NCBI GenBank assembly: GCA_964526915.1
Contig: CAZGMS010000072.1
Location: forward strand, 7,341 to 71,340
From: an uncultured Nitrospirales bacterium
GTDB taxonomy: Bacteria > UBA10199 > JADGCS01
DNA: 64,000 bases
Reading direction: 5' to 3'
Shown here: in pieces, positions 1-64,000 of the stretch
Layout of the letters: each line of letters starts with the position of its first letter
How positions within the stretch are numbered: the first letter of the stretch is position 1
Program-made: the position numbers and the translations under genes
Notes under the pieces: generated by a model
The model's input: the letters and a program-made list of their open reading frames with translations, nothing else
Database searches by the model: none
Told to the model about the DNA's origin: nothing

Positions 1-114
1 AATCCCGTTTGAAACTTTTGCATTGTTATTAAAATAATCTCTCATAAAAACCCTTTCACTTTTTTATCAGTATTTTTCAACTATTACCTTTTGCCTTTGA
101 CCTTACGCCTTTAG

Positions 115-130
115 CCCTGCGCCTTACGCC
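115..130. repeat. 16-nt motif copy 1 (CCCTGCGCCTTACGCC), directly abutting the ATPase stop codon
   Basis: Read directly from the sequence. It matches 1413-1428 at 15/16 positions. The sub-motif CCTTACGC also occurs at 101-108 and 7102-7109. Confidence 0.6.
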
Positions 131-1276
131 CTACACCAACTCTCCAGCCCAAAGCTGATCAAGAAAATTACGCCACGGTAAAACTAGATGCTGCTTACCC
201 ACACGCCGCGGTTCAGACTCTAAACTGACAACAAGTGTTTTTTTTACGGGGCCATCTTCCAGTAATTTGTCCATAGCCAGCAGATCGCCATCATGCACTC
301 TACGACTGGCTTTGATTTCCAGCGCCAGGGCCTTGTCGTTGATGACAAAATCCACTTCGTCTCCATTGCTGGTTCTCCAGAACGTGATCTGCATTTCTGG
401 CTGACGATAGGCGCGATACGCCATCAACTCCATCAATATATAATGTTCAAAAGATTTTCCAAACTCTGGTGTGCCCACTTGGGGTGTACGTCCTGTAAGA
501 AAATTTGCCACACCGATATCAAAAAAATAAAATTTTTCAGTTTCGATCAACCGCCTATTTTTTGATTTGGTCCACGGTGGCACGCGATAACCCAAATACG
601 TATCCTCCAACACATCAAAATACGATCTCACCACTTTGGGCGACACACCAGTTTCGCGCCCAACATTGGCATAATTGATAAGTTCACTGCTTGTCAGTGC
701 TGCCACCTGCAAAAATTCATGAAAAGCGGGCAAGTTTGTTACCAGTGCCTCTGCGGCAATCTCTTCTTTTAAATAATCCGCCAGATAAGCCCTCAGCTCC
801 TCTTTGGGATCTGGTGACAGGTAATGAGGCGGCAGTAGCCCGCTAACCATAATCTTTTCTAAATCAAAACCTGTTACTTCGGTATAGGAAAGTGGCGTCA
901 TGTGCCGGCGCCACGCTCTACCTCCCAGCAAATTAGCCGCCCCGTGTTTCAGTTTGCGCGCGCTGGATCCTGTCAATAAAAACGACGAGGAACTGTTTTC
1001 TATCAGCCAATGAACTTCGTCCAACAACGCTGGAATTTTTTGCACTTCATCGATAACGACCAAACCTTCACTATCTTTTAAACGCTCGATCAGCAAACCT
1101 GGTCTGGTGGAATAAGAGAGAAACTCTTGCGGCAACAGCAAATCAATCAGACGGCACTGTTTCATATTCTGTTTGATCCAGTAGGACTTGCCTGTTTTTC
1201 TGGGCCCCCACAAGAACGCCGATTTGCCCTTTGGCAGATTCAATTCAAAGATTCTTTTGGAAATTGTCGTTTTCAT
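131..1276 (-). CDS. Stand-alone AAA+ ATPase (AAA_14/DUF4143-type ATP-binding protein)
   Basis: 381-aa ORF. Walker A GPRKTGKS near the N-terminus and Walker B-like LVVIDEVQ. Separated from the glycan genes by a 165-nt gap. Confidence 0.8.
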   Translation of the reverse strand: MKTTISKRIFELNLPKGKSAFLWGPRKTGKSYWIKQNMKQCRLIDLLLPQEFLSYSTRPGLLIERLKDSEGLVVIDEVQKIPALLDEVHWLIENSSSSFLLTGSSARKLKHGAANLLGGRAWRRHMTPLSYTEVTGFDLEKIMVSGLLPPHYLSPDPKEELRAYLADYLKEEIAAEALVTNLPAFHEFLQVAALTSSELINYANVGRETGVSPKVVRSYFDVLEDTYLGYRVPPWTKSKNRRLIETEKFYFFDIGVANFLTGRTPQVGTPEFGKSFEHYILMELMAYRAYRQPEMQITFWRTSNGDEVDFVINDKALALEIKASRRVHDGDLLAMDKLLEDGPVKKTLVVSLESEPRRVGKQHLVLPWRNFLDQLWAGELV

Positions 1277-1342
1277 TTTCTGTCAGCAGCTTACCACAAA
1301 AATTCCGCATCTTCAAGCATGATTATCTTCCCAAACAGGTGT

Positions 1343-1358
1343 GTTTATCCAGATAAAC
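1343..1358. promoter_or_regulatory. Perfect 7-2-7 palindrome GTTTATC-CA-GATAAAC upstream of the ATPase gene (candidate operator)
   Basis: Read directly from the sequence, 67-82 nt upstream of the ATPase ATG. Flanked by two copies of GATTATCTTC (1321-1330, 1374-1383). Function is not established. Confidence 0.3.
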
Positions 1359-1412
1359 CTACCTAATTGTGCCGATTATCTTCTTGCCACACCTTGGGCT
1401 TCTCACCTGACA

Positions 1413-1428
1413 CCCTGCGCCTTAGGCC
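1413..1428. repeat. 16-nt motif copy 2 (CCCTGCGCCTTAGGCC), 13 nt 3' of the CapD/PglF-like stop codon
   Basis: Read directly from the sequence. Same orientation as copy 1. The two copies bracket the ATPase gene. Confidence 0.6.
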
Positions 1429-1441
1429 ATTATTCATAAAT

Positions 1442-3328
1442 TCACACATTTTTTTCTTTGATTACCTCATCACACAGCGATGGGGCTAGTTGGTAGGTGG
1501 TCACAACCCGTTTGAGCAATTTATACAATTCGCTCATCTTACCGTCTTGTTTCGAAAGGGCCGCACATTCATTAATGTTTTTCAACAGTGAAGCAGAATC
1601 ATCGATTGATCCAATAGCCATGTTTATTTTTGGATGCTTGGTTGGACAAACTTTTTCTGTTTCATCGTACAGTTCTTCATAAAGTTTTTCACCTGGCCGC
1701 AAACCACAAAACTCAATCTTGATATCTGTGTTTGGCTCAAAACCGCAAAGTCTGATCATATTCACTGCCAAGTCCATGATTTTGACCTGCTTGCCCATAT
1801 CCAAAACAAAAATTTCGCCGCCGTTTCCCAACACACTGGCAAACAAAACGAGTTGCACGGCCTCGGGGATCATCATAAAATAGCGTTTGATGTCTGGGTG
1901 TGTCACCGTAATTGGCCCGCCCTGTTGAATCTGTTTAGTGAAAAGAGGGATCACCGAACCCTGACTGCCAATCACATTGCCAAAGCGCACGGCAATAAAT
2001 TTTGTTTTTGAATTTTCCTGAAAAACCTTGCACAGCAATTCAGCCATCCTCTTGGTCACACCCAAAATATTTGTGGGATTGACAGCCTTATCTGTTGAAA
2101 TAAAAACAAACCGTTCAACACCGTGCTCCTTTGATAACTCCGCCAGCTTTTTTGTGCCTTCAACATTGACAGAAATTGCCTGATAAATATTATCTTCTAA
2201 AATTGGCACATGTTTATAAGCCGCTGCGTGCAAAACGATTTGTGGCTGTGCCTGTTTAAAAAAACGACCCAGCGCCCAGTGATCAGTAATGTCACAAAGC
2301 ATGGGCACAAATTCCACATTGGGAAATTTTACCTGACATTCGCGGAACAAAAAATACAAAGGTGATTCTGCCTGATCTAGCAAATACACAATCGCTGGGC
2401 CCATTTGCGCCACCTGCTTTACCAATTCTTCACCAATGGAGCCTGCGGCCCCAGTCACCAGCACGCGTTTATTAACGTAAGTTTTGCGAACTGATGAGAG
2501 ATCTTCGATGATGGGTTCTCTGGCCAACAAATCTTCCAGTTTAAGATTCCTGATTTCAAACGTAGCAGAATTCTCAGAAAGTTCTGAAAGGCTGGGCATG
2601 ATTTTGACTTGGGCTTTGGCTTCAAAACATTTTTCAGCCAAACTTCTGAGCAGTGCTGGCCCAGCAGAGGGAATGGCAATCACAACCTCGTTCACCTCGT
2701 TGGCTTGGACAATCTCCACTATCTGATGGGTTGCCCCCAAAACCTTGACACCATGAATCTCATGATTTTTCTTCCAAGGATCGTCATCCAAAAAGCCCAC
2801 TACCTCATACTGTGTGGTGTCGTGTTTGACGCGCCGACAGGCAATGTCACCACCGTCACCGGCCCCCACAATCAGTACCCTTTTAAGTGTTGAGGGCACG
2901 GGGCCCACGTTCCTGTACAACCTAACCAATAAACGCAAACCACCAAAACTCAAAACAAACAACATGTGGTCCACCAGCAAAATGCGCAAGGCATCATGCC
3001 CCAAGCCCGTCACGAGCATGCTGACAATATTCAATGCGAAACTGACCGCCGCCACTTTGACGATCAGTATCAGATCGGAAATGCTCGAATACTTCCAAAT
3101 GCCGCGATTGACACCAAAAAGGTAAGCCAGCCCCAACTGGGACGCCACAATGATGAACCCAAAAAGGCCAGAAAACACTACCTTGCCGGGATACACCAGA
3201 TAATCTGAAAGCAGAAGATTGAAGACGATCAAGCCACAAAAGGCAGACAAGACCAATAAAAACCGGCCCCTATTGTTTCTCACAATTCTGTCGGTCAGGG
3301 TTTTAAAAAATAAGATTCGTTTTCTCAT
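1442..3328 (-). CDS. Membrane-bound UDP-HexNAc 4,6-dehydratase (CapD/WbpM/PglF-family polysaccharide biosynthesis protein)
   Basis: 628-aa ORF. Hydrophobic N-terminal helices are followed by two Rossmann motifs (VLIVGAGDGG, VLVTGAAGSIGEEL) and ISTDKAVNPTNILGVTKR. This architecture is typical of CapD/WbpM. Confidence 0.9.
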   Translation of the reverse strand: MRKRILFFKTLTDRIVRNNRGRFLLVLSAFCGLIVFNLLLSDYLVYPGKVVFSGLFGFIIVASQLGLAYLFGVNRGIWKYSSISDLILIVKVAAVSFALNIVSMLVTGLGHDALRILLVDHMLFVLSFGGLRLLVRLYRNVGPVPSTLKRVLIVGAGDGGDIACRRVKHDTTQYEVVGFLDDDPWKKNHEIHGVKVLGATHQIVEIVQANEVNEVVIAIPSAGPALLRSLAEKCFEAKAQVKIMPSLSELSENSATFEIRNLKLEDLLAREPIIEDLSSVRKTYVNKRVLVTGAAGSIGEELVKQVAQMGPAIVYLLDQAESPLYFLFRECQVKFPNVEFVPMLCDITDHWALGRFFKQAQPQIVLHAAAYKHVPILEDNIYQAISVNVEGTKKLAELSKEHGVERFVFISTDKAVNPTNILGVTKRMAELLCKVFQENSKTKFIAVRFGNVIGSQGSVIPLFTKQIQQGGPITVTHPDIKRYFMMIPEAVQLVLFASVLGNGGEIFVLDMGKQVKIMDLAVNMIRLCGFEPNTDIKIEFCGLRPGEKLYEELYDETEKVCPTKHPKINMAIGSIDDSASLLKNINECAALSKQDGKMSELYKLLKRVVTTYQLAPSLCDEVIKEKNV

Positions 3329-3418
3329 GAGTGCCTCACAGAGCGGGCGGTATAATCATAAGCGAAAAGGGATGCAATCAAAAGATAGATTGGAGCATCA
3401 AATAGTCAGATGCGGTGG

Positions 3419-4546
3419 TTAAGCTTGCTCCAAAGCTTTCATGCGGGTAATGTATTCACGAAAAAAGGCCACAAAAACAGAGATAAACAAGGCCCCCATG
3501 AAAGAAATGATGCAAATCTGCGCTCTTTTGGGTGCAAATTTTTCCTCGGGAGGGATCGCGGGATCAATGACTGTAAACGAAATATCTTCTTTGGCCTCCT
3601 GTATTTTGGCCATTTCGTATTGTCCGGCAAGCGTCATCTGCACCTGCAAGAGCAGTTGGTGTTGTGCCATCAAGTTTTCCAAAAGAACAGATAATGGCAC
3701 CTTACCATTTGACTTTGATTCAGCAATTTTGCGTTCGTTTTCTGCCTTTTCTTTGAGAAGTTTTTCAACATCAACAGCATCAACACCACTCACAGTCTGT
3801 ACTGTCGTAGACACAGCTGGCAATAACGGCAAGACGCCAGTCCCAACGTTTCTTGAAAAATCATTGATCTCCATCCCGTTTTTCAAGCGGTCTTCCTTGT
3901 TTTGCGCCATTTGTTGTTCCAAGAATATCCGGTTTCGCTTGGCAGAAGTGAGTGTCTGTTTTCCCAAGAAAACCTGAAGTTCCCGCAAATAGGCGTTTGC
4001 AATTCTGGCCGAAAGCTGTGGATCCGTGGTTGCAACACTTACAGAAATCGAGCCCTCTTTTATATCCTCTATTACCGAAACCATTCCACTCATTAATAGT
4101 GTCACGGCTTTCTGTAATGTTGGCATTTCTTCTGGCGTTGTGGTCATCCATTGATTGGTCGTGTTATCCCAATAATCCATGAACAACACCTTCATTAGCT
4201 GTTCTTTTTCAATCACGGCCTCCGCGACTGAACGACTTTTTAATATCATTACTAATTTAGTGGTACTACTGGTTCCAGCACTCACCCCTGCAAGAGATGC
4301 CAGGCCACCAAATTGTGCTAAAAGAGAAGAAAAGCCTCCCATGGACTCATTAGCACTTACAGGAAAAATAACCGCTGTCGATCGATATTGTTTGTCCATC
4401 AGGCCACTACCAATAACCGCCACAACAGACACAATGAGAAGGGCAAGAAAGATCATGAGCTTGTTCTTGTTGACTACCCTCAAAATATCCAGGATATTTG
4501 TTTCTCCACTATGCCCCTTGGCAGTTGTACCAACATTTTCTGTCAT
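3419..4546 (-). CDS. wzz: Polysaccharide chain-length determinant (Wzz/PCP-1-like, no kinase domain)
   Basis: 375 aa. One TM helix near each end (LMIFLALLIVSVVAVIGSGL; ICIISFMGALFISVFVAFF) flanks a long polar, helix-rich middle. Located in an O-unit locus. Confidence 0.7.
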   Translation of the reverse strand: MTENVGTTAKGHSGETNILDILRVVNKNKLMIFLALLIVSVVAVIGSGLMDKQYRSTAVIFPVSANESMGGFSSLLAQFGGLASLAGVSAGTSSTTKLVMILKSRSVAEAVIEKEQLMKVLFMDYWDNTTNQWMTTTPEEMPTLQKAVTLLMSGMVSVIEDIKEGSISVSVATTDPQLSARIANAYLRELQVFLGKQTLTSAKRNRIFLEQQMAQNKEDRLKNGMEINDFSRNVGTGVLPLLPAVSTTVQTVSGVDAVDVEKLLKEKAENERKIAESKSNGKVPLSVLLENLMAQHQLLLQVQMTLAGQYEMAKIQEAKEDISFTVIDPAIPPEEKFAPKRAQICIISFMGALFISVFVAFFREYITRMKALEQA

Positions 4547-4591
4547 AATGATCAGTGCCTCAATTTTAGGATATTAGTCAAACATCAGCCA

Positions 4592-5794
4592 CTAGCGTGT
4601 AGCCTTTGATACAACATCAGTCAATGTAGAACAAGTCCTATGTAACTCATTTTGCGTTAAGGTTGGATGAACAACAAACATCACACTGGTTTCGCCAAGC
4701 TGTTTTGCCAGTGCAAGACGTTTTTCTGGCCGCAGCCCTGTAACGTCAAAAGCTTTTTCCAGATAAATCTCTGAACACGAACCCGTGTAACAGGGAACCC
4801 CCTGCTTGTTGATTTCGGCTACGATACGATCTCGTGACCACCCCGAAGACAATGCTTCGGGCCTCACATACACATAACACTTATACCAAGCATGTTCTAT
4901 ATGAGAAGGAACTTCAGGAACTCTCAATGCAGGACATTGTCTTGCCGCGGCCAAGATTGCCTGTGCATTTGCTCTGCGCGCTAAATGCCACTGATCTAGT
5001 TTTTTTAATTGAATTCTTCCAATCGCCGCCTGCATTTCAATCATGCGCCAGTTGGTACCAATGGAGTGATGCACCCACTTAAAACAATTGCCTTCTTCAC
5101 CATTATTCATCGCTTGATACGATTTCCCATGATCCTTATAAGACCAGGCATAATTCCAAACCTCTCCATCGTTTGTCGTGAGCATCCCTCCCTCACCACC
5201 TGTGGTCATGATTTTATCCTGACAAAACGACCAAGCACCCACATGGCCGATACTTCCCACTTTTTTCCCATTGTACTCTGCCCCATGGGCCTGAGCACAA
5301 TCCTCGATCACAAAAAGCCCGTGGTCTTTCGCAAGTGTTATGATTGCATCCATCTCACAAGGCCAACCAGCAAGATGCACAGGGATAATCGCCCTGGTTT
5401 TTTTTGTTAATACCTTCGCAATTGAATCGGCTGTGATGTTGCCACTATCCGGATCAACATCAGCAAATACAGGCTTCGCACCGACTGTGATCACACAACC
5501 TACGGAGGCAATAAAACTACGAGGCGTCACCACCACCTCATCACCGGGCCCCACTCCCAGTGCCTTAAGTGCAAGTTCCAGGGCCACCGTCCCATTCGCC
5601 AGAGCCACAGCATGCTTTACACCAGTATAGCCAGCAAACTCTTCCTCGAACCTCCTGCACTCTGCTCCAGTCCAATAATTTATTTTGCCAGATCGCAAGA
5701 CCTGCGAAACAACATCAATTTCGCCTTGTTCAAAACATGGCCAACAAGAACTTAAACTGTTATCTGATAACATTATGTTTTGTTTGGTTTTCAT
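4592..5794 (-). CDS. DegT/DnrJ/EryC1/StrS-family sugar aminotransferase (PglE/WbpE-like)
   Basis: Motifs GTVALELALKALGVGPGDEVVV, VIEDCAQAHGAEYNGKKVGSIG and SFCQDKIMTTGGEGG. The longest ORF starts at 5833, but the Met at 5794 gives an ATGA overlap with the upstream stop (tcat at 5791-5794). Confidence 0.85.
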   Translation of the reverse strand: MKTKQNIMLSDNSLSSCWPCFEQGEIDVVSQVLRSGKINYWTGAECRRFEEEFAGYTGVKHAVALANGTVALELALKALGVGPGDEVVVTPRSFIASVGCVITVGAKPVFADVDPDSGNITADSIAKVLTKKTRAIIPVHLAGWPCEMDAIITLAKDHGLFVIEDCAQAHGAEYNGKKVGSIGHVGAWSFCQDKIMTTGGEGGMLTTNDGEVWNYAWSYKDHGKSYQAMNNGEEGNCFKWVHHSIGTNWRMIEMQAAIGRIQLKKLDQWHLARRANAQAILAAARQCPALRVPEVPSHIEHAWYKCYVYVRPEALSSGWSRDRIVAEINKQGVPCYTGSCSEIYLEKAFDVTGLRPEKRLALAKQLGETSVMFVVHPTLTQNELHRTCSTLTDVVSKATR

Positions 5795-6429
5795 TTGCTT
5801 GTTGCTTTTGTTATTCTGGCTGGCACGCCACATGCTGTAACAGAATCTGGCAGATCAGAAATCACAACGCCCCCCGCTCCAACTATTGAATTCTCACCAA
5901 TGACCAATCCCGGAATCGCCACACTGCCAATTCCCATAAAAACTCTATTACCAACTTTCACATTCCCTGCCAATTTTGCTCCGGGACCGATATGAACATA
6001 ATCACCAATGATACAATCATGGTCAATCACAGCGCCAGTATTAACGATACAATGTTTGCCTACAACAGCACCTGGTTGAATAACTGCTCCCGCAAAGATC
6101 ACAGTGCCACAACCAATTTTAACAGAAGGATGCACATAGGCACTTGGGTGAACAACTGTCACCCAAGTGTTATTCATTAATTCTTTAGCAATTTTTTCTC
6201 GAAATCGATTGTCGCCAAACGCCATGAGCAAAGAACATTCCTTGTTTTTGGCCATTTCACTTAAAGGGCCTACAACATTAACACCTAAAACAGTTTTGTT
6301 TCTCTTTGATTCATCGTCATCATATAGGCATTCAACTTTAAACCCACTATCAAGCAAAGTGGCCACGACAACTTTCGCATGCCCACCTGCACCCAAAATA
6401 TAGACCGGATCATTTTGCTTCATCAACAC
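5791..6429 (-). CDS. Hexapeptide-repeat amino-sugar N-acetyltransferase (PglD/NeuD family)
   Basis: 212 aa. N-terminal VYILGAGGHAKVV domain followed by left-handed beta-helix repeats (IGDYVHIGPGAKLAGNVKVGNRVFMGIGSV). Confidence 0.85.
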   Translation of the reverse strand: MLMKQNDPVYILGAGGHAKVVVATLLDSGFKVECLYDDDESKRNKTVLGVNVVGPLSEMAKNKECSLLMAFGDNRFREKIAKELMNNTWVTVVHPSAYVHPSVKIGCGTVIFAGAVIQPGAVVGKHCIVNTGAVIDHDCIIGDYVHIGPGAKLAGNVKVGNRVFMGIGSVAIPGLVIGENSIVGAGGVVISDLPDSVTACGVPARITKATSK

Positions 6430-7042
6430 CCCTCTTGATTGAGCCTGTAAATTTTGGCATGGTCACATGCCCCTCAGCATTGATGCCTTTTCTTTGAAAC
6501 AAACGCACTATGGTGATAAATAATATTTTGATATCCAGCAAAATACTTTGATGATCAACATACCAAACATCCAGCTTGAATCTCTCTTCCCACGAAATGG
6601 CATTACGCCCATTAATCTGCGCCCAGCCAGTGATCCCTGGTTTAACCACATGCCGCCTTGTCTGTTCAGGACTGTAAAGCGGCACATACTCCGGAAGAAG
6701 AGGCCGTGGCCCCACAAAACTCATGTCGCCTTTCAATACATTCCACAACTCTGGCAGTTCGTCTAAACTCATTTTTCGCAAAAAAATACCAACTGCAGTC
6801 AATCTCTCTTCATCTGACAATAAATTGCCCTTCATATCACATTGAGTTTTCATTGTTCTAAACTTATACAACACAAATTTTCTTGTGTTCATGCCAACAC
6901 GTTGTTGTTTGAATAACATGTTACCTGGTAAAGTGACCAGCAAGACAAAGGAAATAAATACCAATAATGGAGCACAAAAAACCAAACCAAAAAAGGAAAG
7001 AAAGAAATCTGACGCTCTCTTAAATTTATAACTCTGTACCAT
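6410..7042 (-). CDS. Small monotopic phosphoglycosyl transferase (PglC-type 'bacterial sugar transferase'); initiating enzyme no. 1
   Basis: 210 aa. N-terminal re-entrant helix, then KFRTM, SLDELPELWNVLKGDMSFVGPRP and PGITGWAQ motifs. Confidence 0.9.
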   Translation of the reverse strand: MVQSYKFKRASDFFLSFFGLVFCAPLLVFISFVLLVTLPGNMLFKQQRVGMNTRKFVLYKFRTMKTQCDMKGNLLSDEERLTAVGIFLRKMSLDELPELWNVLKGDMSFVGPRPLLPEYVPLYSPEQTRRHVVKPGITGWAQINGRNAISWEERFKLDVWYVDHQSILLDIKILFITIVRLFQRKGINAEGHVTMPKFTGSIKRGVDEAK

Positions 7043-7152
7043 AGTACCACAAAACAGAAGTTGTTTTATCTAATAAAACACAAGACTATTTTTTCACGCA
7101 ACCTTACGCTAGAAAAAAGTGTGTCAAATAGCAACAAAGTAAGTGACTGGCA

Positions 7153-8406
7153 CTACACTGATATTGACTCAAGCCACTTAACCATTCTTGGGTAAACAAC
7201 ATCTGCTGATAATTCCTTGTTATAAAATGACATGGCTTGCTCAGACATTTTTTTTATCACGTCCGGTTGACTATAAAATTCAAAAAGAACATCGTACAAT
7301 TTATGTTCGTCCTTGTAATCATAGATAACACCACATCTGTTCTGCTGAAGAACATTTCCTATCACGCCATCAATTCCAGCGACTACTGGAAGCCCTGCAG
7401 AAAAATACTCCCCTATTTTATTTGGCAACGACATAAGAAAATCTATTGTCGGTTGATAAGGGGCCAAACCTATGTAAGAATAATTCAATAAATATTGAAT
7501 TTGGGCCCCATCAAGCCTGCCAGGAAACACAATGTTTGAGCAATCTGTAGTTTTTTTTCTTAGCCCCTCCAAAAACTCTCCGTTTCCACACATGACAAAA
7601 TAATAATCAGTTACATTTTTTAATTTTCTGGCAACATTAATGATGGTATCAAAATCAAATTGCCGACTCATTGAACCAATAAAACAAATCACTTTTTTAT
7701 GAAAGCCCGGTCCAACGCCATACCGTGCCCAAAAGTCTCTTGTCTCTTTTGATTCTTGATATTGATATTTTTTACAAGCCAAATAAAAAGGTTGATCGTT
7801 CTTACAGGTTTTTCTTCCTGATAATTTCAAGCCCCAATCTATAACCTGTTGCGTAATCCCTGTCACCGCAGTAGCTGATCTTATGGCTTGTTTTAATTGC
7901 CTATAATAAGGCCACATTATTTTTTTACAAATTGGCCTCAAACCTTTTGAAAAAGATCTTAAAAAAATATCTGGCCATAAATCTCTCAGGTCAAGAACAA
8001 CAGGCACATTGTTCAAGCGCCCATATCTTATAGCTTCTCTAGCCAACTCTATTGTTGGCATGGAACATAAAATTAGATCTGGGGGAGCAAAGAATGAAGC
8101 CATTTTTTTAAATTTTTTGGCAATCAAACAATGATCAAGGAGCCGTCTCACTGAAACACTTTTTGAATATCCCATAGAATTCATCAACACAAGCTGGCAG
8201 CAATCCTTCAAGTTAATCACTTGATCTTTATCAAATCGATGCTTTCTCTGAAAGTGATCAAAATCAGAGGCCCACCAAACCACTTCGTGACCTTGTTCAA
8301 TAAGATAATTTGCCAGCATGCCCATGCGATAAAGCCTAGGATTTTCACCATCAATGGGCAAAACCTCACCAATTTTTATCAACCATACTCTCATACGACT
8401 TTTCAA
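7153..8406 (-). CDS. Glycosyltransferase, GT-B fold (GT4-like)
   Basis: 417 aa. N-terminus MRVWLIKIGE...GHEVVWW; C-terminal donor-binding region NKIGEYFSAGLPVVAG. AT-rich gene within the GT/Wzy/Wzx block. Confidence 0.7.
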   Translation of the reverse strand: MKSRMRVWLIKIGEVLPIDGENPRLYRMGMLANYLIEQGHEVVWWASDFDHFQRKHRFDKDQVINLKDCCQLVLMNSMGYSKSVSVRRLLDHCLIAKKFKKMASFFAPPDLILCSMPTIELAREAIRYGRLNNVPVVLDLRDLWPDIFLRSFSKGLRPICKKIMWPYYRQLKQAIRSATAVTGITQQVIDWGLKLSGRKTCKNDQPFYLACKKYQYQESKETRDFWARYGVGPGFHKKVICFIGSMSRQFDFDTIINVARKLKNVTDYYFVMCGNGEFLEGLRKKTTDCSNIVFPGRLDGAQIQYLLNYSYIGLAPYQPTIDFLMSLPNKIGEYFSAGLPVVAGIDGVIGNVLQQNRCGVIYDYKDEHKLYDVLFEFYSQPDVIKKMSEQAMSFYNKELSADVVYPRMVKWLESISV

Positions 8407-9230
8407 ACAATTTTATAATCATTATCGTTAGCCCGAATCTCTTTTATAGCTTCTTCATATGTACAAAAACAAATGTTTTGATTCTTAATATATTCTATGA
8501 GCCAAACATACCATTTTTTCCACATCATAAAATCAGGGCCAAAATATCTATCATGAAAAATAACGCTCAAAAATGGTTGGTTTTCATTTTCTGCTTTCTC
8601 GATAAGTTGAATGGTTGTTTTCTGTATTGCATTAAAATCTTTTCTCTGCCAACGAGTCCTTTTAGAATTCATCAAATCTGAATCCATGACTTGAACTGGA
8701 AAAGAATAAAAATCACCAATGGCTGTTATTTCACTTCCTCTGACACTCGCCGTGTAGAGATAACCTAATTCAGCAAGCCAGACTAGTGTGTTTGAAGAAT
8801 GCCTCAAGTAATGCATCCGAATCCCAAAATCCTGAAGACCTGATAATTCTGAAAACAATCTGTGCTCATTCTTCATTTGTGTATAATCATCAAAAGCAAT
8901 GCCATGCACACCAACTCGAAAACCCTTATTAAGAACCCTTCTTATCCAATAGACTGCACGTTTATGAGAATAAGACAGTCCCAATCCTTTGGCCACTCCT
9001 ATATAAAATGTGGATGGAATTTTGTGTTTTCGGTCAAATTCCATCAAATCGTCAATGTTATTCCACTGATTACGCATTGAATAATAAAATCTAAGAAAAC
9101 ACTCCTTAATAGAAATTATTCCTAAAACTGTTTCAATGATTGTTCTGATAATAAATTTAGGAATGATCATATCCTTCCAATGCTCCAAAAAACTGATATG
9201 ATCGACGTCATGTGACACAATAACTTTCAT
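8403..9230 (-). CDS. Putative polysaccharide deacetylase-fold protein (divergent CE4-like)
   Basis: 275 aa. N-terminal VSHDVDH, then GVHG and RMHYLRHS...PVQVMDSDL. The same pattern recurs in ORF 42431-43795. Family assignment is by motif resemblance only. Confidence 0.4.
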   Translation of the reverse strand: MKVIVSHDVDHISFLEHWKDMIIPKFIIRTIIETVLGIISIKECFLRFYYSMRNQWNNIDDLMEFDRKHKIPSTFYIGVAKGLGLSYSHKRAVYWIRRVLNKGFRVGVHGIAFDDYTQMKNEHRLFSELSGLQDFGIRMHYLRHSSNTLVWLAELGYLYTASVRGSEITAIGDFYSFPVQVMDSDLMNSKRTRWQRKDFNAIQKTTIQLIEKAENENQPFLSVIFHDRYFGPDFMMWKKWYVWLIEYIKNQNICFCTYEEAIKEIRANDNDYKIV

Positions 9231-10348
9231 TCTGTTATCTGCTCTTGTTTAAATAACTTATCATACAAAGATATGAGTGCTTTCTCCTCATTAGCCCAAT
9301 TATACTTTGCCAGCACTGCCCTTTGTCCATTTTGCCCCATCTGATGAGCCTCTTCTGGATGCTCAATGATCCACTTGATTGCTCGAGCAATTTCTCTCAC
9401 ATCCAAAGGATTAACACAAATTCCACAATGGTGCTCATCAACAATTTTTTTCCACAAAGGAAAATCTGATGCAATAACCGGTAGACCGACTAACATATAC
9501 TCAAACATCTTAACGGGCAAACTGTCTGCATGTTGACCCTGGGGGTGCAAAACAACAAAGCCTGCGCATGAACCACCTAACACTTTCATGACTTCTTCTC
9601 GGCCTAAGAAACCCATATAATTAGTTTTTTTCCATCCAGACATATTCATTACGTTTTTTCTTAATTCTTTTGAATCAAATTTTCCCGCTAAATCAAAACG
9701 TGCATCTGCCATATCGATGGCTTGAATCATCTCAGTAATACCTCGTGCTTTTGTGACAGCCCCCACATAACAAACAGTATTTGCGGATTTTGTTATATCA
9801 CTTTTTTCAACAAGTTTTTTTTCGTCAAGAATGGGATAATTACACACCAAAACAACTTGTGGGTGAAACTTGGCAAACCGCTCTTGAATCGTTTCAGTTG
9901 CACAAACGACAGCATGAAATTTTTTTGCGGCAATATTTTCAAATTTTTCCACACATTTTGCCAACAAGCCACGAACAACCATAGGAATCCACGTTTTAAC
10001 CAACATTTGCCGAGGCAAATCTTCATGCACATCATAAATAATTTTTTTTCCTCTTTTTTTAAGCTTCAAAGCATAAGGGATCATTTCAGGATCGTGAATA
10101 TGGTAACAATGAGCATTGACCTGTATCGCTTGTTTATATACCTGATGCGTTGAAATAAGAAACCGATGCCACCGACTTTTTGGTTTTGTAATCGTAATGA
10201 TTTTAACTTGAGTTCTTGGAACATTTTTGTTTTCTAAAGCAACATATGAAACATGGTACCCTTCGTTGAGTAAGGAACAACACTCTTTATGAAGTATCCT
10301 CACGCTATTTGTGGAATGACCCGAACTTAAGTGACAAACCTTTATCAT
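9227..10348 (-). CDS. Glycosyltransferase family 4
   Basis: 373 aa. MIKVCHLSSGHSTNSVRILHKE N-terminus and LPVKMFEYMLVGLPVIASDF C-terminal motif. ATGA overlap with the downstream gene. Confidence 0.75.
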   Translation of the reverse strand: MIKVCHLSSGHSTNSVRILHKECCSLLNEGYHVSYVALENKNVPRTQVKIITITKPKSRWHRFLISTHQVYKQAIQVNAHCYHIHDPEMIPYALKLKKRGKKIIYDVHEDLPRQMLVKTWIPMVVRGLLAKCVEKFENIAAKKFHAVVCATETIQERFAKFHPQVVLVCNYPILDEKKLVEKSDITKSANTVCYVGAVTKARGITEMIQAIDMADARFDLAGKFDSKELRKNVMNMSGWKKTNYMGFLGREEVMKVLGGSCAGFVVLHPQGQHADSLPVKMFEYMLVGLPVIASDFPLWKKIVDEHHCGICVNPLDVREIARAIKWIIEHPEEAHQMGQNGQRAVLAKYNWANEEKALISLYDKLFKQEQITE

Positions 10349-10391
10349 GGCAAAATTTCAATGCAAATTTCTAAGAGAGCATCAAAAGCTC

Positions 10392-11753
10392 TCAATTCAA
10401 ACACCCTTCATTGCGAAACAAAACCCTTTTCGTTGGTAATAGAACCAAAAGAATTAAAGCCACAAGAATTCCATGTGTCAACAGAGCCGTCGGCAAATCA
10501 GAGCCGGAAAACATTGCAAAAAAAGGAATGACAATAATTGCTGTCACAATATTTTTATTCCTGTTTTGAGCCAAAGCATCTGTGATACCCAATAATAGGG
10601 AAATCAGACCTGCGTAAAGAGCCATTCCCCAATAACCTGCCTGCATAAATCCTGAGCCAATCCAACCTGTATTGGCACTACAATCAAAATTACCATAATA
10701 ATAATATCCCATCGTAAAAGGTCCGCTGAGACTATATGGCTGTTGTAGCATCCCAAGCGTAAAGGAACTATTTGACCATAACAACTGAGGTGATTGTGAA
10801 AAAAAATCATAATACTGGTAGTTGATCAACGCAGGCACAAAAAACACACGACGCATAAACCAACTTACAAGTACTTCCGCTATTCCTCCTAAAAGAAGAT
10901 GCATTCCTTGTATAAACAATAGCATTCCTATAAAATACAAAAGTAATTTACCTATCACATTTTTTTTGTGAATTAGATGAAATAAAAACATTACAACCCA
11001 AGGATAAAAGAATACTGACTTATGATTGCACAAACCAAACAACATGATACTACTGAACAAAAGGCTGAGAACACACCACCAACGTCTATTGACAATAGCT
11101 AAAATTAATGAAAAAGGTAACACCACCTTTGTTGTGACCGGAATAATGTAAGATAATAAACCGGGCCGAGAAGCACCCGCAGCCCTCCGGGTCTCATAAA
11201 CCAACGATAAATCAAAATTAAAATAGGCCATTCCACCAAAAGCAACAATCAACAGGATTGTTGCAATAACCCAAGCTAACGATATCTGCTGTAGAAACCC
11301 ATAGGACACAGAAAAACCAGTAGCCGAATTAAACAAACGAATTCTACTCAAAATAATTATCGCAATAAATAAAGCGACTATATAAAAAGTAAAGAATCTT
11401 GACAAATCCATAGCCCCATAAAGAACTAACATGGGCAAAATAGGGAAAAAAAATTGTGTGTGAAGCAAAATATCCGATGGTTTTTTGTAACTCTTTGGCA
11501 AAAAGAAAACAACCAACAAAATTGCTACAATACTTTCAAGAAATCTACTTGAATCAGGATACCAATAAAAACCATAATAACGCCAAACATTCGATATATA
11601 GTAATAATATCCATAAACAAATAAAACATAAATCATCAAATAGGCAATCATCATGATAAGCCACTGACTCATCACATGAAGCCTGTGATCTTCGCGATCC
11701 TCTATAACAATAGGAAATATTTTATCTAGAAATTTTACTTTCACGTTTATCAA
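10392..11753 (-). CDS. wzy: Polytopic membrane protein, O-unit polymerase (Wzy)-like
   Basis: 453 aa. Almost entirely hydrophobic and aromatic-rich segments, about 10 or more TM helices by eye. No catalytic soluble domain. Sits between a GT and Wzx; AT-rich. The call rests on context and topology only. Confidence 0.5.
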   Translation of the reverse strand: MINVKVKFLDKIFPIVIEDREDHRLHVMSQWLIMMIAYLMIYVLFVYGYYYYISNVWRYYGFYWYPDSSRFLESIVAILLVVFFLPKSYKKPSDILLHTQFFFPILPMLVLYGAMDLSRFFTFYIVALFIAIIILSRIRLFNSATGFSVSYGFLQQISLAWVIATILLIVAFGGMAYFNFDLSLVYETRRAAGASRPGLLSYIIPVTTKVVLPFSLILAIVNRRWWCVLSLLFSSIMLFGLCNHKSVFFYPWVVMFLFHLIHKKNVIGKLLLYFIGMLLFIQGMHLLLGGIAEVLVSWFMRRVFFVPALINYQYYDFFSQSPQLLWSNSSFTLGMLQQPYSLSGPFTMGYYYYGNFDCSANTGWIGSGFMQAGYWGMALYAGLISLLLGITDALAQNRNKNIVTAIIVIPFFAMFSGSDLPTALLTHGILVALILLVLLPTKRVLFRNEGCLN

Positions 11754-11868
11754 TTCTCTATCTATTTCAAAGCTCCACCACTTTTATATAACAACCCCAA
11801 TATTGTACATTGAAAAATCTGTTTTATGCCCTAGCAACATAGCTGTTGAATCGTAGATTAATTCGAGA

Positions 11869-13338
11869 TCATCTTTTACAGATTGATTTTAGTAAGAATA
11901 CTATTTTGGATAATCTTGAAGGTAACACGATCTTCAATACAAGATAATATAATGCAAACCAAACAATAATCAAAAATGCCACAACCGCCACCCTCCAATT
12001 TAGTGAGTGGTGAACTCCAATAATATGATAGAGAAAAAAAACTAATGCTGATGGAATACTATTTACAAAAAAAACAACACCTGAAATTTTTATGAATTTA
12101 TAAATAGAAAAAGAATAGTAATGAGTCACCAACAATTGACCAAACAACCTATCAACAAAACCGTAAAGGCCAAAAGACAAGGCCACTCCAGTCAAATGCC
12201 ACATACTCCCAAAGCAAATAAAAGCTGGCATCACCACCACTCTGAATAGATTGAGCACTGTTTTAATGTGAGGTTTTCCGCTACTGAAGACCAAACTACT
12301 GATTATTCCGCCCCCACAAGTTATAAAAATTGAATAAATCGACATCAGACGAACTAACACAGTAATATTTGACCATTTTTGACCAAAAAATAACAAAACA
12401 ATAAAATCTGCAAAAATGATAACCAAAATTGGAAAAGGCAGAGATACTAAAGATGTTATCATCAGGGACTCCCAAAAATTATCTTCAATCTTTGCCTTGT
12501 TATCTTGTGATCTTGAATAAATAGGAAATAACACTTTATCGTACACACCATTGAGTAATGCAGGAAAAAATGTGACCATTCTGTGGGCTAGGTTGAAAGC
12601 ACCAACAGACGACATATCAAGAATTTTTCCAATAAAGAAAGTGTCAAACCTTGCCGACGAGGTAGCAAGAACTCGTCCAACTGATACCCAAATGCCAAAA
12701 GCTAATAGTTGTTTTGCCTCGAGAAATGATCCAAAACTTTTTGGAAGATATCGTGTGAACTGATAGCCAATAATTAGTGACAAGACTGAAGCAACAATTT
12801 TTCCAAAAATAATGCTGTGTGGTCCATAATGTTTCACCGCAAATATCACTGTAACAAATCCATAAACAAGGTGATTGCAAACATTGATAAAAGAAATTTG
12901 TTTAAACTTAAGAGACCTTTGCAATAAACAAGTCTGCAACGATGATAGTCCGATAAACACATAAGTAACAGCTGACCACCTCATCAAACCAAGTAATTGC
13001 TCTGTATTATAGAAACTTGCTAAAAAGGGAGCCAAAAAGAAAATTAGTAACGAAACAAACATTGTAAAAAACACAACGCAACTGAATGCGCTATCAATAA
13101 CAGTATCGTTGATGTCTTTTCTTTGAACAATAGCGATGGAAACTCCAAACTCAGAAAACACCTGCAAAATCACCTGTATGGCCAACACTACCATCACCAC
13201 ACCAAAATCAGCAGGCGTTAACAATCTTGCTAAAACAATACTCAGAATGAGAAGTATACCATTTTGAATTGAAGAACTTGAAAAAAACCAAAAAGCCCCT
13301 TTGACGGCGATTTGTGAATTATTTACTTTCATATACAC
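11869..13338 (-). CDS. wzx: Wzx-type O-unit flippase (MOP superfamily, Polysacc_synt family); flippase no. 1
   Basis: 489 aa and polytopic. N-terminal region GILLILSIVLARLLTPADFGVVMVVLAIQVIL...IVQRKD is typical of lipopolysaccharide biosynthesis/Wzx proteins. Confidence 0.8.
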   Translation of the reverse strand: MYMKVNNSQIAVKGAFWFFSSSSIQNGILLILSIVLARLLTPADFGVVMVVLAIQVILQVFSEFGVSIAIVQRKDINDTVIDSAFSCVVFFTMFVSLLIFFLAPFLASFYNTEQLLGLMRWSAVTYVFIGLSSLQTCLLQRSLKFKQISFINVCNHLVYGFVTVIFAVKHYGPHSIIFGKIVASVLSLIIGYQFTRYLPKSFGSFLEAKQLLAFGIWVSVGRVLATSSARFDTFFIGKILDMSSVGAFNLAHRMVTFFPALLNGVYDKVLFPIYSRSQDNKAKIEDNFWESLMITSLVSLPFPILVIIFADFIVLLFFGQKWSNITVLVRLMSIYSIFITCGGGIISSLVFSSGKPHIKTVLNLFRVVVMPAFICFGSMWHLTGVALSFGLYGFVDRLFGQLLVTHYYSFSIYKFIKISGVVFFVNSIPSALVFFLYHIIGVHHSLNWRVAVVAFLIIVWFALYYLVLKIVLPSRLSKIVFLLKSICKR

Positions 13339-13512
13339 TCAATATCCTTAGTAATCAGGACTTGTATGGTAAAAGAAATAGCAAGGCAAAACGTGTCTTG
13401 TTCTCTCCCCGCCAGTTTTTGTGAAATACGACATGATGAAAATTGTCTGTTTAGCTCCGAGAAAACGATCCCTTCACCGAAAGTGGCTAAGATCATGGTC
13501 GTGGAGAAATAA

Positions 13513-14706
13513 TCACCTAACGATCTTTTTCAATCCTTTAAAAAGGGGACTTATTATGGAGAAAATGAACGGATAAGGATCGCGCCAAGACATTGGTTCA
13601 ATTGTATAGCCTCGTCCCATCAGGCTTTTTATATAACCAAAAGGTCTCAGATATTCCTTGTTTTTTATAATGGCTATGAGATCACCAGCCAAATACCACC
13701 AGAGAATCTTATCAGGGTATTCCTGTCTGAATTTCGTTAATACAGGCAAGAAACCCTGTAGAGCCTCTTGGTACATCAAATAAGGCAGATTGATGCCACA
13801 TCTAATGGCAAGGCTATTTGACATACTCATGCGTCCATTAATTTCCATGAGTTTGAATTGACCATCGCGGGGATCTAATTTGAACTGAGTTCCCGCATAT
13901 CCATAATAGCCAATTTTACGCACGAGTTTGAGACTATAATCTAATAAGGTATCGTTCCAGGTTGTTTCTACTAAAGTGCCTGATAAAAATTTTCCCTGGG
14001 ATCTCTTTTTGTAATTGATCAATAACCCTGTCGGTTGACTGTTCTTGTTAAGTGTCATTAACACAGTCTCGATCCTCTCAAACTCTCCAGGAATAAGATC
14101 TTGCAGTAGTAATTCTCCACCAAATCCATCAAAGTGCTTATAATTTCCTAGCAATTCTCCTTCATGATTACAGATAACTCCTTTTGTCCCATAATGGCTC
14201 AACAACGTACTGGAATGCTCTGCCTTCATGAATAAAGGATAGCTGAGTTTCTCTTCCTTGGAATTCAGCAGACTTTCCAACTCAGATTGGCAAGTAATAT
14301 AATGTGTTTTTGGTATGGGAACACCTAATTCCTCAGCAATTTTGTAAGTGCGCCTCTTTTCCCGCACCAACTTTACTGTTTCCCAATCGGGAAAAGTTGT
14401 CTTCATTTCAGCTTTTAGTTCATTATGTCTTTTTGCCAAAACATCCAAATAACTGTCATTACCAGCTACAATCAATACAGATTCTACGCCAATTTCTCGA
14501 TCAAACCACTTGTTCAGTTTTTCGATGAAATCGACATCCTTTGAATCCAATTGCAATATTTTTTTTACAAAACGGGATTTTGTACACAAACCTTTACCAT
14601 CTGGAGAAACCATGTAAATTGGAATATCATATTTGCATAGACCTCTTATCGCACCAAAAGCCGAAATATGATCACCAAAGATGATTACGGGGGGTGTGTT
14701 TTTCAT
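13513..14706 (-). CDS. ATP-grasp carboxylate-amine ligase
   Basis: 397 aa. Pre-ATP-grasp N-terminus VIIFGDHISAFGAIRGLCKYDIPIYMVS and C-terminal GYAGTQFKLDPRDGQFKLMEINGRMS. ATGA overlap with the upstream decarboxylase gene. Confidence 0.75.
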   Translation of the reverse strand: MKNTPPVIIFGDHISAFGAIRGLCKYDIPIYMVSPDGKGLCTKSRFVKKILQLDSKDVDFIEKLNKWFDREIGVESVLIVAGNDSYLDVLAKRHNELKAEMKTTFPDWETVKLVREKRRTYKIAEELGVPIPKTHYITCQSELESLLNSKEEKLSYPLFMKAEHSSTLLSHYGTKGVICNHEGELLGNYKHFDGFGGELLLQDLIPGEFERIETVLMTLNKNSQPTGLLINYKKRSQGKFLSGTLVETTWNDTLLDYSLKLVRKIGYYGYAGTQFKLDPRDGQFKLMEINGRMSMSNSLAIRCGINLPYLMYQEALQGFLPVLTKFRQEYPDKILWWYLAGDLIAIIKNKEYLRPFGYIKSLMGRGYTIEPMSWRDPYPFIFSIISPLFKGLKKIVR

Positions 14707-15866
14707 CGAATGCCATCCTCAGTTAATAATTTCATGAATGCTTCCTTTTGTTCCCTAAGGTTGAAGTCCAGTGAACCAAGGTCACTCCGAATGCCTTTTC
14801 TGACGCGAATGTCAATAAAAGCAGAACCTTCAGTTGATAATAACGTTTTGATTGCATCGCGAAGAGCTTGTTCCGTTTCAACCGCCGCACCAACAGTCTT
14901 ATAACCCGAATTGTTGGCAATAGCTGTCAAATTTGCCACAAAACCAGCTGAGGGCTGGCCACCAACAGATTCGTGAGCACCATTATTCAAAACCACATGT
15001 AAAAAGTTCGGCAACTTGAGTTTTCCTGCCGTCGTCAAAGAACCCAAATGCATGATAGCCGCCGCATCTCCATCCAAACAAACAACAAGTCTCTTTTTTT
15101 GTGCCAAGGCAATACCAGAAGCAATTGAGCTGGTATGGCCCATAGCACCCACATTTAGAAAATCCTGATTGTGACCAACCCCGCTCAAGTTGCGTAAGCC
15201 GTAAAGCTCGCGTGTCGCTCTGCCTGTTGTTGCAACAAATATCGCTTCTTTCGGCACACACTGAAGAACACACTCAATCGCATTTTCCCGAGTCATGTTG
15301 TAAATACTATCTGAACCCTCCTCTTCTTTTTTCTTTCCTTTTTCAAACATCCCTTTCTTAGCAAGAAGCGCAACAGGGCCACATATCTTTTGAGCAGTGC
15401 GAACCGCCCACCTGGCGGCATCAAACGACCCCTCACCATCATTCTCTATTATTCTGAAGGGAATATCCATAGCCTCCAGTAATAAGGGCGTCAGTTCGCC
15501 CTGCTTTTTATGCTGTGCATGATCTGTAACGCCTGGATCACCGCGCCAGCCAATCAGCAATATCATTGGTATACCATACACCTCTTTGTTGGTGAGCGAA
15601 AGCAAGGGGTTCATGGCATTGCCTATTCCAGAATTTTGCATATATACCAGGGGCACGGTGCCCGTGGCAAAATGATAACCCGCGGCAAGTGCAACAGCAT
15701 TACCTTCGTTCGCCGCGATGACATGACGCTCACTGGGCAAATGAGCTTCGACATACTTGCAGAATTCATTAAGAAGTGAATCCGGCACGCCTGTTATAAA
15801 CGCAACCCCCTCATTTTGCAGGCACTCATAAAATGCTTTCTGATCGATCATAATCAATGTCCTCAC
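14703..15866 (-). CDS. ThDP-dependent 3-substituted-pyruvate decarboxylase (phosphonopyruvate/sulfopyruvate decarboxylase, fused alpha-beta type)
   Basis: 387 aa. N-terminus QKAFYECLQNEGVAFITGVPDSLLNEFCKYV is typical of Ppd/ComDE. ThDP motif CLDGDAAAIMHLG...NNGAHESVGGQ. Confidence 0.8.
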   Translation of the reverse strand: MRTLIMIDQKAFYECLQNEGVAFITGVPDSLLNEFCKYVEAHLPSERHVIAANEGNAVALAAGYHFATGTVPLVYMQNSGIGNAMNPLLSLTNKEVYGIPMILLIGWRGDPGVTDHAQHKKQGELTPLLLEAMDIPFRIIENDGEGSFDAARWAVRTAQKICGPVALLAKKGMFEKGKKKEEEGSDSIYNMTRENAIECVLQCVPKEAIFVATTGRATRELYGLRNLSGVGHNQDFLNVGAMGHTSSIASGIALAQKKRLVVCLDGDAAAIMHLGSLTTAGKLKLPNFLHVVLNNGAHESVGGQPSAGFVANLTAIANNSGYKTVGAAVETEQALRDAIKTLLSTEGSAFIDIRVRKGIRSDLGSLDFNLREQKEAFMKLLTEDGIR

Positions 15867-17215
15867 AACAAACGAAATAGACTATGGAAGTCTCTTTGTA
15901 CATTCCACACAATCTTTATGATTTCACGGCTTTCTTCCCCGGATTTATTTCCATACGCAGACAACGTGATAAACTTCTCTTTGATTTCATCATCTGAAAG
16001 CGGATTTTCAGGTTCTCCTTTGGGGAAATCAACTCTTTCAGTGTAAGATGCTCCATGACAAGTCTCAATTGTAACGATGGCGGCACGCTTTTGCGGCACT
16101 AGGGCTGTGATTTTCTCATCAGCGCAAACAACTATTCTTTTTGCTAGTGAAATGATCTCCGCATTGTTCACATTTTCTGCTGTAAACTCATCAAGGCCAG
16201 ATTTACCTTTCACAATGGCAACGGCCACACTGTATGGAATGCTCATTTTTGCTGAAGAGATGCCTCTGATTTCCGTGTGATCATGTTTGCCTATAACCCC
16301 TTTGTAAGTGGTCACCTTGATGCTTTTGATGTCAGAGACACAAAGACCATGGTTCAATTTGATCTTCAGTGTGGCTTCTATAGCTGGATGCGTGTGCCGA
16401 CAAGAAGCATATGACTTGAAATAAACTTTTTCGATCGAAAAAGGATCTCTATCATTTCTTTCCAAATGAGCCAAATCATGCTCTTTGGCCATCATCGATA
16501 AAAACCCTGTAGGGCCAGCGAGCACGTCATCAAGCCCCTTAAAACATGCTCTGCCCATGATTGATGATAACAAGCCAACCAGCGCAGCACGGCCTACATT
16601 AAATGGTTTTAAATCAGATCCATCTTCAATCACCTTAAGCATTCCTGATGCAGAAATTGCGGCCGCAGACAAGGCATCTTTCAGTTGAGTTTTGGTAAAA
16701 CTCAACATGGCCCCAATGCCCACGGCTGCCCCAAGGGAACCACAAGTGGCCGTAGGATGATAGCCACAATTGTAATGAGCCGGTTGCATGGCACTGGCAA
16801 TGCTAATTGCAGCTTCATAACCAATAATAACACCTTTAAGTAAAGCAGTGCCCTCGACTTTTTCTTTCTCAGCAACAGGTAACAGAGCCGATATAATGGG
16901 TGAACCTGGATGCAAAACACCAAAACGCACGCCATCGTCTAATTCAGCAATATGAGCACTAAGACCATTCATCAAAACAGCATTGATAAGACTCGCTTTT
17001 CTGTTAAAACCAATCACTGTGGCATCACTTTGAGTGTCATTCAAATATTTTAATAGCTCGTCACCTTTTTCTTTCATCATCCGTGCCCCAGCAAAAGTGG
17101 CACCCAGATAATCCAGCAAACACCTTTTCGCTTGTAACACAACAATATCGGGAAAATCCGTATGGCTCAAATGATAGAGAGTATCGATGAATTTATCAGT
17201 AAGGTTATCGGTCAT
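15863..17215 (-). CDS. MmgE/PrpD-family protein (2-methylcitrate dehydratase / cis-aconitate decarboxylase superfamily)
   Basis: 450 aa. N-terminus FPDIVVLQAKRCLLDYLGATFAGARMM and overall length fit PrpD-family proteins. Confidence 0.8.
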   Translation of the reverse strand: MTDNLTDKFIDTLYHLSHTDFPDIVVLQAKRCLLDYLGATFAGARMMKEKGDELLKYLNDTQSDATVIGFNRKASLINAVLMNGLSAHIAELDDGVRFGVLHPGSPIISALLPVAEKEKVEGTALLKGVIIGYEAAISIASAMQPAHYNCGYHPTATCGSLGAAVGIGAMLSFTKTQLKDALSAAAISASGMLKVIEDGSDLKPFNVGRAALVGLLSSIMGRACFKGLDDVLAGPTGFLSMMAKEHDLAHLERNDRDPFSIEKVYFKSYASCRHTHPAIEATLKIKLNHGLCVSDIKSIKVTTYKGVIGKHDHTEIRGISSAKMSIPYSVAVAIVKGKSGLDEFTAENVNNAEIISLAKRIVVCADEKITALVPQKRAAIVTIETCHGASYTERVDFPKGEPENPLSDDEIKEKFITLSAYGNKSGEESREIIKIVWNVQRDFHSLFRLL

Positions 17216-17226
17216 GTATTATTATT

Positions 17227-18183
17227 TTATCGGAAATAAAACTGGAAATAGCTGGGGCATTCTGATTTTGTATCTTCCCATGCCGCAGTAAACGCACTCA
17301 CTATTGTTTCAGGTAGAGGTCCTTTTTTGACTGCAAAAAGATTCTGCTTTAACTGGTCCCTATTTGAAGCACCTATTATCATTCCATCACCTTCGCTTTT
17401 GTCAAGGAGTGAATGAAAAGCAAGCCACCGATAGGCCGCTTCAGCGGTCTCTATTCCTGATTTTCGGCATGCTATTGTAAGAACATTGACTGCCTCAAAA
17501 TAGGATTTTTTCCAATACCTGTCACGATAACTCTGAAGTCGCGCAAAGCGACCAGACATGGGCTTTTCGTCAAAATTGATGTGTTTTCCTGACAACATGC
17601 CACCAGCCAGAGGATTGAATGCGTAAAAACGCATGCCCAACTTTCTTAAAGCGGGAAACAACTCGCCCTCAACGTTGCGGGTCAATCCGTTATACATCCC
17701 CTGATACACACTTGGCCTGAGCCAGCCACGTTCTTTGCAAAGATGCCATATGTCCACAACCATCCAGGCGGGAAAATTACTTAATCCCAGTTCCTTAATT
17801 TTCCCCTGTTCATGGAGGTTTGCACACGCTTCCAAGGCCCCCTCAATGGGGGTTTGAGCATCTGGAAAATGAAGATACAAAATATCAACCGAATCACGGC
17901 ACAGGCGGCGCAGTGATTCTTCAAACTGCATGATCACCGCAACACCATCAAGTTTGCCCGTAACCCGGGGATGAACTTTGGTCGCAAGACAAAGAGAATC
18001 TTCCGTAAACTCATTCAGAAAAGTGCCAAGAATTTTTTCGGTTTCGCCTTCGTTATATACGTAAGCCGTGTCCAATTCATGGTAACCTGCTTCAATGAAG
18101 CATTTCACCATGGCACGACTACCCTCGGTATCCACCTGAGGACCAAAAGTCATTGTTCCCAATATCAGTTTCATCATATCCAT
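17227..18183 (-). CDS. Aldo-keto reductase
   Basis: 318 aa. LGTMTFGPQVD and ELDTAYVYNEGETEKILG match the AKR catalytic Asp/Tyr region. Confidence 0.85.
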   Translation of the reverse strand: MDMMKLILGTMTFGPQVDTEGSRAMVKCFIEAGYHELDTAYVYNEGETEKILGTFLNEFTEDSLCLATKVHPRVTGKLDGVAVIMQFEESLRRLCRDSVDILYLHFPDAQTPIEGALEACANLHEQGKIKELGLSNFPAWMVVDIWHLCKERGWLRPSVYQGMYNGLTRNVEGELFPALRKLGMRFYAFNPLAGGMLSGKHINFDEKPMSGRFARLQSYRDRYWKKSYFEAVNVLTIACRKSGIETAEAAYRWLAFHSLLDKSEGDGMIIGASNRDQLKQNLFAVKKGPLPETIVSAFTAAWEDTKSECPSYFQFYFR

Positions 18184-18198
18184 TGGAGGTGCCCTTTA

Positions 18199-19089
18199 CT
18201 AAATTGACCCTTTTGCTGAGCACAAAGCATCGCTATCATAACTGTCAATAACTCGTTTGACAAGATTGACCTGCTTGGCTCGCTTTTTTGCCTCAGCCAC
18301 AGTCGTTTCCCAACCATGCGTTTTGGCAACTGAGCCTCCTGTTTTAAGATATATAGGGGAACCCACCCGTATCATTTCTGGCACTTCATAATGGCGAATA
18401 AAACCACCGGACGACGCGGGATTTTCTGTATGAATATCGATCGGGATGCTGATGGCTTGCCTTATAGCGGCAAGCATTTGCAGTTGAATGTCCCTGACCG
18501 GGTTGATCGAATTTGCTCCTACATTTTCCAGAAGTTTGGCGGAACAAGGATTGCCATGACCGCAATGGGCAGATATTTTGAATTTACAATCAGAAGGAAG
18601 CTCACCTTGCTTGCGCATTTCATCTAACACCCACAAAAGTCCTTCATCATAAATCAAAAAACCTCTACACCCCAATTTGCCAGCACGTTTAACATCCTCG
18701 ATGGCACGAACGATTTGTTCCTGCCCACGGAGCCGGAGCCCCATTTTTTGACCTTCCTCCGTGTGAACTGATGCGCTCGTATCGTAAGTTGCCCGCGGAC
18801 CGATGGCCAGCACGAGTTCCACCTGCCATTGTTTTGCCAACGCCACCATTTCATTTATTTCATCATCAGTCAGAATCATGATGCCCTTTGTTTGCGTAAC
18901 GCGGTGGATAACGGCACCAAAGGTATCCAATTCTTCAAGCAAAGCCTTCATTGAGCCGGGTCCCTGTATACCAGGCACCTCAAACCTGTACTGCGCGCCA
19001 TCCGCGAATCGCTTTGCAGACGATGGCAGATCATACGCATCTCCTGATGGTAATCCTATTTTATTAAGAAACAACCTGGTCTCTTTCAT
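18199..19089 (-). CDS. Conserved-looking hypothetical enzyme, family not recognised (possible alpha/beta-barrel)
   Basis: 296-aa ORF with tight operon spacing (15 and 40 nt). Alternating beta/alpha-like pattern with KISAHCGHG and IPIDIHTENP. It is not a PEP mutase by motif, and it lacks the Cys signature of U32 proteins. Confidence 0.45.
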   Translation of the reverse strand: MKETRLFLNKIGLPSGDAYDLPSSAKRFADGAQYRFEVPGIQGPGSMKALLEELDTFGAVIHRVTQTKGIMILTDDEINEMVALAKQWQVELVLAIGPRATYDTSASVHTEEGQKMGLRLRGQEQIVRAIEDVKRAGKLGCRGFLIYDEGLLWVLDEMRKQGELPSDCKFKISAHCGHGNPCSAKLLENVGANSINPVRDIQLQMLAAIRQAISIPIDIHTENPASSGGFIRHYEVPEMIRVGSPIYLKTGGSVAKTHGWETTVAEAKKRAKQVNLVKRVIDSYDSDALCSAKGSI

Positions 19090-19129
19090 TTTTTCATCCC
19101 CCTAATGGTTCATCCATCTGTTTTCTTGT

Positions 19130-20005
19130 CTACCCCAGAACAATACTATTTTTTCTTGGATCGTAGCAACATCCCATCCGCAGGCTGACAATGCGCACAC
19201 CGCTTGCCCTTTGTGGCCCAATTTCTACAAATGAATTTAATGCCGTAATGCTACCCCCAATCCCCAGCGGCCCACAAAAAGTATTGTTCAGTGTTGCCGT
19301 AATCAATGCTTCAATCTCGTTTTCGTTTCCAAAAGTCTTGTTTGCCATAGCATCGAGCATGAGGCAAGTCGCTTCATAATGTGTTCTTCCTATCCCAACA
19401 GCAGGAACGCAGGGTGTACATCCAAGCAAACCTACCATTTCTACTGCCCAACCGGCAATTTCCGTGCTGATTCGAGAAGAATCGTGGTGGTGAAATACTC
19501 TATAGGTGCGGGATCGTATTTCCGGCCCCCCTCCAAGCATCATCACAGTCAAACGAAGCTGACTGCCTTTGATTGTTTTCATTCTAATCGGGGCAGATGT
19601 CAACATTCCCGAATCTTCGTAAAGCCCCTTTGTTTGTACGAGCCTTTCCATATCATTGCCACACACAGCCATCGGACGGCCTGGTAAAGCTCGCAAACCT
19701 GCTACAATACCATTATCGACAATTTCTAAAAGTTTTCCAACATTGCCTTCAATGTCAGCCTCATCACCTACCTCAAGCAAAACATGGGGCACCCCTGTAT
19801 CGTTGCATAAAGGTAATTTGTTTTTTTCTGCGACGATCGCATTTTCTAATATCATCTCAAGAATCCACTTCGCTTTCTGCTCTGTTTCCCTCGCAATGGC
19901 ATTCTCATAGGCCAGACGCTGATCATGACGAAAACTTGTGCTCGCTTTTATCAATGCCTCGGCAGACGCTTCTAGAATTTCAGATAGTTTTATTGCCACG
20001 CACAC
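19130..20005 (-). CDS. Fe-S hydro-lyase, tartrate/fumarate subfamily, alpha subunit
   Basis: 291 aa. LPLCNDTGVPHVLLEVG corresponds to the (Q/C)DTG motif of class I fumarase/TtdA. Additional Cys residues are available as cluster ligands. Confidence 0.75.
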   Translation of the reverse strand: MCVAIKLSEILEASAEALIKASTSFRHDQRLAYENAIARETEQKAKWILEMILENAIVAEKNKLPLCNDTGVPHVLLEVGDEADIEGNVGKLLEIVDNGIVAGLRALPGRPMAVCGNDMERLVQTKGLYEDSGMLTSAPIRMKTIKGSQLRLTVMMLGGGPEIRSRTYRVFHHHDSSRISTEIAGWAVEMVGLLGCTPCVPAVGIGRTHYEATCLMLDAMANKTFGNENEIEALITATLNNTFCGPLGIGGSITALNSFVEIGPQRASGVRIVSLRMGCCYDPRKNSIVLG

Positions 20006-20020
20006 CCTTTTTAGTTCTGT

Positions 20021-20551
20021 TCATTTGACATGAAAAATTGATTCCCCGTTGGCCGCGGCTATGATGCCGGGCAAGCCACGAATCGTTAATTCATGCAACG
20101 CTTCCATGCCCTCTTCTTCAAACGCTATCACCCTTTTAGAAATCAATCGACTCTGAAAAAGAGCTGATGTCGGCGGCACAACAATAAAAATGGCCCCATG
20201 TCTGGATATATCTTTGACTGTTTGCTTTTTAAGAACACCTTTTCCGATATGCAACCGAACACCCGCTTCAGACAGAATACCCATCGTTCCTTCGATTTCT
20301 TCTTTATTGCTTGAGGTTGGGCCAAAACCGGCTGGGCTAAAAGCGGCATGCATAAAAGCCGCACCTTCCATGGTAATCGGTAGTTCCGTTATCGTGCCAT
20401 CTTTTATCATTTTAGCAATCTTCGGCAATATGGCATCTCTGGCGGTATAAACCACACCGTGTATTTCCACACGACTACCGACTAGCACATTCGACAAATC
20501 AGTCCTCACAGGTGTTTCAATTTTAAGAAGCAAATTAACACATCCTCTCAT
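20021..20551 (-). CDS. Fe-S hydro-lyase, tartrate/fumarate subfamily, beta subunit
   Basis: 176 aa. GVVYTARDAILPKIAKMIKDG matches the G-x-I-Y-T-x-RDAAH-type motif of class I fumarase C-terminal domain/TtdB. Adjacent to the alpha subunit. Confidence 0.75.
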   Translation of the reverse strand: MRGCVNLLLKIETPVRTDLSNVLVGSRVEIHGVVYTARDAILPKIAKMIKDGTITELPITMEGAAFMHAAFSPAGFGPTSSNKEEIEGTMGILSEAGVRLHIGKGVLKKQTVKDISRHGAIFIVVPPTSALFQSRLISKRVIAFEEEGMEALHELTIRGLPGIIAAANGESIFHVK

Positions 20552-20593
20552 GGCATATTAGGCATCTTGAAAATACAGATTAAAGCACGGCTA

Positions 20594-21736
20594 TTATTTT
20601 AAGATGAGTTTTAAGTAGGTTGCTTCATTTTCAATAACTCCGTATGCTTTTGCCCGACTGATGATTTTTTTCGCCCAGTGTTTGTGTGGGTTTATTTCAT
20701 TCATTTTATTGGCCTTCACACTTTTAACCACACCTCCTGGTGTTTCTAATATTTGTAGGGCATCCTCAAATTCTTCCCTGATCACCGTCTGCATGGCATT
20801 GACATATTTGGCGTGCGAGGGGTGAATGATTGTTTTACCGACAAATCCATTGGCCTTATCAAGAATAACTTCCCTCATCAAGCCATCAACCGCTTCATTT
20901 AAGATCGGACTTCTGGTCAACAAAGAACGATGAATATCATCGGCCAATAAATTATCAAGATTATCCCCTTTGTGCACCAAAAAATACTCCCACACTGGTC
21001 CAGACACCGTGTAGTTATCTTCCTCTCTGCTGAAAAAATTCAACACATCAGACAAACAATCTTTGACTGTCAAGATATCATAAATGGAGTAGTTGATCCC
21101 TCGCCTCACTCCAAACATCGATGAAATATCAGTTCCTCCAATCCTGATATTCAGAACAAGTTTTTTAAAAGGCTCCATCATTGTTCTGATCTGACTCAAC
21201 TCATCAGTTCTCAATTCCTTATACGCTATTGTTTTTCCCTCAAGAATGGGCATGCCATACAAAGAAACTTTTAATTTACTATTCAGAGATTCAAGACAAT
21301 TGAAGTACTCTTGACAATTATGACTACAGAACTTGGGGAACGCAAATCCAGACAAAACGTTAGATTGTTCGCTCGTTAACTTCTCAACAAACCCCTTGAA
21401 TTGCTCTGGATGACGCACGCGCAGAAAGATTAATGGTATTTCATCGTGTGTGATCGCCCCTAAAGCCAAGGCTTCTGCAATTTTGTTCAATTGACTTAAC
21501 ACACTGTTCTCGGCCACTGGCAAGATCATTTCATCAACAGCATCTTCAAAGTCCATGACAATCGATGTTGCCTCAAGCACATCCTTTTTTAATAATTTAT
21601 CAACAATATTTTGCGTGCCCGGCATATAGAGTGTGGCGCCTAGACAATACTGCAACAAATCTTTATCAGTGAATTTGTTAAATTCTATTGGTTCCAAAAA
21701 AAATTGGGTGTTTGGATGATATCTGTGGTGCTTCAT
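20594..21736 (-). CDS. HpcH/HpaI aldolase / citrate lyase beta (CitE)-like lyase, long form
   Basis: 380 aa. Motifs GATLYMPG, IVMDFEDAV, IFLRVRHP and GFVGKTIIHPSHAKYVN parallel the CitE family motifs. Confidence 0.7.
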   Translation of the reverse strand: MKHHRYHPNTQFFLEPIEFNKFTDKDLLQYCLGATLYMPGTQNIVDKLLKKDVLEATSIVMDFEDAVDEMILPVAENSVLSQLNKIAEALALGAITHDEIPLIFLRVRHPEQFKGFVEKLTSEQSNVLSGFAFPKFCSHNCQEYFNCLESLNSKLKVSLYGMPILEGKTIAYKELRTDELSQIRTMMEPFKKLVLNIRIGGTDISSMFGVRRGINYSIYDILTVKDCLSDVLNFFSREEDNYTVSGPVWEYFLVHKGDNLDNLLADDIHRSLLTRSPILNEAVDGLMREVILDKANGFVGKTIIHPSHAKYVNAMQTVIREEFEDALQILETPGGVVKSVKANKMNEINPHKHWAKKIISRAKAYGVIENEATYLKLILK

Positions 21737-21824
21737 TTTTTTATTCCCGTAAAGACCTTGCCAAGACGATAGATTTCGCTTGCCACGCCATATTATTAAT
21801 TTTCAAAACGATGTTCACACAAAA

Positions 21825-22901
21825 TCACAATACAGTGCCATATTTCATGGCTCGATACCTCACACAATAAAAATATAGCGAATAACTGATAAGGATAATG
21901 GTGAAAATAATAATGACTATACTGTTACTAAGTGTTTTAATATAATAAAAAGCCAGTGCGGCCAATATGATAGTCTGCAAATAATAAAAAAGTGTTATCG
22001 ACTTCACCTCCCAACCCATCATGTGAAGCAACTGATACGGATGCATCCTGTGCGCCTGATATATTTTATGCCCCTGACACAGCCGCCAAATGACGGTAAA
22101 CAATGTTTCCATTATAAAATTAGCAAATAAAATGGGCGTGATCAAAAAAGGTGTGTGTGATTGATCATAGTTAGCCGCCAAGATGGCAATGGCACCAAAA
22201 GAAAATCCCAAAAAAGTACTGCCCACATCGCCCATAAATATGGTGCCTTTGGGAAAATTGAATATCAAAAAACCTAAAGCAGCGGCCGCCAACATATAAC
22301 TCACATGAAACACAAAACCACTACCCATCATGAACGTAATCAGTGTAAAACCCAGCCCCACCAGCACAGCCGTACCTGCAGCCAAACCATTGATCCCATC
22401 CATAAAGTTAAAGGCGTTTGTGATGCCCACAATCCATAAAATGGTCAGCGGATAACCCCATATTCCCAACTCTACATTTCCGAAATAAGGAATGGTGAGC
22501 TTTTTGATTGTGAGGCCAAAGGCCATCAGTATGATCACGCCAACAAACTGACTGAGGAACTTATAGGCAAAGGCCTTATTAGTGATGTCATCATACAAAC
22601 TGACAACAGCAATCATGAGAGATGATAAAAACAAACCCCAGTATGGCTTGGCGCCCACAAAATTATCATTCTGCAAAACATAGTAGAGCAAAATGCCTAT
22701 GCAATACGATACGACAATGGCAATTCCTCCACTACGAGGTATAGCACCCGTGTGAGAACTTCTTGCACACGCTGTATCCATGATCCTGACATATTTACGG
22801 CAAAGATATGTAAAGCATGCTGACAAAAATACCAGCATGATAAAAAAAGCGGTATTCGAAACATAAAACATGCTATGATTTTTCAAAAGTTCTGTCAGCA
22901 T
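21825..22901 (-). CDS. Polyprenyl-phosphate HexNAc-1-phosphate transferase (MraY/WecA/WbpL family); initiating enzyme no. 2
   Basis: 358 aa and polytopic. Motifs YDDITNK, NAFNFMDGINGLAAG and IFMGDVGSTFLGF. Confidence 0.9.
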   Translation of the reverse strand: MLTELLKNHSMFYVSNTAFFIMLVFLSACFTYLCRKYVRIMDTACARSSHTGAIPRSGGIAIVVSYCIGILLYYVLQNDNFVGAKPYWGLFLSSLMIAVVSLYDDITNKAFAYKFLSQFVGVIILMAFGLTIKKLTIPYFGNVELGIWGYPLTILWIVGITNAFNFMDGINGLAAGTAVLVGLGFTLITFMMGSGFVFHVSYMLAAAALGFLIFNFPKGTIFMGDVGSTFLGFSFGAIAILAANYDQSHTPFLITPILFANFIMETLFTVIWRLCQGHKIYQAHRMHPYQLLHMMGWEVKSITLFYYLQTIILAALAFYYIKTLSNSIVIIIFTIILISYSLYFYCVRYRAMKYGTVL

Positions 22902-23854
22902 ATCGCCTTATTGTTATACCATGTCACTGTTTCTTTTAGTGCGTCGTTCATAGAGCATGGTGGTTTCCATCCCAACAATCGAGTGGACTTTGATCGGTCA
23001 ATTTCGAGCGAACAACACAATCGTTGATAAAGCCCTTTTTTCCCAAGCAAAAAAGCTCCTCGCCTCACAATCGCCTTATCTATGTTGAAAATACGCGCAG
23101 GTCTGCCCATATTATGAGCAATCATCTTAATCAAGTCGGGAACAGTCACAGATTCCGCATCAGAAGCCAGAAATACATTCCCACCTGCTTTTGCATTTGT
23201 CAGGCAATGCACTATCAAATCGCATAGATTTCCCACACTAATCATGTGGCGCACATTCTGAAAACGCCCCAGAGGAAGCGGAACACCCTTTTGAGCAAGC
23301 CACAACAGCCTGAGAAAATTACCCTTCACACCAGGGCCATAAACCAAAGGTGTACGGATGATCACAACCCCCATTTTCGTTTCGGCCTGAATGCGCAATA
23401 GTGCCTGCTCTGCTTTGAACTTGGACTTGGCATAGGCACCTTCTGGCTTAGGATCATCTTCTTCTGTAAATGGCTTTTCAAAGGTTTCTTCACCATTTAC
23501 TTTTATTGTGCTTAAAAAAACAAACTTTTTTACCCCATGTCCTGCCGCCGCCTGCGCAAATTTTTCTGTAACGACTGCATTAACCAAGTCATATTCATCT
23601 TTATTGTCAGTTTTTTCAATTTCATGAACTTTGGCCGCTAAATGAACAATCACTTCACAGTCTTTTAAATACCGATCCCAGTCATCAACGGCCTGGGCAT
23701 CGGACACTTGGATATAATCCACCACATCGGACAAAGTCGTTTGCCTTTTCGGAAGCCTTCCCATCCCTCTCACCAAAAATCCATTATCAACCAGATGGCG
23801 AGCCAAATGTTGTCCCACAAAACCAGAAATACCTGTCACCAATACCTTTTTCAT
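22895..23854 (-). CDS. NAD-dependent nucleotide-sugar epimerase/dehydratase (SDR, WbjF/WbpK-like)
   Basis: MKKVLVTGISGFVGQHL Rossmann start and YAKSKFKAEQ (YxxxK). The longest ORF (to 23989) adds 45 low-complexity residues. The Met at 23854 gives an ATGA overlap (tcat at 23851-23854). Confidence 0.8.
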   Translation of the reverse strand: MKKVLVTGISGFVGQHLARHLVDNGFLVRGMGRLPKRQTTLSDVVDYIQVSDAQAVDDWDRYLKDCEVIVHLAAKVHEIEKTDNKDEYDLVNAVVTEKFAQAAAGHGVKKFVFLSTIKVNGEETFEKPFTEEDDPKPEGAYAKSKFKAEQALLRIQAETKMGVVIIRTPLVYGPGVKGNFLRLLWLAQKGVPLPLGRFQNVRHMISVGNLCDLIVHCLTNAKAGGNVFLASDAESVTVPDLIKMIAHNMGRPARIFNIDKAIVRRGAFLLGKKGLYQRLCCSLEIDRSKSTRLLGWKPPCSMNDALKETVTWYNNKAIC

Positions 23855-25104
23855 TGCTCTACTACTGCCTGAATTCCTTTTTGACCCAGAACCAGCGGTT
23901 CCAACACAGCGACCATTTTTTTTGCCTGTTCTTCTCGTGTGTGTGTCTTGGCCGCCATCAGACTTTGTTTTGCATATTGAAGTCGCCATTCGTTATTTTC
24001 AAATAAACGCACTACAGCGCAACTCAGAGCAACAGCATCTTCAGGCAAAACACAAACACCAACTTTTTCTGAATCTATAATATGACTGAGCTCTCCCTTT
24101 GGCCCTGCAAATAAAATAGGCAACCCCATACCCATGGCTTCAAAAACCTTCGAAGGGATTACTGTTTCAAAAACAGGAGTGTTTTTTAGGCTCACCAACG
24201 CCACATCACATAAGCTCCAGAATCTTGGCATTTCAGATTTGGGTTGGGCCGCAAGAAACGTCACATTGGTCAGTCCCATCTGTGCTGTTTTTTCCTGCAG
24301 TCCTTTCTTTGTAGCACCATCTCCAACGAACAAAAAATGAATAGACGGTTTATCTTCCATCTTTTTGGCTGTCTCTAAAATTGTTTCCAAAGCATGTGCC
24401 AAACCATGTGTACCCAGATAACCTACAATAAATTTTTGGTTTAGTGAATATTGTTTGAGAAGTTCTTTATCTTTTCCTCTGGGAGAATAGCGACTCAAAT
24501 CCACACCATTGATCACCACTGAAATCTTGTTTTCGGGAATTCTCCTTTTAACCAAATCGTCTTTAAAGGCATTTGTCAACGCCACCACAGCCGCCGCTTT
24601 GTGATACAAAAACAACTCAACTTTTTCGATCATCCGTAAAACAAGTCCTTGTTTCATAGCACCCACCGCGGCGATAGAAGCAGGCCACAAATCACCTAAC
24701 TCAAAGACAAAAGGCACTCTTTTGCAGAATGCCGCCGCCCACCCACCCACTGCTGCAAAAAACTGTGGGGATGTAGCAATGATCAAATCTGGTTTTTTTT
24801 GAAATAAAGCCACCCCAAAAGCCATAAACATATACGATATAAAATCCAGAGTTCTTAAAAGAAAACCTTCGTTTGCAGAAATATATGTTTTCACCCGAAT
24901 GACTCTAATACCTGACATCATTTCTGTCTGATACCATTTGTTTTTATAACCAGCATATACTTTTCCCTGCGGAAAATTGGGGGCACACGAAATAACAGTC
25001 ACTTGGTGACCCCAACGCACCCAATAGCAGGCCCGCTCAAAAACACGCGAGGCAGAAGCGTTGACTTCAGGAGGAAAATTGTCTGAAAAGAAAAGAATGT
25101 TCAT
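23851..25104 (-). CDS. Glycosyltransferase family 4, WbuB-like
   Basis: MNILFFSDNFPPEVNASASRVFE...GHQVTVISCAPNFPQGKVY is typical of the WbuB/WbjE type. C-terminal IPSKVFEAMGMGLPILFAG. The Met at 25104 gives an ATGA overlap. Confidence 0.8.
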   Translation of the reverse strand: MNILFFSDNFPPEVNASASRVFERACYWVRWGHQVTVISCAPNFPQGKVYAGYKNKWYQTEMMSGIRVIRVKTYISANEGFLLRTLDFISYMFMAFGVALFQKKPDLIIATSPQFFAAVGGWAAAFCKRVPFVFELGDLWPASIAAVGAMKQGLVLRMIEKVELFLYHKAAAVVALTNAFKDDLVKRRIPENKISVVINGVDLSRYSPRGKDKELLKQYSLNQKFIVGYLGTHGLAHALETILETAKKMEDKPSIHFLFVGDGATKKGLQEKTAQMGLTNVTFLAAQPKSEMPRFWSLCDVALVSLKNTPVFETVIPSKVFEAMGMGLPILFAGPKGELSHIIDSEKVGVCVLPEDAVALSCAVVRLFENNEWRLQYAKQSLMAAKTHTREEQAKKMVAVLEPLVLGQKGIQAVVEQ

Positions 25105-26225
25105 ACGCCACAAGGCACGCTCACAAAGAGGTGTTTTAGCACATCAACAATGCGTTCTCCAGACTTGCCATCCCACAAATCAGGAATACGGCCTTTTTTC
25201 CACTGCCCAGCGAGTATCTGATCAACGGCATGGATAATACGAGTGGGATCACTCCCCACAATCTCATTGGTCCCCACAGTCACCGTCACAGGGCGCTCAG
25301 TATTCCCTCTCATGGTGATACAGGGAATCCCCAAAACGGTAGTTTCTTCCTGAACACCACCCGAATCAGTCAATACAAATTTGGCGGCCGCGGTGAGCCT
25401 GATCATCTCATGATACGATACAGGCTCCAACTGGTGAATATTTTTCAATTGCTCCCATTGCGGAGCCAAACCAAATTGGTCAATCATCTTGATCGTTCTG
25501 GGATGAACAGGAAAAACAATTTTTATCCGATTCTGAATGTGAGCAAAAGCCTTTAGCAAGCCTTTTAGTACCATGGCATGATCAACATTAGATGGTCTGT
25601 GAAGTGTCATGAGGCAATACTGGCCTTTTTGAATATGGAGTCGTTCCAAAATATCAGATGTTTGGGCCTGAGGAAAATTTCTGAGCAAGGTGTCAATCAT
25701 GACATTGCCCACAAAATATATTTTGTGAGAAGGAACTCCTTCACGTAGCAAATTGTCTTGAGCTTCCTGTTCCGTTACAAAAAAATAATCACTAATGGCA
25801 TCAGTCACCTTGCGATTGATTTCCTCAGGCATTTCATCATCGTAACTCCTGAGCCCCGCTTCGACATGAGCCACTGGAACAGAGAGCTTCTTGGCTGTAA
25901 TTGCACAGGCCATCGTGGAATTAACATCGCCAACAACAAGCACCAAAGCAGGCTTCTGTTTGAGAAGCATCTCTTCAAAACGAACCATGATGTTTGCTGT
26001 CTGTACAGCGTGCGTGCCGGAGCCCACTTCCAGATGAACATCCGGCTGGGGCAGACCCAACTCCTCAAAGAATCGCCCAGACATTCTCTGATCATAGTGC
26101 TGGCCGGTGTGAACCAACAGTGGAGTCATGCCTGTGACGCAAGCTTTCATGGAGGTCACAAGAGAAGCCACTTTCATAAAATTGGGGCGCGCCCCACAAA
26201 CGATCGCAATTTTTTTTGTTATCAC
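25101..26225 (-). CDS. wecB: UDP-N-acetylglucosamine 2-epimerase (non-hydrolysing)
   Basis: 374 aa. IAIVCGARPNFMKVASL and VLTDSGGVQEETTVLGIPCITMRGNTERP. Apparent GTG start in a GTGA overlap with the upstream stop. Confidence 0.85.
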   Translation of the reverse strand: MITKKIAIVCGARPNFMKVASLVTSMKACVTGMTPLLVHTGQHYDQRMSGRFFEELGLPQPDVHLEVGSGTHAVQTANIMVRFEEMLLKQKPALVLVVGDVNSTMACAITAKKLSVPVAHVEAGLRSYDDEMPEEINRKVTDAISDYFFVTEQEAQDNLLREGVPSHKIYFVGNVMIDTLLRNFPQAQTSDILERLHIQKGQYCLMTLHRPSNVDHAMVLKGLLKAFAHIQNRIKIVFPVHPRTIKMIDQFGLAPQWEQLKNIHQLEPVSYHEMIRLTAAAKFVLTDSGGVQEETTVLGIPCITMRGNTERPVTVTVGTNEIVGSDPTRIIHAVDQILAGQWKKGRIPDLWDGKSGERIVDVLKHLFVSVPCGV

Positions 26226-27595
26226 ACAACCACACCTTTCAAAATAATGTCGCCTGGCTTCCTAAACACTTTATCATATAACCAGACCAAAGCTGCCGCA
26301 TCCAAGATTAAAATAGCAAAATACGCCGCAAACATATAACGTTGCTCGTAATGCGTGGGTAAATGAATGGCTATTTTATACAAATACAATAACAACAGAA
26401 TTGATATTTGTCGAAACTCCTTCCGATAAAAAATCAAAGCCAACATGACCAATAAAAACATAACAATAACAATCGCTGTAAAACAAACATGAATAAAAGC
26501 CTTAGCCGTAAATGATTCTGATGTTGCAGCATCTAACAACATCATTGATACTAATCTTTTAAGCAAAACTTTTGCATAATATTCCGGGTGCGCCTTAACG
26601 ACTTGCATGGCATCGTCCATCAAGAGATCCGATGACTCCTTGACCCACCGTGGGCCATCATATCCCAGCTCATGTAATCTCTTTTGACCGGCATCATCAG
26701 AGTTTTCAAAACCATAGGAATTTGGATACTCACCCAACCCTTCCCAAAAGCCTTCCCCTGTATTGGACCAATAATCATAATGCCCTGTGCTTTTTTGATA
26801 CAAAATTGAAAACGGAGCACCAAAGAAAACCACAACAATAAGAAACATCGATACTGAATTAGCAAAACTAACAAACAATGTTTTCTTTTGAAGCAATAAA
26901 TAGACAAAATACACACCTGGCAAAAATATGATGAATGGTCTAAACCAACAAAAAAATGCAATGGATACGCCTGACAAAACAACCCACACAAGAGATCTTT
27001 CACTATGAAATATTTTTAATGAGAAATAAGTTGCTGTAATCATTCCCCACAATTCAAAAACATCACGACTAGCCACAGAGGACAGTAAAATAAATGGTAC
27101 AAATAATATATACAAGACTGAAGAAAGGTATGCTATGGATGAACGCATAAAAATAAGTTCAGCGATCAAAAACACAAGCACAGCCATAAATGAATCAAAG
27201 ATAATTTGAATAATCTGCAGTGGCAGAAAACTTTTTGGAAATATTTTCCAGAAGATCCCAAGAACAATTGCATAACCTGGAACATCTGTTAGAAGCGGGA
27301 AGGTATAATCACTGTTGGTTTTATTGAGAATTGCCTCCCTTTGAAAATAATCCACATTGATTCTCTTTTCCTTCATATTCAAAAGATTTTTGTAGGCCTG
27401 AGAATCTGGATCTTTAGGGCTCTTCCAATCTAATTCTCCGCCTGACTTAAAACCAATTCCATCGGCAATATTGCTTGCAATAGTATATTGTTCGCCCATA
27501 CGACCAGAATCGAAATAGAGATCATGAAAGACAAATAAACCAACAACCCTTACCGCAAGAGCTATGAGAAACAATATAAGTAATGTATTTTTCAT
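26222..27595 (-). CDS. GT-C fold membrane glycosyltransferase (ArnT/PMT_2-like)
   Basis: Polytopic protein of about 457 aa. N-terminus MKNTLLILFLIALAVRVVGLFVF, then a first loop YFDSGRMGEQYTIASNIADG resembling the GT-C Asp/Glu loop. The Met at 27595 avoids overlap with the upstream gene. Confidence 0.55.
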   Translation of the reverse strand: MKNTLLILFLIALAVRVVGLFVFHDLYFDSGRMGEQYTIASNIADGIGFKSGGELDWKSPKDPDSQAYKNLLNMKEKRINVDYFQREAILNKTNSDYTFPLLTDVPGYAIVLGIFWKIFPKSFLPLQIIQIIFDSFMAVLVFLIAELIFMRSSIAYLSSVLYILFVPFILLSSVASRDVFELWGMITATYFSLKIFHSERSLVWVVLSGVSIAFFCWFRPFIIFLPGVYFVYLLLQKKTLFVSFANSVSMFLIVVVFFGAPFSILYQKSTGHYDYWSNTGEGFWEGLGEYPNSYGFENSDDAGQKRLHELGYDGPRWVKESSDLLMDDAMQVVKAHPEYYAKVLLKRLVSMMLLDAATSESFTAKAFIHVCFTAIVIVMFLLVMLALIFYRKEFRQISILLLLYLYKIAIHLPTHYEQRYMFAAYFAILILDAAALVWLYDKVFRKPGDIILKGVVV

Positions 27596-27599
27596 CGTT

Positions 27600-28727
27600 C
27601 TATACAAAGAAACCGGAAACTCCATTGATCACCTGATCTATAAGGGGATCCAAACCTGCCCATAAAGGAAGTCTTAAAATGCGTTCACTTGTATGTTCTG
27701 TGTTCATCATTGTTCCAAAACACCTGGCATATTTAGACCCATAAGGAGAGCTGTGTAATGGCACATAATGTGATACGGCATTGATACCCATTTCTTTGAG
27801 ATGTGACATGATATCTGATCTTGTTCTAGAATCTTCGAGCAACAAATAATACATATGAGCGTTGTGTACACATCTGGCAGAAATCATTGGCCGTCTCAAA
27901 ACACCTTTCTGTTCTAAAACCAAAAAGGCGTCATGATATCGTTGCCAAAGACACATTCGATTATCAGTTATTTTCTTTGCCTCATCAAGCTGTGCATAAA
28001 GAAATGCCGCCACCATTTCACCTGGTAAAAAGGAAGACCCCAAATCCTGCCATGAATATTTATCAACCTCACCTCTTAAGAACTGCTTTCGATTCGTTCC
28101 CTTCTGCCAAATAATTTCCGCTCTCCGCACAAAACGTTCATCATTCATTAACAATGCACCGCCCTCACCGGAAGAAATATTTTTTGTGTCGTGAAAACTG
28201 AGACATCCCATCTGTCCAATCGTTCCAAGATATTGGTTGTTATATTGAGACATGATAGCCTGTGCGGCATCTTCGATAACCAACAGATGATGTCTTTTCG
28301 CTATGGATGTGATGGTTTCCATTTCACAACCAACGCCCGCATAGTGGACGGGAACGATGGCTTTTGTTTTTGGGGTGATCGCATCCTCTATGATCTTTTC
28401 ATCGATGTTCAAGGTGTCTGACCTGATATCAACAAAGACAGGGACTCCACCACGCAGAACAAATGCATTGGCTGTAGAAACAAATGTGAATGAGGGCATG
28501 ATGATCTCATCACCTTGCTGAATATCGGCTAATAAAGCGGCCATTTCCAACGCGCCCGTGCATGAATGCGTCAGCAGAACCTTTTGACATCCAAGTTTTT
28601 TTTCCAACCATTCATGACATTTTTTTGTGAAGAGACCATCACCAGACAAACGCCGATCCTCTAACACCTTTTGAATATACTTGATTTCATGACCTGTAAT
28701 GAATGGCTTATTGAATGGTATTTTCAT
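27600..28727 (-). CDS. wecE: dTDP-4-keto-6-deoxyhexose 4-aminotransferase (WecE/RffA-type)
   Basis: Long collinear matches to E. coli WecE as I recall it: MKIPFNKPF, SCTGALEMAALLADIQQGDEIIMPSFTFVSTANAFVLRGGVPVFVDIR, SFHDTKNISSGEGGALL. Confidence 0.85.
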   Translation of the reverse strand: MKIPFNKPFITGHEIKYIQKVLEDRRLSGDGLFTKKCHEWLEKKLGCQKVLLTHSCTGALEMAALLADIQQGDEIIMPSFTFVSTANAFVLRGGVPVFVDIRSDTLNIDEKIIEDAITPKTKAIVPVHYAGVGCEMETITSIAKRHHLLVIEDAAQAIMSQYNNQYLGTIGQMGCLSFHDTKNISSGEGGALLMNDERFVRRAEIIWQKGTNRKQFLRGEVDKYSWQDLGSSFLPGEMVAAFLYAQLDEAKKITDNRMCLWQRYHDAFLVLEQKGVLRRPMISARCVHNAHMYYLLLEDSRTRSDIMSHLKEMGINAVSHYVPLHSSPYGSKYARCFGTMMNTEHTSERILRLPLWAGLDPLIDQVINGVSGFFV

Positions 28728-29505
28728 CATTGATTTTTTCGGCCACACAGACCAGGGAACCTCCAAAGGGGAATGACAAACCGTAAGCGATCATCAACAT
28801 TTCAACATCACAAACCCGTTCGAAGATCCAATTGATCCATCGTGCAATTTTGAATTCAGAAAGAATGTCCTGAGTTGAATTCGATTTTAAACTCTTTTTC
28901 AACCAGATTCTAGAAACAAACATGAACGGCAACAAGAGGGCCATGAAAGACGAAACCCAAACCATTCTGAACCCGCTTTTTTTTAGTTTGATGGTAAGTT
29001 CTTCACAAGTGTACCTTCGTTTATGGCAAGCAACCTCATCCTGAGAACTCCACAACCAAGCATGTTGCGGCACAGTCAGAATAAGCCCCCCACCCTTTTT
29101 CAGACCCTGATGAAATTGATTCAAGACACACTCATCTTCCAGAACATGTTCCAGAACATCAAACGCCCCAATAACATCATATTCTTCCCTATACGGCATT
29201 TGCCGCGCGTCCATTTGGAACAGTGACGCATTTTTGAGTCTCTTCTTTGCAAAGCTCAAACCCTCAGAAAACAAATCGCTCCCTGAAATCTGAGTCTCTG
29301 GAAATGACTTTTCGATGGCCGACAAAACAAAGCCAGTTCCACAACCCACCTCAAGAAAAGATTTCATCTGTGGGAAAAATTTTTTAAGAGCCCACAAAAT
29401 CAGGCGGTTTCTTGAACAGAACCAGAAGTTCCGAGATTCTAGTTTCTGGATTTGCCAAAAATAGTCACTATCAAAACCTTGTGAAAGATTAACTGCGCCT
29501 ATCAT
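28708..29505 (-). CDS. Class I SAM-dependent methyltransferase
   Basis: 265 aa. Motif I FLEVGCGTGFVLSAI and post-II IGAFDVLEHV. Confidence 0.8.
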   Translation of the reverse strand: MIGAVNLSQGFDSDYFWQIQKLESRNFWFCSRNRLILWALKKFFPQMKSFLEVGCGTGFVLSAIEKSFPETQISGSDLFSEGLSFAKKRLKNASLFQMDARQMPYREEYDVIGAFDVLEHVLEDECVLNQFHQGLKKGGGLILTVPQHAWLWSSQDEVACHKRRYTCEELTIKLKKSGFRMVWVSSFMALLLPFMFVSRIWLKKSLKSNSTQDILSEFKIARWINWIFERVCDVEMLMIAYGLSFPFGGSLVCVAEKINDENTIQ

Positions 29506-29523
29506 AAAAAATGTCGAAACGAA

Positions 29524-30321
29524 TTATTGCTTTTCGAAAACAAACAATTTCTGAGTACCATAATCACCCACAGAGGGCATTTGTGCAAACCAGCGATTGA
29601 TTTCCATATTGGGATTGGCAACAAGTTGCTCCAGTTCTGCGCATTTCGCCAATATTGGTTTGATCACTCTAGTACCAACAAAATAAGTGCTGGAAAAATT
29701 TTCTATTTTTTTCAATTTCAAACACGCGGGCAAATGCTTCAGTAGCTCGTTTTCATCAAGATACGTGTTAAAAGCAGGCATTGAAATGGCCTCTAACCCC
29801 CATTCAGCACGGAAACAGTTCAATTTATTCCACCCCTGCTTTGTGGCTTCAGATAGCAAAAGCAAACCTCCGGGCATCAACACCCTTGCGCATTCCTCAA
29901 GTGCTTTCACCTGTTTATTAAGTTCAAGCAGATTAATTAATACCCTAACAACAAAAACCTGATCATATGAGTTATCACATTCTTTTAATTGCGTAATGTC
30001 ACCAACATTAAAAGAAAGTCTTTCTTGTAAACCAGGGTTAAGGGTAGCAACTCTTTTGTTGGCTTCTTCAATCATTTTTGGAATATAATCAATGCCCTTT
30101 ATTACTACCTTTTTTTTCATGGCCACAGAAACTGCTGTGTATCCATTTGCACAGCCTGCATCCAATATCTTGGCACCATCCTTTGTATATTTTAGAAGTT
30201 CCCTGATCTCAATTTCAATAGCCTCCCGATCAGACCATGACACCGATGGCTCTTGGCCATACATATGGGCCTGTTGATTCCAATAATCATAAACCTGTTC
30301 TGCATTAAACTTTTCTTTCAT
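29524..30321 (-). CDS. Class I SAM-dependent methyltransferase
   Basis: 265 aa. Motif I ILDAGCANGYTAVSVA followed by VFVVRVLINL. Confidence 0.75.
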   Translation of the reverse strand: MKEKFNAEQVYDYWNQQAHMYGQEPSVSWSDREAIEIEIRELLKYTKDGAKILDAGCANGYTAVSVAMKKKVVIKGIDYIPKMIEEANKRVATLNPGLQERLSFNVGDITQLKECDNSYDQVFVVRVLINLLELNKQVKALEECARVLMPGGLLLLSEATKQGWNKLNCFRAEWGLEAISMPAFNTYLDENELLKHLPACLKLKKIENFSSTYFVGTRVIKPILAKCAELEQLVANPNMEINRWFAQMPSVGDYGTQKLFVFEKQ

Positions 30322-31256
30322 GAATCACCTCTTTGAATTATTCTCATATCTCCCCTGACAACATAAGATGGTTTGCCCATTGTCTTAAAATGAACACGGG
30401 CCAAATACTCACCTATGATACCTAAGGAAAATAATTGCGCCCCAGAAAAAATGGCGATAATTGAAGCTAAGAATGTAAAACCATGCACAGAACTCCCTCG
30501 AATCAAATAGCTAATCAAAATATAACTCAAAATACAGATGCCAAATATTGTAAAAACAAATCCTATCAGACTCGCAATTTGCAACGGAACAACACTATAA
30601 CCAGTTGCCATATTTAACGAGTACGTTACCAACTTCAAAAAAGTGTATTGTGATTTCCCAAATGCCCTTTTTGAATGTTGCACATTCACACTAGAAAATC
30701 TGTTCGTCCCCCACGTTAACAATACATCAATTGACACAAATGGACTGTAATAATTGATAAATGCTTCTAGAATTTCCCTTCTGAAGGCACGAAATGCACT
30801 CACTTTTCTCGCCACATCGTATCCCATCACACTCTGTAAAGTTATGCGAGTAATCTGAGAAGCCAATTTTCTCCATATGTTCTGACTGACTTTTTGGGAC
30901 GTCCCATACACCACATCATAATTTTTGTTCAACGCATGCAATAAACACGGTATCTCTTCAGGTGGGTGTTGCAAATCATCATCCATGGTCACTATAATTT
31001 CATATTGGGCCTGTCTGATACCACAAAGTACAGCGTTGTGCTGACCATAATTTCTTCTCAATTGGATTGCCTTGACCTTGGGATCAAACAGAGCAATCTC
31101 AGAAATGATTTTCCACGAATCATCCGTTCCACAATCTTCAACCAAAATGATTTCATAGTTATCGGCCATCGAAGCCAATTGACAACTCAAACGTTCATAT
31201 AGTGCCCGAATACTCCCCGCACAATTGTATGCCGGTATCACAACTGAAATGCTCAT
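30318..31256 (-). CDS. GT2 polyprenyl-phosphate glycosyltransferase (ArnC/GtrB/DPM1-like)
   Basis: ISVVIPAYNCAGSI, ILVEDCGTDDS and IVTMDDDLQHPPEEI, plus two C-terminal TM helices (VVPLQIASLIGFVFTIFGICIL; FLASIIAIFSGAQLFSLGIIGEYL). Start taken at Met 31256. Confidence 0.8.
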   Translation of the reverse strand: MSISVVIPAYNCAGSIRALYERLSCQLASMADNYEIILVEDCGTDDSWKIISEIALFDPKVKAIQLRRNYGQHNAVLCGIRQAQYEIIVTMDDDLQHPPEEIPCLLHALNKNYDVVYGTSQKVSQNIWRKLASQITRITLQSVMGYDVARKVSAFRAFRREILEAFINYYSPFVSIDVLLTWGTNRFSSVNVQHSKRAFGKSQYTFLKLVTYSLNMATGYSVVPLQIASLIGFVFTIFGICILSYILISYLIRGSSVHGFTFLASIIAIFSGAQLFSLGIIGEYLARVHFKTMGKPSYVVRGDMRIIQRGDS

Positions 31257-31266
31257 GTGATGATCT

Positions 31267-32340
31267 TTACCCTCTATTGTACTGCTTGTCATAAAACTCC
31301 AAATATTTTAGATTTCGAACATCATCAGTCCATTTTTTGTGTTCGTGGTACCAACGAACTAATGCGGAAATTTCATTCTCAAAGAGTCGCCTTGGCTTCC
31401 AAAACAACTCTTTTCGAAGCTTTGAGCTGTCCAGAGCATACCGTCTATCATGCCCTGGACGATCAGCGACGTACCGCATGAGTTTTTGTGATGTGCCCAG
31501 AGCTCTTCCCATCAATCGGTCCACGACATCACAAATCGTTGTCACGATATGAATATTACTCCTCTCTGTCTCTCCGGAAATCGCATATGTTTCACCTATC
31601 TTTCCTTGTTCTAAAATGGCCTGCAAAGCCTCACAGTGATCGAGGACATGAATCCAATCACGTACGTAAAGTCCGTCACCATAAACAGGCAGTTCTTTGT
31701 CTTCAAAAGCATTTAAGATCATCAATGGAATCAGTTTCTCTGGAAATTGCCAAGGGCCATAATTGTTCGAACAATTACTGATTATCACTGGCAAGCCATA
31801 GGTCCTGTGCCAAGCCCGCGCCAGATGGTCAGAAGCAGCCTTTGATGCAGAATATGGGCTATTGGGTTTGTAAGGTGAATTTTCGTTAAACGGTGGTGAT
31901 GTAAGATCCAGAGCACCAAAGACTTCATCTGTCGAAACATGCAAAAACAACTTGTCGTCAGAATCTACCCAGAGCTTTTGTGCAGATTCGAGCAACGTGA
32001 ACGTACCCTCAATATTTGTTTTTATGAACGGAGTCGCACCAAGAATGGAGCGATCAACGTGACTTTCGGCCGCAAAATGAACGATCGTGTCAATTTCGTA
32101 TTTAGATAAGATATCGCGAATGTTTGCACCATCACAAATATCGATTTTTTCAAAAAAGTACCTTTTGTCAGCAAATTCTGCATGGACATCTTTCAAATTT
32201 TCAAGATTCCCTGCGTACGTCAGATTGTCAACATTGACAACAAGACCCCGAAAATCCGCCTTCTTGAGAAGAGAACGAATAAAATTGGAGCCGATGAACC
32301 CCGCGCCTCCAGTCACCATGATGTTTTTTAGTTTTCTCAT
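31267..32340 (-). CDS. rmlB: dTDP-glucose 4,6-dehydratase
   Basis: 357 aa. [23 protein letters not shown] and [11 protein letters not shown]. Confidence 0.95.
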
Positions 32341-33206
32341 GTATTTTCCAAAACCCTCAATAGATATTCACCGTAACCAGATTTTAACAATGGCTGCGCA
32401 AGTTGCCTGAGTTGCTTGGCAGAAATGAATCCCATTCTGTAGGCGATTTCTTCTATGCAGGCAATTTTCAGACCCTGTCGATCTTCAATAGTTTTTATAA
32501 ACATCGCTGCATCGGCCAAAGAAGCATGAGTGCCCGTATCTAACCAGGCAAAACCTCGCCCCAACATGCGCACATTCAGTTTGCCTTGGGCCAAATAGGC
32601 AGTATTGACGTCTGTGATTTCCAGTTCCCCCCGAGGAGAAGGCTTGATTGTTTTTGCAATTTTAGCGGCCACATTGTCATAAAAATACAATCCCACAACG
32701 GCATAATTTGATTTGGGTTGCTCCGGCTTTTCCTGCAAAGAAATGGCTTTCATATTTTTGTCAAATTCAACTACTCCATAGTTCTGAGGATTGTTGACAT
32801 AATAGCCAAATATTGTTGCGCCGTTCACGTTCACTGAAACATTTTTCAGCAATCCCTGAAGCCCATCGCTGTAAAATATGTTATCTCCCAAAATCAGGCA
32901 AACAGAATCACCTGCAATAAAATTTTCACCCAAAATAAGAGCCTCCGCCAAACCACGCGGCTGTTCTTGAACTTTGTAGTTAAAAGAAAGTCCCAATTTA
33001 CTGCCGTCACCAAAAAGCATCTTAAATCGGGGAAGATCTTCTGGTGTGCTGATGATGAGAATTTCACGAATGCCAGCAAGCATAAGTGTGGAAAGAGGGT
33101 AATAGATGAGCGGTTTGTCGTACACCGGTAACAGCTGTTTACACGCTACTTGCGTTATTGGATACAACCTGGTTCCAGAGCCACCTGCTAAGATAATGCC
33201 TTTCAT
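32337..33206 (-). CDS. rmlA: Glucose-1-phosphate thymidylyltransferase
   Basis: 289 aa. [18 protein letters not shown] and LGDNIFY. ATGA overlaps on both sides. Confidence 0.95.
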
Positions 33207-34816
33207 AAATTTTCTCCTCTATATGAAACCTCATACTCAAGCACATCACGAAACTGATATTGTAAAACTTGATTCTTAATTTTTTTTCCAAATTCAGGAC
33301 AATACCAGTTCTGAAGGAACTTCGGAGCACACAGAGAACGGATACAAACCCTCACGCCCTTATAAAAAATATTCACCTCGCTGTCAGCAATAGTAATCTG
33401 AGCCTCGGGCACAGCATGTAGGTATGAGGCGCAACAATATTGGTTAGCTGAAATAACAGCATCTCTAATGACAAGCGCATTTTCATTCATAAGGATCCTT
33501 CTTGTTACCAATGGTTTTCCCAAAAGGTAACAGTACCCCGTATGCGCCGCCTCAATCATAACCGAAGAATTTTCTTCTACAATAGAAGTTTCCAAAGGAT
33601 AACCTCTTCGCCCCACCCTGTGGGCCGCCCATATCTCTGCTTGTTCCTGGTCATCAACAGTCACCGTGTTATGAGCAGAAGTTGATCGGCAATACTGCCG
33701 CATGGCTGATGGTAAATATTCATAGTTGCCACTGTCAACGATCACAGGGACACCATCAATCCACAAACAAAAAGAAAGCATATCACAATGGGCATGACCA
33801 GGCTGATGATCAGGACCAATTTTTCCCACATCTTGAATCAGCGTAAACCTACCTTTTTTGACGACAACATAACCCGAATCCTTTAGCCACGTCACTTCAC
33901 CATCTTCCTCCGGGCAATGCCACCCCAATAGATCCTGTCCATATTCAAACAGGTCATCCGCCTGAGGGGCACCCTCATACCCTGCATCCCCAAACAGAGC
34001 GAATTTTCCATCAACACTCATGTGCCACAACCAATTCAAACCCTTATGTGCCACATCAATCAACTTGCCATAAACGTTTTGCGAAAGGGGACGGTTGCGG
34101 GTCAAATTGAGGATATCAAGAATGCGTTCCAGCAAAATGGCATGATACATTGGCGACAATTCATAATGCCCGCCATCAGCCAAAAACTGTGCATCGATTT
34201 CTTTGACCAACTGATCATAAATAATTTGTTGTTGTGATGTTTTGCAACAGACGTGGCTCACCAAATACAAAGCGAAAAGATTTTCCAATAAGTGATTGCC
34301 CAAAAGATGGTACTCTCGTCGTGCATAAAGAACGGATGCCTGCTGTGCCAGCGACAACCGTATCTTGGCAGAGTCTGAGAGTCGCCCTTGAGCCAACAAC
34401 TTGATCCATGTGACCATACGGAGTGAGATGGGATAAGCCTCCCAGCCATTACCCTTAAATGGAGAGTTGTCATCAATCCATTTGTTTACCCAATCGTCAA
34501 CGGGACAATCGTCCTCCAGTAACCAATCCTGATAGTGCAAACGATAACTCCAGAGCTTGTCATTTTTTACAAAATCCCAATCACGACCCACCAAAGTATT
34601 TTGTTTGTTGTTGAAAAGAAATGCTCCACTGCCAAGATAATGTTTGCGATTAGCCACTGGGAAAGACAACTCCGGTTTTAGAGAACACGATGAAATAATA
34701 AATATCTTCTTTGGACATAATGGCATCACAGCATAATATAGCCTGTAAAATATTTGAGATGCTTTCAAATGTTTCAGTGTTCTAAAATATCTGCTCATGT
34801 AACCAAAACAATTCAT
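33203..34816 (-). CDS. Heparinase II/III-family protein (biosynthetic-locus type)
   Basis: 537 aa. [14 protein letters not shown] and [27 protein letters not shown] resemble heparinase II/III-like C-terminal motifs. Confidence 0.65.
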
Positions 34817-36966
34817 TGTGTTATTAGTAAAGTTTCTCTGGTTTTGATGGCTTCACTTACCAAAAAAGTCGCCTCTGTTGTGACAAAGATTTCATCAAGA
34901 GGGATAGGGTGTTGGTGCTTGTTGATCACAGCAGAGAAAAAAGCCAAAAACTCCTCCTGAAACCCCTTGCTTTGTTTGCCTTTCAGTTTTTTTCGGCCCA
35001 ATTTCCCAAAACATTCTGTACTCACAAAATCCTTCATTAAACACACAGACTCATCCACAAATATCTCGCCCTGTTCTTTGGGATGGTCACGAGATCCAAA
35101 CGATGTGTAAATAAAATTAGCCAGAGAACCATCTGAATACTCAATATTGATCGAAACATTGTCGGCGGCCTGTCGCTCTGCATTATCACCACCAACAGAG
35201 CAAGCTTGCACTGTCCGCGGCATAGCAGACAAAATATAACTGACAAAATCAATAAAATGACAAACTTCACCAATGATACGCCCTCCCCCCTTAATGGGAT
35301 CATGAACCCAGGAGTCATAAGGAATGTGCCCCGCATTGATGCGATAATTTACCACCGCGGGCGATGTTTTTTTCGCCAAATAGTCTCTCAAAAGCTTGGC
35401 ATGTGGCGAAAAACGCCTGTTAAACCCTACAGTCAATATTCCAGAGTGAATTTGAACAGCTTGTTTGATGGCTTCCAATTCGTCCCTGTTCAACGCAAGG
35501 GGTTTTTCTACAAAAACATTTTTTCCCGCCTCTAGAGCCTTTACAACCAATCCGGCATGAGAATCATGACGGGTCGCAATCACAACGGTATTGATTCGTG
35601 GGTCAGCAAAAAGTTCGGCAGAATCCGTCGTGACGTACTCAAATCCTGTTTTTTTTGCGACTGCCGTGATATCAATTCCTGTTGTGGCACAAAGACATCT
35701 GAGTGAAATGTGATTTTGTTTTTGCAAAGCAGGCAACAACACAGCTTTTGCAAAATTGCCCATGCCAATCATACCCACGACACAATCGGTTACCTGATGG
35801 TTCTGTCCACAAATCACTTTGCGTTCTGGGACTCTCGTCGTTCCGTCAGATTTGCCATAACCAATCACAATACCCAAATACTCACTTTTTTCCCTGCCCA
35901 ACAACAAATCGTAGGCCTTGAGTCCTTCGGCAATATCATACTCATGTGTGATCATCTTGGAAGGAGTCACATGGCCATCGGCAATCAAATCCAAAAAGAA
36001 CTCAATGTTTCGTTGTTCAGTCCAACGCACATAGCCATAAGGATAATCATGCCCCTTTTCTTCATAATTGGTATCATAGCGTCCGGGCCCGTAAGACATG
36101 CTCAGTTTGAAATCCAGTTCCTTTTTGTAAAACACATCCCTGGGTATGTTCATTCCAACCATGCCCGTCACCACCACTTTGCCCTTATGACGCGCAATCT
36201 GGCCTGCCAGCTCAACAGGCTCATTGGAATTCGTTGCCGCTGTGATGAGAACGCCATCAACACCATTTCCCTTTGAAAAAGCATCGCATGTGGCCACAAG
36301 ATTGTCCTTAACCACAGAATCAGCCCCAAGCTCTTGCGCCAATGAACAGCGTCGTGCATCAGGGTCAAAACCCACCACTTTGGCACCACTGGCTTTCAAA
36401 ATTTGTACAGCAAAAAGCCCAAGCAAACCCAATCCCATCACACAAACAGTTTCACCTACCCTCACATCACATTGCCTGACACCCTGCAGGGCAATCGCAC
36501 CCACCGTTGCACAGGACGCATCCCTAAAAGAAACCTTGTCGGGAATTTTGACCAGCAGATTTTTTGGTACATAATTGAACTCCGCATGGTTCGCATAACC
36601 TGCCCCTGCGCAGGCCACACGATCACCATTCACCAACCCCTTGACCCCTTGTCCAACCTCCACCACCACACCAGCACACGAATAGCCCAAAGGAATAGGC
36701 TGATCGAGTTTGGCCTGTACCTTTTCCCAGGTTTCAAACAATCCCTCAGTCTTAATTTTTTGAATCACTTTTTTGACCTGATCAGGCATGGCACAGGCCT
36801 TGCCCAATAAATTTTTCTGGGCAAACGACACCAACATTTTTTCGGTACCTGATGAAATAAACGAATGATGTGTTTCAACCACAACGCCTTCCGGTTTGAG
36901 TATGGGTACAGGCACGTCCGCCAACCAGATTTCTCCTGTTTTGAATGACTGAATAATTTGTTTCAT
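34813..36966 (-). CDS. Bi-domain oxidoreductase: N-terminal MDR zinc-type alcohol dehydrogenase fused to C-terminal Gfo/Idh/MocA
   Basis: N-terminal half has GYSCAGVVVEVG and VMGLGLLGLFAVQIL. C-terminal half has VGMIGMGNFAKAVLLPAL, VVIATRHDSHAGL and VFVEKPLAL. Start taken at Met 36966 (MKQIIQSF). Confidence 0.8.
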   Translation of the reverse strand: MKQIIQSFKTGEIWLADVPVPILKPEGVVVETHHSFISSGTEKMLVSFAQKNLLGKACAMPDQVKKVIQKIKTEGLFETWEKVQAKLDQPIPLGYSCAGVVVEVGQGVKGLVNGDRVACAGAGYANHAEFNYVPKNLLVKIPDKVSFRDASCATVGAIALQGVRQCDVRVGETVCVMGLGLLGLFAVQILKASGAKVVGFDPDARRCSLAQELGADSVVKDNLVATCDAFSKGNGVDGVLITAATNSNEPVELAGQIARHKGKVVVTGMVGMNIPRDVFYKKELDFKLSMSYGPGRYDTNYEEKGHDYPYGYVRWTEQRNIEFFLDLIADGHVTPSKMITHEYDIAEGLKAYDLLLGREKSEYLGIVIGYGKSDGTTRVPERKVICGQNHQVTDCVVGMIGMGNFAKAVLLPALQKQNHISLRCLCATTGIDITAVAKKTGFEYVTTDSAELFADPRINTVVIATRHDSHAGLVVKALEAGKNVFVEKPLALNRDELEAIKQAVQIHSGILTVGFNRRFSPHAKLLRDYLAKKTSPAVVNYRINAGHIPYDSWVHDPIKGGGRIIGEVCHFIDFVSYILSAMPRTVQACSVGGDNAERQAADNVSINIEYSDGSLANFIYTSFGSRDHPKEQGEIFVDESVCLMKDFVSTECFGKLGRKKLKGKQSKGFQEEFLAFFSAVINKHQHPIPLDEIFVTTEATFLVSEAIKTRETLLITQ

Positions 36967-36968
36967 AG

Positions 36969-38132
36969 TCACGATTTCCTTGTCATTACAGGTTGTACAA
37001 ACGACAAACAATCCACCCACCCCTGAACATAAGTGTGAATGTTGTATCTGTTATTAATGATATCCTGAGCATGGCTTTTCAGACGTTGTTTGTACGGCTG
37101 ATCCTCACACATTTTTTTCAAATAACCACACAGGCGTTCTTCATTCAGGTCTTCGTCAAGAACGCCATTATTTTTATTGATCAGATCAACCTCACACCCA
37201 TCTCCCGCCGTTGCAATGACCGGTACCCCATGTAGCAATGCGTCAGATATGGCCAATCCTCCCAATCCAGGCAAAACCATTACATCGGCCTTGAAAAAAT
37301 ATTGTGAAACCCCATCCCTCTGTTCTCCAACAAATTGAATATTCCTGATGTTCCATTCACGCGCCAAAGAGCGTAACCTGGCATCGTCCTCTCCCTTGCC
37401 AACAATCAACAAGCACACTTCTTGAGACACAAATTTTTCCAGTTCCGCAAAGGCCTTCAACAAAACATCCACTTTTTTCTCTTTCGTAAGAACCCCAACA
37501 TACAACACCACAAAATCAAACCGAGAATGAATGTCTCTGTAAAGAAGGGAACGGTCAAAACAAGCCATATCCTTGAGTCGTTGCTCGGTATCCACAACAT
37601 TCAACGCCACAAAGATTTTATGGGAATCAATACCAAGGCGTTCATAATACGCTTTGCCCACAGAACTGTAAGTCAAACAGGCCTCTGAACGACGCTCTAA
37701 AAAGTGAATGATCGGATCCATGACTCTACGATGCCATGATTTTTTGCGCTTGCTGATTTCACCCAGACTCCACTGAACAACTTTGCGTCTGAACAGCCAA
37801 GCATAAAATTGGGCTTGCATGCCATTGAGAAAATTGGAGGCCCCCTTTACAACAACCACATCGGGTGAGAACCTGAGAAGTTCAATAAACACAAACGGAC
37901 TGAATGACGAGTAACCTTTTCCATTTGATGTGCTGATCCGAATGGGTATTGAAAACATTTCTTTTGATGCAAAGCTATGCGATTTTTTTGAATTAACAAG
38001 CTTAGTGCCTTTCACATCACAGCCATGAAATACTTTGATGTGCAAACTTTCAACCTGACTCAAGCGTTCGTAAACTGAGACCCGGTAATCTTGAATGACA
38101 CGAGGCAATATGGCAACACGCATTTTTGTCAT
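36969..38132 (-). CDS. Glycosyltransferase family 4 (GT-B)
   Basis: 387 aa. C-terminal VLPGLGGLAISDALLHGVPVIAT donor-binding motif. Confidence 0.75.
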   Translation of the reverse strand: MTKMRVAILPRVIQDYRVSVYERLSQVESLHIKVFHGCDVKGTKLVNSKKSHSFASKEMFSIPIRISTSNGKGYSSFSPFVFIELLRFSPDVVVVKGASNFLNGMQAQFYAWLFRRKVVQWSLGEISKRKKSWHRRVMDPIIHFLERRSEACLTYSSVGKAYYERLGIDSHKIFVALNVVDTEQRLKDMACFDRSLLYRDIHSRFDFVVLYVGVLTKEKKVDVLLKAFAELEKFVSQEVCLLIVGKGEDDARLRSLAREWNIRNIQFVGEQRDGVSQYFFKADVMVLPGLGGLAISDALLHGVPVIATAGDGCEVDLINKNNGVLDEDLNEERLCGYLKKMCEDQPYKQRLKSHAQDIINNRYNIHTYVQGWVDCLSFVQPVMTRKS

Positions 38133-39124
38133 GCAGACACTATCCTTTTAACGTCAGAAAAAGATAATGTCTTTGTTTCCAAAAGCAGGGTTTTTAACGC
38201 CTGATGAGTCTTTGCTGTCCACAACTTGGGATGATGCACCCACACTTGAAATAACCGTTTTTTTTGTCTGCCTTTTTTGAGTTGTTTCATGACCAAATCA
38301 ACACTAGCCAAATCAAGGGTAGATGACCTCAATTCAGACAATAGTAATCGTAAAATTTGTTTTGCCAACGGCTTGGGCTTACGCAATCCCTGACCATCAC
38401 CACAACGAGCGCTCCTGCGCATTTGGAAATAATTTTTTAACAAGGTCCTTCCTGAAATCTTCACCGAAGTCATGGGTACTTCAAAAAACTTACCCAGTTC
38501 TTGTGGCAAACACGGATCATTTTCAAAACGCCAGTAATCTTTTTCCTGCGGTGCTTTTGTAAAATCATATGCTGCTTGCTCGTTATCATTGTTTGCAATC
38601 CCTGGCCGCACACTAAAATCATAGTGCAAACCCTGTGATAACATGTGATTCTTCAGTTCTTGAAACGGCTGAACACACCAGCCACCAGCCCTGAAGGCCT
38701 GCACTTTGTATGCTGGACAAACTTGCTGGACAATCTCTTCAATCATCTCCTTGCCACTTGCAATCAAAGCACCTCTCTCGCGCTCACCCAAGGATTGTAA
38801 CCGGTATCTCTCGTGAGTCTTGAATGTCCACTCGTTACCATTTAGCGGTACAGCATCAAGCCATTGTGGATGCAAATGCAAACCAAAATCATGGCCCGCT
38901 TTTGCCATCTCAATGATTTGTGCCCTGACTTTTTCAAAATCAGGGTGTCGTTGTGCAACAAGATGCAAAAGGTAGCTGGCATCAATAAAGAAGATGCCTG
39001 TCGCATTGTGTTCTTTCAATATCTGTAAAATAGCAGATGTCGGTTCAAGGAGACATTTCTGTGCTGTCCCGCTATGAGCACCCAAAAAAAGCTCATAATC
39101 AAATGTGAGAACAATCTGATTCAT
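38129..39124 (-). CDS. Polysaccharide deacetylase family protein (CE4-like)
   Basis: 331 aa. IVLTFDYELFLG and GHDFGLHLHPQW. It resembles the deacetylase that accompanies FemAB-like genes in EPS loci. Confidence 0.7.
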   Translation of the reverse strand: MNQIVLTFDYELFLGAHSGTAQKCLLEPTSAILQILKEHNATGIFFIDASYLLHLVAQRHPDFEKVRAQIIEMAKAGHDFGLHLHPQWLDAVPLNGNEWTFKTHERYRLQSLGERERGALIASGKEMIEEIVQQVCPAYKVQAFRAGGWCVQPFQELKNHMLSQGLHYDFSVRPGIANNDNEQAAYDFTKAPQEKDYWRFENDPCLPQELGKFFEVPMTSVKISGRTLLKNYFQMRRSARCGDGQGLRKPKPLAKQILRLLLSELRSSTLDLASVDLVMKQLKKGRQKKRLFQVWVHHPKLWTAKTHQALKTLLLETKTLSFSDVKRIVSA

Positions 39125-40118
39125 GTGATCGTGCTCTTTCTTGATCGATAATGTCGCCTGTATATTTCAACCCCCTGGCATAGGCATTCAGTTTGGCCGT
39201 GGCTGTGAACAACTTATAGCGCAAGGGTTTCAAAGGGTATTTCCACAAATAGCCCACCTTCAGCTGGCCTCCAAAACGCGATTTGAACCGCTGAATACTT
39301 TCCTGCCTGGAGCCTGGTAGCGGCGACATTCTGGCACCCATAAAATCATACACAAGCACTCCGTGCGCCTTCATGTCCAACATGATCTTCCACTGCAAAT
39401 AATTCATTGCTCCCAAACTTGGTCCTTCAATACTGCCACCATGCAAATAATATGCAGAGCTCCCTGCTTTCCAAATCACAACGGCACAACCCTGACTTTT
39501 ACCATTTTTTTTTGCCACATAAAATGAAACTTGGTCTCCCAACTCGGCGGCCAACCTCATTAATTCACCTTTCCTTGCCCACGGGAGGGATTGTCGTTGC
39601 ATGGTCTGTTGTATCAAACGTGCACATTCATCCAGATATTCAGTCCCTGATACAATTTGCACTCCCTCCGCCATTGCCTTTCTGATGACATTTCTATGTT
39701 TGTGATGGAGCCCGGCAAACAAATCACTTTCCTGTGCTGTCAAATCAACTTGGAATGAACTGAACTGGCAATGAATGGAGTTTTGAGGACACGCACGAAA
39801 AACGGCGGAGGTATGCGGCTGATAGATAAAATCAACATTCAGTTGTTTTGACAACTCAACGACCTCACCTAAAAAGAGTCTCTCCGCCTCTGCTGATACC
39901 GGCTCCACAAACACAGTAGCGGAAGGAAAAACCAGTCTGTTAAAAAAAGCCCTGCGCTCAACAACATAGGGCAGTATCATTTGGTCAGACACAAACCAGC
40001 CGTATTCACCCGATGAACGAGCCTTCAAATAGCCCTCTGTGGCCACAATAGGAAGAGGCGTCAATAAGACAGGTTCTGTTTTTTCAATTTTGATCAACAA
40101 AGTTCTCAACTTTTGCAA
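39099..40118 (-). CDS. FemAB-family / GNAT-fold aminoacyl transferase-like protein
   Basis: 339 aa. SSAYYLHGGS and RFKSRFGG motifs are characteristic of FemA/FemB/FemX-like proteins. Confidence 0.65.
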   Translation of the reverse strand: MQKLRTLLIKIEKTEPVLLTPLPIVATEGYLKARSSGEYGWFVSDQMILPYVVERRAFFNRLVFPSATVFVEPVSAEAERLFLGEVVELSKQLNVDFIYQPHTSAVFRACPQNSIHCQFSSFQVDLTAQESDLFAGLHHKHRNVIRKAMAEGVQIVSGTEYLDECARLIQQTMQRQSLPWARKGELMRLAAELGDQVSFYVAKKNGKSQGCAVVIWKAGSSAYYLHGGSIEGPSLGAMNYLQWKIMLDMKAHGVLVYDFMGARMSPLPGSRQESIQRFKSRFGGQLKVGYLWKYPLKPLRYKLFTATAKLNAYARGLKYTGDIIDQERARSHESDCSHI

Positions 40119-41172
40119 ACAAATACTTCATGCGCTCGGAATGGTCTTCGATGGGCAGTTCCACAACACAACCTGATATTTTTTCGGCACACGGAAAATT
40201 TGAAGTGTCTTCGGTCAACAAAGCATAACCCATACCGACATGAATCTGCATGGCCAGCATGTATCTATAAAAACTTTGTGCCACCTGCCTGGTCTCAAAA
40301 CAAAGAACGATTTTATGCGGTGCAGACTGACCCCGAATAGCCTTGATGATTCTGAATTTCTTGCCATCAGAAAATTTGTTCATAAATGCATCGTGATATT
40401 TTTTTCGAAAAGCAAATGCTCCTCCCAACATACCGTGTACAGTCCCTCCCAAAAAACATTCCTCAAAAGAACCAAAACCATCATTGTAAAGAAAATGGGC
40501 GCGTTCCAAAAAAACATTCAATATATTCAGAATCCAAAGACAACAGGACCAATAACTCCAAAAAAAATCTTTTTGCCTTCCATACCTAAACAGCAACCAT
40601 CTCACAAAATGCACCAATGGGTGATGAGTCAGTTTCCAATCATAATCCAAATTATCTGTCCAAAAGAAGCCCCCCATGGCACCGGGAGTGGCCTTGCCGG
40701 GACCAATAGAAAACAATCCTGCATTGCCAAATGTTCCGAGAAAGCGACCATCCAACACAGCACCAAAACTCTGCGCTGAGTCATCAATCAGAAACGCCCC
40801 ATTCCCTTTACAAATCAATTCAATGTCACTCATGCTGGCGGGATTGCCATACAAACTGGGAGCTACCAACGCTGATACATCGTTTTCCTGCAAACATTTT
40901 TTGATGCTTGCCACTGATGGGTTGAGATCCTCCTCGTCGCAATCAAAAAAAATGGGGGTTAATCCCAGACGTCTGAGAGGAACTAATAATGACCCACAAG
41001 CGTACGCGGGCAAAGCAACATTGCCCTTTGCCGAAAAAGACCTCAGAGCATGATAAATACCAGCTTTGCCACTTGCGGCATAATGCCAATCCTTACCCGT
41101 TATCTGATTGAGTTTTGGTAAATCAAGGGGGCACTCATCAACAAAAGGCGGCCTAAACTTGGCTATTTTCAT
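40084..41172 (-). CDS. Divergent DegT/DnrJ/EryC1-family PLP aminotransferase
   Basis: 362 aa. LIDDSAQSFGAVLDGRFLGTFG and FSIGPGKATPG (candidate PLP Lys). Confidence 0.6.
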   Translation of the reverse strand: MKIAKFRPPFVDECPLDLPKLNQITGKDWHYAASGKAGIYHALRSFSAKGNVALPAYACGSLLVPLRRLGLTPIFFDCDEEDLNPSVASIKKCLQENDVSALVAPSLYGNPASMSDIELICKGNGAFLIDDSAQSFGAVLDGRFLGTFGNAGLFSIGPGKATPGAMGGFFWTDNLDYDWKLTHHPLVHFVRWLLFRYGRQKDFFWSYWSCCLWILNILNVFLERAHFLYNDGFGSFEECFLGGTVHGMLGGAFAFRKKYHDAFMNKFSDGKKFRIIKAIRGQSAPHKIVLCFETRQVAQSFYRYMLAMQIHVGMGYALLTEDTSNFPCAEKISGCVVELPIEDHSERMKYLFAKVENFVDQN

Positions 41173-42419
41173 AAAAACAGTTCTTCGTACCTTTGAGTCA
41201 AGTGAGGGATATCAAAGTTGTCAAAATCGCATGATGGCATTTTTGCAGACAAATAATCTTCTTTCATTTGTTTGAGGGTCTTAATGATATCATCTACATC
41301 ATAGCGGGCCACATAATGCCCCTTCACCTTCAGCAATTCATACAATTCACCACCATTTGAAATCAGGAATATTTTTCTTCGAGTGGCCATGTAATCAAAG
41401 ACTTTTGTTCCAAAGGCATAGGGATACATTTCGGCATTAATACTCAAACCAAAACTGTAAGTTGGCATATTGGCCGAGATTTGCTTCAAGGGGGTTTCTG
41501 AATAACGGTGAAAATATTTACTGAACACGGCTGAGTCTCTCATTACGCTGTACAGTGCATCCTGGTCTTTGCCAAAGATATCCACCGTAAAATTATTTTG
41601 AAAATATTCATCTTGCATCTTATTCAGGGCAGAACACAAAAGGGTAAATGCGGGTATTCGCGAATCCGGGATATTGCCTATGTAAATCATTTTAAAGTCT
41701 GCCAAGCCCGGGTTTATGATGGCACAGCCATAATCATCAACATCATAACCATTGTGAATACAGACAAACTTTTTTGAAAAAGATCCATAGGTTTTCTTCA
41801 TTCTATGCAAAATGTCATTTGTGGGAAATACGATGACATCCGAATAAATCATCGATACAATTTCCATATAAACTGATTTTTCCTTCTGCCAAAAATAATT
41901 CAATTTTTTTAAATACTGGTAATCAACATCATCGTTCCAGGAATCACGATAATCTTGAATCAAATGAATCTCTGGATTTTCAATTTTAAGAAATGCGCTG
42001 GTATAATGAAGAGAACTCGGAGGCCCTGTGACCACAACGTTTTTAATGTGGTGTTCTTTGATGACGGCCCGGGCACAGGGAATCAGTTTTGAGCCCCATC
42101 TTTGGGCAGGATCCAAGTAGTACATCGTCTTCATGAGAACAAACCGTAAAAATTTTCGAAAATACCTTCCCAAAATATTTTTTGATGATGATGACAACAG
42201 CCACATAGGGTAATTGGCTGAAATCCTGTGAACATGAATATTTTCGTGTTGAACATCTGTTCCCCAATTTACATTCCCTTTTTTTGAACATTTGGTTGTA
42301 ATCACATGGACCACATAGCCCCTTTGGGCCAAATATTTAGAGAATTTTGCCCAACGGCGCGTACCCACACCCCCCATAGGGGGGAATTTAAACGCAATCA
42401 CTAGTAATTGTTTTTTCAT
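41169..42419 (-). CDS. Glycosyltransferase, GT4-like
   Basis: 416 aa. N-terminus LLVIAFKFPPMGGVGTRRWAKFSKYLAQRGYVVHVIT is typical of the GT4 N-terminal domain. Confidence 0.6.
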   Translation of the reverse strand: MKKQLLVIAFKFPPMGGVGTRRWAKFSKYLAQRGYVVHVITTKCSKKGNVNWGTDVQHENIHVHRISANYPMWLLSSSSKNILGRYFRKFLRFVLMKTMYYLDPAQRWGSKLIPCARAVIKEHHIKNVVVTGPPSSLHYTSAFLKIENPEIHLIQDYRDSWNDDVDYQYLKKLNYFWQKEKSVYMEIVSMIYSDVIVFPTNDILHRMKKTYGSFSKKFVCIHNGYDVDDYGCAIINPGLADFKMIYIGNIPDSRIPAFTLLCSALNKMQDEYFQNNFTVDIFGKDQDALYSVMRDSAVFSKYFHRYSETPLKQISANMPTYSFGLSINAEMYPYAFGTKVFDYMATRRKIFLISNGGELYELLKVKGHYVARYDVDDIIKTLKQMKEDYLSAKMPSCDFDNFDIPHLTQRYEELFL

Positions 42420-42430
42420 TTTCCCACGTT

Positions 42431-43795
42431 TTATGTTGCTGTTAAGATATTTTCAAAACATTCCTTCCATCCTGGCCACCCCAAATCTGAAAACATTGTA
42501 TTATGAGAAAGAAGGGTAAAAATCCCCTGGTACTTTTTAACCTGCTCTTTTAACTTGCTAAGACCACCATGCACGACTTCCATATCACGCATACCCTGAT
42601 ATTTGTAAAATGCCCCATCCATTGCTACCAAGGGCAACTCTCTTAAGCGAAGTTTTTTTTGCGATAGGATATTGAAAACTGGGTAATCCTGACACACACC
42701 GCACCTGAACCCAGCCATCTCAGGGTATCCTAACGTGGAATCAACTGCCATCCCATTATCTTCCCAAATCTGCCACGTTGTGGGCACCTCAAATTTCAAA
42801 TAGTGCTGTCTCCCAGATTGAACGCCCTCCCAGCCCTGATTTGCCAAGACTTGATTCAATCTCTGCTTTTCGATTTTCCACTTGTTTCCATCATTACATG
42901 TATCATAGCCCGGGTGAAATCCAATCACATGTTCATTCTCCCTGATTATCCTCAAATTGTGCTCGGCAAACACGGTATCCAATCTATATCCCGAATCACG
43001 CCTGCTTTTGACAGCAGACATGAAATTAAATTGGATGGTCGCATCACATCGCCTTCCCATATCGACCAATTCAGAGTAAAGATCATAGGGATCCTTGTTG
43101 CCAAAATGTCTACAAGACAAACTGCCCACCATACTCTTTGAAGCCGCTCTCAGACTTTTATTAAGAAGAAGATCACCGCCTACTCTACGAATCAGACCCC
43201 AGACATCTTGGGGATAATAGGTCAATATATCCACATCAATACTGGGAGCCATACGATAACGACTGTGCTTTTTCTGTGCCTGCCCATCCAAATGATGAAT
43301 CATCCGAAACAACATTTGAGCATATTCATGCACTATGGGCCGTTCCAAGAAACCCTGTTTGACTGCAAGCGACTGATCTGCAGGAAATCGGCCATGAATA
43401 TCGCGAATGAGATTAACGTGTTCCTCCCACCTCGTCAGCATGAAAAAAGATGACGCAAAGACATCGACACCACAGATGATTCGGTCTGACGACACAGAAC
43501 ACTCATCAGTACCAAAAATAGTGGGCAAAGGAGCCTTATCAACAAACTGGTTATCAACAAATGAGGTGCGAGAAGGGATGTTGCGATTATCCAAATAGGT
43601 AACATCAGAACAAAACTGGTTGAAAAAGTTATCCCTCACTACAATGATTTTTCGATTTTCCAATACAATTTCATAATCCTTGATTGGTCTGGCACAGACA
43701 CAGACATCAATCCCCAATAATTCCCTAAAAAGAACCTCAATAACATATTCCCGTTCGGCTACATGGTTGTCCGGAATGTTGATAACAATACCCAT
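42431..43795 (-). CDS. Putative polysaccharide deacetylase-fold protein with an extra N-terminal domain
   Basis: 454 aa. C-terminal half has VIGFHPGYDT, GRQHYLKFEVP and VDSTLGYPEMAGFRCGV...LPLVAMDG. The pattern is shared with ORF 8403-9230. Confidence 0.4.
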   Translation of the reverse strand: MGIVINIPDNHVAEREYVIEVLFRELLGIDVCVCARPIKDYEIVLENRKIIVVRDNFFNQFCSDVTYLDNRNIPSRTSFVDNQFVDKAPLPTIFGTDECSVSSDRIICGVDVFASSFFMLTRWEEHVNLIRDIHGRFPADQSLAVKQGFLERPIVHEYAQMLFRMIHHLDGQAQKKHSRYRMAPSIDVDILTYYPQDVWGLIRRVGGDLLLNKSLRAASKSMVGSLSCRHFGNKDPYDLYSELVDMGRRCDATIQFNFMSAVKSRRDSGYRLDTVFAEHNLRIIRENEHVIGFHPGYDTCNDGNKWKIEKQRLNQVLANQGWEGVQSGRQHYLKFEVPTTWQIWEDNGMAVDSTLGYPEMAGFRCGVCQDYPVFNILSQKKLRLRELPLVAMDGAFYKYQGMRDMEVVHGGLSKLKEQVKKYQGIFTLLSHNTMFSDLGWPGWKECFENILTAT

Positions 43796-43796
43796 T

Positions 43797-44522
43797 CTAA
43801 ATTCTTTCTCTCCTAGAACCCGATAACCAACGACTTAGTAGTAACCGACTTTGTCTGGCTATTTTGATACAAGTTCTTCTTTTGATGGCCTTGATCAATT
43901 GTGATTTATCAATATCACTCATCAATGTTTTTTTTGATTTGATCATGACCATACCGCCCGTTTTCACTGCACTCAGAAACTCGCCGTGTTGATTCAAAAC
44001 AACAATGCAATTTTCCAACTCATTCAAAGAATGAGCATCACCCGCATAACACATACCCTTGCCGTGTTTTTTGGCCAAATCCATTGCCCGTATATTGTCG
44101 ACATTTCGACATCTTGCATTAAACACCTCAATCATATCCACATCTTCCGCAAGCTGATTGATATTTTTATGACCTACATACGGGTGTGGCAACAACAATA
44201 ACCCTCCTTGCTCCCGAACTTCTCGAACAAATGCAGCATATTTGCGAGACTCAATTTCTTTATGAATTCCCATGGCAATCACATCACCATATTCTGTTTG
44301 ATATTCGGCAGAAAGAGGCACTTCAATATTGAGATGATTTTCATTGCAATGCTTCTTGAGTGCCAGCGAACCTTGGATGCTGTCGTGATCCGTCAATACT
44401 AAGAAATCGAGTTTCTGCGCATTGGCCCAGCGAGCCAACCGGGGAATCGACATCACAGAATCATACGAATAGGCTGAATGACAATGAAAAATACCCTTAC
44501 GATTCATACTGGCCATGCACAC
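43797..44522 (-). CDS. PHP-domain metal-dependent phosphoesterase
   Basis: 241 aa. GIFHCHSAYSYDS, DFLVLTDHDS and LLLLPHPY give the His/Asp pattern of the PHP family. Confidence 0.75.
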   Translation of the reverse strand: MCMASMNRKGIFHCHSAYSYDSVMSIPRLARWANAQKLDFLVLTDHDSIQGSLALKKHCNENHLNIEVPLSAEYQTEYGDVIAMGIHKEIESRKYAAFVREVREQGGLLLLPHPYVGHKNINQLAEDVDMIEVFNARCRNVDNIRAMDLAKKHGKGMCYAGDAHSLNELENCIVVLNQHGEFLSAVKTGGMVMIKSKKTLMSDIDKSQLIKAIKRRTCIKIARQSRLLLSRWLSGSRRERI

Positions 44523-45648
44523 AATACTTCACAAATGTTTTGGCAAAGTGCCCTGCCATTTTTATAGTGGGGCGAATATCCGACAGTTGACAGTTATTTT
44601 TTACACGCAAACACAGAGTATCTTTGATCACCCCACACATGGCCTTTGGTCTGAGCATACCGTACATGATGTCGCCATTGAATGGCCAAGTGTACCTGAG
44701 TTTGGATTTTCTGCAAACATCGATCGCAGGTTGCTTACCCAAATGCAGATCCACCATCATTTGCGGGAAATTCACCCCCGCAGAAATGGCAAGCTCAATA
44801 GATCCCCAGAGTTTGGCGTTAATTTCCATCAAAAAGGGACGACCTGATTCATCGACCTTGAATTCGACCATGGCCAAACCATGCCACTGCAAAGCATCCA
44901 AAATTTGTTTTCCGTACTCTGCCACCAATGGATTGAAACCAGTTTCAGCCGCCACACTGCGGCCTCCGCTGGGTGGCATTTCACGAATTCTGCGGTGCTG
45001 AAATGTCACACAACATTTGCCATGATCATACAACGCAAAAAAACCACACCCGTATCCCTTTATGTATTCCTGTAACATCGGTAACAAAGACCCTTCCAAG
45101 TTGTGCTTTTCACACAGCGCATGATACTTGCCCAAAAGATCCCTGTGATGCTCAACATAATCGATCACGTTAACACCCGCTTCCTGCTTTCCCTTGATCA
45201 CAAGGGGGAATTTCAGGGTAGCTCCCAATACTGAGATTTCTTCCCTGTTAAGCGGGTAAAAGGTTTTGGGATAAGGAACACCTATCTTTTCAGCAAGCGC
45301 GTACGTTTTTTCTTTTGACATGGCAACATCGATCTTTGATGCTTCAGCAATCACAATGTCAGAACACAGCCTGATCTCATCCTGCAATTCACTCATGATA
45401 CTGTTGGCCTTGGCACCAACAGGCATGACCATGTCTATCTGATATTGTTTTAAAATATCCAGAAAGGTTTGGTTAAACTCCGGCAGTTCATATTTGGGGA
45501 CAATAATTTCATCAGCGCAATATTTTGACAACGCCGCCAATGAACCGGGCCTATGACTCATCACATAGACTGTGTGGCATTCCTTACCCAAAGCCCTCAC
45601 CACGCCGAGCGTGTGTGTGTAGTTTCCATCTGAAACCAATATTTTCAT
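44497..45648 (-). CDS. ATP-grasp ligase (second copy)
   Basis: MKILVSDGNYTHTLGVVRALG and LAMVEFKVDESGRPFLMEINAKLWGS. The Met at 45648 gives an ATGA overlap (tcat at 45645-45648). Confidence 0.75.
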   Translation of the reverse strand: MKILVSDGNYTHTLGVVRALGKECHTVYVMSHRPGSLAALSKYCADEIIVPKYELPEFNQTFLDILKQYQIDMVMPVGAKANSIMSELQDEIRLCSDIVIAEASKIDVAMSKEKTYALAEKIGVPYPKTFYPLNREEISVLGATLKFPLVIKGKQEAGVNVIDYVEHHRDLLGKYHALCEKHNLEGSLLPMLQEYIKGYGCGFFALYDHGKCCVTFQHRRIREMPPSGGRSVAAETGFNPLVAEYGKQILDALQWHGLAMVEFKVDESGRPFLMEINAKLWGSIELAISAGVNFPQMMVDLHLGKQPAIDVCRKSKLRYTWPFNGDIMYGMLRPKAMCGVIKDTLCLRVKNNCQLSDIRPTIKMAGHFAKTFVKYCVHGQYES

Positions 45649-46406
45649 TTGTGAAGAATAAGAAAATAAAATGCTGAACAACGTGGAATCGCAGTTGCCA
45701 AAAATCTGTCCAGCTTATTGAATAGTGCAAATAAGCCACAACGACCTAACACGCGCAACACAGTACTCCAACACAAAAACAGACAAGTGCCATTTGTTTC
45801 CATAATCTTGAAACCCGCATTGCTTACAAGATTTTCGATATCGTGTGCTGAAAACTGCCAATGACAGAATGATTCCGGAGACACCTCTTTGCGATGTAGC
45901 TGTTTTTCGCGTCTCCAATATAAACTATTTTTATTGGGCATGGAAAAAATGATCTTACCATCATTTTTTAGGACACGGCGCAACTCATCTAAAGCCTTGG
46001 GTCTGTTTTCCACATGTTCAATCACTTCACTGCATATGATCAAGTCAACACTATCGCTCTCCAAAGGAATTTCTGTCAAATCTGCTATGACAATTTCTAT
46101 TTTATCCAAGAGTTCTGGATACTTTTCAAAATTCTTTCTCATCCGCACCACTTCTTCCCTTGAAGATTCAAGGGCCACAACACGAACAGCCACTTTACTT
46201 GCCAAATAAGTATTTGGCCCTTTTCCTGCCCCCGCATCCAGAACTGTCCTGGCAGGATATGTTTTCAGATACTGATTGATCAATGTGACCCGTTGACGAT
46301 GTTGATAGCGCCAAACGGAAAACTGATCACCGTAATCATGAAAATCATCCATGAAAGGCAACGGATAGGCATTGGCAATATCGTCAGATTGTGCAACATT
46401 CCACAT
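45645..46406 (-). CDS. Class I SAM-dependent methyltransferase
   Basis: 253 aa. VLDAGAGKGPNT and LIICSEVIEHV. Confidence 0.8.
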   Translation of the reverse strand: MWNVAQSDDIANAYPLPFMDDFHDYGDQFSVWRYQHRQRVTLINQYLKTYPARTVLDAGAGKGPNTYLASKVAVRVVALESSREEVVRMRKNFEKYPELLDKIEIVIADLTEIPLESDSVDLIICSEVIEHVENRPKALDELRRVLKNDGKIIFSMPNKNSLYWRREKQLHRKEVSPESFCHWQFSAHDIENLVSNAGFKIMETNGTCLFLCWSTVLRVLGRCGLFALFNKLDRFLATAIPRCSAFYFLILHK

Positions 46407-46414
46407 GGACTCTG

Positions 46415-47155
46415 TTATTCCCTTTTGATGATGATGGCGTGTCCATTCAAATTATGAATGACCACGCGATCATTTTTTTGCATCTGCTCATTCACATACT
46501 GTGTGATCCCCGAGCATCCACTAAAACCAAAATCATCGTAAACGATCATGCCACCGGGAACCAATCTGTCCCAGATCCAATCTACAACCCCTTTTGCTGA
46601 TTCGTACACATCAACATCTATGTGGCACAATCTAAATTTTTCATCTGCCACAAGAACTCCTGTCTGGTCCGGAAAAATTCCTTGAAGAACTTTTACATTG
46701 GCGTAGGAAGCCACCTTCTTTAATAAACATGTCACTAGTTCCTTCGATGTATCTGCATGCTCGCCACCTTTGTATGTGGTGTCATGGACCCCCGCTTTGA
46801 CCACACCGGAGAATGTATCACACAAATACACTTTTTCCCTGATGCCACAATCGGAGGCCCGTCTGGCCAAAAGAGCACCGGTCCCTCCACGCCACACACC
46901 AATCTCTATGATGCTTCCCCCACTCAATTTGGCACACTGGGCCACCAACGCGTACAATTCAAAACACCTATATTTGTCCACCAATGTGTGATCTTTGATC
47001 TGGCCATACAGTGTGATGAATTGTTGATCAGTATTCCAAGGGGCATAGGTAGCCTTGGGGATGATCGTTTCGTATTGGGCATCGCTGGTAGTCACAGTAC
47101 GAAGCATTCGAAATCCAAAATGATTTAGAATATTCTTAATGTGTGTTTTGAACAT
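46415..47155 (-). CDS. TylF/MycF-family (macrocin-type) O-methyltransferase
   Basis: 246 aa. IIEIGVWRGGTGALLA, CDTFSG and LCHIDVDVYES. Confidence 0.75.
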   Translation of the reverse strand: MFKTHIKNILNHFGFRMLRTVTTSDAQYETIIPKATYAPWNTDQQFITLYGQIKDHTLVDKYRCFELYALVAQCAKLSGGSIIEIGVWRGGTGALLARRASDCGIREKVYLCDTFSGVVKAGVHDTTYKGGEHADTSKELVTCLLKKVASYANVKVLQGIFPDQTGVLVADEKFRLCHIDVDVYESAKGVVDWIWDRLVPGGMIVYDDFGFSGCSGITQYVNEQMQKNDRVVIHNLNGHAIIIKRE

Positions 47156-47159
47156 GTCA

Positions 47160-49046
47160 TTACTCGCTAACAGACCAGACCTTTTTCCACAAATAAAGAG
47201 AATACAAACGGCTTACCAAAGACCAATCCTTGATCTTGTTTTGCGTATATTTTTGATAATATGCATATATTTTTTTATGATTCAAAAAAGAAAACAAGCC
47301 ATTCAGATGAATATCATTAAACACACTATCAAAATTCTCTTTCAAACCCGTTTTTTGCCACAGAATTTCTGGCAATTCAAAACCAGTTTTATCGCTTCTA
47401 TTTAGAATACTCTCAGGCACCTTGCCTTGTGCTATGGTTCTCAATATTTTTTTGGAAACACCTTCATGAATTTTTTTGTCATCACCAAGGGAAAATGCTT
47501 TCTCCACCAGACGATAGTCCAAAAAAGGCAGGCGACTTTCCAAGGAAAATCGCATGGAGTTGCGATCTTCGTATCTCAAGTATTCTCTCAAGGCTGACAC
47601 CACAAGGTTGTTCCATTGCTGATTCTTTAATCTGCTGGTATATTTTTTTTGCGTCTTGACACTCTCATAATTCGTAACAAAAATATCATGCTTGTTTTTT
47701 GGTCTATAAATATCTGACAAAATCTTCGTGAAGACATTCGCACAAGTACGCAGGCAAGATAGATTTCTTGTCGTGCAGTAGGCACGCAGTTCTCTCACAA
47801 AACTCCCAAACTTTAACCTCAAAAGCAAGTCTGACAAGTAGGTATAATGATATTCCGTATAGCCCGTAAAAATTTCATCAGCACCCTGTCCATTCAACAA
47901 GACTTTTACATGACTGTTCTTTTTAATGTATTCATAAATCAGATATTGGGAATAAACAGCCAGGCCTCTCCACGGCTCTTCATGCACATACACCAGTTCA
48001 TTTAATTTTTCGATCAAACCTTCCGTTTGTGGATAAACAAAATGTTTTTCCAATTTGATGTTTCTTGTTTGAAACTCATCAATGTATTTTTTTTCACTAA
48101 AAGCCTCGTCGTCAAACACAACTGAAAATGTTTTAAATGCTCCAACATATTGTTCTGCATCAATCAGTCCCAAAATGGTGCTGGAATCAATGCCACCACT
48201 CAATAGTGAACCCACTTCCACATCTGACCGCAAACGCAATCGAATAGAATCTTTGAGAATGTTTTCTATTTCTAGTTGGGTGGCTTGAGGATGATCATGC
48301 ATTTTCCAATAGCTGTAAGTTGTTAATCCTGCTCTTGAAAACTCACAATATGTGCCTGGCTCAATTTGCAAAACATCCCTAAACATCGTCTGCTGAGTGT
48401 GATCCGAATAGCTGTACCTCAAATACTGACACACCATCTCACGATTGACATATAGTTTATCGAAAAACGACGATATAAACTTGATTTCACTTCCAAAGAT
48501 CAGATTATCATCAACAAAGGAATAATAAAGCGGCTTTATTCCAAATCTATCACGCGTAAGTGTGAGTTGATCTTTTTGGCTATCGTAAATAGCGGCCGCC
48601 CACATCCCGTTGAACCTGCAAAAAGCCTCCGTACCCCAACAATGAAAGGCCTTCAGGAACACCTCTGAATCAGCACTGGTGGTGAAACAATAACCTTGGG
48701 ATTTAAGCACTTCCCTGATTTCAATGTAGTTATATATCTCTCCATTATACACAAGACACAACCCTTCATAGCGATAAGGTTGGTGCCCCAAAGGAGTCAG
48801 ATCAATGATACTCAGCCTCCTGTGTCCCATAATGAGTCCGGACTTGTCTTTGTTAACAATGTGTTCATAACCAGCAAGTTCTTTGACGGTATCATCCCCT
48901 CTTAAGGCCTCAATAGTCTTATCATAGTTTTGATAAACAAATCCTTCATCATCAGGTCCCCTGTGTTTTAGTTTTAGGTGTGCCTGATAGAACCGTTTGG
49001 GATCAACTGTATTTTGATATGAAAAAAAACCAGATACGCCACACAT
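47160..49046 (-). CDS. Asparagine synthase (glutamine-hydrolysing)-family amidotransferase (AsnB/WbpS-like)
   Basis: 628 aa. N-terminal nucleophile MCGVSGFF and PP-loop LLSGGIDSS. Confidence 0.9.
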   Translation of the reverse strand: MCGVSGFFSYQNTVDPKRFYQAHLKLKHRGPDDEGFVYQNYDKTIEALRGDDTVKELAGYEHIVNKDKSGLIMGHRRLSIIDLTPLGHQPYRYEGLCLVYNGEIYNYIEIREVLKSQGYCFTTSADSEVFLKAFHCWGTEAFCRFNGMWAAAIYDSQKDQLTLTRDRFGIKPLYYSFVDDNLIFGSEIKFISSFFDKLYVNREMVCQYLRYSYSDHTQQTMFRDVLQIEPGTYCEFSRAGLTTYSYWKMHDHPQATQLEIENILKDSIRLRLRSDVEVGSLLSGGIDSSTILGLIDAEQYVGAFKTFSVVFDDEAFSEKKYIDEFQTRNIKLEKHFVYPQTEGLIEKLNELVYVHEEPWRGLAVYSQYLIYEYIKKNSHVKVLLNGQGADEIFTGYTEYHYTYLSDLLLRLKFGSFVRELRAYCTTRNLSCLRTCANVFTKILSDIYRPKNKHDIFVTNYESVKTQKKYTSRLKNQQWNNLVVSALREYLRYEDRNSMRFSLESRLPFLDYRLVEKAFSLGDDKKIHEGVSKKILRTIAQGKVPESILNRSDKTGFELPEILWQKTGLKENFDSVFNDIHLNGLFSFLNHKKIYAYYQKYTQNKIKDWSLVSRLYSLYLWKKVWSVSE

Positions 49047-49114
49047 AAATATTAACCGTCATTCCTTACCATAATGCATGTCATCGAAGAATTACTGTGC
49101 CGTTGTTACGCATC

Positions 49115-50425
49115 TTAGGCACAAAACAGACCCAGATTCACCATAAATATCAATAAGTACACAGAAAATACTGTCACTCTGTACCTACAACTCATATATT
49201 GTGCTGCTACGGATTGCATGATTAACGAATAAATAAAAAGTCCTGCGAAGCTTGCAAAGGCGGATCCAACAACACCATAGGGGAGTATCAAATACCAATT
49301 TAATAAAGCATTAACCCCAAAGGAAACAAAAGCTATCACAGGATAAATCCAAACTCTCTTATGATAACCCAATACAAGAGCAGGAATTTTATAAAAACCG
49401 CCCATCATAAATCCAGCCATAACAAATGGCATCACTGTTGCAGATTCAGAATATTTTTCATTTGAAATAAGTGCGACCAAAACAGGACTTAAAAATGAAA
49501 CAATAATTGTTATGACAATGAGCCCTGCATAATACAAGTAAGAAAATTTTTCTAATTCTGCCTTGGCTTTTACATAATCACTGATCATGTCATTAAATAC
49601 TTTTGGCAACATGGCCTGCGATACTGACTCATACACAATGGATAGACCTCTGCCGAGCATATATCCCAATGTGTAAATACCAACCGCTGTATTGCCGATG
49701 TAATGTTTCAGAAAAATTCTATCAAGGTACAGGAATGCAATGCCCTGTGTCATAGAAATCATCCCAGGCAACGACAACAAAAAAGTTTCCTTTGCCATCA
49801 ACCTGTTAAAAACCAATCTTATTTTAAATAAATTATTTTTTGCAAACTCTTTTAACAAAGAATAAATATTTACACCGTAACCAATGCCCTGCCCGCTTAT
49901 TCTGCCAAGGATACCTAAATTGAATACTGATATTAAAATAAATGATGTCGCATGATTAACAAGCGTTTGAAATATTGAATGCTTAAGAACAGATGTGGAC
50001 TTGTGTTCATTGTATAAAATTCTTGTAAAAAATGAAACATACACTGAGGCAATGCCAGTACCCAATGTCACCATATAAATTGTACGGGTTTTTATGGCTA
50101 TCCAATCAGAGATCAAGGGCATAAAAATCAATCCAATTATCAGTACCAATGCTGCTTGAAATGTGAGAAACCATAAAATCGTACTTAAATATTCATCGCG
50201 ATGCGTTTTTCTATAGTCAAAATAAAATCGGGTAGCACTGCTATCAAGATTCAACGATGCCAAGGTCTTGATGTACTCAAACATAACCAGGTACATCGCC
50301 AACACACCATAGTCGGCTGGTGTGAAAACGAACGTATAATATTTTGTCATGAGCACCGTGGCAACCGCCGCAATGAGTGATCCTGTAAAAAATTTTGGTG
50401 CGTGTTGAAAAACAACTTTGAACAT
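49115..50425 (-). CDS. wzx: Oligosaccharide flippase family protein (Wzx-like, MOP superfamily); flippase no. 2
   Basis: 436 aa and polytopic. N-terminus FTGSLIAAVATVLMTKYYTFVFTPADYGVLAMYL parallels Wzx no. 1. Confidence 0.7.
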   Translation of the reverse strand: MFKVVFQHAPKFFTGSLIAAVATVLMTKYYTFVFTPADYGVLAMYLVMFEYIKTLASLNLDSSATRFYFDYRKTHRDEYLSTILWFLTFQAALVLIIGLIFMPLISDWIAIKTRTIYMVTLGTGIASVYVSFFTRILYNEHKSTSVLKHSIFQTLVNHATSFILISVFNLGILGRISGQGIGYGVNIYSLLKEFAKNNLFKIRLVFNRLMAKETFLLSLPGMISMTQGIAFLYLDRIFLKHYIGNTAVGIYTLGYMLGRGLSIVYESVSQAMLPKVFNDMISDYVKAKAELEKFSYLYYAGLIVITIIVSFLSPVLVALISNEKYSESATVMPFVMAGFMMGGFYKIPALVLGYHKRVWIYPVIAFVSFGVNALLNWYLILPYGVVGSAFASFAGLFIYSLIMQSVAAQYMSCRYRVTVFSVYLLIFMVNLGLFCA

Positions 50426-50595
50426 TATTATTCTGAGATACCTTTATAGAATATCTTCGTGTCTTATTCCATCATAGACATATCCCTGATCGTCAATACT
50501 TAGAAATCCAAAATCCCAACATTCACTTCCTATAAATTTAAGAAATCATTTAAAAACCTTGTCTTTACCCTCTAAAATTTTTCACTAATAACTTT

Positions 50596-51675
50596 TTACT
50601 TGAAAGCCGTCGCTCGCACACCTCCAACACCCCAGGTTCTTATTGAACTAAATGCTGCTTCACTGGCCCATAATTCAATTTGTTGATGATTTGCCCCATT
50701 AACATATTGAGGCGTTATACAATCAAACGTATTGATAATGACATACTTCATCAGCAATTTCTTGTCGTGTGTACTTTCCCATAATTTACCATGGGGGTAA
50801 TCGCCAGCGTAGCCTTCCCTTGCATTAAAAAAGATATTCCTAGGATCAATTGGCTCAGTTGTTTTTCGTATTACTTTTGCCATAAAAGGCATTTTGAATT
50901 TGTAGAAAACCTTTTGTAAGCCATATTTCAAAGGAATAAAAACAGGTACAAACCAATTAATAAGTTTCCAGGATGTCTGTGGATGAATCCTTTGAATAAT
51001 CGGCAGAAACCAAGGTTTATAAACAGCAGCATAGGAGGTAAAAGCAATTTCACCATTCTTTTTGAGAAGTCGATACATTGTTTTCAAGGTATCCACGGGA
51101 CTTGGCGTGTGCTGCAACACCTGAAAAAGCCAAATCTTATCAAAAATTCCATTTTCGAAGATGGGTTTATTGATATCCCCCTGAACCACGTCAATGTTGG
51201 GCATCGTCAAAATATCTTCTGAGAAGGTATCGATTGCATTCGACATGTCTATTGATACCAAATGTGCCCCTGTCTTGATCAAATGCTCTGTACAACACCC
51301 TGTTCCTGGTCCCACTTCAAGAATCAACTGCCCTCGCAAATCTTTTGGCCATTCAAAACCAAAAGGACTATATCCATCTCTACCCTGCCCGTCTTGGCTG
51401 TACTTGCCATGTATAACATCATGGTAAAACGGAATGCCTGTATAACTGTCTAAAACAACTTGGCCTGTTTCCCGCCACAATTTTCCCCAGGAGTCAGAGT
51501 AATTGTAACCATCGATAAGCCTCGGGATATAATTGACAACGCGATACTCTGCCAAGCACAATGAGCAAAAAAGAATCGCAGAATATATTTCATCCTTTTT
51601 TTCGACACGTTCTTTGACGTTAAAATGACTGCCACACTTTGGACAGTGGATAAGATCGAGAACTCTTTCTTTCAT
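50596..51675 (-). CDS. Zinc-ribbon (Trm112-like) fused class I SAM methyltransferase
   Basis: 359 aa. CPKCGSHF...FCSLC four-Cys N-terminus, then ILEVGPGTGCCTEHL motif I. Confidence 0.7.
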   Translation of the reverse strand: MKERVLDLIHCPKCGSHFNVKERVEKKDEIYSAILFCSLCLAEYRVVNYIPRLIDGYNYSDSWGKLWRETGQVVLDSYTGIPFYHDVIHGKYSQDGQGRDGYSPFGFEWPKDLRGQLILEVGPGTGCCTEHLIKTGAHLVSIDMSNAIDTFSEDILTMPNIDVVQGDINKPIFENGIFDKIWLFQVLQHTPSPVDTLKTMYRLLKKNGEIAFTSYAAVYKPWFLPIIQRIHPQTSWKLINWFVPVFIPLKYGLQKVFYKFKMPFMAKVIRKTTEPIDPRNIFFNAREGYAGDYPHGKLWESTHDKKLLMKYVIINTFDCITPQYVNGANHQQIELWASEAAFSSIRTWGVGGVRATAFK

Positions 51676-51914
51676 AAACTCTCCCTACAATATTACATAC
51701 ATTTGTTTCGGTTGACTTATTAAAAAAACACGAGCGTCGACACACAACTATGAAATCACTTCGTCATTCTAAAGAAATTTCGCAAGACCCTCGTTTCTCA
51801 TAATATGAGAATTGTACTGGAATATTTCTGGGTGCTCCATAGAAAACATCATTTTTTGTTAATTTTTTATGAGACAACGTCACCCTGTTTAGAAGTTGTT
51901 TCTGTAACAATTAT

Positions 51915-53186
51915 TTAATGCAATTCATCTCTATAGTATTGGTCCAAAGTTTTTTGATATTCAATATACTGTCGGGTAAAAGCTTCGGGCTGATAATGGT
52001 CCCTCATTTGCGAACAACGCTTATTGTGCGAAAAAAAAGAAAAATGGTAAAAAAATCGGTTCACAAGCCCTCTGAAAAACAAATTCAGTGATACGCCGCA
52101 TTGCACAGATTTTTTTTCATCAAGATGCCGACTTATGTGTTCAGCAATAATTTTTGATGGGCTTTGATTTTGATTTCCAAAACAGGCTGTAATCAGCCTT
52201 TCTCTTTGCTCTCTCTTGGCTTCGAATTCTTTGATTGTTTTTGAAACAAACAACTCATCTAAATAATCCAGCAGTTGTTTGTTTGTTTGTGCAGAAATGG
52301 AAGACTCCCAAATTTCAACATATTCAGGATGATCCTGACATAGATGAATGGTTGTCTTGCCCTCCAACCACGCATCAACAGCCATTGTGGATTCATAAAC
52401 CAAAACAACATCTGCTAAGGCAATCAATTGATAAACGGGCATCTCATCATGAAGAATCAGCACATTATTGTATTGATCAAAATGATGAGAAATCTCCGTC
52501 TTTTCCTCATTTTCAGTAGCCGGATGGTATTTAAGAATCAAAAGTTTGTTGGGATACTGTTTTGCAACGGACTGCAAATAGTGTATGGTGGTTTCTTTTT
52601 GTTTGAGCAGGGCATCTCCCCGTACCCCTTGTTCATGTTGTCGTGCAACAATATCAAATGACCAACCTACATAAAAAATGATTCCATCGTATTGATCTCC
52701 AAGCAATTTACTACGATCAAACAAAACATTTTTAAAAATGTGGTATTTTTCGTGACCAGCACTACCCGAAACGCTCAGGATGTCCTTCAGATAAGGAAAC
52801 CGTTCCAAAGACCAGCGATACGAATCTTCATTCCATAGAAACCATTTGTCCACCGTAGGCTTTCGTTCACGATTATTACCCCAAAGATACAAGTCAGTTA
52901 ACTCTTTGCGAAATACTCCTTCTGCATGCAAGGCCACAGCATAAATACCGCGCTGTTGCGCATATTTTGTTACTTTGTAAATTGCATAGGCACCCGTACA
53001 ACAATTTGTTAGCAATACTTTCGGTTTCAACAAATCAATCGCTGTGTAATCAAAAATACTCCGCACTTCTACATGCAACTTGAATTTTTGACGTAACAAA
53101 TAGATGGTAGGAATCAGGGCTTGTACATCACGCCCGACCATCCCCCAGATCATCACCAACACATCACATTTGTTGATTTTTGCCAT
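51915..53186 (-). CDS. Hypothetical GT-B-like transferase (Capsule_synth/TagF-like C-terminal pattern)
   Basis: 423 aa. LLILKYHPATENE and DVVLVYESTMAVDAWLEGKTTI resemble the acceptor/donor motifs of KpsS/TagF-like GT-B enzymes. Weak, motif-only call. Confidence 0.35.
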   Translation of the reverse strand: MAKINKCDVLVMIWGMVGRDVQALIPTIYLLRQKFKLHVEVRSIFDYTAIDLLKPKVLLTNCCTGAYAIYKVTKYAQQRGIYAVALHAEGVFRKELTDLYLWGNNRERKPTVDKWFLWNEDSYRWSLERFPYLKDILSVSGSAGHEKYHIFKNVLFDRSKLLGDQYDGIIFYVGWSFDIVARQHEQGVRGDALLKQKETTIHYLQSVAKQYPNKLLILKYHPATENEEKTEISHHFDQYNNVLILHDEMPVYQLIALADVVLVYESTMAVDAWLEGKTTIHLCQDHPEYVEIWESSISAQTNKQLLDYLDELFVSKTIKEFEAKREQRERLITACFGNQNQSPSKIIAEHISRHLDEKKSVQCGVSLNLFFRGLVNRFFYHFSFFSHNKRCSQMRDHYQPEAFTRQYIEYQKTLDQYYRDELH

Positions 53187-53204
53187 CCGCTTTATACAAA
53201 ACGA

Positions 53205-54461
53205 TCACTTAGAATAGAAATGAGAAACCTTGAATAAGGCCTCTGCAATATCAGCAATGTCCTTTTCAGAATAGTTTTCGTGAATATTTAAATTGAAATG
53301 CGTATCAGTCACTTGTGTAATGTTATCAAATTTGAATACTGGTTGACGCTCACCATGATAATCTTTACACTGCCAAGGAAAACCACTTTTCCCAAACACA
53401 CTTTGATTTTTGAACCATGGATTTTCGCACGGAACATACCGATAAGTTTCTGTTACCGGCAACCCTTCGGCCTTGAGTGCCAAAGCAAATTCTTTTTTGG
53501 AACCATTTAGATTCTCAATGGGGACTTTCATGCGAAAAAACCAGAAGCTGGGTTCTACATCAACTTCAAATTGTCCAAAACACACAGAACCACAGCCTTG
53601 AAGTCTTTTATTAAGAGAATCTGCAAGCTGGCGTCTTTGCATGATGTGATAACTAAGTTTTTCCAGTTGAACAAACCCAATCGACGCCGGCAATTCACTT
53701 AAATTACAATTCAGACCAGCAACAGCATTGTGAACACCATCAATTTTACCTGTCTGATTAAAGGGTTTACCACGATCTGCAAATCGTTTTACTTTCCAAT
53801 ACAGTTCTTCATCTTTTGTATAGACGACCCCGCCCTGCCCCCCTGTGCAATGAAGCTTTGAAAACATTGTAGAAAATATTGCAATATCACCAAACGTCCC
53901 AACCTTTTGCCCTTGATACAAAGCACCATGAGATTGTGAACAATCTTCAATAACGTATAATCCATGTTTGTTAGCCACAGCCATCACAGGCTCCATATTC
54001 ACTGGTTCACCACCAATGTGTGCAACAATAATAGCCTTTACCCGCGGTGTGATCACACGCTCAATTTCTTCTGCGCACGTATTGTACGAATAAGTTGTGC
54101 TGTCTGCCATGATGGGGACACATCCTGCAAATAACACTGGCATCACTCCACCAGCATCAGTGATGGGTGGAACAATCACTTCGGATAACGCATCAAGTTC
54201 CAACGCTCCCAAAGCAACAAACAACGCATTTGTCCCTGAATTTACCCCATCGGCAAAGCCTCCACCCATCCACTCTGCAAAGGCTTTCTCGTAACGTTGC
54301 TCCCATTTCCCATTATAGCCAAATGCATCGCCCGATGTGATGGCTTCATCCAACACCTTAAGAACGACTTGTTTTTCCTTTTCAGTCATCAGATTCCTTT
54401 TGGGGAACGGCATTTTGCGGACAGGCTCACCACCATGAACAGCTAGTTTCATAATACTCAT
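53205..54461 (-). CDS. DegT/DnrJ/EryC1/StrS-family aminotransferase
   Basis: 418 aa. NSGTNALFVALGAL, VIEDCSQSHGALYQGQKVGTFG and FSKLHCTGGQGG. ATGA overlap with the upstream radical SAM gene. Confidence 0.85.
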   Translation of the reverse strand: MSIMKLAVHGGEPVRKMPFPKRNLMTEKEKQVVLKVLDEAITSGDAFGYNGKWEQRYEKAFAEWMGGGFADGVNSGTNALFVALGALELDALSEVIVPPITDAGGVMPVLFAGCVPIMADSTTYSYNTCAEEIERVITPRVKAIIVAHIGGEPVNMEPVMAVANKHGLYVIEDCSQSHGALYQGQKVGTFGDIAIFSTMFSKLHCTGGQGGVVYTKDEELYWKVKRFADRGKPFNQTGKIDGVHNAVAGLNCNLSELPASIGFVQLEKLSYHIMQRRQLADSLNKRLQGCGSVCFGQFEVDVEPSFWFFRMKVPIENLNGSKKEFALALKAEGLPVTETYRYVPCENPWFKNQSVFGKSGFPWQCKDYHGERQPVFKFDNITQVTDTHFNLNIHENYSEKDIADIAEALFKVSHFYSK

Positions 54462-55393
54462 ATTGATTTCTTTGAGTTGAAGTTATGTAGAACACTTTTT
54501 ATTTTCCAAAAAAATGGTACTTTTGGAAGGTTGCCATACCCAACATAATCACATACCCGACATAAATCGCTACAATTTCGATTTTGTCGAGACAGTTCTC
54601 TTCTCATTTTTTGAAACTTTGTCCCAAACCAGACTTCAAACAATGAAGCCTTGTTAAGATCTCCCATTTCATTCATATTATAAAAGTCATTGATACAAGA
54701 ACAAACCATTCCGCTAGGTTTAATATACATTATCTCATACACTTGATCACAGGGTGCTTGGCAGACCTCTTTATAAAATTGCTTTACATTCCCAGCGCGA
54801 CTCGTCCACGTTTCCTGATAGGTTCTATTGATATGTGTAATTTTCTTTACCAAACTATCATCCAATTGGGATAACATATTCAAGTTTCGCTCACAGGCCT
54901 TGTCATCATATGAATTTAAATATATATGATTCAAACCATCATGAAACAACTGAGAAACTCTGTGTGTTGTTAATAAATCACCATTTGTTGTAATAAATAT
55001 CCAAGCCCTGGGAAGTTTTTTTCGGGCATATTTTAAAAATTCATTAAATCGTTTATCGGTTAATGGCTCATTAATCTCATATAAGCTCAAAATCCCCGAA
55101 TATGAAATTGAAGCCAATTCATTAATAATACGTTTAAATAACTTCTCATTGATATTCTGCTTGACTGGCGACCTTTCCAGCCCATAATGACAAAAAGAAC
55201 ACTTTCGTGTGCACATATAATTGGTCTGAATTTTAATGTGCTTAAAAAGATCTTTGTCGGCTAATCCTTGTTTGCGCCTAAAAGACTGATAGGGATTCCG
55301 AATATTCCTAATATACCAATCTCTCAAAAAGACTTTCGTCCTGATACGTAAAGGAATATTATTTTTCCAATCATCACTCATAATAAGAAACAT
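54458..55393 (-). CDS. Radical SAM enzyme with Cys-rich SPASM/twitch-like C-terminus
   Basis: 311 aa. CX3CX2C in NYMCTRKCSFCHYG. C-terminal Cys cluster CQAPCDQ...VCSCIND...NCSDLCRVCDY. Confidence 0.8.
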   Translation of the reverse strand: MFLIMSDDWKNNIPLRIRTKVFLRDWYIRNIRNPYQSFRRKQGLADKDLFKHIKIQTNYMCTRKCSFCHYGLERSPVKQNINEKLFKRIINELASISYSGILSLYEINEPLTDKRFNEFLKYARKKLPRAWIFITTNGDLLTTHRVSQLFHDGLNHIYLNSYDDKACERNLNMLSQLDDSLVKKITHINRTYQETWTSRAGNVKQFYKEVCQAPCDQVYEIMYIKPSGMVCSCINDFYNMNEMGDLNKASLFEVWFGTKFQKMRRELSRQNRNCSDLCRVCDYVGYGNLPKVPFFWKIKSVLHNFNSKKSI

Positions 55394-55394
55394 T

Positions 55395-56645
55395 CTATCT
55401 CTTGATTACACTCGAAACCCAAAAATCATTGCCAAAATGATAATTATTGTTTTGTAAAAAAGAAACTTTTTGTGGAATATATTCGCTGGCTATCATAATA
55501 TACGGTTTAGAAGGAAACTCACTTCTATCCCGCAGTTGTTCTTGCAAATAACAACTTTTATTTAACAGTGTACATTTTTTTTCGGTCCGCTCACACTCTA
55601 TAAATCCAGAAACCTGAATACCACTTTTAACTAAGCGATCATAGAGAACAGTTGCCATTTTTTCTGTGCCCCATATCAACAAAGGTCTATCGGGATCATA
55701 AAAATCCATTTTAACATCCAAAATATCCATAATTTTCGGATAGGGTCGGTTGTTTATGAGATAGGGAATAGCCTGTTGCATACATTCTTTACAAAACGAC
55801 TGACATTTTTTTGCCTTCTTCATTTCCTCATAAGAGTAATCATAAAGATCACCAAAGGCATAACCCGACATCTCCTTTGTCATCATGCAACAGGTGAGCA
55901 GTCTGCTTTTCTCATCGATAAACAAAACCTCATGATAAGGACATGTGTATGATGGTGGCACTTGTTTTTTGACTTGCTCGGGATAATAGAATATCAGGTC
56001 CTGTGACAACTTTTTCAATTCATCATAGGGCATTTCATTTGCCAGATATGCCTTCAACCTCCTCAAATCGGCTATACCAGCGTATGTAGGAGAAACACAC
56101 AAATTCTGTTCCTTGGCAAAGGCCAGCATATCTGGTATCTCATCAATATTAAATTGATAGACATGATATCTGATTTCTGCTTTTCCACGAAAACCACAAC
56201 GCCGATAATTATCCAGCATCTGAACAATATTATCTTTTATTTTATGAAAACTGAATCCATGTATTCTGTCATAGGAGTTTTGAGAAAAACCTGACATGGA
56301 AAAAACCAAAGCCCTTAAATTTCTTAAAGCCTGTTCATTTTCAAAATACAGTGGGCGTGAGGCATTAGTGCTCACAATGTATTCGTGACCTTCATCATTT
56401 AAAAATGCTGCTATCTCTCCAAATTGTGGATTCAACATTGGTTCACCCCAATTGTACAAGAAAAAGTAGGCATCAGCAGTGATGACATTATTTTTTTTTA
56501 GATAAAAAACAGCTTTTTTAAATTCATCACAAGTAATATACTGCTTTGATGTATTGCTATTATCATGAGATTCAATCCCTGTCGCACACCAGGGGCAGAG
56601 GGCATTACATTTACCTGATATTTCAAAAACAACATGATTATACAT
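55395..56645 (-). CDS. Radical SAM enzyme (possible auxiliary-cluster domain)
   Basis: 416 aa. CX3CX2C in EISGKCNALCPWCATG. Later Cys groups YTCPYHE...LLTCCMM...KKCQSFCKECMQ. Confidence 0.75.
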   Translation of the reverse strand: MYNHVVFEISGKCNALCPWCATGIESHDNSNTSKQYITCDEFKKAVFYLKKNNVITADAYFFLYNWGEPMLNPQFGEIAAFLNDEGHEYIVSTNASRPLYFENEQALRNLRALVFSMSGFSQNSYDRIHGFSFHKIKDNIVQMLDNYRRCGFRGKAEIRYHVYQFNIDEIPDMLAFAKEQNLCVSPTYAGIADLRRLKAYLANEMPYDELKKLSQDLIFYYPEQVKKQVPPSYTCPYHEVLFIDEKSRLLTCCMMTKEMSGYAFGDLYDYSYEEMKKAKKCQSFCKECMQQAIPYLINNRPYPKIMDILDVKMDFYDPDRPLLIWGTEKMATVLYDRLVKSGIQVSGFIECERTEKKCTLLNKSCYLQEQLRDRSEFPSKPYIMIASEYIPQKVSFLQNNNYHFGNDFWVSSVIKR

Positions 56646-56667
56646 GGTAGCTTCCTCCTATGATGAT

Positions 56668-57489
56668 TTATCTCACCTTTCTCATCCGGGCCATGGCACA
56701 TCCATTTGACTGAGACAAGTTACTGGCAGATACATTTGATAATTTTTCAAATCCCGAAACTTCTTCCCAAAATTCGTGCTCGGTAAATTGGAAATATCTT
56801 TCTTCAACCAATTCAAAATCCTTATGCCTGATGATGTTCATCCAACTCTCTTGCTCATACTCCCACTGGACACAATAGTAGCCAAGACTATCCTGTATGA
56901 CAACAGGTCCGCCCTTACCCATAGGAACCGTGATAAATAATTCTCCCTGCTTTTTAAGGATTTGACTGGTCTTATCCATAACAAGTCTATCTGTATGGGG
57001 CGCGCGATCTGTACACACGTCTTGAATATTTTTCTTTCTGACAAATACGCTTTTGTCATCACCCTGGGACGAGACATCATAACCAATGTGTTCTATCACA
57101 GATATACAGGTAACCACGTCAAAATTATTTTTTGGCAATTGATAATATCGATAATCACCACAATATTGATTCAGAGCCATCACTGAGGGCCACCACTCTT
57201 GCGGATATCTGGATTTAACGGCATCAAGTTTCACAATATCTATGAAGTGCAAATCAAGCCCCAATATTTCTTTTGTAGCCAACAAAGTCCCCATATAGTC
57301 CAAACTGGATAACGCTGTGCCAATATCCAGCAACCGACAGCCCTGAAAATCTACCAGATGTGAGGTTAACCAAGGGACTTCTATGCATCTGGCTGAATGT
57401 GACTGTCTGATGTCTGTTTTCCCCCAGCACTGCTCTCGTCGTATGATGGCCACGCAATAATCTAATATTCGCTTTGTCGTTGTGTCCAC
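56668..57489 (-). CDS. Methyltransferase-fold protein (class I SAM-MTase-like)
   Basis: 273 aa. RLLDIGTALSSLDY (motif I-like) and DVVTCISVIEHIG (post-II-like). Confidence 0.5.
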   Translation of the reverse strand: MDTTTKRILDYCVAIIRREQCWGKTDIRQSHSARCIEVPWLTSHLVDFQGCRLLDIGTALSSLDYMGTLLATKEILGLDLHFIDIVKLDAVKSRYPQEWWPSVMALNQYCGDYRYYQLPKNNFDVVTCISVIEHIGYDVSSQGDDKSVFVRKKNIQDVCTDRAPHTDRLVMDKTSQILKKQGELFITVPMGKGGPVVIQDSLGYYCVQWEYEQESWMNIIRHKDFELVEERYFQFTEHEFWEEVSGFEKLSNVSASNLSQSNGCAMARMRKVR

Positions 57490-57518
57490 AGTTTACCTCT
57501 CCACTCTGATAGGGTTAA

Positions 57519-59147
57519 TCATTGAGAATAGCTTTCCATATCCACATGAAGTGTTTCCAAATAATAACGCCATTGAAACGAACCCTTTTCCAAGACCTTC
57601 TTCGCCCTTTGTACCAATTGTTGACAATCTTCTGTCAGGTTTCGAGTTTTCATGATTTGAGCAAGAGCCAATAGAGCAAATACATGGTCTGGCACCATAT
57701 CCAATACATATCGAAAATCGCGCTCTGCCTGTGCCAAAGATTCTTTTGTGTTCTGTTTCAGATTTCGATTGTTGATAAAATTATTTTTGAGGTTGGCCAT
57801 GTAACTTAAGTCACCAAGTTGCTTACTCGAATAATCAATGTGATCAAACTCCTGGGCAAAATAAAACTCTCCCGCCCCCTCGCTAAAACCATCTATCAGC
57901 CGCTGTTCAATACAGTCATCAAAGAGAGCTGCCCCGGGAAGAGGCTTAAAACAATAAAATCCCTTCCAGTCCGTATCGAGTGTTTCCGCAAAAGCCAGGG
58001 TGTTCTTAACACTCTTGAGATCCTCGAAGGGAAAACCGGTAATGAAAAAGGCATTTATAAATGCTGACCCGTTTTTCCTGATCAGTTTGACCACATTTAG
58101 TGTTTCTTCAACCGTGAGAGGCTTACGAATCTTCTTCAGTATTTCATTGGATCCAGACTCCGCCGCCAAATTAAAAAACGCAATCTTGCTGGCATACATT
58201 TTTTTTATTATCCGCTCATCATTGAGTGTGCGAATGGACAAGCCACCACTGGACAGCCAACTGACATCCAGTGTAGCAAGGGCATCCAGCAACTGTTCAA
58301 ACCATTTTTTGTCGACACTGATATTCTCATCATTAAAGATGATAATATTTACGTCGTAATTGTCTTTGAGGTATTGAATTTCATATACGATATTTTCTAC
58401 GTGACGTTTGCGCCATCTTCTACTCCAGAAACTGGGAGATGTACAAAAGGTGCATGCATTGGGACAGCCACGAGAAGCTGTAATCGATGCAGGTCTCCAC
58501 TCATGCTTATCCTTCAAACGGTACAACAAATTGCGACCTTCCCGAAAATAATATTTGAAATGAGTGTCTTCCCAGGGCAGTCGTTTGACATCACAATATC
58601 CGTCCCAGAATTTCTTACGTGGATTACGAATCACCTGATTCCCTTCGCGATGAACAATGCCTTCTATGTCACTCATCTGCCCGTTTGAATTCATAGCATC
58701 AATGAGATCAGACAAACCCAATTCACCTTCCGACAAGATGATATAGTCAACCAACTCATCTTCCATACATTTGGCTGTGAGATGATGAGGATAATGCCCG
58801 CCAAAAACTAGGACGATTTTCGGGTTAATCTTTTTTATCAACGAGGCCATTTTGTGAAAAACAGGTATGCCCTGATAATACAATGTGGCCATGGCTATCA
58901 TATCGGGCTGATATTCTAAAATGTACCTCTTCAGGATATCCTCAAGGGAGTCTCCTGTTAAGAATTTCATTTCAATATTGAGATCGACAAACAGGACACC
59001 AACATCCTGACGTTTCTTGATATAATCATACACGTACAGCAAGCCCAGTGGAGGCTCAAAATAGGCATATCCTGATTGTCTTCCCAATTTTAATACGGAA
59101 GGATCCGGCGGATTCAGAAACAAGATTTTATTGATAATTTTATTCAT
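57519..59147 (-). CDS. B12-binding (class B) radical SAM enzyme with a helical-repeat C-terminal tail
   Basis: 542 aa. N-terminal cobalamin-binding-type domain (ILFLNPP...LGLLYVYDYIKK) and cluster motif TASRGCPNACTFCTSP. The C-terminal ~90 aa look TPR-like (LAQAERDFRYVLDMVPDHVFALLALAQIM). Confidence 0.8.
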   Translation of the reverse strand: MNKIINKILFLNPPDPSVLKLGRQSGYAYFEPPLGLLYVYDYIKKRQDVGVLFVDLNIEMKFLTGDSLEDILKRYILEYQPDMIAMATLYYQGIPVFHKMASLIKKINPKIVLVFGGHYPHHLTAKCMEDELVDYIILSEGELGLSDLIDAMNSNGQMSDIEGIVHREGNQVIRNPRKKFWDGYCDVKRLPWEDTHFKYYFREGRNLLYRLKDKHEWRPASITASRGCPNACTFCTSPSFWSRRWRKRHVENIVYEIQYLKDNYDVNIIIFNDENISVDKKWFEQLLDALATLDVSWLSSGGLSIRTLNDERIIKKMYASKIAFFNLAAESGSNEILKKIRKPLTVEETLNVVKLIRKNGSAFINAFFITGFPFEDLKSVKNTLAFAETLDTDWKGFYCFKPLPGAALFDDCIEQRLIDGFSEGAGEFYFAQEFDHIDYSSKQLGDLSYMANLKNNFINNRNLKQNTKESLAQAERDFRYVLDMVPDHVFALLALAQIMKTRNLTEDCQQLVQRAKKVLEKGSFQWRYYLETLHVDMESYSQ

Positions 59148-59187
59148 CTTTTAACCACAATATTTATCAGTTATCCTGACAAGGAAA

Positions 59188-60594
59188 TCAGACAACCTGT
59201 GTTTTGAGATAATTTTTTAGCAAGACAATTTTCGACAATCTTTTTTCATACTCAAAACTGCGCACCAATAAATGCAAGTTCTTCAAGAAGAGAAATATTT
59301 TGTTGGGTGGCAATTTTAACAGCCAGAAAATCATTCTCTCAAAATAGGGATATTTAATGAGATAAAAGAACAATTTATCCAGATTAATAAATATTTTTTT
59401 CTCTTTAGACATGAGAAGTGAATCATTAAAATTCAATAAATGAATTTCTTCCAGTGTAGGTATCTTTTTGATATAACCCTTTTCAAAAGCGTAATGAGTC
59501 ACTCTGAGGCCAGGATAAAAAACCAGTACATTGGATGAATAGGAATCAGCCTTAATTTCACGGCACAGTCTTATGGTGTCCATGGCTTCTTCAAAGGTTT
59601 CACCTGGCCAGCCAAAAATGATATCAATACCAATCCGAATACCCTGCTCTTGAATCAGGCGACAGGCCCTAATAATCTGTTCGTTTGTGGTGAGGCGACC
59701 GGCGACTTCATGTCGCACACGATCATTTCCCGATTGAATACCAAAAGTGATCCGGTCGCATCCTGCTTTTTTTAAAAGCACGGCGGTTTCCGCATCAATA
59801 TTTTCAACCCGCAAATTACATAGAAACCCTGGCAGTCTGGCTTGCGCATAATCACGTAAAAACTCCTTAAACCACCTCTTATCCGCGTTGAGTGTTCCAT
59901 CCTGAAAATGAACCCATTCTATTCCATAAGTATTTTTTACGTATTTTATTTCCTCCAGCGTTTCCTGAATGGAACGCAATCGCCAGTATTTCTTTTTGAA
60001 ATGACGTGATAATTCTTTGTTGTAACAAAATGTACAACCATAGGGACAACCACGAGAGGCAATGAAGATTTTCACGGGACTTTCTTGAAGAACTTTATAT
60101 TTATAATACACGTCCCGATTGGGGAAACAATTTTCACTCACATCCACAAGATCACATTCTTCATTCTTATGTGCCTGGGCATGCGCATCTAAATAACACA
60201 GTCCCTTTATGGAATCTAACCCTTCACCCCTTTGGTGTTTTAAAATAAATTCTGGTAAGGATTTTTCTCCATCACCTCTAAAAACATAATCCACTGCTGG
60301 CCTGCTGATAATTTCTGGATATATCAGGGCAAAGGGCCCGCCCACCAACGTTACAGACTCTGGTAATACGGTTTTGATTTTCTTCAAATATTCAAAGGCA
60401 AAATTCTCTTCGCCAATAAATAAACTGTAGACAACATAATCGGGTTTGTAGGCTACAATTTTGACATAGAAATCTTTTTCTAGGTCATGAATAAAAACTT
60501 CACAGTGAATGTCTTTTTCCTTTAAACTCCCTGCCAAAAAATGAACACTGAGTTTTTCGTAGGCTTCTTTTTGTACGAAAGCGACTTTTACCAT
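59188..60594 (-). CDS. B12-binding (class B) radical SAM enzyme
   Basis: 468 aa. N-terminal B12-type domain (VAFVQKE...DYVVYSLF) and cluster motif IASRGCPYGCTFCYNKE. Confidence 0.8.
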   Translation of the reverse strand: MVKVAFVQKEAYEKLSVHFLAGSLKEKDIHCEVFIHDLEKDFYVKIVAYKPDYVVYSLFIGEENFAFEYLKKIKTVLPESVTLVGGPFALIYPEIISRPAVDYVFRGDGEKSLPEFILKHQRGEGLDSIKGLCYLDAHAQAHKNEECDLVDVSENCFPNRDVYYKYKVLQESPVKIFIASRGCPYGCTFCYNKELSRHFKKKYWRLRSIQETLEEIKYVKNTYGIEWVHFQDGTLNADKRWFKEFLRDYAQARLPGFLCNLRVENIDAETAVLLKKAGCDRITFGIQSGNDRVRHEVAGRLTTNEQIIRACRLIQEQGIRIGIDIIFGWPGETFEEAMDTIRLCREIKADSYSSNVLVFYPGLRVTHYAFEKGYIKKIPTLEEIHLLNFNDSLLMSKEKKIFINLDKLFFYLIKYPYFERMIFWLLKLPPNKIFLFLKNLHLLVRSFEYEKRLSKIVLLKNYLKTQVV

Positions 60595-60605
60595 AGTAAC
60601 ATCAG

Positions 60606-61508
60606 TTATCTTGTTTGATGTGGTACCGGTCTGTAAGCATCCAGTTTACGTGTCCCCCAGAGACTTGATACCACCAAACCACATAACCGTACCCAACCAT
60701 GAAGCACAAAATAAGGCACATATTTTACTTGATATTTCAATCCACAATAGACAGCTCTTTTGATAGGGTATGTATAAATCAAATGTTGTATCACGGCCCA
60801 GCGTCTCTCAGGATGTGCCATGATGAACTTGTAGTCCCCCGCCCCATAAGAAAGCCAACGACTAACCAATTCACCAAAATTATCTATGTATTTACGGTAT
60901 GTTTTACCTGTCCCCACGACAAAATGGCCGCCCTGTCTTTTCAGTCGATAGGCCAGATCAGAATCTTCAGAAGCGGAACCATAACGAACATCATTGTTTT
61001 TCATGGCTTCTATGAGGGCCCGTTTTTGATATAAAGCGGGCCGACCAACCATTTGAATATTTTGTTCTTTCTGCTTCTTATCCAAATCACGAATCACCTG
61101 CATGCTCATCCAAAAAGCCTGTTCCCAGTATTTTGATTTTTTTCCTGTTTTTTCCGATAAATCACAATGCCTGGCCTGTGTCGCCACGGCACCTGATCTT
61201 TCCAAATCCAGCATCAGGTCACGCAAACACCACCGATCCAACTGATCATCAGCATCAACAATGGCAACGTAAGAAGCCTCAGAAGAGGCGGCATAAACTC
61301 CTGTATTTCGTTGTATAACCAAACCTTTCTCTGATTCAATGACCTTAATAGCAGTAAACTCTCTGGCCAATAAGGTGGTGCGATCGACTGAACCACCATC
61401 GACTACAATGATCTCTAATGGGTCATTATCCAAACAAGACTGAATACAAGCAGAAATATTCTTTTCTTCGTTAACAGTGCGAATAATAACCGTAATCGGT
61501 AGAGACAT
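60606..61508 (-). CDS. Glycosyltransferase family 2
   Basis: 300 aa. ITVIIRTVNEEKNI, IIVVDGGSVDRT and AIVDADDQL (DXD). Confidence 0.8.
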   Translation of the reverse strand: MSLPITVIIRTVNEEKNISACIQSCLDNDPLEIIVVDGGSVDRTTLLAREFTAIKVIESEKGLVIQRNTGVYAASSEASYVAIVDADDQLDRWCLRDLMLDLERSGAVATQARHCDLSEKTGKKSKYWEQAFWMSMQVIRDLDKKQKEQNIQMVGRPALYQKRALIEAMKNNDVRYGSASEDSDLAYRLKRQGGHFVVGTGKTYRKYIDNFGELVSRWLSYGAGDYKFIMAHPERRWAVIQHLIYTYPIKRAVYCGLKYQVKYVPYFVLHGWVRLCGLVVSSLWGTRKLDAYRPVPHQTR

Positions 61509-62044
61509 TATGAATGGCTCCCGTGATCAGACAATATCGATAATATCCGCGAATCCCACCACCTGCCATCATAAAAATAATTATCTCTGAGCAACCCATC
61601 CAGTTTAAATCCCAACTGAGTATACAATTCATATTTCTTCACATCGAACTCGTATATTTCTGTCCAGATTTTGTGTAGATTTAACTCACCAAAGGCATAC
61701 TGGAACAGAACTTGGCAAGCATCTTCTGCAAAACCGGCATCATCAATATAGGAATTTTGCCAGCCAATGTAGAGCGATAAATCGGCATGACGATGCACCC
61801 AATTGATGTAACACAAACCACACACTCCAACCAGTTCATTGGTCTCAAGATCACGGACAGCAAACATCAAGGTCCGATCATCTGCCAACACTTTTTCGCG
61901 GTACCATTTATCCTGACTTTCGCGGTCCAACTCACGGTATTCCCTAAAATGCTTTCGAAACTCTTCGTTATTGCGCCACAGACGCATGGTCTCTAGATCC
62001 TCTTTTTCAACGGTGGTCAACGCCACTTTTTTTCCCTTTAACAT
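61508..62044 (-). CDS. GNAT N-acetyltransferase (PseH/RimL-like)
   Basis: 178 aa. DLETMRLWRNNEEFRKHF N-terminus and an acetyl-CoA region typical of PseH-like amino-sugar acetyltransferases. Adjacent to the NeuB-like gene. Confidence 0.7.
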   Translation of the reverse strand: MLKGKKVALTTVEKEDLETMRLWRNNEEFRKHFREYRELDRESQDKWYREKVLADDRTLMFAVRDLETNELVGVCGLCYINWVHRHADLSLYIGWQNSYIDDAGFAEDACQVLFQYAFGELNLHKIWTEIYEFDVKKYELYTQLGFKLDGLLRDNYFYDGRWWDSRILSILSDHGSHS

Positions 62045-63111
62045 AACTCAATATCTCCCACCATGACGGCCTCATCCTCCGCGACATCCCTTTTCAGCAC
62101 TTTGCCAATAAGTGTGTGGACGGCAAACGGTTGAACCCCTCCCTGCGTAAATGGTCGCAGTGGAAACAAATTTTCTTTCGTCAACACATGTCCTTTTTTC
62201 AGATCGCGCACATATCTTAGACCCCGTCTTTGCAAACAAACAGTATCATTCTCATTGGCCTCAACCCTTTTAACACCATCACCCAAGGCCAAATAGACTT
62301 CTTGAGCACGACAAACCATTTCCCTCCACGATTTGGGATTCATGGCAAACCTGTGATCGGGCCCTTCGCGCGAGTTATCATCAGTAAAATGTTTTTCAAA
62401 AACCACAGCTCCCAAAGCGACAGCACCCAACACAGTCGCGTGACCATGAGTGTGATCCGAAAGCCCCAACAAGACATTGGGATATCTTTTTTTGTAATCT
62501 TTCAAAACATTCAAATTGATGCATTTGAAATTTTCAGGACTTGCTGTATAATTTGTATTGCACTGCATGAGCACAATATCCTGAGTGTGCTTAAATAAAC
62601 AATGCATGGCTCTTTCCACATCTTCAATTGTGGAAGCCCCTGTCGCCAGCATCACAGGTTTACCTTTTTTGGCTATATACTCAATCATTTCCAACCAGGT
62701 TATATCTCCAGAACCGATCTTATAGACTGAAACATAGGGATCCACATGATCGACCGTTTCAAAGTCATAGGGACTTGTAAAATATTCTATCCCCACTTCA
62801 TCGCATTTATGTTTTAATTTTGCTGTCCATTCCCGGGGTAGACTCGCGTCTTGATACACCTCATAAACTGGCTTTTTCCATTTTGCTTGATGAGATAATT
62901 GACCACCCAATGACTCAAAACCATTCCGACTCACAATTTTTCTCGCAACAAAATTTTGAAATTTGGCCGCATCAGCCCCAGCTTCTTTGGCCAATTCAAT
63001 CAATTTGAGTGCCCGTTGCAAATCACCATCATGGTTCGCCGCAATATCGGCAATAAAATACAGATTTTCTCCTTCTCCAATTTTTCTTTTGCCTACAGTG
63101 ATCGTTTTCAT
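62038..63111 (-). CDS. Nonulosonic acid synthase (NeuB/PseI/LegI family) with C-terminal SAF domain
   Basis: 357 aa. YFIADIAANHDGDL, GADAAKFQNF and VFEKHFTDD. Which nonulosonate is made cannot be told from sequence by eye. Confidence 0.85.
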   Translation of the reverse strand: MKTITVGKRKIGEGENLYFIADIAANHDGDLQRALKLIELAKEAGADAAKFQNFVARKIVSRNGFESLGGQLSHQAKWKKPVYEVYQDASLPREWTAKLKHKCDEVGIEYFTSPYDFETVDHVDPYVSVYKIGSGDITWLEMIEYIAKKGKPVMLATGASTIEDVERAMHCLFKHTQDIVLMQCNTNYTASPENFKCINLNVLKDYKKRYPNVLLGLSDHTHGHATVLGAVALGAVVFEKHFTDDNSREGPDHRFAMNPKSWREMVCRAQEVYLALGDGVKRVEANENDTVCLQRRGLRYVRDLKKGHVLTKENLFPLRPFTQGGVQPFAVHTLIGKVLKRDVAEDEAVMVGDIELC

Positions 63112-64000
63112 GCAAATACCTTCCTGTAATCCTCAACAAGCGCCTTGATCCCTTCCTCAATAACGGGCACTGAGGTCACAAGAGACGTGAATTTGCTAAC
63201 ATCGAGCGTGGTATCACGAGGCCTTTTTGCCTTAAACAGCATGTGTTCACTGGTGGTCGAACGAATAAGAGATGTTGGCCTCATGCACTCACGGGCCAAC
63301 TTGATCAGAAAATCGTACTTGCTAAAATGATCCTGACTACCCACATGCAAAACTCCACGACAATCAGAAGACAATAACTGTTTAATGGTCCCAGCCAACT
63401 GCCTAATGTATAGGGCATTAAACATCACATCAGTGAACCCTCCAATGGATTCCCCTTTTAATAAATGCGTCAAAGCCCATTCCGCCAAGGATCCTCCGGG
63501 AGGGTTTTTGAAACCATAAATGTTTGTTCTTAAGACCAGTGGTTTTCGTGATTCCTGCAAAACCACTTGCTCCCCTGCCAACTTGGTGCGGGCGTAAACA
63601 TTGAGAGGCTTTGGCTCATCAGTTTCAGAATAATTACCCTGCTCCCCATCAAACACGGAATCTGTGGAGATGTAAACAAAGCTTGTTTGGGGACAATGAT
63701 GCGCCAACGTATATGTTATTCCCTCATGGACATCACCAGCAACCTGCGGGTGTGTTTCGCAATATTCAAGATCAACCAAAGCCAAACAGTGGATGATGAT
63801 GTCCGGTTCTATTCGATCCAAATACATTTTTAGCTGGTCGCTGTCTGTGAGATCAAAATGTTTTTGATGGGTCGCGTCTGCCCACAACGTCTGCAGGCGA
63901 TCACACGCATAGACTTCATAGTTCAAATCTTCCTGTAATATGGGCCCAACCGCGTTGGCCAGCATCCCGGCAGAACCCGTGATCAAAATGCGTTTTACAC
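63108..64000 (-). CDS. RmlD-substrate-binding-type NAD(P)-dependent sugar reductase/epimerase; 5' end at or beyond the window edge
   Basis: At least 292 aa. The frame stays open to the window edge (VKRILITGSAGMLANAVG Rossmann motif). YARTKLAGEQ (YxxxK). Confidence 0.7.
   Translation of the reverse strand, partial: VKRILITGSAGMLANAVGPILQEDLNYEVYACDRLQTLWADATHQKHFDLTDSDQLKMYLDRIEPDIIIHCLALVDLEYCETHPQVAGDVHEGITYTLAHHCPQTSFVYISTDSVFDGEQGNYSETDEPKPLNVYARTKLAGEQVVLQESRKPLVLRTNIYGFKNPPGGSLAEWALTHLLKGESIGGFTDVMFNALYIRQLAGTIKQLLSSDCRGVLHVGSQDHFSKYDFLIKLARECMRPTSLIRSTTSEHMLFKAKRPRDTTLDVSKFTSLVTSVPVIEEGIKALVEDYRKVFA

Follow-up and report, generated by a model that had tools for sequence, protein, structure and literature searches.

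Gene content, packing and continuity

The window, meaning the whole 64,000-nt stretch of DNA that was analysed, is tiled by 56 open reading frames of at least 100 aa, all on the minus strand (Table 1); plus-strand ORFs are short and nested inside minus-strand ones. Coding density between 1442 and 63986 is 97.7%, and a script finds exactly 13 four-nucleotide start/stop overlaps (ATGA, GTGA or TTGA), the strand and the number given in an earlier note on this DNA. The four internal starts from which that note derived further overlaps (5794, 23854, 25104 and 45648) are all ATG and each yields one more; the start at 5794 is also the one chosen in a separate gene call on another assembly. Overlaps of this kind span module borders, for example g31/g30 and g24/g23. 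The intergenic gaps scanned (1-20000 and 44001-64000) contain no terminator-like hairpins and promoter-like counts equal those of shuffles, but gaps of 165-239 nt are present. The genes may be co-transcribed. Composition is a mosaic, with per-gene GC varying in blocks from 0.34 to 0.47.

Table 1. Features of the window. TM, transmembrane; bits, profile score.
Feature	Position	Strand	Basis or content
g02, membrane-anchored UDP-HexNAc 4,6-dehydratase (PglF/WbpM-like)	1442..3328	-	locus 3' end; Polysacc_synt_2 369 bits + CoA_binding_3; about 5 N-terminal TM segments
g03, Wzz-type chain-length regulator (PCP-1-like, without kinase domain)	3419..4546	-	Pfam Wzz 40 bits + GNVR; 2 TM segments
g04-g06, PglE-like aminotransferase, PglD-like acetyltransferase, PglC-type small phosphoglycosyl transferase (6410-7042)	4592..7042	-	DegT 338 bits; PglD_N + Hexapep; Bac_transf 211 bits
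g07-g09, GT4, 275-aa protein without known family, GT4	7153..10348	-	Pfam
g10, candidate Wzy polymerase	10392..11753	-	about 10 TM segments; position near Wzx; rarity
g11, Wzx flippase no. 1 (Polysacc_synt_3 type; MOP)	11869..13338	-	227 bits
g12, ATP-grasp ligase of the cassette	13513..14706	-	ATPgrasp_Ter and CPSase_L_D2
g13-g19, organic-acid cassette	14703..21736	-	Ppd-like TPP decarboxylase, IRG1/PrpD-family protein, aldo-keto reductase, orphan TIM-barrel, hydro-lyase subunits, C-C lyase
Orphan TIM-barrel protein of the cassette	18199-19089	-	
g20, WecA/WbpL-type polytopic phosphoglycosyl transferase	21825..22901	-	Glycos_transf_4 128 bits
g21-g23, SDR epimerase/reductase, GT4, WecB (UDP-GlcNAc 2-epimerase)	22895..26225	-	Pfam
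g24, GT-C fold membrane glycosyltransferase (PMT_2)	26222..27625	-	31.3 bits vs cut-off 26.1; at least 6 TM segments
g25-g30, WecE-type dTDP-4-amino-4,6-dideoxyhexose transaminase, two methyltransferases, ArnC/PgfS-like GT2, RmlB, RmlA	27600..33206	-	Pfam
g31-g43, unit B tailoring and transferase genes	33203..49046	-	colinear homologues in other unit-B loci
g44, Wzx flippase no. 2 (Polysacc_synt type; MOP)	49115..50425	-	59.9 bits
g45-g46, methyltransferase with Trm112-like N-terminus; BFO_1060-family glycosyltransferase (candidate nonulosonic-acid transferase)	50596..53186	-	
g47-g52, tailoring block: DegT, radical-SAM/SPASM, radical SAM, methyltransferase-like, two B12-binding radical-SAM	53205..60594	-	
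g53-g56, nonulosonic-acid module: GT2, PseH-like GNAT, NeuB-family synthase, RmlD-like reductase (cut by window edge)	60606..64000	-	continues upstream

The family inventory of the earlier note is reproduced by Pfam matches: both types of initiating transferase and both MOP flippases, five GT4 and two GT2 enzymes, four DegT proteins (that at 40084-41172 covering the profile only in part), two ATP-grasp proteins, and a single Wzz and a single PMT_2 GT-C. SAM-methyltransferase folds number six, and there are two B12-radical-SAM proteins besides. The window lacks Wza, Wzc and ABC exporters, as the note had said, and has neither a WaaL ligase nor an oligosaccharyltransferase. Its tally of 55 glycan genes describes a real block, but eight of them (13513-21736) encode organic-acid enzymes plus a ligase.

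Of six listed module junctions, five are reproduced at 100% protein identity by assemblies from other runs, whose contigs (L035, L039/L040 and L041) cover g12/g11, g07/g06, g31/g30, g24/g23 and most of g21. The g07/g06 junction, on the 7042/7153 side of the PglC set, is confirmed in L035, and those of the stretch 27600-33206 in independent assemblies; the sixth, between the WbpL-type gene and the cassette, has support from synteny in a relative only. Across the junctions covered the locus is physically continuous, and it is a real and very large one-directional surface-glycan gene block. Its last ORF (63108-63986) is truncated by the window edge and encodes 299 aa in other assemblies, where an Aminotran_3 and a CTP_transf_3 gene lie upstream (L028); the locus thus extends beyond the window by at least two more genes.

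Modules and their relatives elsewhere

Most of a mosaic locus of an uncultured bacterium, probably from groundwater, lies in the window. At least four portable modules stand in it head to tail on one strand, and these modules occur separately in other bacteria. In a relative (L029/L030 and an 83-kb JGI contig) a colinear block at 35-86% identity runs from a WbpL-type transferase (62% to g20, in L030) through lyase (83%), hydro-lyase beta and alpha (80% and 76%), TIM barrel (86%), aldo-keto reductase, IRG1-like protein (74%), TPP decarboxylase (73%) and ATP-grasp ligase (74% to g12, at the same position in L029) to Wzx, the Wzy-like protein (56%), GT4 (44% to g09), a g08-like protein (64%), GT4 (57% to g07), the WbpM-like dehydratase (71% to g02, again at the same position) and Wzz. 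Judged by this orthology, 22901-7153 and 3328-1442 are one inherited block of WbpL-type transferase, cassette, ATP-grasp, Wzx, Wzy-like protein, GT4s and WbpM-like enzyme, to which g20 would belong. A set of 5.8 billion proteins contains just 30 homologues of the Wzy-like protein g10, and that of L029 lies two genes downstream of Wzx within the corresponding block. The proposed role of g10 as polymerase draws on its membrane topology, its place next to Wzx and this extreme rarity, but no Pfam or NCBIfam profile matches it.

The genes for PglC, PglD and PglE are absent from the relative's block in L029, so that 7042-4592 is an insertion relative to it. This trio is a predicted diNAcBac priming set, g06 scoring 206 bits to the solved Campylobacter PglC (8g1n) and keeping its SLDELP and PRP motifs. 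In g20, aligned to MraY (4j72), the DD, NxxNxxDGxDGL and GDxGS motifs are likewise kept. Both initiating transferases thus look functional; they and the two Wzx proteins match their homologues in length. The two flippases are full length, with no sequence relationship to each other. In about 29 kb of gene table, enough to take in the whole block, the relative shows no initiating transferase other than its WbpL-type enzyme, so g20-g02 could be read as serving a single glycan. The earlier note implies that PglC is paired with the first Wzx and Wzy, but the pattern of inheritance does not show this, since in the relative the WbpL-type gene heads the cassette-Wzx-Wzy-GT4 block.

The organic-acid cassette, with its ligase (21736-13513), is the most unusual part of the locus; it is uncharacterised, appears to be undescribed so far and is found in at least seven phyla. 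Its hydro-lyase is a class I Fe-S enzyme with alpha and beta subunits, and its lyase is CitE/malyl-CoA-lyase-like. Comparison of 20 loci shows an ATP-grasp gene inside or adjoining the cassette in at least 17. The lyase retrieved 23 loci from the genome collection, and in 9 of them a flippase of the g11 type adjoins the cassette; GtrB/ArnC-like GT2 genes do so in L004, L010 and L022.

In module C (33206-26222), the WecE-type transaminase clears the cut-off of its model (NF008687; 595 vs 375 bits). The ArnC-like GT2 has two C-terminal TM segments, and g24 has no PDB relative by sequence. Synthesis of a dTDP-4-amino-6-deoxyhexose, an ArnC-like Und-P transferase and a GT-C enzyme together suggest a periplasmic side-branch route, and the last two supply a candidate for the extra glycosylation pathway that had been suspected. 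Counting against this part of our reading is the ArnC score (207 bits, below the curated cut-off of 529); the acceptor of the GT-C enzyme and the choice of dTDP rather than UDP in the donor are putative. The neighbouring WecB passes its equivalog cut-off (332 vs 210 bits), and the order GT4-SDR-transferase (g22-g21-g20) matches that in which the unit-B-type clusters L047 and L033 finish at their 3' ends, a positional analogy by which alone g20 might be assigned to unit B.

Unit B (64000-33203) has a backbone common in Campylobacterota and metagenomes, comprising nonulosonic-acid genes, a BFO_1060-type glycosyltransferase, Wzx and AsnB. Fifteen loci carry the order NeuB ... g46-like, Wzx (59-65%), AsnB (46-57%), g36-g35-g34, GT4, and elsewhere this backbone forms a stand-alone cluster of about 20 kb that includes an initiating transferase, which in L033 and L047 lies at the cluster end. 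The g46 homologues (23-31% identity) are directly upstream of Wzx in 12 of the 15 loci; homologues of g44 reach 60-67% in Aliarcobacter, Sulfurovum and many metagenomes. The g53-g56 set recurs in L033 at 32-54%. Genes g31-g43 encode heparinase II/III-like, ADH-GFO/IDH/MocA fusion, two GT4, deacetylase-like, FemAB-like, DegT-like, VimE-like DUF7033, PHP, ATP-grasp, two methyltransferase and AsnB proteins, with colinear homologues in L031-L034, L045, L048, L051 and L063 (g32 39-49%, g34-g36 31-46%). The g47-g52 block has no homologues in the unit-B loci compared (L031-L034, L045-L063). These comparisons shift the module borders: WbpL goes with the unit A block, and PglC/D/E are inserted.

How many glycans?

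The best reading, to which we give a probability of about 60%, is that the locus encodes two lipid-linked glycans and one side-branch. Unit A (22901/21736 down to 1442) would be an O-antigen-type Wzx/Wzy/Wzz unit, primed either by the inherited g20 or by the acquired g04-g06 set, both routes using the 4-keto-6-deoxy-HexNAc produced by g02. Its repeat probably bears an amino sugar N-acylated via g12 with an acid from g13-g19, predicted only to be an unusual one. Unit B, extending from beyond 64000 down to about 33203 and probably ending at 21825, would make CMP-activated nonulosonic acid and 2,3-diamino-uronic-acid-type sugars, assembled on undecaprenyl-PP by GT4, GT2 and BFO_1060-type transferases and flipped by g44. 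In module C, RmlA, RmlB and the transaminase would give a putative dTDP-4-amino-4,6-dideoxyhexose, possibly methylated, which the ArnC-like GT2 would load onto undecaprenyl-P and g24 then transfer in the periplasm to glycan, core or lipid A. The substrates are predicted from gene families, and the pairing of transferases with units is likewise what we infer.

Might all the genes instead contribute to a single, very complex O-antigen repeat? The additional initiating transferase and the additional Wzx would then be redundant, or act as alternatives (a serotype-switch intermediate), or be dedicated to some biosynthetic intermediate. The window has only one Wzy candidate and one Wzz, which counts against two glycans; tight packing with overlaps across module borders, and a relative whose only initiating transferase seen is of the WbpL type, with upstream GTs and the cassette-Wzx-Wzy block, also favour a single repeat. 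Seven cytoplasmic transferases and two priming enzymes would, however, imply a unit of about nine sugars with two different reducing-end sugars, the flippases are unrelated, and unit B is a complete independent cluster in other genomes, so that we consider a single repeat unlikely. The earlier note's proposal of at least two Und-PP-linked glycans, or one plus a further pathway, gains partial support. Similarly doubtful is that unit B yields not an LPS O-antigen but a nonulosonic-acid-capped oligosaccharide that stays unpolymerised and is destined either for general O-glycosylation of proteins, as in Tannerella, or for an outer core of the lipooligosaccharide type. The absence of a Wzy candidate within unit B, the score of g46 above the BFO_1060-family cut-off (225 vs 200 bits) and the unusual conservation of g44 across taxa, as expected of a conserved oligosaccharide, point that way; but the window lacks a ligase or oligosaccharyltransferase, the BFO_1060 function is an annotation, and a Wzy gene, being difficult to recognise, could sit elsewhere in the genome.

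The remaining alternatives are weaker. Phosphonopyruvate has known fates that are mirrored by an alternation, among cassette loci, of decarboxylase plus reductase with 2-hydroxyacid dehydrogenase, and g13 passes the phosphonopyruvate-decarboxylase equivalog cut-off (419 vs 312.5 bits), its nearest PDB relative being a split Ppd. The cassette (14703-21736) might then decorate the glycan with a phosphonate or sulfonate, such as 2-hydroxyethylphosphonate, one of its own TIM-barrel proteins replacing PEP mutase. Yet no PEP mutase homologue occurs in the window or in any of 20 cassette loci, the lyase falls together with CitE, malyl-CoA lyase and CLYBL and outside the PEP mutase/isocitrate lyase group, carboxylic-acid chemistry is indicated by the IRG1-like and Fe-S hydro-lyase partners, and the near-constant ATP-grasp ligase implies that a carboxylate is retained; a phosphonate or sulfonate product is accordingly improbable. 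Least probable is a chimera of loci from different organisms, for which the source, a MAG contig of 73,564 nt, and the blockwise GC could be cited; the independently assembled junctions, the precise overlaps across module borders and the WbpL-cassette-Wzx-Wzy junctions common to the relative all speak against it.

To call the locus unusually large for its type, as the earlier note did, is to overstate. It is big but not unprecedented, since rfb loci of Leptospira span 3.8 to 121 kb and those of pathogens have a median size near 99.5 kb (PMC4758666; PMC13111663).

Layout and continuity of the locus

Between 131 and 63986 the minus strand is tiled by 56 ORFs of at least 100 aa, and the plus-strand entries in the ORF list are short and nested within these, as expected from the co-directional arrangement described in the earlier note. 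Coding density from 1442 to 63986, calculated by script, is 97.7%; only nine intergenic gaps reach 68 nt, the largest being 239 nt at 51676-51914, 174 nt at 13339-13512, 170 nt at 50426-50595 and 165 nt. A scripted recount returned exactly the 13 four-nucleotide start/stop overlaps that had been reported (ATGA in ten cases, GTGA in two, TTGA in one). The four internal starts proposed at the same time are all ATG, and the one at 5794 is used by the gene call in another assembly. Pfam and NCBIfam scans reproduced all of the family counts and found no Wza, Wzc or ABC exporter in the window, again as claimed. Of the 55 genes listed as glycan genes, eight are organic-acid enzymes plus a ligase and not sugar enzymes.

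Coordinates of the principal features (positions in the window unless a retrieved locus is named)
Feature	Coordinates	Strand	Content
Heptamer-like repeats	80-130 and 1392-1428		CCTTxxG...CCCTGCGCCTTAxGCC
ATPase gene	131-1276	minus	AAA_14/DUF4143
Unit A, segments colinear with relative	22901-7153 and 3328-1442	minus	WbpL-type g20 to WbpM-like g02
PglC/D/E segment	7042-4592	minus	g04-g06
Wzy candidate	10392-11753	minus	g10
Acid cassette	13513-21736	minus	g12-g19
Module C	33206-26222	minus	g30-g24
Unit B, part within window	64000-33203	minus	nonulosonic-acid genes, g46, Wzx, AsnB
Wzx of unit B	49115-50425	minus	g44
Methyltransferase	50596-51675	minus	Trm112-like zinc-ribbon, SAM-binding domain
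Radical-SAM block	53205-60594	minus	six genes
RmlD-like gene	63108-64000	minus	cut by window edge
Genes just upstream of window edge	L028 1-2157		Aminotran_3, CTP_transf_3
Protein next after Wzz in relative	L029 15309-16442		377 aa

The RmlD-like gene that is cut by the window edge has a true length of 299 aa, and the retrieved locus L028 carries, just upstream of this edge, the class III aminotransferase (Aminotran_3) and CTP_transf_3 cytidylyltransferase genes of the nonulosonic-acid module, so that the locus extends past the window. The AAA_14/DUF4143 ATPase gene, at the 3' edge of the locus, has similar heptamer-like repeats on either side and could be a small insertion. A search of the module borders for repeats and IS elements gave only short repeats at chance level.

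Could this series of modules be an artefact of assembly? Exact protein look-ups found identical fragments of window genes in several independent assemblies, and five of the six listed module junctions are spanned by independent contigs: L035 covers ATP-grasp / Wzx to GT4 / PglC / PglD, L039 and L040 cover g32 to g27, and L041 covers g27 to g21. For the junction between the WbpL-type gene and the acid cassette the basis is synteny in a relative, and the gaps around g44-g46 lie outside the junction check. Exact 4-nt overlaps are found across module borders as well, and on both counts a chimeric assembly is very unlikely.

Scans for sigma-70 promoters and intrinsic terminators covered 1-20000 and 44001-64000. 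Within these ranges promoter-like and terminator-like consensus matches were as frequent as in shuffled sequence, and the intergenic gaps contained no terminator-like site on the minus strand. Neither the RfaH ops element GGCGGTAG nor any Rfam family or tRNA was found in the window. These signal scans are compatible with long polycistronic units, without demonstrating one operon.

Priming enzymes, flippases and glycan units

The earlier note proposed at least two Und-PP-linked glycans, or one together with an extra glycosylation pathway. Two Und-PP-linked glycans plus a side-branch emerges as the best supported reading, with a probability of about 0.6. Two initiating phosphoglycosyl transferases are present. 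The first, g06 (Bac_transf, 211 bits), is a 210-aa protein with one hydrophobic segment and fits the description of PglC-type monotopic enzymes (about 200 aa, a re-entrant helix with PRP, an Asp-Glu dyad); its match to the solved Campylobacter PglC (8g1n) scores 206 bits, with the SLDELP dyad region and the GPRP motif aligned. The second, g20 (Glycos_transf_4, 128 bits), aligns with MraY/GPT structures (MraY, 4j72) and keeps the DD, NxxNxxDGxDGL and GDxGS motifs, as in the polytopic WecA/MraY class; a strict hydropathy count gives it at least 7 TM segments, the family expectation being at least 10. Both MOP flippases score above cut-off, g11 with Polysacc_synt_3 (227 bits) and g44 with Polysacc_synt (60 bits), which are different Pfam models. 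The two share no significant similarity, so that a recent duplication is excluded. Each of the four transferases and flippases is as long as its homologues, and both transferases, with their motifs kept, look functional.

The assignment of a polymerase is less firm. The protein g10, previously called Wzy-like, has about 10 TM segments, and its position and rarity fit that role; profiles for Wzy, O-antigen ligase and EpsG all failed to match it at E<=1, and we therefore retain it as a candidate. Its homologues number only 30 among 5.8 billion proteins, and the only named ones, at 29-35% identity, are from 'Gammaproteobacteria bacterium'. The Wzz protein g03 (40 bits, cut-off 25.5) lacks a kinase domain and contains 2 TM segments. 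None of the 56 window ORFs matches a WaaL ligase or Wza/Wzc export protein in Pfam, and such genes may lie beyond the window edges. The protein that follows Wzz in the relative described below has faint SLBB-domain matches and could be a Wza-like exporter, whereas this position in the window is occupied by the AAA ATPase gene.

A g10 homologue (56% identity) lies on an 83-kb contig that also holds an 86% homologue of g16, the orphan TIM-barrel protein of the acid cassette. Gene order in this relative was taken from the gene table of the contig and from two ENA fragments, L029 and L030. Its block comprises, in order, a WbpL-type gene (62% to g20), lyase (83%), hydro-lyase beta (80%) and alpha (76%), the g16 homologue, AKR, IRG1-like protein (74%), TPP decarboxylase (73%), ATP-grasp (74%), Wzx (35% to g11), DUF7033, the Wzy (g10) homologue, Epimerase_2, GT4 (44%), a g08-like protein (64%), GT4 (57%), WbpM-like protein (71%) and Wzz (35%). 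Other sugar genes lie upstream of WbpL, and the colinear block contains no Bac_transf, PglD or PglE gene. This colinearity argues that the two corresponding segments of unit A form one inherited block with the WbpL-type enzyme at its head, and that the PglC/D/E segment is probably an insertion or, alternatively, was lost in the relative. The WbpM-like g02 would supply UDP-4-keto-6-deoxy-HexNAc to both priming routes, its product being aminated by g04 and acetylated by g05 in the PglC route and reduced by the SDR g21 in the WbpL route. C4 would then be the sole difference between the lipids primed in these two ways, which would make it easy to change the priming enzyme.

Aliarcobacter, Sulfurovum and metagenomes contain many homologues of g44, the flippase of unit B. 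Their identity of 60-67% is unusually high, far above the usual conservation of O-unit flippases. Gene neighbourhoods compared in four genomes or contigs, and in eleven metagenome loci no shorter than 9 kb, share a recurrent colinear backbone: RmlD-like, NeuB, GNAT, CTP_transf_3 and Aminotran_3; GT2; g46-like (BFO_1060-type); Wzx; AsnB; GT; g36-like; FemAB-like; g34-like; GT4. Some of these loci have a methyltransferase between Wzx and AsnB, L031 and L051 have an ADH-GFO fusion, and L031 and L047 a heparinase-like gene. Judged by gene order, unit B in the window is this backbone with two extra blocks, g47-g52 and g38-g42. NeuB (Pfam, 248 bits), with CTP_transf_3 just upstream in L028, provides both nonulosonic-acid synthesis and CMP activation; the specific NeuB and PseI equivalog models score below cut-off and do not fix the type as Pse, Leg or Neu.

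Three further observations concern this unit. The g44 subfamily (L031-L034, L044-L071) nearly always follows a g46-like protein and precedes AsnB in 11 of 15 loci. Within the nonulosonic-acid module lies a block of DegT, radical-SAM/SPASM, radical-SAM and methyltransferase-like genes and two B12-binding radical-SAM proteins; it is absent from all related unit-B loci examined, and its role may be C-methylation or some other tailoring of the sugar. Finally, the methyltransferase at 50596-51675 has an N-terminal Trm112-like zinc-ribbon (NCBIfam NF038101, residues 1-53) fused to a SAM-binding domain.

Which transferase primes which unit? The allocation implied in the earlier note is not supported. 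For g20, orthology and position point in different directions. Orthology places it in the block of unit A. By position it could instead prime unit B: the order g22 (GT4), g21 (SDR), g20 is that of the 3' end of L047 (heparinase-like, GT4, SDR, PglC-like), and the last GT4 of L033, a cluster of about 20 kb whose terminal gene encodes a 410-aa Bac_transf transferase, is 47% identical to g22.

Module C is the candidate for the side-branch. Here g30 is RmlA, g29 is RmlB, and g25 scores 595 bits against the dTDP-4-amino-4,6-dideoxygalactose transaminase model (cut-off 375). Two methyltransferases also belong to the module. Undecaprenyl-phosphate sugar routes of the ArnC/ArnT and Gtr kind pair a GT2 enzyme carrying C-terminal TM helices with a GT-C protein, and module C resembles them in architecture; the candidates are g28 for the polyprenyl-phosphate glycosyltransferase and g24 for the GT-C enzyme that would use the Und-P-sugar in the periplasm. 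The former has a GT2 domain and two C-terminal TM segments (ArnC 207 bits, cut-off 529; PgfS 167 bits, cut-off 500); the latter matches PMT_2 (31.3 bits, cut-off 26.1), with no NCBIfam or PDB sequence match.

The acid cassette

Homologues of the cassette lyase g19 at 51-67% identity were found by a genome-collection scan in Cloacimonadota, Bacteroidota, Balneola, Verrucomicrobiota, Lentisphaerota, Desulfobacter and Clostridia. Cassette content, defined by clustering and tblastn, includes a core of lyase, IRG1/PrpD-like protein and g16 in all loci long enough to judge. An ATP-grasp gene lies within or adjoins the cassette in at least 17 of 20 loci and a DegT gene adjoins it in 15 of 19, often with RmlA, RmlB and a Polysacc_synt_3 Wzx near. 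Two steps alternate without exception across 20 loci. A Ppd-like decarboxylase with an AKR (n=10) is exchanged for Ldh_2 (n=7) or 2-Hacid_dh (n=3), and a class I Fe-S hydro-lyase (n=10) for a Lyase_1 (adenylosuccinate-lyase-like) protein with a cyclase (n=10). All four combinations occur in the loci concerned (L004-L023, L029/L030 and the window), which represent at least seven phyla. These strict alternations suggest one product skeleton finished in at least two ways, in both oxic and anoxic lifestyles. The Fe-S version is found in nearly all loci of typically anaerobic lineages (Cloacimonadota, Clostridia, Desulfobacter, Lentisphaerales).

Among solved structures, g14 lies closest to IRG1-like proteins and IDS epimerase, and cis-aconitate decarboxylases match it at a greater distance. 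For g19 the Pfam C-C_Bond_Lyase match is 363 bits and the PDB profile matches are weak (5ugr, 5vxc and 3qll, E 0.005-0.07); its EDA (E-D metal) and GxGKxxIHPS motifs align with those of malyl-CoA lyase, CLYBL and CitE within that weak match. The g17/g18 pair is a two-subunit Fe-S hydro-lyase. Phosphonate synthesis was considered for the cassette, as g13 passes the phosphonopyruvate decarboxylase equivalog TIGR03297 (419.5 bits, cut-off 312.5), a family match that by itself leaves the substrate unfixed. PEP mutase is the obligatory first step of phosphonate biosynthesis, and because none is present in the window ORFs or in the conserved cassette gene clusters of the 20 loci, we reject this as the main reading.

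We tentatively propose, at somewhat less than even odds, that the cassette is an undescribed, widely transferred pathway in which an unusual hydroxy- or branched-dicarboxylic acyl group is made and ligated to an amino sugar. Itaconate- or citramalate-like chemistry would give a 2-oxo-dicarboxylic intermediate, which would be reduced, or decarboxylated and then reduced, and the ATP-grasp enzyme would join the remaining carboxylate to a 4-amino-6-deoxy sugar. Literature searches brought up no relevant paper on the cassette or on loci that carry two wzx genes.

Significance and comparison with known systems

The locus is a clear example, in an uncultured environmental bacterium, of surface-glycan diversity through stacked portable modules. 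It makes an evolutionary step visible, the probable placing of a PglC/D/E priming set in a WbpL-headed O-antigen block, and renders priming-enzyme replacement directly testable. Knowledge of Wzx/Wzy systems is unchanged; the value lies in two leads. The recurrent uncharacterised acid-tailoring cassette, with its orphan TIM-barrel family, could account for unusual N-acyl groups on bacterial amino sugars, and the unusually conserved Wzx subfamily tied to nonulosonic-acid clusters should help studies of flippase substrate specificity.

Near-uniform gene orientation is a feature of Leptospira rfb loci, which the window resembles, by description and not by sequence, as a very large, mosaic surface-glycan locus. 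Those loci use the Wzx/Wzy pathway, with a conserved 3' block and a variable 5' part, and in L. interrogans wzy is annotated more than once. They span 3.8-121 kb (median about 99.5 kb in pathogens) and are mosaic and horizontally exchanged (PMC4758666, PMC13111663), so that a Wzx/Wzy-type locus exceeding 62 kb, which the earlier note considered unusually large, is large but precedented. A study of 20 Leptospira genomes found a Wzz orthologue in none of them, and the transferase in the conserved 3' block of the Wzy-dependent rfb loci is of WcaJ/WbaP type. In contrast, the window has Wzz, PglC-type and WbpL-type transferases, an ArnC-like/GT-C pair and the acid cassette.

In the wbp/wbj clusters of Pseudomonas aeruginosa a WbpL-type gene lies near the 3' end after a GT4 and an SDR, a membrane-bound 4,6-dehydratase of WbpM/PglF type is the last gene, and AsnB-type amidation and WbpB/WbpE-like 2,3-diamino-uronic-acid chemistry are present. 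Compared by description, the window has in common with them the GT4-SDR-WbpL order, the terminal WbpM-type gene, AsnB and, by prediction, 2,3-diamino-uronic-acid chemistry. It differs in having about 20 kb between wbpL and wbpM (acid cassette, Wzx, Wzy, GTs and PglCDE), in a cluster three to four times longer. Homologues of Campylobacter PglF, PglE, PglD and PglC are all present and adjacent, except that g03 separates the PglF homologue from the rest. The window lacks PglB oligosaccharyltransferase, PglK flippase and PglA/J/H/I, however, and its set is placed inside a Wzx/Wzy/Wzz unit and is missing from the nearest relative.

As in ArnC/ArnT, GtrB/GtrC and PgfS/PgfM, the GT2 enzyme of module C adjoins a candidate GT-C (PMT_2) protein and an amino-sugar pathway. 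That donor pathway is dTDP-based (RmlA, RmlB, WecE) and not UDP-based, the ArnC score is below cut-off, and the window showed no small flippase of ArnE/F or GtrA type. The Aliarcobacter, Sulfurovum and marine metagenome clusters (L031-L034, L045-L063) have the unit-B backbone in common with the window (Wzx 59-65%, AsnB 46-57%). They are of about 28% GC, with a Bac_transf-type transferase where one is visible, whereas in the window the radical-SAM genes g47-g52 and the block g38-g42 are additional, and further modules are joined to the backbone. The cassette proteins g14, g19 and g17/g18 resemble, remotely, enzymes of itaconate and citramalate metabolism (IRG1/CAD, CLYBL/RipC/CitE and class I fumarase/mesaconase); unlike these, they occur in glycan loci with an ATP-grasp and the orphan TIM-barrel protein and with no CoA-transferase. 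We conclude that the locus is of a type already known, a stacked, mosaic surface-glycan locus, and that its most novel element is the cassette with the orphan TIM-barrel family.

Follow-up and report, generated by a model that had tools for sequence, protein, structure and literature searches.

Evidence for a two-speed architecture and a two-cause GC contrast in a probable Wzx/Wzy-type surface-polysaccharide locus

Introduction

Enterobacterial O-antigen (rfb) clusters, such as the galactose-initiated set of Salmonella, are composed of segments of differing GC content (Reeves et al. 2013, PMC3715488). In these clusters, GC is lowest in the glycosyltransferase (GT), wzx and wzy genes and intermediate to normal in the sugar-precursor pathway genes; wzx and wzy diverge strongly and have undergone replacement among related clusters (PMC3715488). 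Like the Salmonella rfb clusters, the window, which is the whole 64,000-nucleotide stretch of DNA analysed here, shows the same GC and wzx/wzy pattern. The GC contrast is smaller, about 36% versus 45% compared to 28–37% versus 51–52% in rfb (PMC3715488), and the conserved module (the cassette) contains organic-acid enzymes, whereas that of rfb is a nucleotide-sugar pathway. Different from rfb, the genes of the window all lie on one strand, in an array of at least 64 kb.

Two of the cassette families, PF15632 and PF15617, entered Pfam from the Ter-operon-associated biosynthetic module, with its ATP-grasp enzyme and TIM-barrel C–C lyase; Anantharaman, Iyer and Aravind are said to have reported this module in 2012. 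Like the Ter module, the window has PF15617 (363 bits) and PF15632 (36.7 bits) in one operon. Different from it, the window is a glycan locus, in which the partners are PrpD-like, Fe–S hydro-lyase, aldo/keto reductase (AKR) and thiamine-diphosphate (ThDP) decarboxylase proteins; Pfam scans of the window gave no Ter proteins, phosphoribosyltransferases or HAD phosphatase, and most other cassette loci carry an ATP-grasp enzyme of a type other than Ter.

Phosphonate decoration of glycans, as in Bacteroides fragilis polysaccharide B, depends on the PepM-Ppd-aminotransferase set. As in the phosphonate system, a reductase adjoins the decarboxylase of the window, and aminotransferases are nearby in many loci. 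A score of 419.5 bits against TIGR03297, above the equivalog cut-off of 312.5, places the window decarboxylase with the phosphonopyruvate decarboxylases, yet PEP mutase, the phosphonate-defining enzyme, is absent from the 56 window proteins, four annotated relatives and the recurrent neighbour families. The cassette also resembles the enzymes of C5-dicarboxylates (itaconate, citramalate, mesaconate). Compared to IRG1/CAD, RipC/Ccl lyase and class I fumarase/mesaconase, all three superfamilies are present, and the C–C lyase gives weak RipC and CitE matches. However, the cassette scores are all far under the family cut-offs, CoA-transferase and ligase genes are absent, and the context is biosynthetic, not catabolic; this is a resemblance only.

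Results

Gene content of the locus

The features of the locus are listed in Table 1. Pfam scan of the deacetylase protein gave no match, and the Wzy-like protein matched neither Pfam nor NCBIfam. The best PDB matches of the PrpD-like protein are the Bacillus subtilis IRG1-like protein and iminodisuccinate (IDS) epimerase; methylcitrate dehydratase was rejected as its identity, the equivalog score being 40.6 against a cut-off of 575. The Fe–S hydro-lyase alpha subunit exceeds the TIGR00722 cut-off (105.5 versus 100.65 bits), and every NCBIfam match of the beta subunit is under its cut-off. The family-less TIM-barrel protein gene is the most conserved of the cassette. The ATP-grasp gene and the upstream decarboxylase gene overlap by 4 bp. 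In the JGI relative (3300072015), too, the position directly upstream of the cassette is occupied by a gene that matches the WecA-like gene in size and family.

Table 1. Composition segments and genes of the locus. Identity triplets are window–L082 / window–L119 (L001) / L082–L119 (L001), in %.
Feature	Positions	Strand	Basis or content	Identity
Segment	1–5670		GC 0.451	
Segment	5671–6770		GC 0.425	
Low-GC segment	6771–14640	.	GC 0.359 (35.9%); PglC-like N-terminal half, GT1a, deacetylase, GT1b, Wzy-like, Wzx, through ATP-grasp gene	
Apparent GC island	14641–20480	.	GC 0.451 (45.1%); six enzyme genes	
Segment	20481–31340		GC 0.406	
Segment	31341–47110		GC 0.431	
Segment	47111–60790		GC 0.382	
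Segment	60791–64000		GC 0.438	
PglC-like initiating phosphoglycosyl transferase (Bac_transf)	6410–7042	-	PF02397 at 1.5e-62	
GT1a, GT1-family glycosyltransferase	7153–8406	-	PF13692, PF00534	26/57/21
Divergent PgdA/CDA1-type polysaccharide deacetylase	8403–9230	-	Homologues named deacetylase, some with PF01522	64 to L119/JGI orthologue; absent from L082
GT1b, GT1-family glycosyltransferase	9227–10348	-	PF00534 at 5.7e-20; four-fold GC3 0.316	44.5/44/42
Putative Wzy-like polymerase, polytopic membrane protein	10392–11753	-	11 hydrophobic segments	none/56/none
Wzx flippase	11869–13338	-	PF13440 at 3e-67	36/35/67
Intergenic gap, 174 bp, largest of the region	13339–13512	.	Gap table	
ATP-grasp carboxylate-amine ligase (ATPgrasp_Ter type)	13513–14706	-	PF15632 at 36.7 bits	74/74/65
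ThDP decarboxylase, phosphonopyruvate/sulfopyruvate decarboxylase type	14703–15866	-	PF02775, PF02776, TIGR03297	76/71/65
MmgE/PrpD-family enzyme, IRG1 / iminodisuccinate-epimerase branch	15863–17215	-	PF03972, PF19305	73/72/68
AKR	17227–18183	-	PF00248 at 7.2e-56	74/77/71
296-aa protein, predicted TIM-barrel fold, family-less	18199–19089	-		85/86/81
Fe–S hydro-lyase alpha subunit (class I fumarase / tartrate dehydratase type)	19130–20005	-	PF05681 at 1.8e-48	
Fe–S hydro-lyase beta subunit	20021–20551	-	PF05683 at 2.1e-19	
CitE/HpcH-like TIM-barrel C–C bond lyase	20594–21736	-	PF15617 at 1.4e-108	
WecA-like (Glycos_transf_4) initiating transferase	21825–22901	-	PF00953 at 3.3e-37	

GC profile of the window

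The whole window is 41.1% GC and uneven in composition; likelihood-ratio segmentation showed heterogeneity far above chance, with splits kept at LLR ≥ 7.5, whereas 20 base shuffles reached no more than 3.7. The original prediction, which contrasted a GC-rich acid cassette with low-GC GT/Wzy/Wzx and radical SAM blocks, was based on hand counts of 22, 32, 25 and 16 G+C per 60 nt, and upon recounting all four are exact. The GC contrast of the blocks is real, though ordinary, but the boundaries were misplaced. Measured as 1.5-kb left/right contrasts, the largest step of the window (−9.8 points) is at ∼6.73 kb, inside the PglC-like gene, and further steps are found at ∼14.73 kb (+7.4 points) and ∼20.49 kb (−7.8 points). 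At 13.4 kb, where a step had been proposed, the contrast is +4.3 points, a value reached by 18% of all positions; at 21.8 kb, the other proposed position, a contrast of +0.8 points amounts to no step. Low GC of the radical SAM block was borne out in part: a modest deficit at synonymous sites (z about −2.5) is seen in two of its four genes (54458–56645), and amino-acid composition accounts for the remainder.

Composition and history of the low-GC block

The anomaly of the region is the low-GC block, not the cassette. The five genes at 7153–13338 have a four-fold GC3 of 0.305, compared to 0.450 for the rest of the window (χ2 56.7, p = 5e-14), this baseline being the other 50 kb of the same polysaccharide region, which may differ from genome-wide GC and GC3. 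The observed GC is 0.356, whereas 0.390 is expected from the amino acids, so that a residual of −3.4 points is left after conditioning on the amino-acid sequence; the 9.6-point contrast divides into about 5.5 points due to amino-acid composition and about 4.1 points at synonymous sites. The synonymous deficit is coherent over the five consecutive genes (z −3.4 to −4.6; for GT1a, −4.1 with GC 0.368 and four-fold GC3 0.345), and among the 56 genes of the window, five of the six lowest in GC3 fall in the block, the deacetylase gene being the lowest of all (four-fold GC3 0.262). The AT enrichment proposed for the GT/Wzy/Wzx genes is thus real at synonymous sites, and most surface-polysaccharide loci show a comparable enrichment. 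Membrane-protein composition does not explain it: the two GT1 enzymes and the deacetylase, which are soluble, are equally deficient (z −3.4 to −4.1).

Comparison with two close relatives, L082 and L119, gave a different boundary. The cassette genes, including the ATP-grasp gene, are 65–86% identical across the relatives, and identity falls from 74% to 36% over the 174-bp gap between ATP-grasp and Wzx. Homology breaks at this gap, with the conserved cassette on one side and the variable processing genes on the other; the largest intergenic gaps of the region lie at module junctions. As anticipated, phylogenetic incongruence was found for Wzx, exactly at the 13.4-kb gene junction, and Wzx was probably replaced in the lineage of the window. 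The Wzy-like protein and the Wzy_C protein of L082 share no similarity. In L119, orthologues of Wzy, deacetylase and GT1a (56–64% identity) adjoin the cassette in the same order, which indicates that they were co-inherited with it. GC boundaries and homology boundaries do not match in the locus. The proposed mosaic structure of the locus is upheld.

It is conceivable that the entire block (about 6.8–14.6 kb) was imported recently from a lower-GC donor and is not yet ameliorated. The coherent deficit of five consecutive genes, the sharp steps at 6.7 and 14.7 kb, the replaced Wzx and the low GC (0.373) of the L119 locus, which holds the Wzy, deacetylase and GT1a orthologues, are all in line with such an import. 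However, orthologues of just 56–64% identity are far too divergent for a recent transfer from the L119 lineage. In the relatives, too, these genes rank lowest in GC3 (0.283 for L082 Wzy; 0.25–0.31 for the L119 GT/deacetylase genes), which suggests that low GC3 is a lasting trait of this class of genes, and the 14.65-kb GC boundary cuts through two translationally coupled genes that have been conserved together. In its dinucleotide signature the block is unremarkable (delta* rank 28 of 59), and we saw neither repeats nor tRNA-like anchors nor mobility genes at its flanks, which argues against a recent island; we therefore consider this explanation unlikely. The same signature and flank result gives no positive support for selection or mutation either. 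The synonymous AT enrichment could come from a lower-GC donor, or from weak expression with AT-biased mutation. The ATP-grasp gene is intermediate in composition (z −1.2, four-fold GC3 0.357) yet belongs phylogenetically to the cassette, so the two-class picture is not clean.

Composition and distribution of the cassette

Different from the low-GC block, the apparent GC island is window background at synonymous sites (four-fold GC3 0.447 versus 0.450 for the rest of the window, p = 0.93), and its GC at 14703–20551 is 0.452, compared to 0.445 expected from the amino acids. Gly/Ala/Arg/Pro are abundant in the six central enzymes (GARP 0.269, FYMINK 0.262), whereas the proteins around them, soluble or membrane, are rich in Phe/Tyr/Met/Ile/Asn/Lys; the claimed GC richness of the cassette is an amino-acid effect. 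The ATP-grasp (GC 0.381) and C–C lyase (0.390) genes are cassette members but not GC-rich. For the C–C lyase, GC is about 0.39 versus 0.388 expected, with a four-fold GC3 of 0.477, and its amino-acid composition wholly accounts for the 20.5-kb step.

We also compared 47 related loci, with host GC of 30 to 56%. Total GC of the cassette is higher than that of its neighbours in 41 of them (mean +3.1 points, Wilcoxon p = 4e-7), but four-fold GC3 is higher in only 24 (p = 0.8), and cassette and neighbour GC3 are correlated across loci (r = 0.88); the GC of the cassette is thus a property of its proteins. The GC order of genes within the cassette recurs in all 22 loci that hold the seven core genes (median Spearman 0.73), and in 95% of these 22 other loci the C–C lyase gene is under the cassette mean.

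The cassette is found in about 11 phylum-level groups, whose sequences intermingle in the phylogeny; Blautia producta DSM 2950 is a cultured carrier. The nearest neighbour comes from another group for 31 of 77 PrpD, 25 of 54 TIM-barrel and 21 of 52 lyase sequences, about 40% overall, so the horizontal mobility of the cassette matches or exceeds that of the GT block. AKR and decarboxylase form an optional pair, found together in 30–31 of 52 loci, and DegT aminotransferase is present in 27 of the 52. The accompanying ATP-grasp gene is of one of three non-homologous types: LAL-like (36/52 loci), ATPgrasp_ST (6 loci) or Ter-type (the window and two relatives). The cassette is a dedicated module of glycan loci and is widely exchanged.

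These results bear on the recruitment model of the original prediction, in which a GC-rich, vertically inherited cassette was drawn from host core metabolism and the GT/Wzy/Wzx and radical SAM blocks were imported horizontally. Total GC (0.452 versus 0.356 at 7153–13338), the core-metabolism-looking families (PrpD, fumarase, CitE-like, AKR) and the incongruent Wzx fit this model. However, the cassette does not differ from background at synonymous sites, its GC excess in 41 of 47 unrelated hosts vanishes at four-fold sites, its own ATP-grasp and C–C lyase genes are low in GC, and Wzy, deacetylase and GT1a were co-inherited with it. Recruitment as a recent event is contradicted by NCBIfam equivalog scores far under the cut-offs of the core enzymes (PrpD 40.6 versus 575; fumarase 115.8 versus 276; CitE 21.4 versus 443), and by the presence of the cassette in glycan loci of about 11 groups. 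The model is largely refuted, and we regard it as quite improbable. Least credible of all is the absence of any real mosaic, with GC differences arising wholly as an amino-acid by-product of membrane or poorly conserved proteins versus compact enzymes: it draws on the 5.5 of 9.6 points, the entire 20.5-kb step and the GC order kept across hosts, but the −3.4-point residual, the three equally deficient soluble proteins and the four-fold-site test (0.305 versus 0.450, p = 5e-14) rule out a purely amino-acid origin.

Discussion

Taken together, we favor, with good though not full confidence, a Wzx/Wzy-type surface-polysaccharide locus of two-speed architecture, in which the GC contrast has two causes. 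The conserved tailoring module runs on the minus strand from 21736 down to 13513, in the order C–C lyase, Fe–S hydro-lyase alpha, beta, TIM-barrel protein, aldo/keto reductase, IRG1/PrpD-like enzyme, ThDP decarboxylase and ATP-grasp ligase. Judging from family membership and gene association, its product is most likely a small hydroxy- or oxo-carboxylic acid, which the ATP-grasp enzyme would join via the carboxylate to an amine, probably a repeat-unit amino sugar; the recurring ATP-grasp types and DegT aminotransferase of cassette loci suggest such ligation. Directly downstream is the fast-evolving, exchange-prone block of Wzx, Wzy-like protein, two GT1 enzymes and deacetylase.

About 57% of the GC contrast is caused by amino-acid composition and about 43% by true synonymous AT enrichment, which is confined to the Wzx/Wzy/GT/deacetylase genes and partial in the ATP-grasp gene. 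The cassette moves between phyla, its GC following that of each host, and in the processing block single genes are replaced, as is probable for Wzx in the lineage of the window. L082 differs at the Wzy-position and last-GT genes, where the change may have gone either way. Both modules have horizontal histories; the AT enrichment is a long-known signature of serotype-specific polysaccharide genes, and the architecture of the locus is ordinary.

Gene content of the locus

All 56 large ORFs of the window are on the minus strand, and by Pfam nearly all of them belong to surface-polysaccharide synthesis. The region of interest runs in transcription order from 22901 down to 1442. The initiating transferase gene is followed by the acid cassette, the eight genes from the C-C lyase to the ATP-grasp ligase, and by five genes (Wzx, Wzy-like, GT1b, deacetylase and GT1a) that we call the low-GC block. 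PglC-like, PglD-like, DegT, Wzz and WbpM-like genes lie downstream of GT1a. Of the components of a Wzx/Wzy-type locus, Wzx, an initiating phosphoglycosyl transferase, a chain-length regulator and glycosyltransferases are present by Pfam. The probable Wzy has no Pfam or NCBIfam match; it occupies the slot of the Wzy_C protein in L082, one of two close relatives of the locus, and its sequence similarity to that protein is undetectable.

Coordinates and supporting matches of the features discussed (window positions unless another locus is named)
Feature	Position	Strand	Support
WecA-like initiating transferase	21825-22901	-	PF00953
C-C lyase	20594-21736	-	PF15617, 363.3 bits (cut-off 28.4)
Fe-S hydro-lyase beta	20021-20551	-	PF05683, 70.2 (cut-off 22.2)
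Fe-S hydro-lyase alpha	19130-20005	-	TIGR00722 (subfamily domain), 105.5 (cut-off 100.65)
296-aa protein, no family	18199-19089	-	predicted TIM barrel
Aldo/keto reductase (AKR)	17227-18183	-	
MmgE/PrpD-family (PrpD-like) protein	15863-17215	-	
ThDP decarboxylase	14703-15866	-	TIGR03297, 419.5 bits (cut-off 312.5)
ATP-grasp ligase	13513-14706	-	PF15632, 36.7 bits (cut-off 29.1)
Wzx flippase	11869-13338	-	PF13440, 227 bits; PF01943, 113 bits; 14 hydrophobic segments
Probable Wzy	10392-11753	-	11 hydrophobic segments
GT1b	9227-10348	-	
Divergent PgdA-type deacetylase	8403-9230	-	
GT1a	7153-8406	-	
PglC-like initiating phosphoglycosyl transferase	6410-7042	-	PF02397
Chain-length regulator Wzz	3419-4546	-	PF02706
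Mechanically called ORF	22895-23989	-	
Mechanically called ORF	23851-25113	-	
PMT_2-like membrane protein	26222-27625	-	
Heparinase II/III-like protein	33203-34816	-	
DUF7033 protein	42431-43795	-	
PHP-domain protein	43797-44522		
Second ATPgrasp_Ter-type ligase	44497-45681	-	
Asparagine-synthase-like amidotransferase	47160-49046	-	
Second Wzx-type flippase	49115-50425		
NeuB	62038-63111	-	
ATP-grasp ligase of differing type, L025	12544-13791		
ATP-grasp ligase of differing type, L048	6308-7420		

Positions 1-64000 form one unbroken minus-strand array of polysaccharide genes, and two Wzx-type flippases were found in it. A single-strand array of 64 kb with two flippases and further glycan genes (PMT_2-like, heparinase-like, amidotransferase and NeuB) suggests that the window holds several glycan loci in tandem. 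The second ATPgrasp_Ter-type ligase adjoins a PHP-domain protein, and a DUF7033 protein is encoded in the same neighbourhood. In L082 and in L119, the other close relative, a DUF7033 gene is located between Wzx and Wzy; in the window that slot is empty. The two mechanically called ORFs overlap by 139 nt. Since the Pfam match of the epimerase starts at residue 49, its true start is probably further downstream, and the overlap is probably a detail of ORF calling and not a real one.

Total GC and module boundaries

The GC content of the window is 41.1%. Likelihood-ratio segmentation confirmed that it is compositionally heterogeneous: all accepted splits had an LLR of at least 7.5, compared with a maximum of 3.7 in shuffles. 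The GC of the segments is 0.451 (1-5670), 0.359 (6771-14640), 0.451 (14641-20480), 0.406 (20481-31340), 0.431 (31341-47110), 0.382 (47111-60790) and 0.438 (60791-64000). When 1.5 kb on the left was compared with 1.5 kb on the right at every position, big steps were located at ∼6.73 kb (-9.8 points), 14.73 kb (+7.4) and 20.49 kb (-7.8).

The hand counts of four 60-nt lines, on which the original prediction was based, were all exact on recount. The steps that it placed at 13.4 and 21.8 kb fared differently. At 13.4 kb, the contrast is +4.3 points, which was matched or exceeded by 18% of positions; at 21.8 kb, it is only +0.8 points. The ATP-grasp (0.381) and C-C lyase (0.390) genes, which had been counted with the GC-rich cassette, are low. 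Module boundaries drawn from total GC are ∼1.2 kb off on each side, and the wrong module was labelled anomalous. The correct picture came from GC at four-fold sites together with a three-way identity comparison, and total GC should be used with caution.

Amino-acid composition and synonymous sites

The pooled codon usage of the window was applied to the amino-acid sequence of each gene to obtain its expected GC, and GC at four-fold degenerate third positions (four-fold GC3) served as the synonymous measure. The baseline was the remainder of the window; its GC, expected GC and four-fold GC3 are 0.417, 0.413 and 0.450 (2907/6466), respectively. The five genes of the low-GC block (7153-13338) gave 0.356, 0.390 and 0.305 (229/751), whereas the six enzyme genes at 14703-20551, which make up the GC-rich island, gave 0.452, 0.445 and 0.447. 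At four-fold sites, the block differs strongly from the remainder of the window (χ2 56.7, p=5e-14) and the island does not (p=0.93). The cassette had been taken for a GC-rich anomaly; its synonymous sites are at background, and the low-GC block is the outlier. All five block genes have z values of -3.4 to -4.6, and four of them rank lowest in four-fold GC3 of all 56 window genes. The synonymous AT enrichment belongs to the processing genes, not to the cassette.

The 9.6-point contrast between block and island consists of ∼5.5 points of amino-acid composition and ∼4.1 synonymous points. The amino-acid part is no membrane-protein effect, because the FYMINK fraction of the block's three soluble proteins (0.337) is about that of Wzx and Wzy (0.348). 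The GARP fraction of the six island enzymes is 0.269, compared to 0.18-0.20. For the C-C lyase, a GC of 0.388 was expected and 0.391 observed, and its four-fold GC3 is 0.477; the 20.5-kb step is purely amino-acid driven. The radical SAM block, also described as low in GC, has a modest synonymous deficit at 54458-56645 only, and the rest of it does not.

The higher GC of the cassette recurs in other genomes. With aligned PrpD-like homologues as the query, we fetched 80 loci from GTDB species representatives, none of them a relative above 62% identity. Tblastn with the window proteins located the cassette genes in most of the 80 loci, in variable order and within glycan loci. Forty-seven loci, with locus GC of 30-56%, had at least four core genes and enough flank for comparison. 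In 41 of the 47, the cassette has a higher total GC than the genes beside it (mean +3.1 points, Wilcoxon p=4e-7), so the excess is no trait peculiar to the genome of the window. The four-fold sites show a difference of +0.4 points, positive in 24/47 (p=0.8); cassette GC3, which spans 0.11-0.86, is correlated with that of the neighbours (r=0.88). Twenty-two loci hold all seven core genes. GC is lower than the cassette mean for the C-C lyase and PrpD in 95% of these loci and higher for FumA and the 296-aa protein, likewise in 95%; the rank order of GC within the cassette correlates positively with that of the window in 22/22 (median Spearman 0.73). As both the excess and the GC ranking of the genes recur across loci and the excess vanishes at four-fold sites, the cassette owes its higher GC to its proteins, and at synonymous sites it tracks each host.

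Origin of the low-GC block

The low GC3 of the block could be that of a recent import that has not yet ameliorated, and its deviation from the remainder of the window at four-fold sites agrees with this possibility. However, the marks of a recent island are missing. The dinucleotide signature of the block is ordinary (δ* 0.033-0.038, rank 28-37 of 59 six-kb segments), repeats at its borders are short and at chance level, and no integrase or transposase was found among the Pfam matches. Moreover, the same gene class is lowest in GC3 in the relatives (Wzy of L082, 0.283; GT and deacetylase genes of L119, 0.25-0.31), which favours a persistent class-specific bias over an un-ameliorated recent import.

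The dinucleotide signature was dropped as evidence of separate origins, neither module being an outlier. The most deviant signature of the window is that of 54001-61000, which carries four radical SAM genes, two with B12-binding domains; its δ* of 0.064-0.075 (ranks 4 and 1 of 59) exceeds that of block and cassette. Promoter and terminator scans at the module junctions gave nothing, with counts equal to shuffle expectation.

Probable replacement of Wzx

L082 is a Logan contig with the gene order of the window. L119 and a further locus, L001, encode proteins identical to those of the 83-kb contig of JGI 3300072015, whose gene order, WecA-like gene included, is also that of the window. A metagenome scan with the ATP-grasp protein gave only one close match (L089, 73%, 2.2 kb).

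Protein identities (%) among the window and its relatives
Protein	Window-L082	Window-L119, L001	L082-L119, L001
296-aa TIM-barrel protein	85	86	81
AKR	74	77	71
PrpD-like	73	72	68
ThDP decarboxylase	76	71	65
ATP-grasp	74	74	65
Wzx	36	35	67
Wzy-like	none	56	none
GT1b	44.5	44	42
GT1a	26	57	21
Deacetylase	absent from L082	64	

In the cassette genes, each of the two relatives is closer to the window than to the other. Its Wzx would therefore be expected to be at least ∼67% identical to theirs; the observed identity is 35-36%, compared to 65-86% for the cassette genes. This clear incongruence reads as the signature of Wzx replacement. Within the low-GC block, only Wzx is incongruent with the neighbouring genes. 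Wzy, the deacetylase and GT1a have same-order orthologues in the L119 lineage (56-64%) and evolve faster than the cassette; in L082, their slots hold other genes. The homology break falls in the 174-bp gap 13339-13512, the largest intergenic gap of the region, so the 13.4-kb boundary, which failed for GC, is right for gene history. Different origins of the modules had also been proposed. The region is indeed a mosaic, with processing genes that are prone to exchange and carry a synonymous AT enrichment, but a cassette derived from core metabolism or GC-enriched at synonymous sites did not hold up.

Ancestry and spread of the cassette

The original prediction had the cassette recruited from core-metabolism-like genes. 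Recent recruitment is contradicted by equivalog scores far below the cut-offs and by the mobility of the cassette across groups. The PrpD-like protein scored 40.6 against NF006943 (cut-off 575) and 30.2 against TIGR02330 (458) and is not PrpD (2-methylcitrate dehydratase); its closest solved structures are IRG1-like proteins and iminodisuccinate epimerase. The alpha and beta Fe-S hydro-lyase domains of class I fumarate hydratase/L-tartrate dehydratase are present (TIGR00722, PF05683). The hydro-lyase stayed below the fumarase equivalog PRK06246 (115.8, cut-off 276) and the TtdAB-level PRK08230 (36.1, cut-off 365), and its beta subunit below TIGR00723 (58.3, cut-off 145.15). The CitE equivalog score is 21.4 (cut-off 443).

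More than 6000 homologues of the 296-aa protein are 77-86% identical to it, with ∼80% identity across phyla. The predicted fold is a TIM barrel (pLDDT 65.5, pTM 0.71); no family was assigned, and structure comparison gave generic fold matches only.

By our own phylum call from record titles, cassette loci occur in Desulfobacterota, Bacillota, Bacteroidota, Bdellovibrionota, Spirochaetota, Balneolales, Victivallales, Fibrobacter, Verrucomicrobiota, Cloacimonadota and Actinomycetota. The nearest neighbour belongs to a different group for 31/77 PrpD, 25/54 TIM-barrel and 21/52 lyase sequences, which argues that the cassette is itself horizontally mobile. For example, one TIM-barrel protein of Spirochaetales and one of Ruminococcus are 94% identical. 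Two copies of the cassette core were found on separate contigs of the Deltaproteobacteria MAG LaCa_MAG_21 (L002, L054); the PrpD-like proteins of the two copies share 59% and 42-43% identity with that of the window.

Comparison with known systems

[quoted passage not shown] Like these clusters, the window has low-GC wzx, wzy and GT genes beside better-conserved ones; different from them, its contrast is milder and its conserved module is an organic-acid cassette, not a nucleotide-sugar pathway. The window is a further example of this pattern, in an uncultured organism, and as such a finding of small weight.

Two other systems resemble parts of the cassette. As in PepM-Ppd phosphonate biosynthesis, the decarboxylase exceeds the phosphonopyruvate decarboxylase cut-off; unlike that pathway, no PEP mutase was found at the locus level, that is, among the 56 window proteins, in four annotated relatives or in the recurrent neighbour families. 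Like the Ter-associated ATP-grasp/C-C lyase module, the window has PF15632 and PF15617 in one operon, but none of the TerD-family, phosphoribosyltransferase and HAD genes of that module is among the Pfam matches of the 56 window proteins.

Proposed chemistry of the cassette

In a neighbourhood census, all ORFs within 6 kb of the cassette were clustered for 52 loci. PrpD-like proteins were found in 52/52, the 296-aa protein in 50/52, the C-C lyase in 47/52, the hydro-lyase alpha and beta subunits in 44/52 and 43/52, a LAL-like ATP-grasp ligase in 36/52, the ThDP decarboxylase and AKR, always together, in 31/52 and 30/52, and a DegT aminotransferase in 27/52. Smaller sets of loci have a D-2-hydroxyacid dehydrogenase, Ldh_2, an adenylosuccinate-lyase-like protein or an ATPgrasp_ST ligase (6/52). 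Three mutually non-homologous ATP-grasp types thus accompany the cassette: LAL-like, ATPgrasp_ST and ATPgrasp_Ter, the last in the window and its two closest relatives. BLAST gave no similarity between the ATP-grasp protein of the window and the common LAL-like type, which points to non-orthologous displacement of the ligase, with its role in a conserved ligation step apparently kept.

ATP-grasp enzymes convert a carboxylate to an acyl phosphate and then couple it to an amine. The window locus also encodes enzymes for amino sugars (WbpM-like, DegT and PglD-like). The cassette probably makes a small hydroxy- or oxo-(di)carboxylic acid. Its steps would be condensation or cleavage, dehydration and rehydration, with decarboxylation and reduction as optional ones, and an amide bond would join the product to an amino sugar of the repeat unit. 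This is the most economical reading of the gene content. More tentatively, and with somewhat less than even confidence, the cassette could be an undescribed, widespread pathway for a non-sugar acid substituent of surface glycans, in which the TIM-barrel protein catalyses a new reaction; no description of the module was found in the literature searched. Such a pathway would comprise the C-C lyase, the Fe-S hydro-lyase, the IRG1/PrpD-like enzyme and the hyper-conserved TIM-barrel protein, optionally the pair of phosphonopyruvate-decarboxylase-like enzyme and AKR, and one of three interchangeable ATP-grasp ligases. The TIM-barrel protein might, for instance, provide the Ppd-like decarboxylase with its substrate independently of PEP mutase.

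This by-product of the analysis, an organic-acid module of 5-8 genes around the TIM-barrel protein, outweighs the compositional result and is the part worth following. Bacteria from the gut, the rumen, marine habitats and sediments have the module in their glycan loci, cultured strains included; in Blautia producta DSM 2950 it lies at ∼1.474-1.495 Mb of the chromosome. The cultured carriers (L032, L045, L006 and L030) are Blautia producta DSM 2950, Enterocloster citroniae DSM 19261, Desulfobacter latus AcRS2 and Pelagicoccus sp. SDUM812002, so the product of the cassette is open to experimental determination.

Follow-up and report, generated by a model that had tools for sequence, protein, structure and literature searches.

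The DNA analysed here is a stretch of 64,000 nucleotides from an uncultured Nitrospirales bacterium, referred to below as the window. Its ORF listing contains eight consecutive co-directional genes on the minus strand, W1 to W8, transcribed from position 21736 to position 13513, at the same coordinates that a first-pass annotation of the sequence had given. These genes and the relevant glycan genes around them are as follows.

11869..13338, minus strand: Wzx-type flippase, immediately downstream of the cassette (Pfam Polysacc_synt_3, 227 bits)
13513..14706, minus strand: W8, ATP-grasp enzyme (PF15632, 36.7 bits vs 29.1)
14703..15866, minus strand: W7, ThDP-dependent 2-oxoacid decarboxylase of the Ppd/ComDE type (TIGR03297, 419.5 bits)
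15863..17215, minus strand: W6, MmgE/PrpD-family protein, proposed dehydratase; core member (Pfam N- and C-terminal domains, 160 and 138 bits)
17227..18183, minus strand: W5, aldo-keto reductase, AKR (Pfam Aldo_ket_red, 190 bits)
18199..19089, minus strand: W4 ("UNK"), 296-aa TIM-barrel enzyme of an undescribed family; signature of the module (without Pfam or NCBIfam match)
19130..20005, minus strand: W3, alpha subunit of the same Fe-S hydro-lyase as W2 (Pfam Fumerase, 166 bits)
20021..20551, minus strand: W2, beta subunit of an Fe-S hydro-lyase, class I fumarase / tartrate dehydratase type (Pfam Fumerase_C, 70 bits)
20594..21736, minus strand: W1, CitE/HpcH-type C-C lyase; core member (PF15617 C-C_Bond_Lyase, 363 bits)
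21825..22901, minus strand: WecA/WbpL-type initiating glycosyl-1-phosphate transferase (Pfam Glycos_transf_4, 128 bits)
27600..28766, minus strand: WecE-type dTDP-4-amino-4,6-dideoxyhexose transaminase (PRK11706, 594.6 vs 375 bits; TIGR02379, 575 vs 435 bits)
31267-32340, minus strand: RmlB (Pfam GDP_Man_Dehyd/Epimerase)
32337-33206, minus strand: RmlA (Pfam NTP_transferase)

Pfam and NCBIfam profile searches confirmed all the family calls made from the sequence at first pass, and the motifs quoted for them were found: GATLYMPG, MDFEDAV and GKTIIHPSH at residues 33, 61 and 300 of W1, YTARDA at residue 35 of W2 and CNDTG at residue 67 of W3. The placement of the cassette between a WecA-type transferase and Wzx also stands, with Glycos_transf_4 and Polysacc_synt_3 proteins on its two sides. 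When re-measured in transcription order, the spacers from W1 to W6 are 42, 15, 40, 15 and 11 nt, matching the 11-42 nt reported, and they are followed by two 4-nt overlaps. Both overlaps had been described as ATGA. Read directly, this is so for W7/W8, but the W6/W7 overlap is GTGA, in which the GTG start codon of W7 overlaps the stop codon of W6; with an alternative start at an in-frame ATG 15 nt downstream, the junction becomes an 11-nt spacer with no overlap. W8 is probably translationally coupled to W7 through the ATGA overlap. The GC content of W8 is 0.38 against 0.43-0.47 for W2-W7, and that of W2-W7 is unlike the flanking glycan genes.

Distribution and architecture of the module

Relatives of W4 occur in at least 581 GTDB species from many phyla. 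We surveyed the architecture of 48 loci, all at least 15 kb long, free of duplicates and each from a different species. The core consists of W4, a PF15617 C-C lyase and a PrpD-family protein (45/48 loci), with the lyase and PrpD each present in 45 of the 48. Since the same gene families stand together in 45 of 48 independent loci, the cassette is not a chance assembly. It had been asked whether the order of the eight genes recurs; this order is not the conserved unit, which is instead the core with a hydratase and a tailoring module, in variable order. The hydratase is one of two types, Fe-S FumAB (38-39 loci) or Lyase_1 plus a "cyclase" (7 loci), which never co-occur; one or the other is found in 45/48 loci. 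This exchange resembles the known replacement of class I by class II fumarase. The tailoring module, which usually adjoins W4, is also swappable and comes in three kinds: Ppd with AKR, as in the window, a D-2-hydroxyacid dehydrogenase (2HDH) and an Ldh_2 dehydrogenase. Ppd with AKR is found in 18 loci, 2HDH in 13, Ldh_2 in 11, 2HDH with Ldh_2 in three and 2HDH with Ppd in one, so that the kinds are almost mutually exclusive, locus L080 being the only one to combine a dehydrogenase with Ppd and AKR. All of these tailoring enzymes, the AKR-paired Ppd, 2HDH and Ldh_2, act on a 2-oxoacid.

The link to glycan synthesis extends beyond the window, as at least 42 of the 48 loci contain glycan genes (DegT, RmlA/B, initiating transferases, Wzx, GT2, Wzy, pyruvyl transferase), and in Tissierella the W4 module lies in a locus resembling those for Maf/NeuB flagellin glycosylation. 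Aminotransferases had been proposed as a source of free amines, and in 37/48 loci a sugar aminotransferase of the DegT family indeed lies no more than 10 kb away, frequently right beside the module. RmlA and RmlB are near the module in 12-13 of the 48, and orthologues of the WecE-type transaminase (45-56% identity) lie within 10 kb of it in seven other loci. In the window, this transaminase is the candidate source of the amine for acid attachment, and RmlA and RmlB are predicted to supply it with dTDP-4-keto-6-deoxyglucose. The module is undescribed: our literature searches found no publication describing it and, as the first-pass annotation had stated, no described pathway with such an enzyme set.

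Properties of the individual proteins

W4 had been called unassignable, and profile searches again gave no Pfam or NCBIfam match. This protein is nevertheless the signature of the module and by far its best conserved member, with a median identity of 76% to relatives in other phyla as against 43-54% for the partner proteins. Members of the family are about 297 aa long. The structure model is a confident TIM barrel, distantly similar to U32 and CutC proteins, whose nearest folds in Foldseek are U32 peptidase, class II aldolases, YdjI and the ICL/PEPM lyases including PrpB; no close solved relative was found, nor any sequence similarity to a PDB entry or to PEP mutase. Judged by the modelled fold and by the neighbours of its more distant homologues, W4 may be an enzyme of carbanion-type chemistry. 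A homologue with 52% identity belongs to an operon of GntR, TctCBA (TctABC), PrpD and a DHDPS-type aldolase. One more distant homologue adjoins an HpcH-like gene, others adjoin sugar or polyol catabolic genes, and on an Enterobacter plasmid a homologue lies near 2HDH, a class I/II aminotransferase and a nucleotidyltransferase.

The C-C lyase W1 matched the RipC and CitE models only weakly, in its C-terminal part, and no PDB sequence; the median identity of this lyase among the 45 loci which carry it is 54%. In loci L022, L040 and L046, PF15617 is replaced by citrate lyase CitCDEFXG (CitC/CitD-E/CitF/CitX-G), whose CitF clears the citrate-lyase alpha equivalog cut-off, and because of this replacement the C-C lyase step may by analogy resemble that of citrate lyase. 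For W2, a type found in 39/48 loci, every NCBIfam equivalog scored below its cut-off, while W3 (38/48) clears the subfamily-domain model TIGR00722 (105.5 vs 100.65 bits) and no equivalog. Among NCBIfam models, the Lyase_1 member best matches 3-carboxymuconate cycloisomerase; Lyase_1 and the cyclase would fit the formation of a lactone followed by its hydrolysis, a net hydration. W6 scored 40.6 with the PrpD equivalog, far below the cut-off of 575.

W7 clears the phosphonopyruvate decarboxylase model TIGR03297, whose cut-off is 312.5 bits, and its best PDB matches are both subunits of a putative phosphonopyruvate decarboxylase. W5 is its obligate partner, AKR and Ppd being together in 19/19 loci, and we propose that it reduces the aldehyde made by W7. 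An ATP-grasp gene adjoins the module in 38/48 loci, in keeping with the role of terminal ligase suggested earlier; W8, however, is not the ATP-grasp usual for the module but a separate lineage, as judged by sequence. It showed sub-threshold matches to CPS-like NCBIfam models and no BLASTP similarity to the ATP-grasp protein that occupies the corresponding slot in L131, the closest relative. Only one close homologue was found, with 73% identity, and it too comes after a homologue of Ppd (78%). The common ATP-grasp family (40-47% identity) is found in Ppd-type loci as well as in dehydrogenase-type ones. As it serves both, and the Ppd route removes C1, the carboxylate which it activates cannot be C1.

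Discussion

What could this module make? We give about an even chance to a citrate- or methylcitrate-like route leading to a hydroxy acid that is amide-linked to a 4-amino-4,6-dideoxyhexose. We infer alike how the reactions are ordered, what W4 does, which acid is formed and that it is attached to the amino sugar. The four core functions would form a sequence like that of the citrate or methylcitrate cycle, in which W1 would join a 2-oxoacid with an acetyl or acyl thioester, the resulting citrate-type hydroxy acid would be dehydrated by W6, and W2/W3 would add water back at the neighbouring carbon. W4, as a putative metal-dependent lyase or decarboxylase, would then release a 3-substituted pyruvate keeping the distal carboxylate, that is, a 2-oxo-dicarboxylate. 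In other loci a D-2-hydroxyacid dehydrogenase or Ldh_2 reductase would convert it to a 2-hydroxy-diacid, while in the window W7 would strip C1 and W5 would reduce the aldehyde to an omega-hydroxy acid one carbon shorter. Finally, the ATP-grasp enzyme, here W8, would link the remaining carboxylate as an amide to the 4-amino-4,6-dideoxyhexose provided by the WecE-type transaminase with RmlA and RmlB.

The pairs 2-hydroxyglutaryl / 4-hydroxybutyryl and malyl / 3-hydroxypropanoyl are structural precedents for such products. N-Acyl groups formed by hydroxy acids and attached by their distal carboxyl are known (PMC3210612), and the earlier remark that such groups often lack assigned genes agrees with the documented 4-malyl, 2-hydroxyglutar-5-yl and 4-hydroxybutyryl substituents (PMC3210612). 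The Tenacibaculum maritimum O-antigen carries 2-hydroxyglutaryl and its cluster is described without a lyase or ATP-grasp, so the known precedents need not come from a W4 module. With oxaloacetate or 2-oxoglutarate as the 2-oxoacid, a module to build the skeleton would be unnecessary, which is a point against our scheme; that a whole module is given over to the carbon skeleton suggests a rarer homologue, for example a C6-C7 or branched acid. Also against the scheme are the separate lineage and different GC content of W8, the seven of 19 Ppd-type loci without an adjacent ATP-grasp of the common family, and the hexapeptide acyltransferases of some loci, which could acetylate the same sugar amine.

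These last two points would suit another arrangement, to which we give a low probability. Here the ATP-grasp enzyme would activate a uronic acid or amino acid and couple it to an alcohol or amine made from the cassette product, as modelled on the glucuronamide system of Campylobacter jejuni, or the hydroxy acid would be an ester or glycosidic bridge in the backbone, with no amide-forming step by an ATP-grasp enzyme. UDP-glucose/GDP-mannose dehydrogenase genes adjoin the module in L053 (two copies) and L131, the ATP-grasp slot is held by LAL-like, PylC-like, W8-type or ATPgrasp_ST proteins, which are unrelated subfamilies, and the acid in known structures bears a glycosyl or O-acetyl group on its own hydroxyl (PMC3210612). 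The module, however, has no aminotransferase by which the aldehyde from W7 could become an amine, those nearby being only sugar-type DegT proteins, whose frequency speaks for a free sugar amine as acceptor; and ATP-grasp enzymes rarely form esters. Could the product instead be a phosphonate or sulfonate? W7 would then be a true phosphonopyruvate decarboxylase, as its equivalog match and PDB relatives would have it, and W5 would reduce phosphonoacetaldehyde to 2-hydroxyethylphosphonate, of which an exopolysaccharide conjugate is known (PMC8942020). W4 would make phosphonopyruvate from PEP in lieu of PEP mutase, 2HDHs elsewhere would form phosphonolactate, and W1, W6 and W2/W3 would carry out TCA-like steps on phosphonates, as in FR-900098 and pantaphos biosynthesis. 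The tailoring types match known or predicted drains of phosphonopyruvate, namely Ppd with a reductase, VlpB-type 2-Hacid_dh and malate dehydrogenase, and in Paenibacillus larvae fumarase and ATP-grasp genes were noted beside Ppm (PMC8942020). The position of the tailoring modules next to W4, the ICL/PEPM-superfamily structures among its Foldseek matches, and the neighbourhood on the Enterobacter plasmid, which resembles a small phosphonate gene cluster, point the same way, and the best matches of Ldh_2, 2HDH and Lyase_1, all below cut-offs, are to enzymes of sulfonates or phosphorylated substrates, against a carboxylic acid. On the other side, the structural matches of W4 are generic and its sequence is unlike PEP mutase, whose motif EDKxxxxxNS was absent from the window and from 82 loci (L001-L082), except for a single chance match in L033. 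One ATP-grasp family serves Ppd-type and dehydrogenase-type loci, but 2-hydroxyethylphosphonate would offer it no carboxylate; neither a cytidylyltransferase nor a LicD-type transferase is conserved with the module; the families of W1, W6 and W2/W3 all act on carboxylic acids, which also suit the catabolic-looking variants (citrate lyase; TctABC with aldolase) better. Because no PEP mutase was found in the window or in these loci, we regard a phosphonate as a minority reading, no more probable than the nucleophile or backbone unit just described.

It is even less probable, in our opinion, that an organic-acid catabolic or central-metabolic operon (fermentation or a TCA bypass) was inserted into the glycan locus and has no role in it. 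The first-pass annotation had held that its proposal would fall if homologous cassettes were normally catabolic operons. Surroundings that look catabolic are confined to a minority, 3 of 48 loci and the more distant W4 homologues beside sugar or polyol genes, together with the 52%-identity homologue in the GntR operon. The three loci, L022, L040 and L046, have two copies of W4, PrpD, FumAB, 2HDH and Ldh_2 beside CitCDEFXG, a C45 amidohydrolase-type protein and an Opp-type ABC transporter, and no glycan genes; the deviating GC content of W2-W7 would also accord with an insertion. But the catabolic variants are better explained as breaking down the same acid, and repeated independent insertion of such operons beside DegT and ATP-grasp genes is unlikely. 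The loci with glycan genes span many phyla, and the module is co-directional and tightly packed among these genes. In the window no transporter or regulator lies in or next to the cassette, and its overlaps and short spacers suggest co-transcription with the locus. The original interpretation, a non-sugar unit attached by the terminal ligase to an amino sugar, is partly supported. W1-W8 are a single copy of a glycan-decorating module that is widespread and has been spread horizontally, and most likely this module makes a small non-sugar acid or alcohol which decorates a sugar polymer of the cell surface.

Organization of the cassette

The first-pass annotation had placed eight consecutive minus-strand genes, W1 to W8, at window positions 21736 to 13513 in the order of transcription, and the ORF listing finds all eight there. 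The sequence motifs which it quoted are all present in the cassette proteins. It had also proposed profile searches of the eight proteins, and the Pfam and NCBIfam searches confirmed each family it had named. The spacers within the cassette measure 42, 15, 40, 15 and 11 nt and are followed by two 4-nt overlaps; the adjoining genes W2 and W3 are separated by 15 nt. Both overlaps had been read as ATGA, which is correct for W7/W8, but the W6/W7 overlap is GTGA, and this junction becomes an 11-nt spacer should the ATG 15 nt downstream be the true start of W7. W8 is probably translationally coupled to W7. A scan for promoters and terminators inside the cassette gave no signal exceeding shuffled expectation. 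The GC content is mosaic, with 0.43-0.47 in W2-W7, 0.39 in W1, 0.38 in W8 and 0.356 in the downstream block of glycosyltransferase, putative Wzy and Wzx genes (7153-13338). Judged from base composition, this would fit a module gained by transfer and a separate origin of W8.

W1 belongs to the PF15617 C-C_Bond_Lyase family (363.3 bits vs a gathering threshold of 28.4, profile positions 2-320 of 320) and scores below the equivalogs RipC (28.7 vs 375 bits) and citE (21.4 vs 443), the match lying in the C-terminal ~60 residues. The neighbouring genes W2 and W3, with 70.2 bits to Fumerase_C (W2) and 165.6 bits to Fumerase (W3), encode a pair of the two-subunit class I (Fe-S) fumarase/L-tartrate dehydratase type. 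Among the NCBIfam models, the alpha subunit W3 remains below the best fumarate hydratase equivalog (115.8 vs 276 bits) and the beta subunit W2 below the best beta-subunit model (65.3 vs 238), while the TtdA/TtdB models give 36-38 bits vs cut-offs of 264-365. From these profiles we would place W2 and W3 in the class I fumarase superfamily, without orthologue-level assignment. W5 is an aldo-keto reductase (AKR) by Pfam. W6 carries both Pfam domains of the MmgE/PrpD family (159.9 and 138.3 bits) and scores far below the equivalog cut-offs for the 2-methylcitrate dehydratase PrpD (40.6 vs 575 and 30.2 vs 458 bits).

W1 shares its CitE-like motifs with the citrate lyase system CitCDEFXG and the CitE-like acyl-CoA lyases (malyl-, citramalyl- and citryl-CoA lyases; RipC). 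PF15617 is also matched by a true CitD-E fusion (42 bits), and in three loci from other genomes CitDEF takes the place of W1. However, W1 has no acyl carrier protein, transferase or ligase partners. Together with the ATP-grasp protein W8, which matches PF15632, W1 also recalls the Ter-operon-linked biosynthetic module from which Anantharaman, Iyer and Aravind in 2012 reportedly defined both PF15617 and PF15632. The cassette differs from it in the absence of TerD, phosphoribosyltransferase and HAD genes and in its other partners and context, and the ATP-grasp found beside the module in other loci is LAL- or PylC-like, not PF15632.

The surrounding glycan genes

The cassette had been described as lying between an initiating transferase and Wzx, and it is indeed flanked by a Glycos_transf_4 gene (21825-22901) and a Wzx gene (11869-13338). 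Every family-assigned ORF of at least 120 aa in the 64-kb window is on the minus strand. The gene content is that of a Wzx/Wzy-dependent polysaccharide locus, with Glycos_transf_4, Polysacc_synt_3, GT1/GT2, RmlA/B, DegT, Wzz and a PglF/E/D/C-like set.

Features of the window outside the cassette
1442-7042, minus strand, complete PglF/PglE/PglD/PglC-like set: Polysacc_synt_2 dehydratase, DegT, PglD_N hexapeptide acetyltransferase, Bac_transf initiating transferase
3419-4546, minus strand, Wzz, within the PglF/E/D/C-like region
27600-28766, minus strand, WecE-type dTDP-4-amino-4,6-dideoxyhexose transaminase (594.6 bits vs a cut-off of 375)
31267-33206, minus strand, RmlB and RmlA
42431-43795, minus strand, DUF7033 protein, candidate second decoration module
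43797-44522, minus strand, PHP-domain protein, same candidate module
44497-45681, minus strand, PF15632 ATP-grasp, 23% identical to W8, same candidate module
45645-47155, minus strand, two methyltransferases, one of TylF type, same candidate module
47160-49046, minus strand, AsnB-type amidotransferase, same candidate module, followed by the second flippase
49115-50425, minus strand, second flippase

The presence of two differing initiating transferases, one PglC-like and one WecA-like, and of two flippases suggests that the window holds at least two glycan loci in tandem on the same strand. The region 42431-49046 is possibly a second decoration module. Elsewhere in the window, a heparinase II/III-like protein (33203-34816) adjoins a 735-aa Zn-ADH/GFO/IDH/MocA oxidoreductase fusion (34813-37020) inside the biosynthetic glycan locus. 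A DegT-family aminotransferase (53205-54461) overlaps a radical-SAM/SPASM protein (54458-55393), and the two may be another unusual sugar-tailoring pair. No Pfam match was obtained for the ORFs 10392-11753 (453 aa) and 8403-9230 (275 aa), located between the glycosyltransferases and Wzx; the 453-aa ORF occupies the position expected of the Wzy polymerase.

A recurrent module around W4

Relatives of W4, the 296-aa signature protein of the cassette, were sought in one genome per GTDB species, and at least 581 species carry one. The 79 best loci were retrieved, and they come from Bacillota, Bacteroidota, Balneolales, Cloacimonadota, Desulfobacterota, Spirochaetota, Chitinivibrionales, Bdellovibrionota, Victivallales, Verrucomicrobiota (Pelagicoccus) and Hyphomicrobiales. 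Neighbourhoods were surveyed by tblastn and all-against-all ORF clustering in the 48 non-duplicate loci of at least 15 kb. Of these 48 loci, 45 have the C-C lyase and 45 have PrpD. FumA/FumB occur in 38-39 and a pair consisting of a Lyase_1 protein (ADSL/CMLE-like) and a PF04199 "cyclase" in 7; the two arrangements are never found together, and 45 loci have one or the other.

The genes which usually adjoin W4 in the surveyed loci form a tailoring module of three alternative types: a Ppd-type decarboxylase with an AKR (18 loci), a D-2-hydroxyacid dehydrogenase (2HDH; 13 loci) or an Ldh_2 dehydrogenase (PF02615; 11 loci). Both dehydrogenases are present in 3 further loci, 2HDH with Ppd in 1 and none of these in 2, and wherever Ppd occurs AKR accompanies it (19/19). 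A loosely related LAL/PylC-like ATP-grasp family was found in 38/48 loci and a DegT aminotransferase in 37/48; clustering revealed no further conserved gene family. The Ruminococcus MAG locus L080, the sole surveyed locus with two tailoring types together, pairs 2HDH with PrpD and has, beyond DegT, RmlA and RmlB, a complete PrpD-AKR-Ppd-W4-lyase-FumBA set. Nearest to the cassette is the locus of a Desulfatiglandales genome, with the order DegT, C-C lyase, W4, AKR, PrpD, Ppd, ATP-grasp, FumB, FumA, Wzx, GT2, GT2, MBOAT. Thus, of the fixed eight-gene order which the first-pass annotation had asked about, only the joint recurrence of the gene families stands, whereas the order itself varies among loci.

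It had likewise asked whether the cassette always sits inside glycan loci. This is so for at least 42 of the 48: glycan marker families were found in 41, and of the seven others, the locus L053, examined by Pfam, contains GT2, Wzy_C, pyruvyl transferase, Wzx and two UDP-sugar dehydrogenases. In Tissierella the module is beside DegT, RmlA and RmlB in a locus with NeuB, Maf and CMP-sugar synthetase, typical of flagellin glycosylation, and in Algoriphagus its neighbours on either side are Wza-type and Wzz-type export genes. Three loci, however, have neither glycan genes nor a PF15617 gene, namely L022 (Sedimentibacter), L040 and L046 (Clostridia). There, CitC, a CitD-E fusion, CitF and a CitX-G fusion are upstream of a W4-containing set in the order 2HDH, W4, PrpD, second W4, FumB, FumA, Ldh_2, followed by a C45-family amidohydrolase or acyltransferase and an Opp-type ABC transporter (the L022 cluster spans 1205-20651). 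CitF of these loci exceeds the citrate-lyase alpha equivalog cut-off. From this gene content we infer that the PF15617 step is the equivalent of a citrate-lyase-type cleavage or condensation, and some anaerobes probably degrade the same acid after freeing it from its amide.

A further operon, in locus L087 (521-8240), consists of a GntR/FCD regulator, a W4 homologue (52% identity), TctC/B/A, a PrpD-family protein and a DHDPS-family aldolase, and may serve to degrade a related tri- or dicarboxylate. Another W4 homologue, of 46% identity, adjoins an HpcH-like gene. The association of W4, PrpD and a C-C lyase or aldolase is therefore not confined to glycan loci. More distant W4 homologues, among them those of Thermomicrobium, Streptomyces, an Enterobacter plasmid, an MttB cluster and a hydantoinase cluster, have surroundings too varied to fix the substrate. 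On the Enterobacter chuandaensis plasmid pE20191216 (L084, 7898-17966), a homologue of 35% identity is in an apparent small-molecule gene cluster with a kinase-like phosphotransferase, a 2-hydroxyacid dehydrogenase, a class I/II aminotransferase, iron-containing redox enzymes, an M14 peptidase, an MFS transporter and a nucleotidyltransferase.

The ATP-grasp position

W8 is a member of the ATP-grasp superfamily (PF15632, 36.7 vs 29.1 bits; CPSase_L_D2, 32 vs 19.8), and it occupies the slot filled by an ATP-grasp in the closest relatives of the cassette. A reading of W8 as the conserved terminal ligase was rejected. W8 is outside the LAL/PylC-like family found in the survey and was a singleton in the clustering; BLASTP detected no similarity between it and the ATP-grasp which fills this slot in locus L131. 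The only close relative found in the metagenome scan (L099, 73% identity) is also downstream of a Ppd homologue. A conserved slot with a changing occupant weakens the specific ligase claim for W8 and fits varying acceptor substrates. FemAB/Acetyltransf_6-type proteins are encoded in the window (39099-40118) and in L053 (5392-6441), in the latter directly upstream of the module PrpD and in a locus without the common ATP-grasp; a protein of this type may be an alternative attachment enzyme.

W4 and its family

W4 has no match in Pfam or NCBIfam. Of its 6191 detectable homologues, the best 120 share 77-100% identity with it and belong to Bacillota, Bacteroidota and other phyla, and the wider family comprises 975 clusters at 50% identity. 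Relative to the proteins of the window, the median identity is 76% for W4, compared with 54% for W1, 53% for W5 and W7, 48% for W3, 46% for W2 and 43% for W6. An AlphaFold (AF2) model from a shallow alignment reached a pLDDT of 61.9; the model used here, from a diverse alignment (pLDDT 92.5, pTM 0.90), shows a (beta/alpha)8 barrel with confidence. Profile searching against the PDB yielded no significant match (best E 0.19, to AgaY) and no sequence similarity to ICL/PEPM proteins. In Foldseek, PrpB, 4lsb and CPEP mutase matched the model with E values of 1e-6 to 1e-5 and a TM of about 0.46, and other TIM barrels scored at least as well. The residues invariant in the wider family include E37, D148 and R210, and R135, R232, K249, N180 and S173 are nearly invariant.

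Several known enzyme types were considered for W4. The alignment of the wider family contains no conserved cysteine, which counts against a U32-type Fe-S centre, and a U32-type Fe-S hydroxylase was set aside on this ground. A canonical PEP mutase, ComA or a DRE-TIM synthase has no sequence support, and the structural matches are generic. We conclude that W4 founds an undescribed family of TIM-barrel enzymes. W4 is probably a metal-using enzyme that stabilises a carbanion or enolate in the manner of aldolases, lyases and decarboxylases, and the fold leaves the reaction itself unspecified. The W4 gene was also sought in E. coli genomes, with the aim of reaching a known O-antigen structure, and no match was found.

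Discussion

It is a known idea that genes for a non-sugar substituent are embedded in a glycan locus and that the substituent is attached by a ligase. In the literature searched we found no description of the enzyme set of the cassette, of its modular architecture or of the W4 family. From the observed modular architecture, mutual exclusivities and contexts we infer an order of reactions. W1 would carry out the condensation and W4 would act last, as lyase or decarboxylase, so that the core yields a 2-oxoacid. In between, PrpD and the hydratase could each contribute one half of an aconitase-type isomerisation of the kind seen in the methylcitrate cycle. The alternative of FumAB or Lyase_1 with the "cyclase" mirrors the replacement of class I by class II fumarases. 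The Lyase_1 member has its best match in 3-carboxymuconate cycloisomerase (467 bits, below the cut-off), and a lactonisation by this enzyme, followed by hydrolysis by the "cyclase"-family hydrolase, would amount to a hydration overall. All three tailoring alternatives use 2-oxoacids: the dehydrogenases would give a 2-hydroxy acid, while decarboxylation by Ppd and reduction by AKR would give a primary alcohol one carbon shorter.

Such a route resembles the methylcitrate cycle (PrpC-PrpD-aconitase-PrpB), in which synthase, dehydratase, hydratase and C-C cleavage or decarboxylation lead to a 2-oxoacid, and 2-oxoacid chain elongation (LeuA/LeuCD/LeuB, homocitrate pathway) follows the same synthase-to-2-oxoacid logic. 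The methylcitrate cycle further shares a PrpD-family protein with the module, and PrpB-type lyases are among the structural neighbours of W4. However, the condensing enzyme of the module is of the CitE/HpcH type (PF15617) instead of the citrate-synthase or LeuA type, its hydratase is a class I fumarase-type enzyme or Lyase_1 with a hydrolase and not an aconitase, and it is located in glycan loci rather than in propionate catabolism or amino-acid biosynthesis.

What might the acid be? Orthologous ATP-grasps, 40-47% identical, occur in Ppd-type and dehydrogenase-type loci alike, so the carboxylate which is activated should be the distal one, and this points to a 2-oxo-dicarboxylate. The product pairs predicted in this way would correspond to known N-acyl groups, 2-hydroxyglutar-5-yl with 4-hydroxybutyryl, and 4-malyl. 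4-D/L-malyl on amino sugars has been described in Pseudoalteromonas rubra, Vibrio vulnificus and Shewanella algae, 2-hydroxyglutar-5-yl on bacillosamine in Tenacibaculum maritimum and 4-hydroxybutyryl on Fuc3N in Pseudoalteromonas (PMC3210612). In such groups the distal carboxyl forms the amide with a 3- or 4-amino sugar, and the hydroxyl is often glycosylated or O-acetylated (PMC3210612). They include 2-hydroxy-diacids and the omega-hydroxy acid one carbon shorter, the pair which the dehydrogenase and the Ppd and AKR alternatives would be predicted to give. Malate and 2-hydroxyglutarate, however, could be had without a skeleton-building core. The published description of the T. maritimum O-antigen cluster mentions no lyase or ATP-grasp and does not support synthesis of its 2-hydroxyglutaryl group by the module. 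In the window, the likely acceptor would be the dTDP-4-amino-4,6-dideoxyhexose made by the WecE-type transaminase with RmlA/RmlB. Seven other loci have a WecE-type orthologue at no more than 10 kb from the module; since other loci have DesI/PseC-like DegT types, the acceptor sugar probably varies between loci.

Could W7 be a true phosphonopyruvate decarboxylase? W7 exceeds the equivalog cut-off of TIGR03297 for this enzyme (419.5 vs 312.5 bits, profile positions 1-359 of 360), a score which calls for explanation. W4 would then be a new C-P bond-forming enzyme, or another source of a 3-substituted pyruvate, feeding W7 without PEP mutase, and the module, widespread as it is, would be a way to phosphonate-bearing glycans (2-hydroxyethylphosphonate or phosphonolactate) that bypasses PepM. 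Phosphonate-decorated glycans are known, and the enzymes known or predicted to draw on phosphonopyruvate are Ppd with a reductase, VlpB-type 2HDH and malate-dehydrogenase-type enzymes (PMC8942020). The module resembles the early PepM-Ppd-PhpC route to 2-HEP in its Ppd and aldehyde reductase, and the PepM-VlpB route to phosphonolactate in its alternative 2-Hacid_dh enzyme; ATP-grasp and fumarase-type neighbours are a further common feature (PMC8942020). We nevertheless consider this reading improbable. There was no PF13714/PepM match in the 56 window ORFs scanned by Pfam (131-55393), and a search with the EDKxxxxxNS pattern found no PepM-like ORF in the window, including 8 ORFs at 55395-63986, or in the 82 loci L001-L082. 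The reductase is an AKR rather than an Fe-ADH, the module is not accompanied by a conserved cytidylyltransferase or LicD gene, and its core enzymes are from carboxylic-acid families. Moreover, 2-hydroxyethylphosphonate has no carboxylate for the common ATP-grasp to activate, and the catabolic variants involve citrate lyase and a tricarboxylate transporter.

There is also a resemblance to coenzyme M biosynthesis: the best match of Ldh_2 is L-sulfolactate dehydrogenase (ComC), the second-best family of W7 is sulfopyruvate decarboxylase (ComDE), and Lyase_1 scores on XcbD of the XcbC/XcbD lyases, all below cut-off. However, ComC and ComDE act consecutively, whereas Ldh_2 and the decarboxylase of the module are mutually exclusive, and neither ComA nor cysteate synthase accompanies the module. 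As it also has no C-S bond-forming step, we set a sulfonate product aside.

The antigenicity, the phage-receptor specificity and the charge of bacterial surface glycans depend in large part on non-sugar substituents, and to our knowledge the genes are known for few of these substituents. The interest of the module rests on its breadth, on the very high conservation of W4 (about 76% across phyla) and on its cultured carriers, several in number, which make it open to testing. Cultured strains with the module include Tissierella simiarum MSJ-40, Mediterraneibacter massiliensis Marseille-P2086, M. glycyrrhizinilyticus An427, Eubacterium segne BX4, Algoriphagus sp. NG3, Desulfobacter latus AcRS2 and Pelagicoccus sp. 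SDUM812002. At least 581 species carry it, among them many gut and rumen Firmicutes, Bacteroidota, Desulfobacterota, Spirochaetota and Verrucomicrobiota. Solving it would give a function to thousands of proteins annotated as "hypothetical protein" or "peptidase" and would tie a gene set to a class of glycan substituents. It would also be a direct test of whether Ppd-type decarboxylases act outside phosphonate metabolism or in a PepM-independent phosphonate route, which, if true, would break with the rule that nearly all phosphonate biosynthesis is marked by pepM. The swappable tailoring modules would explain serotype-like variation.
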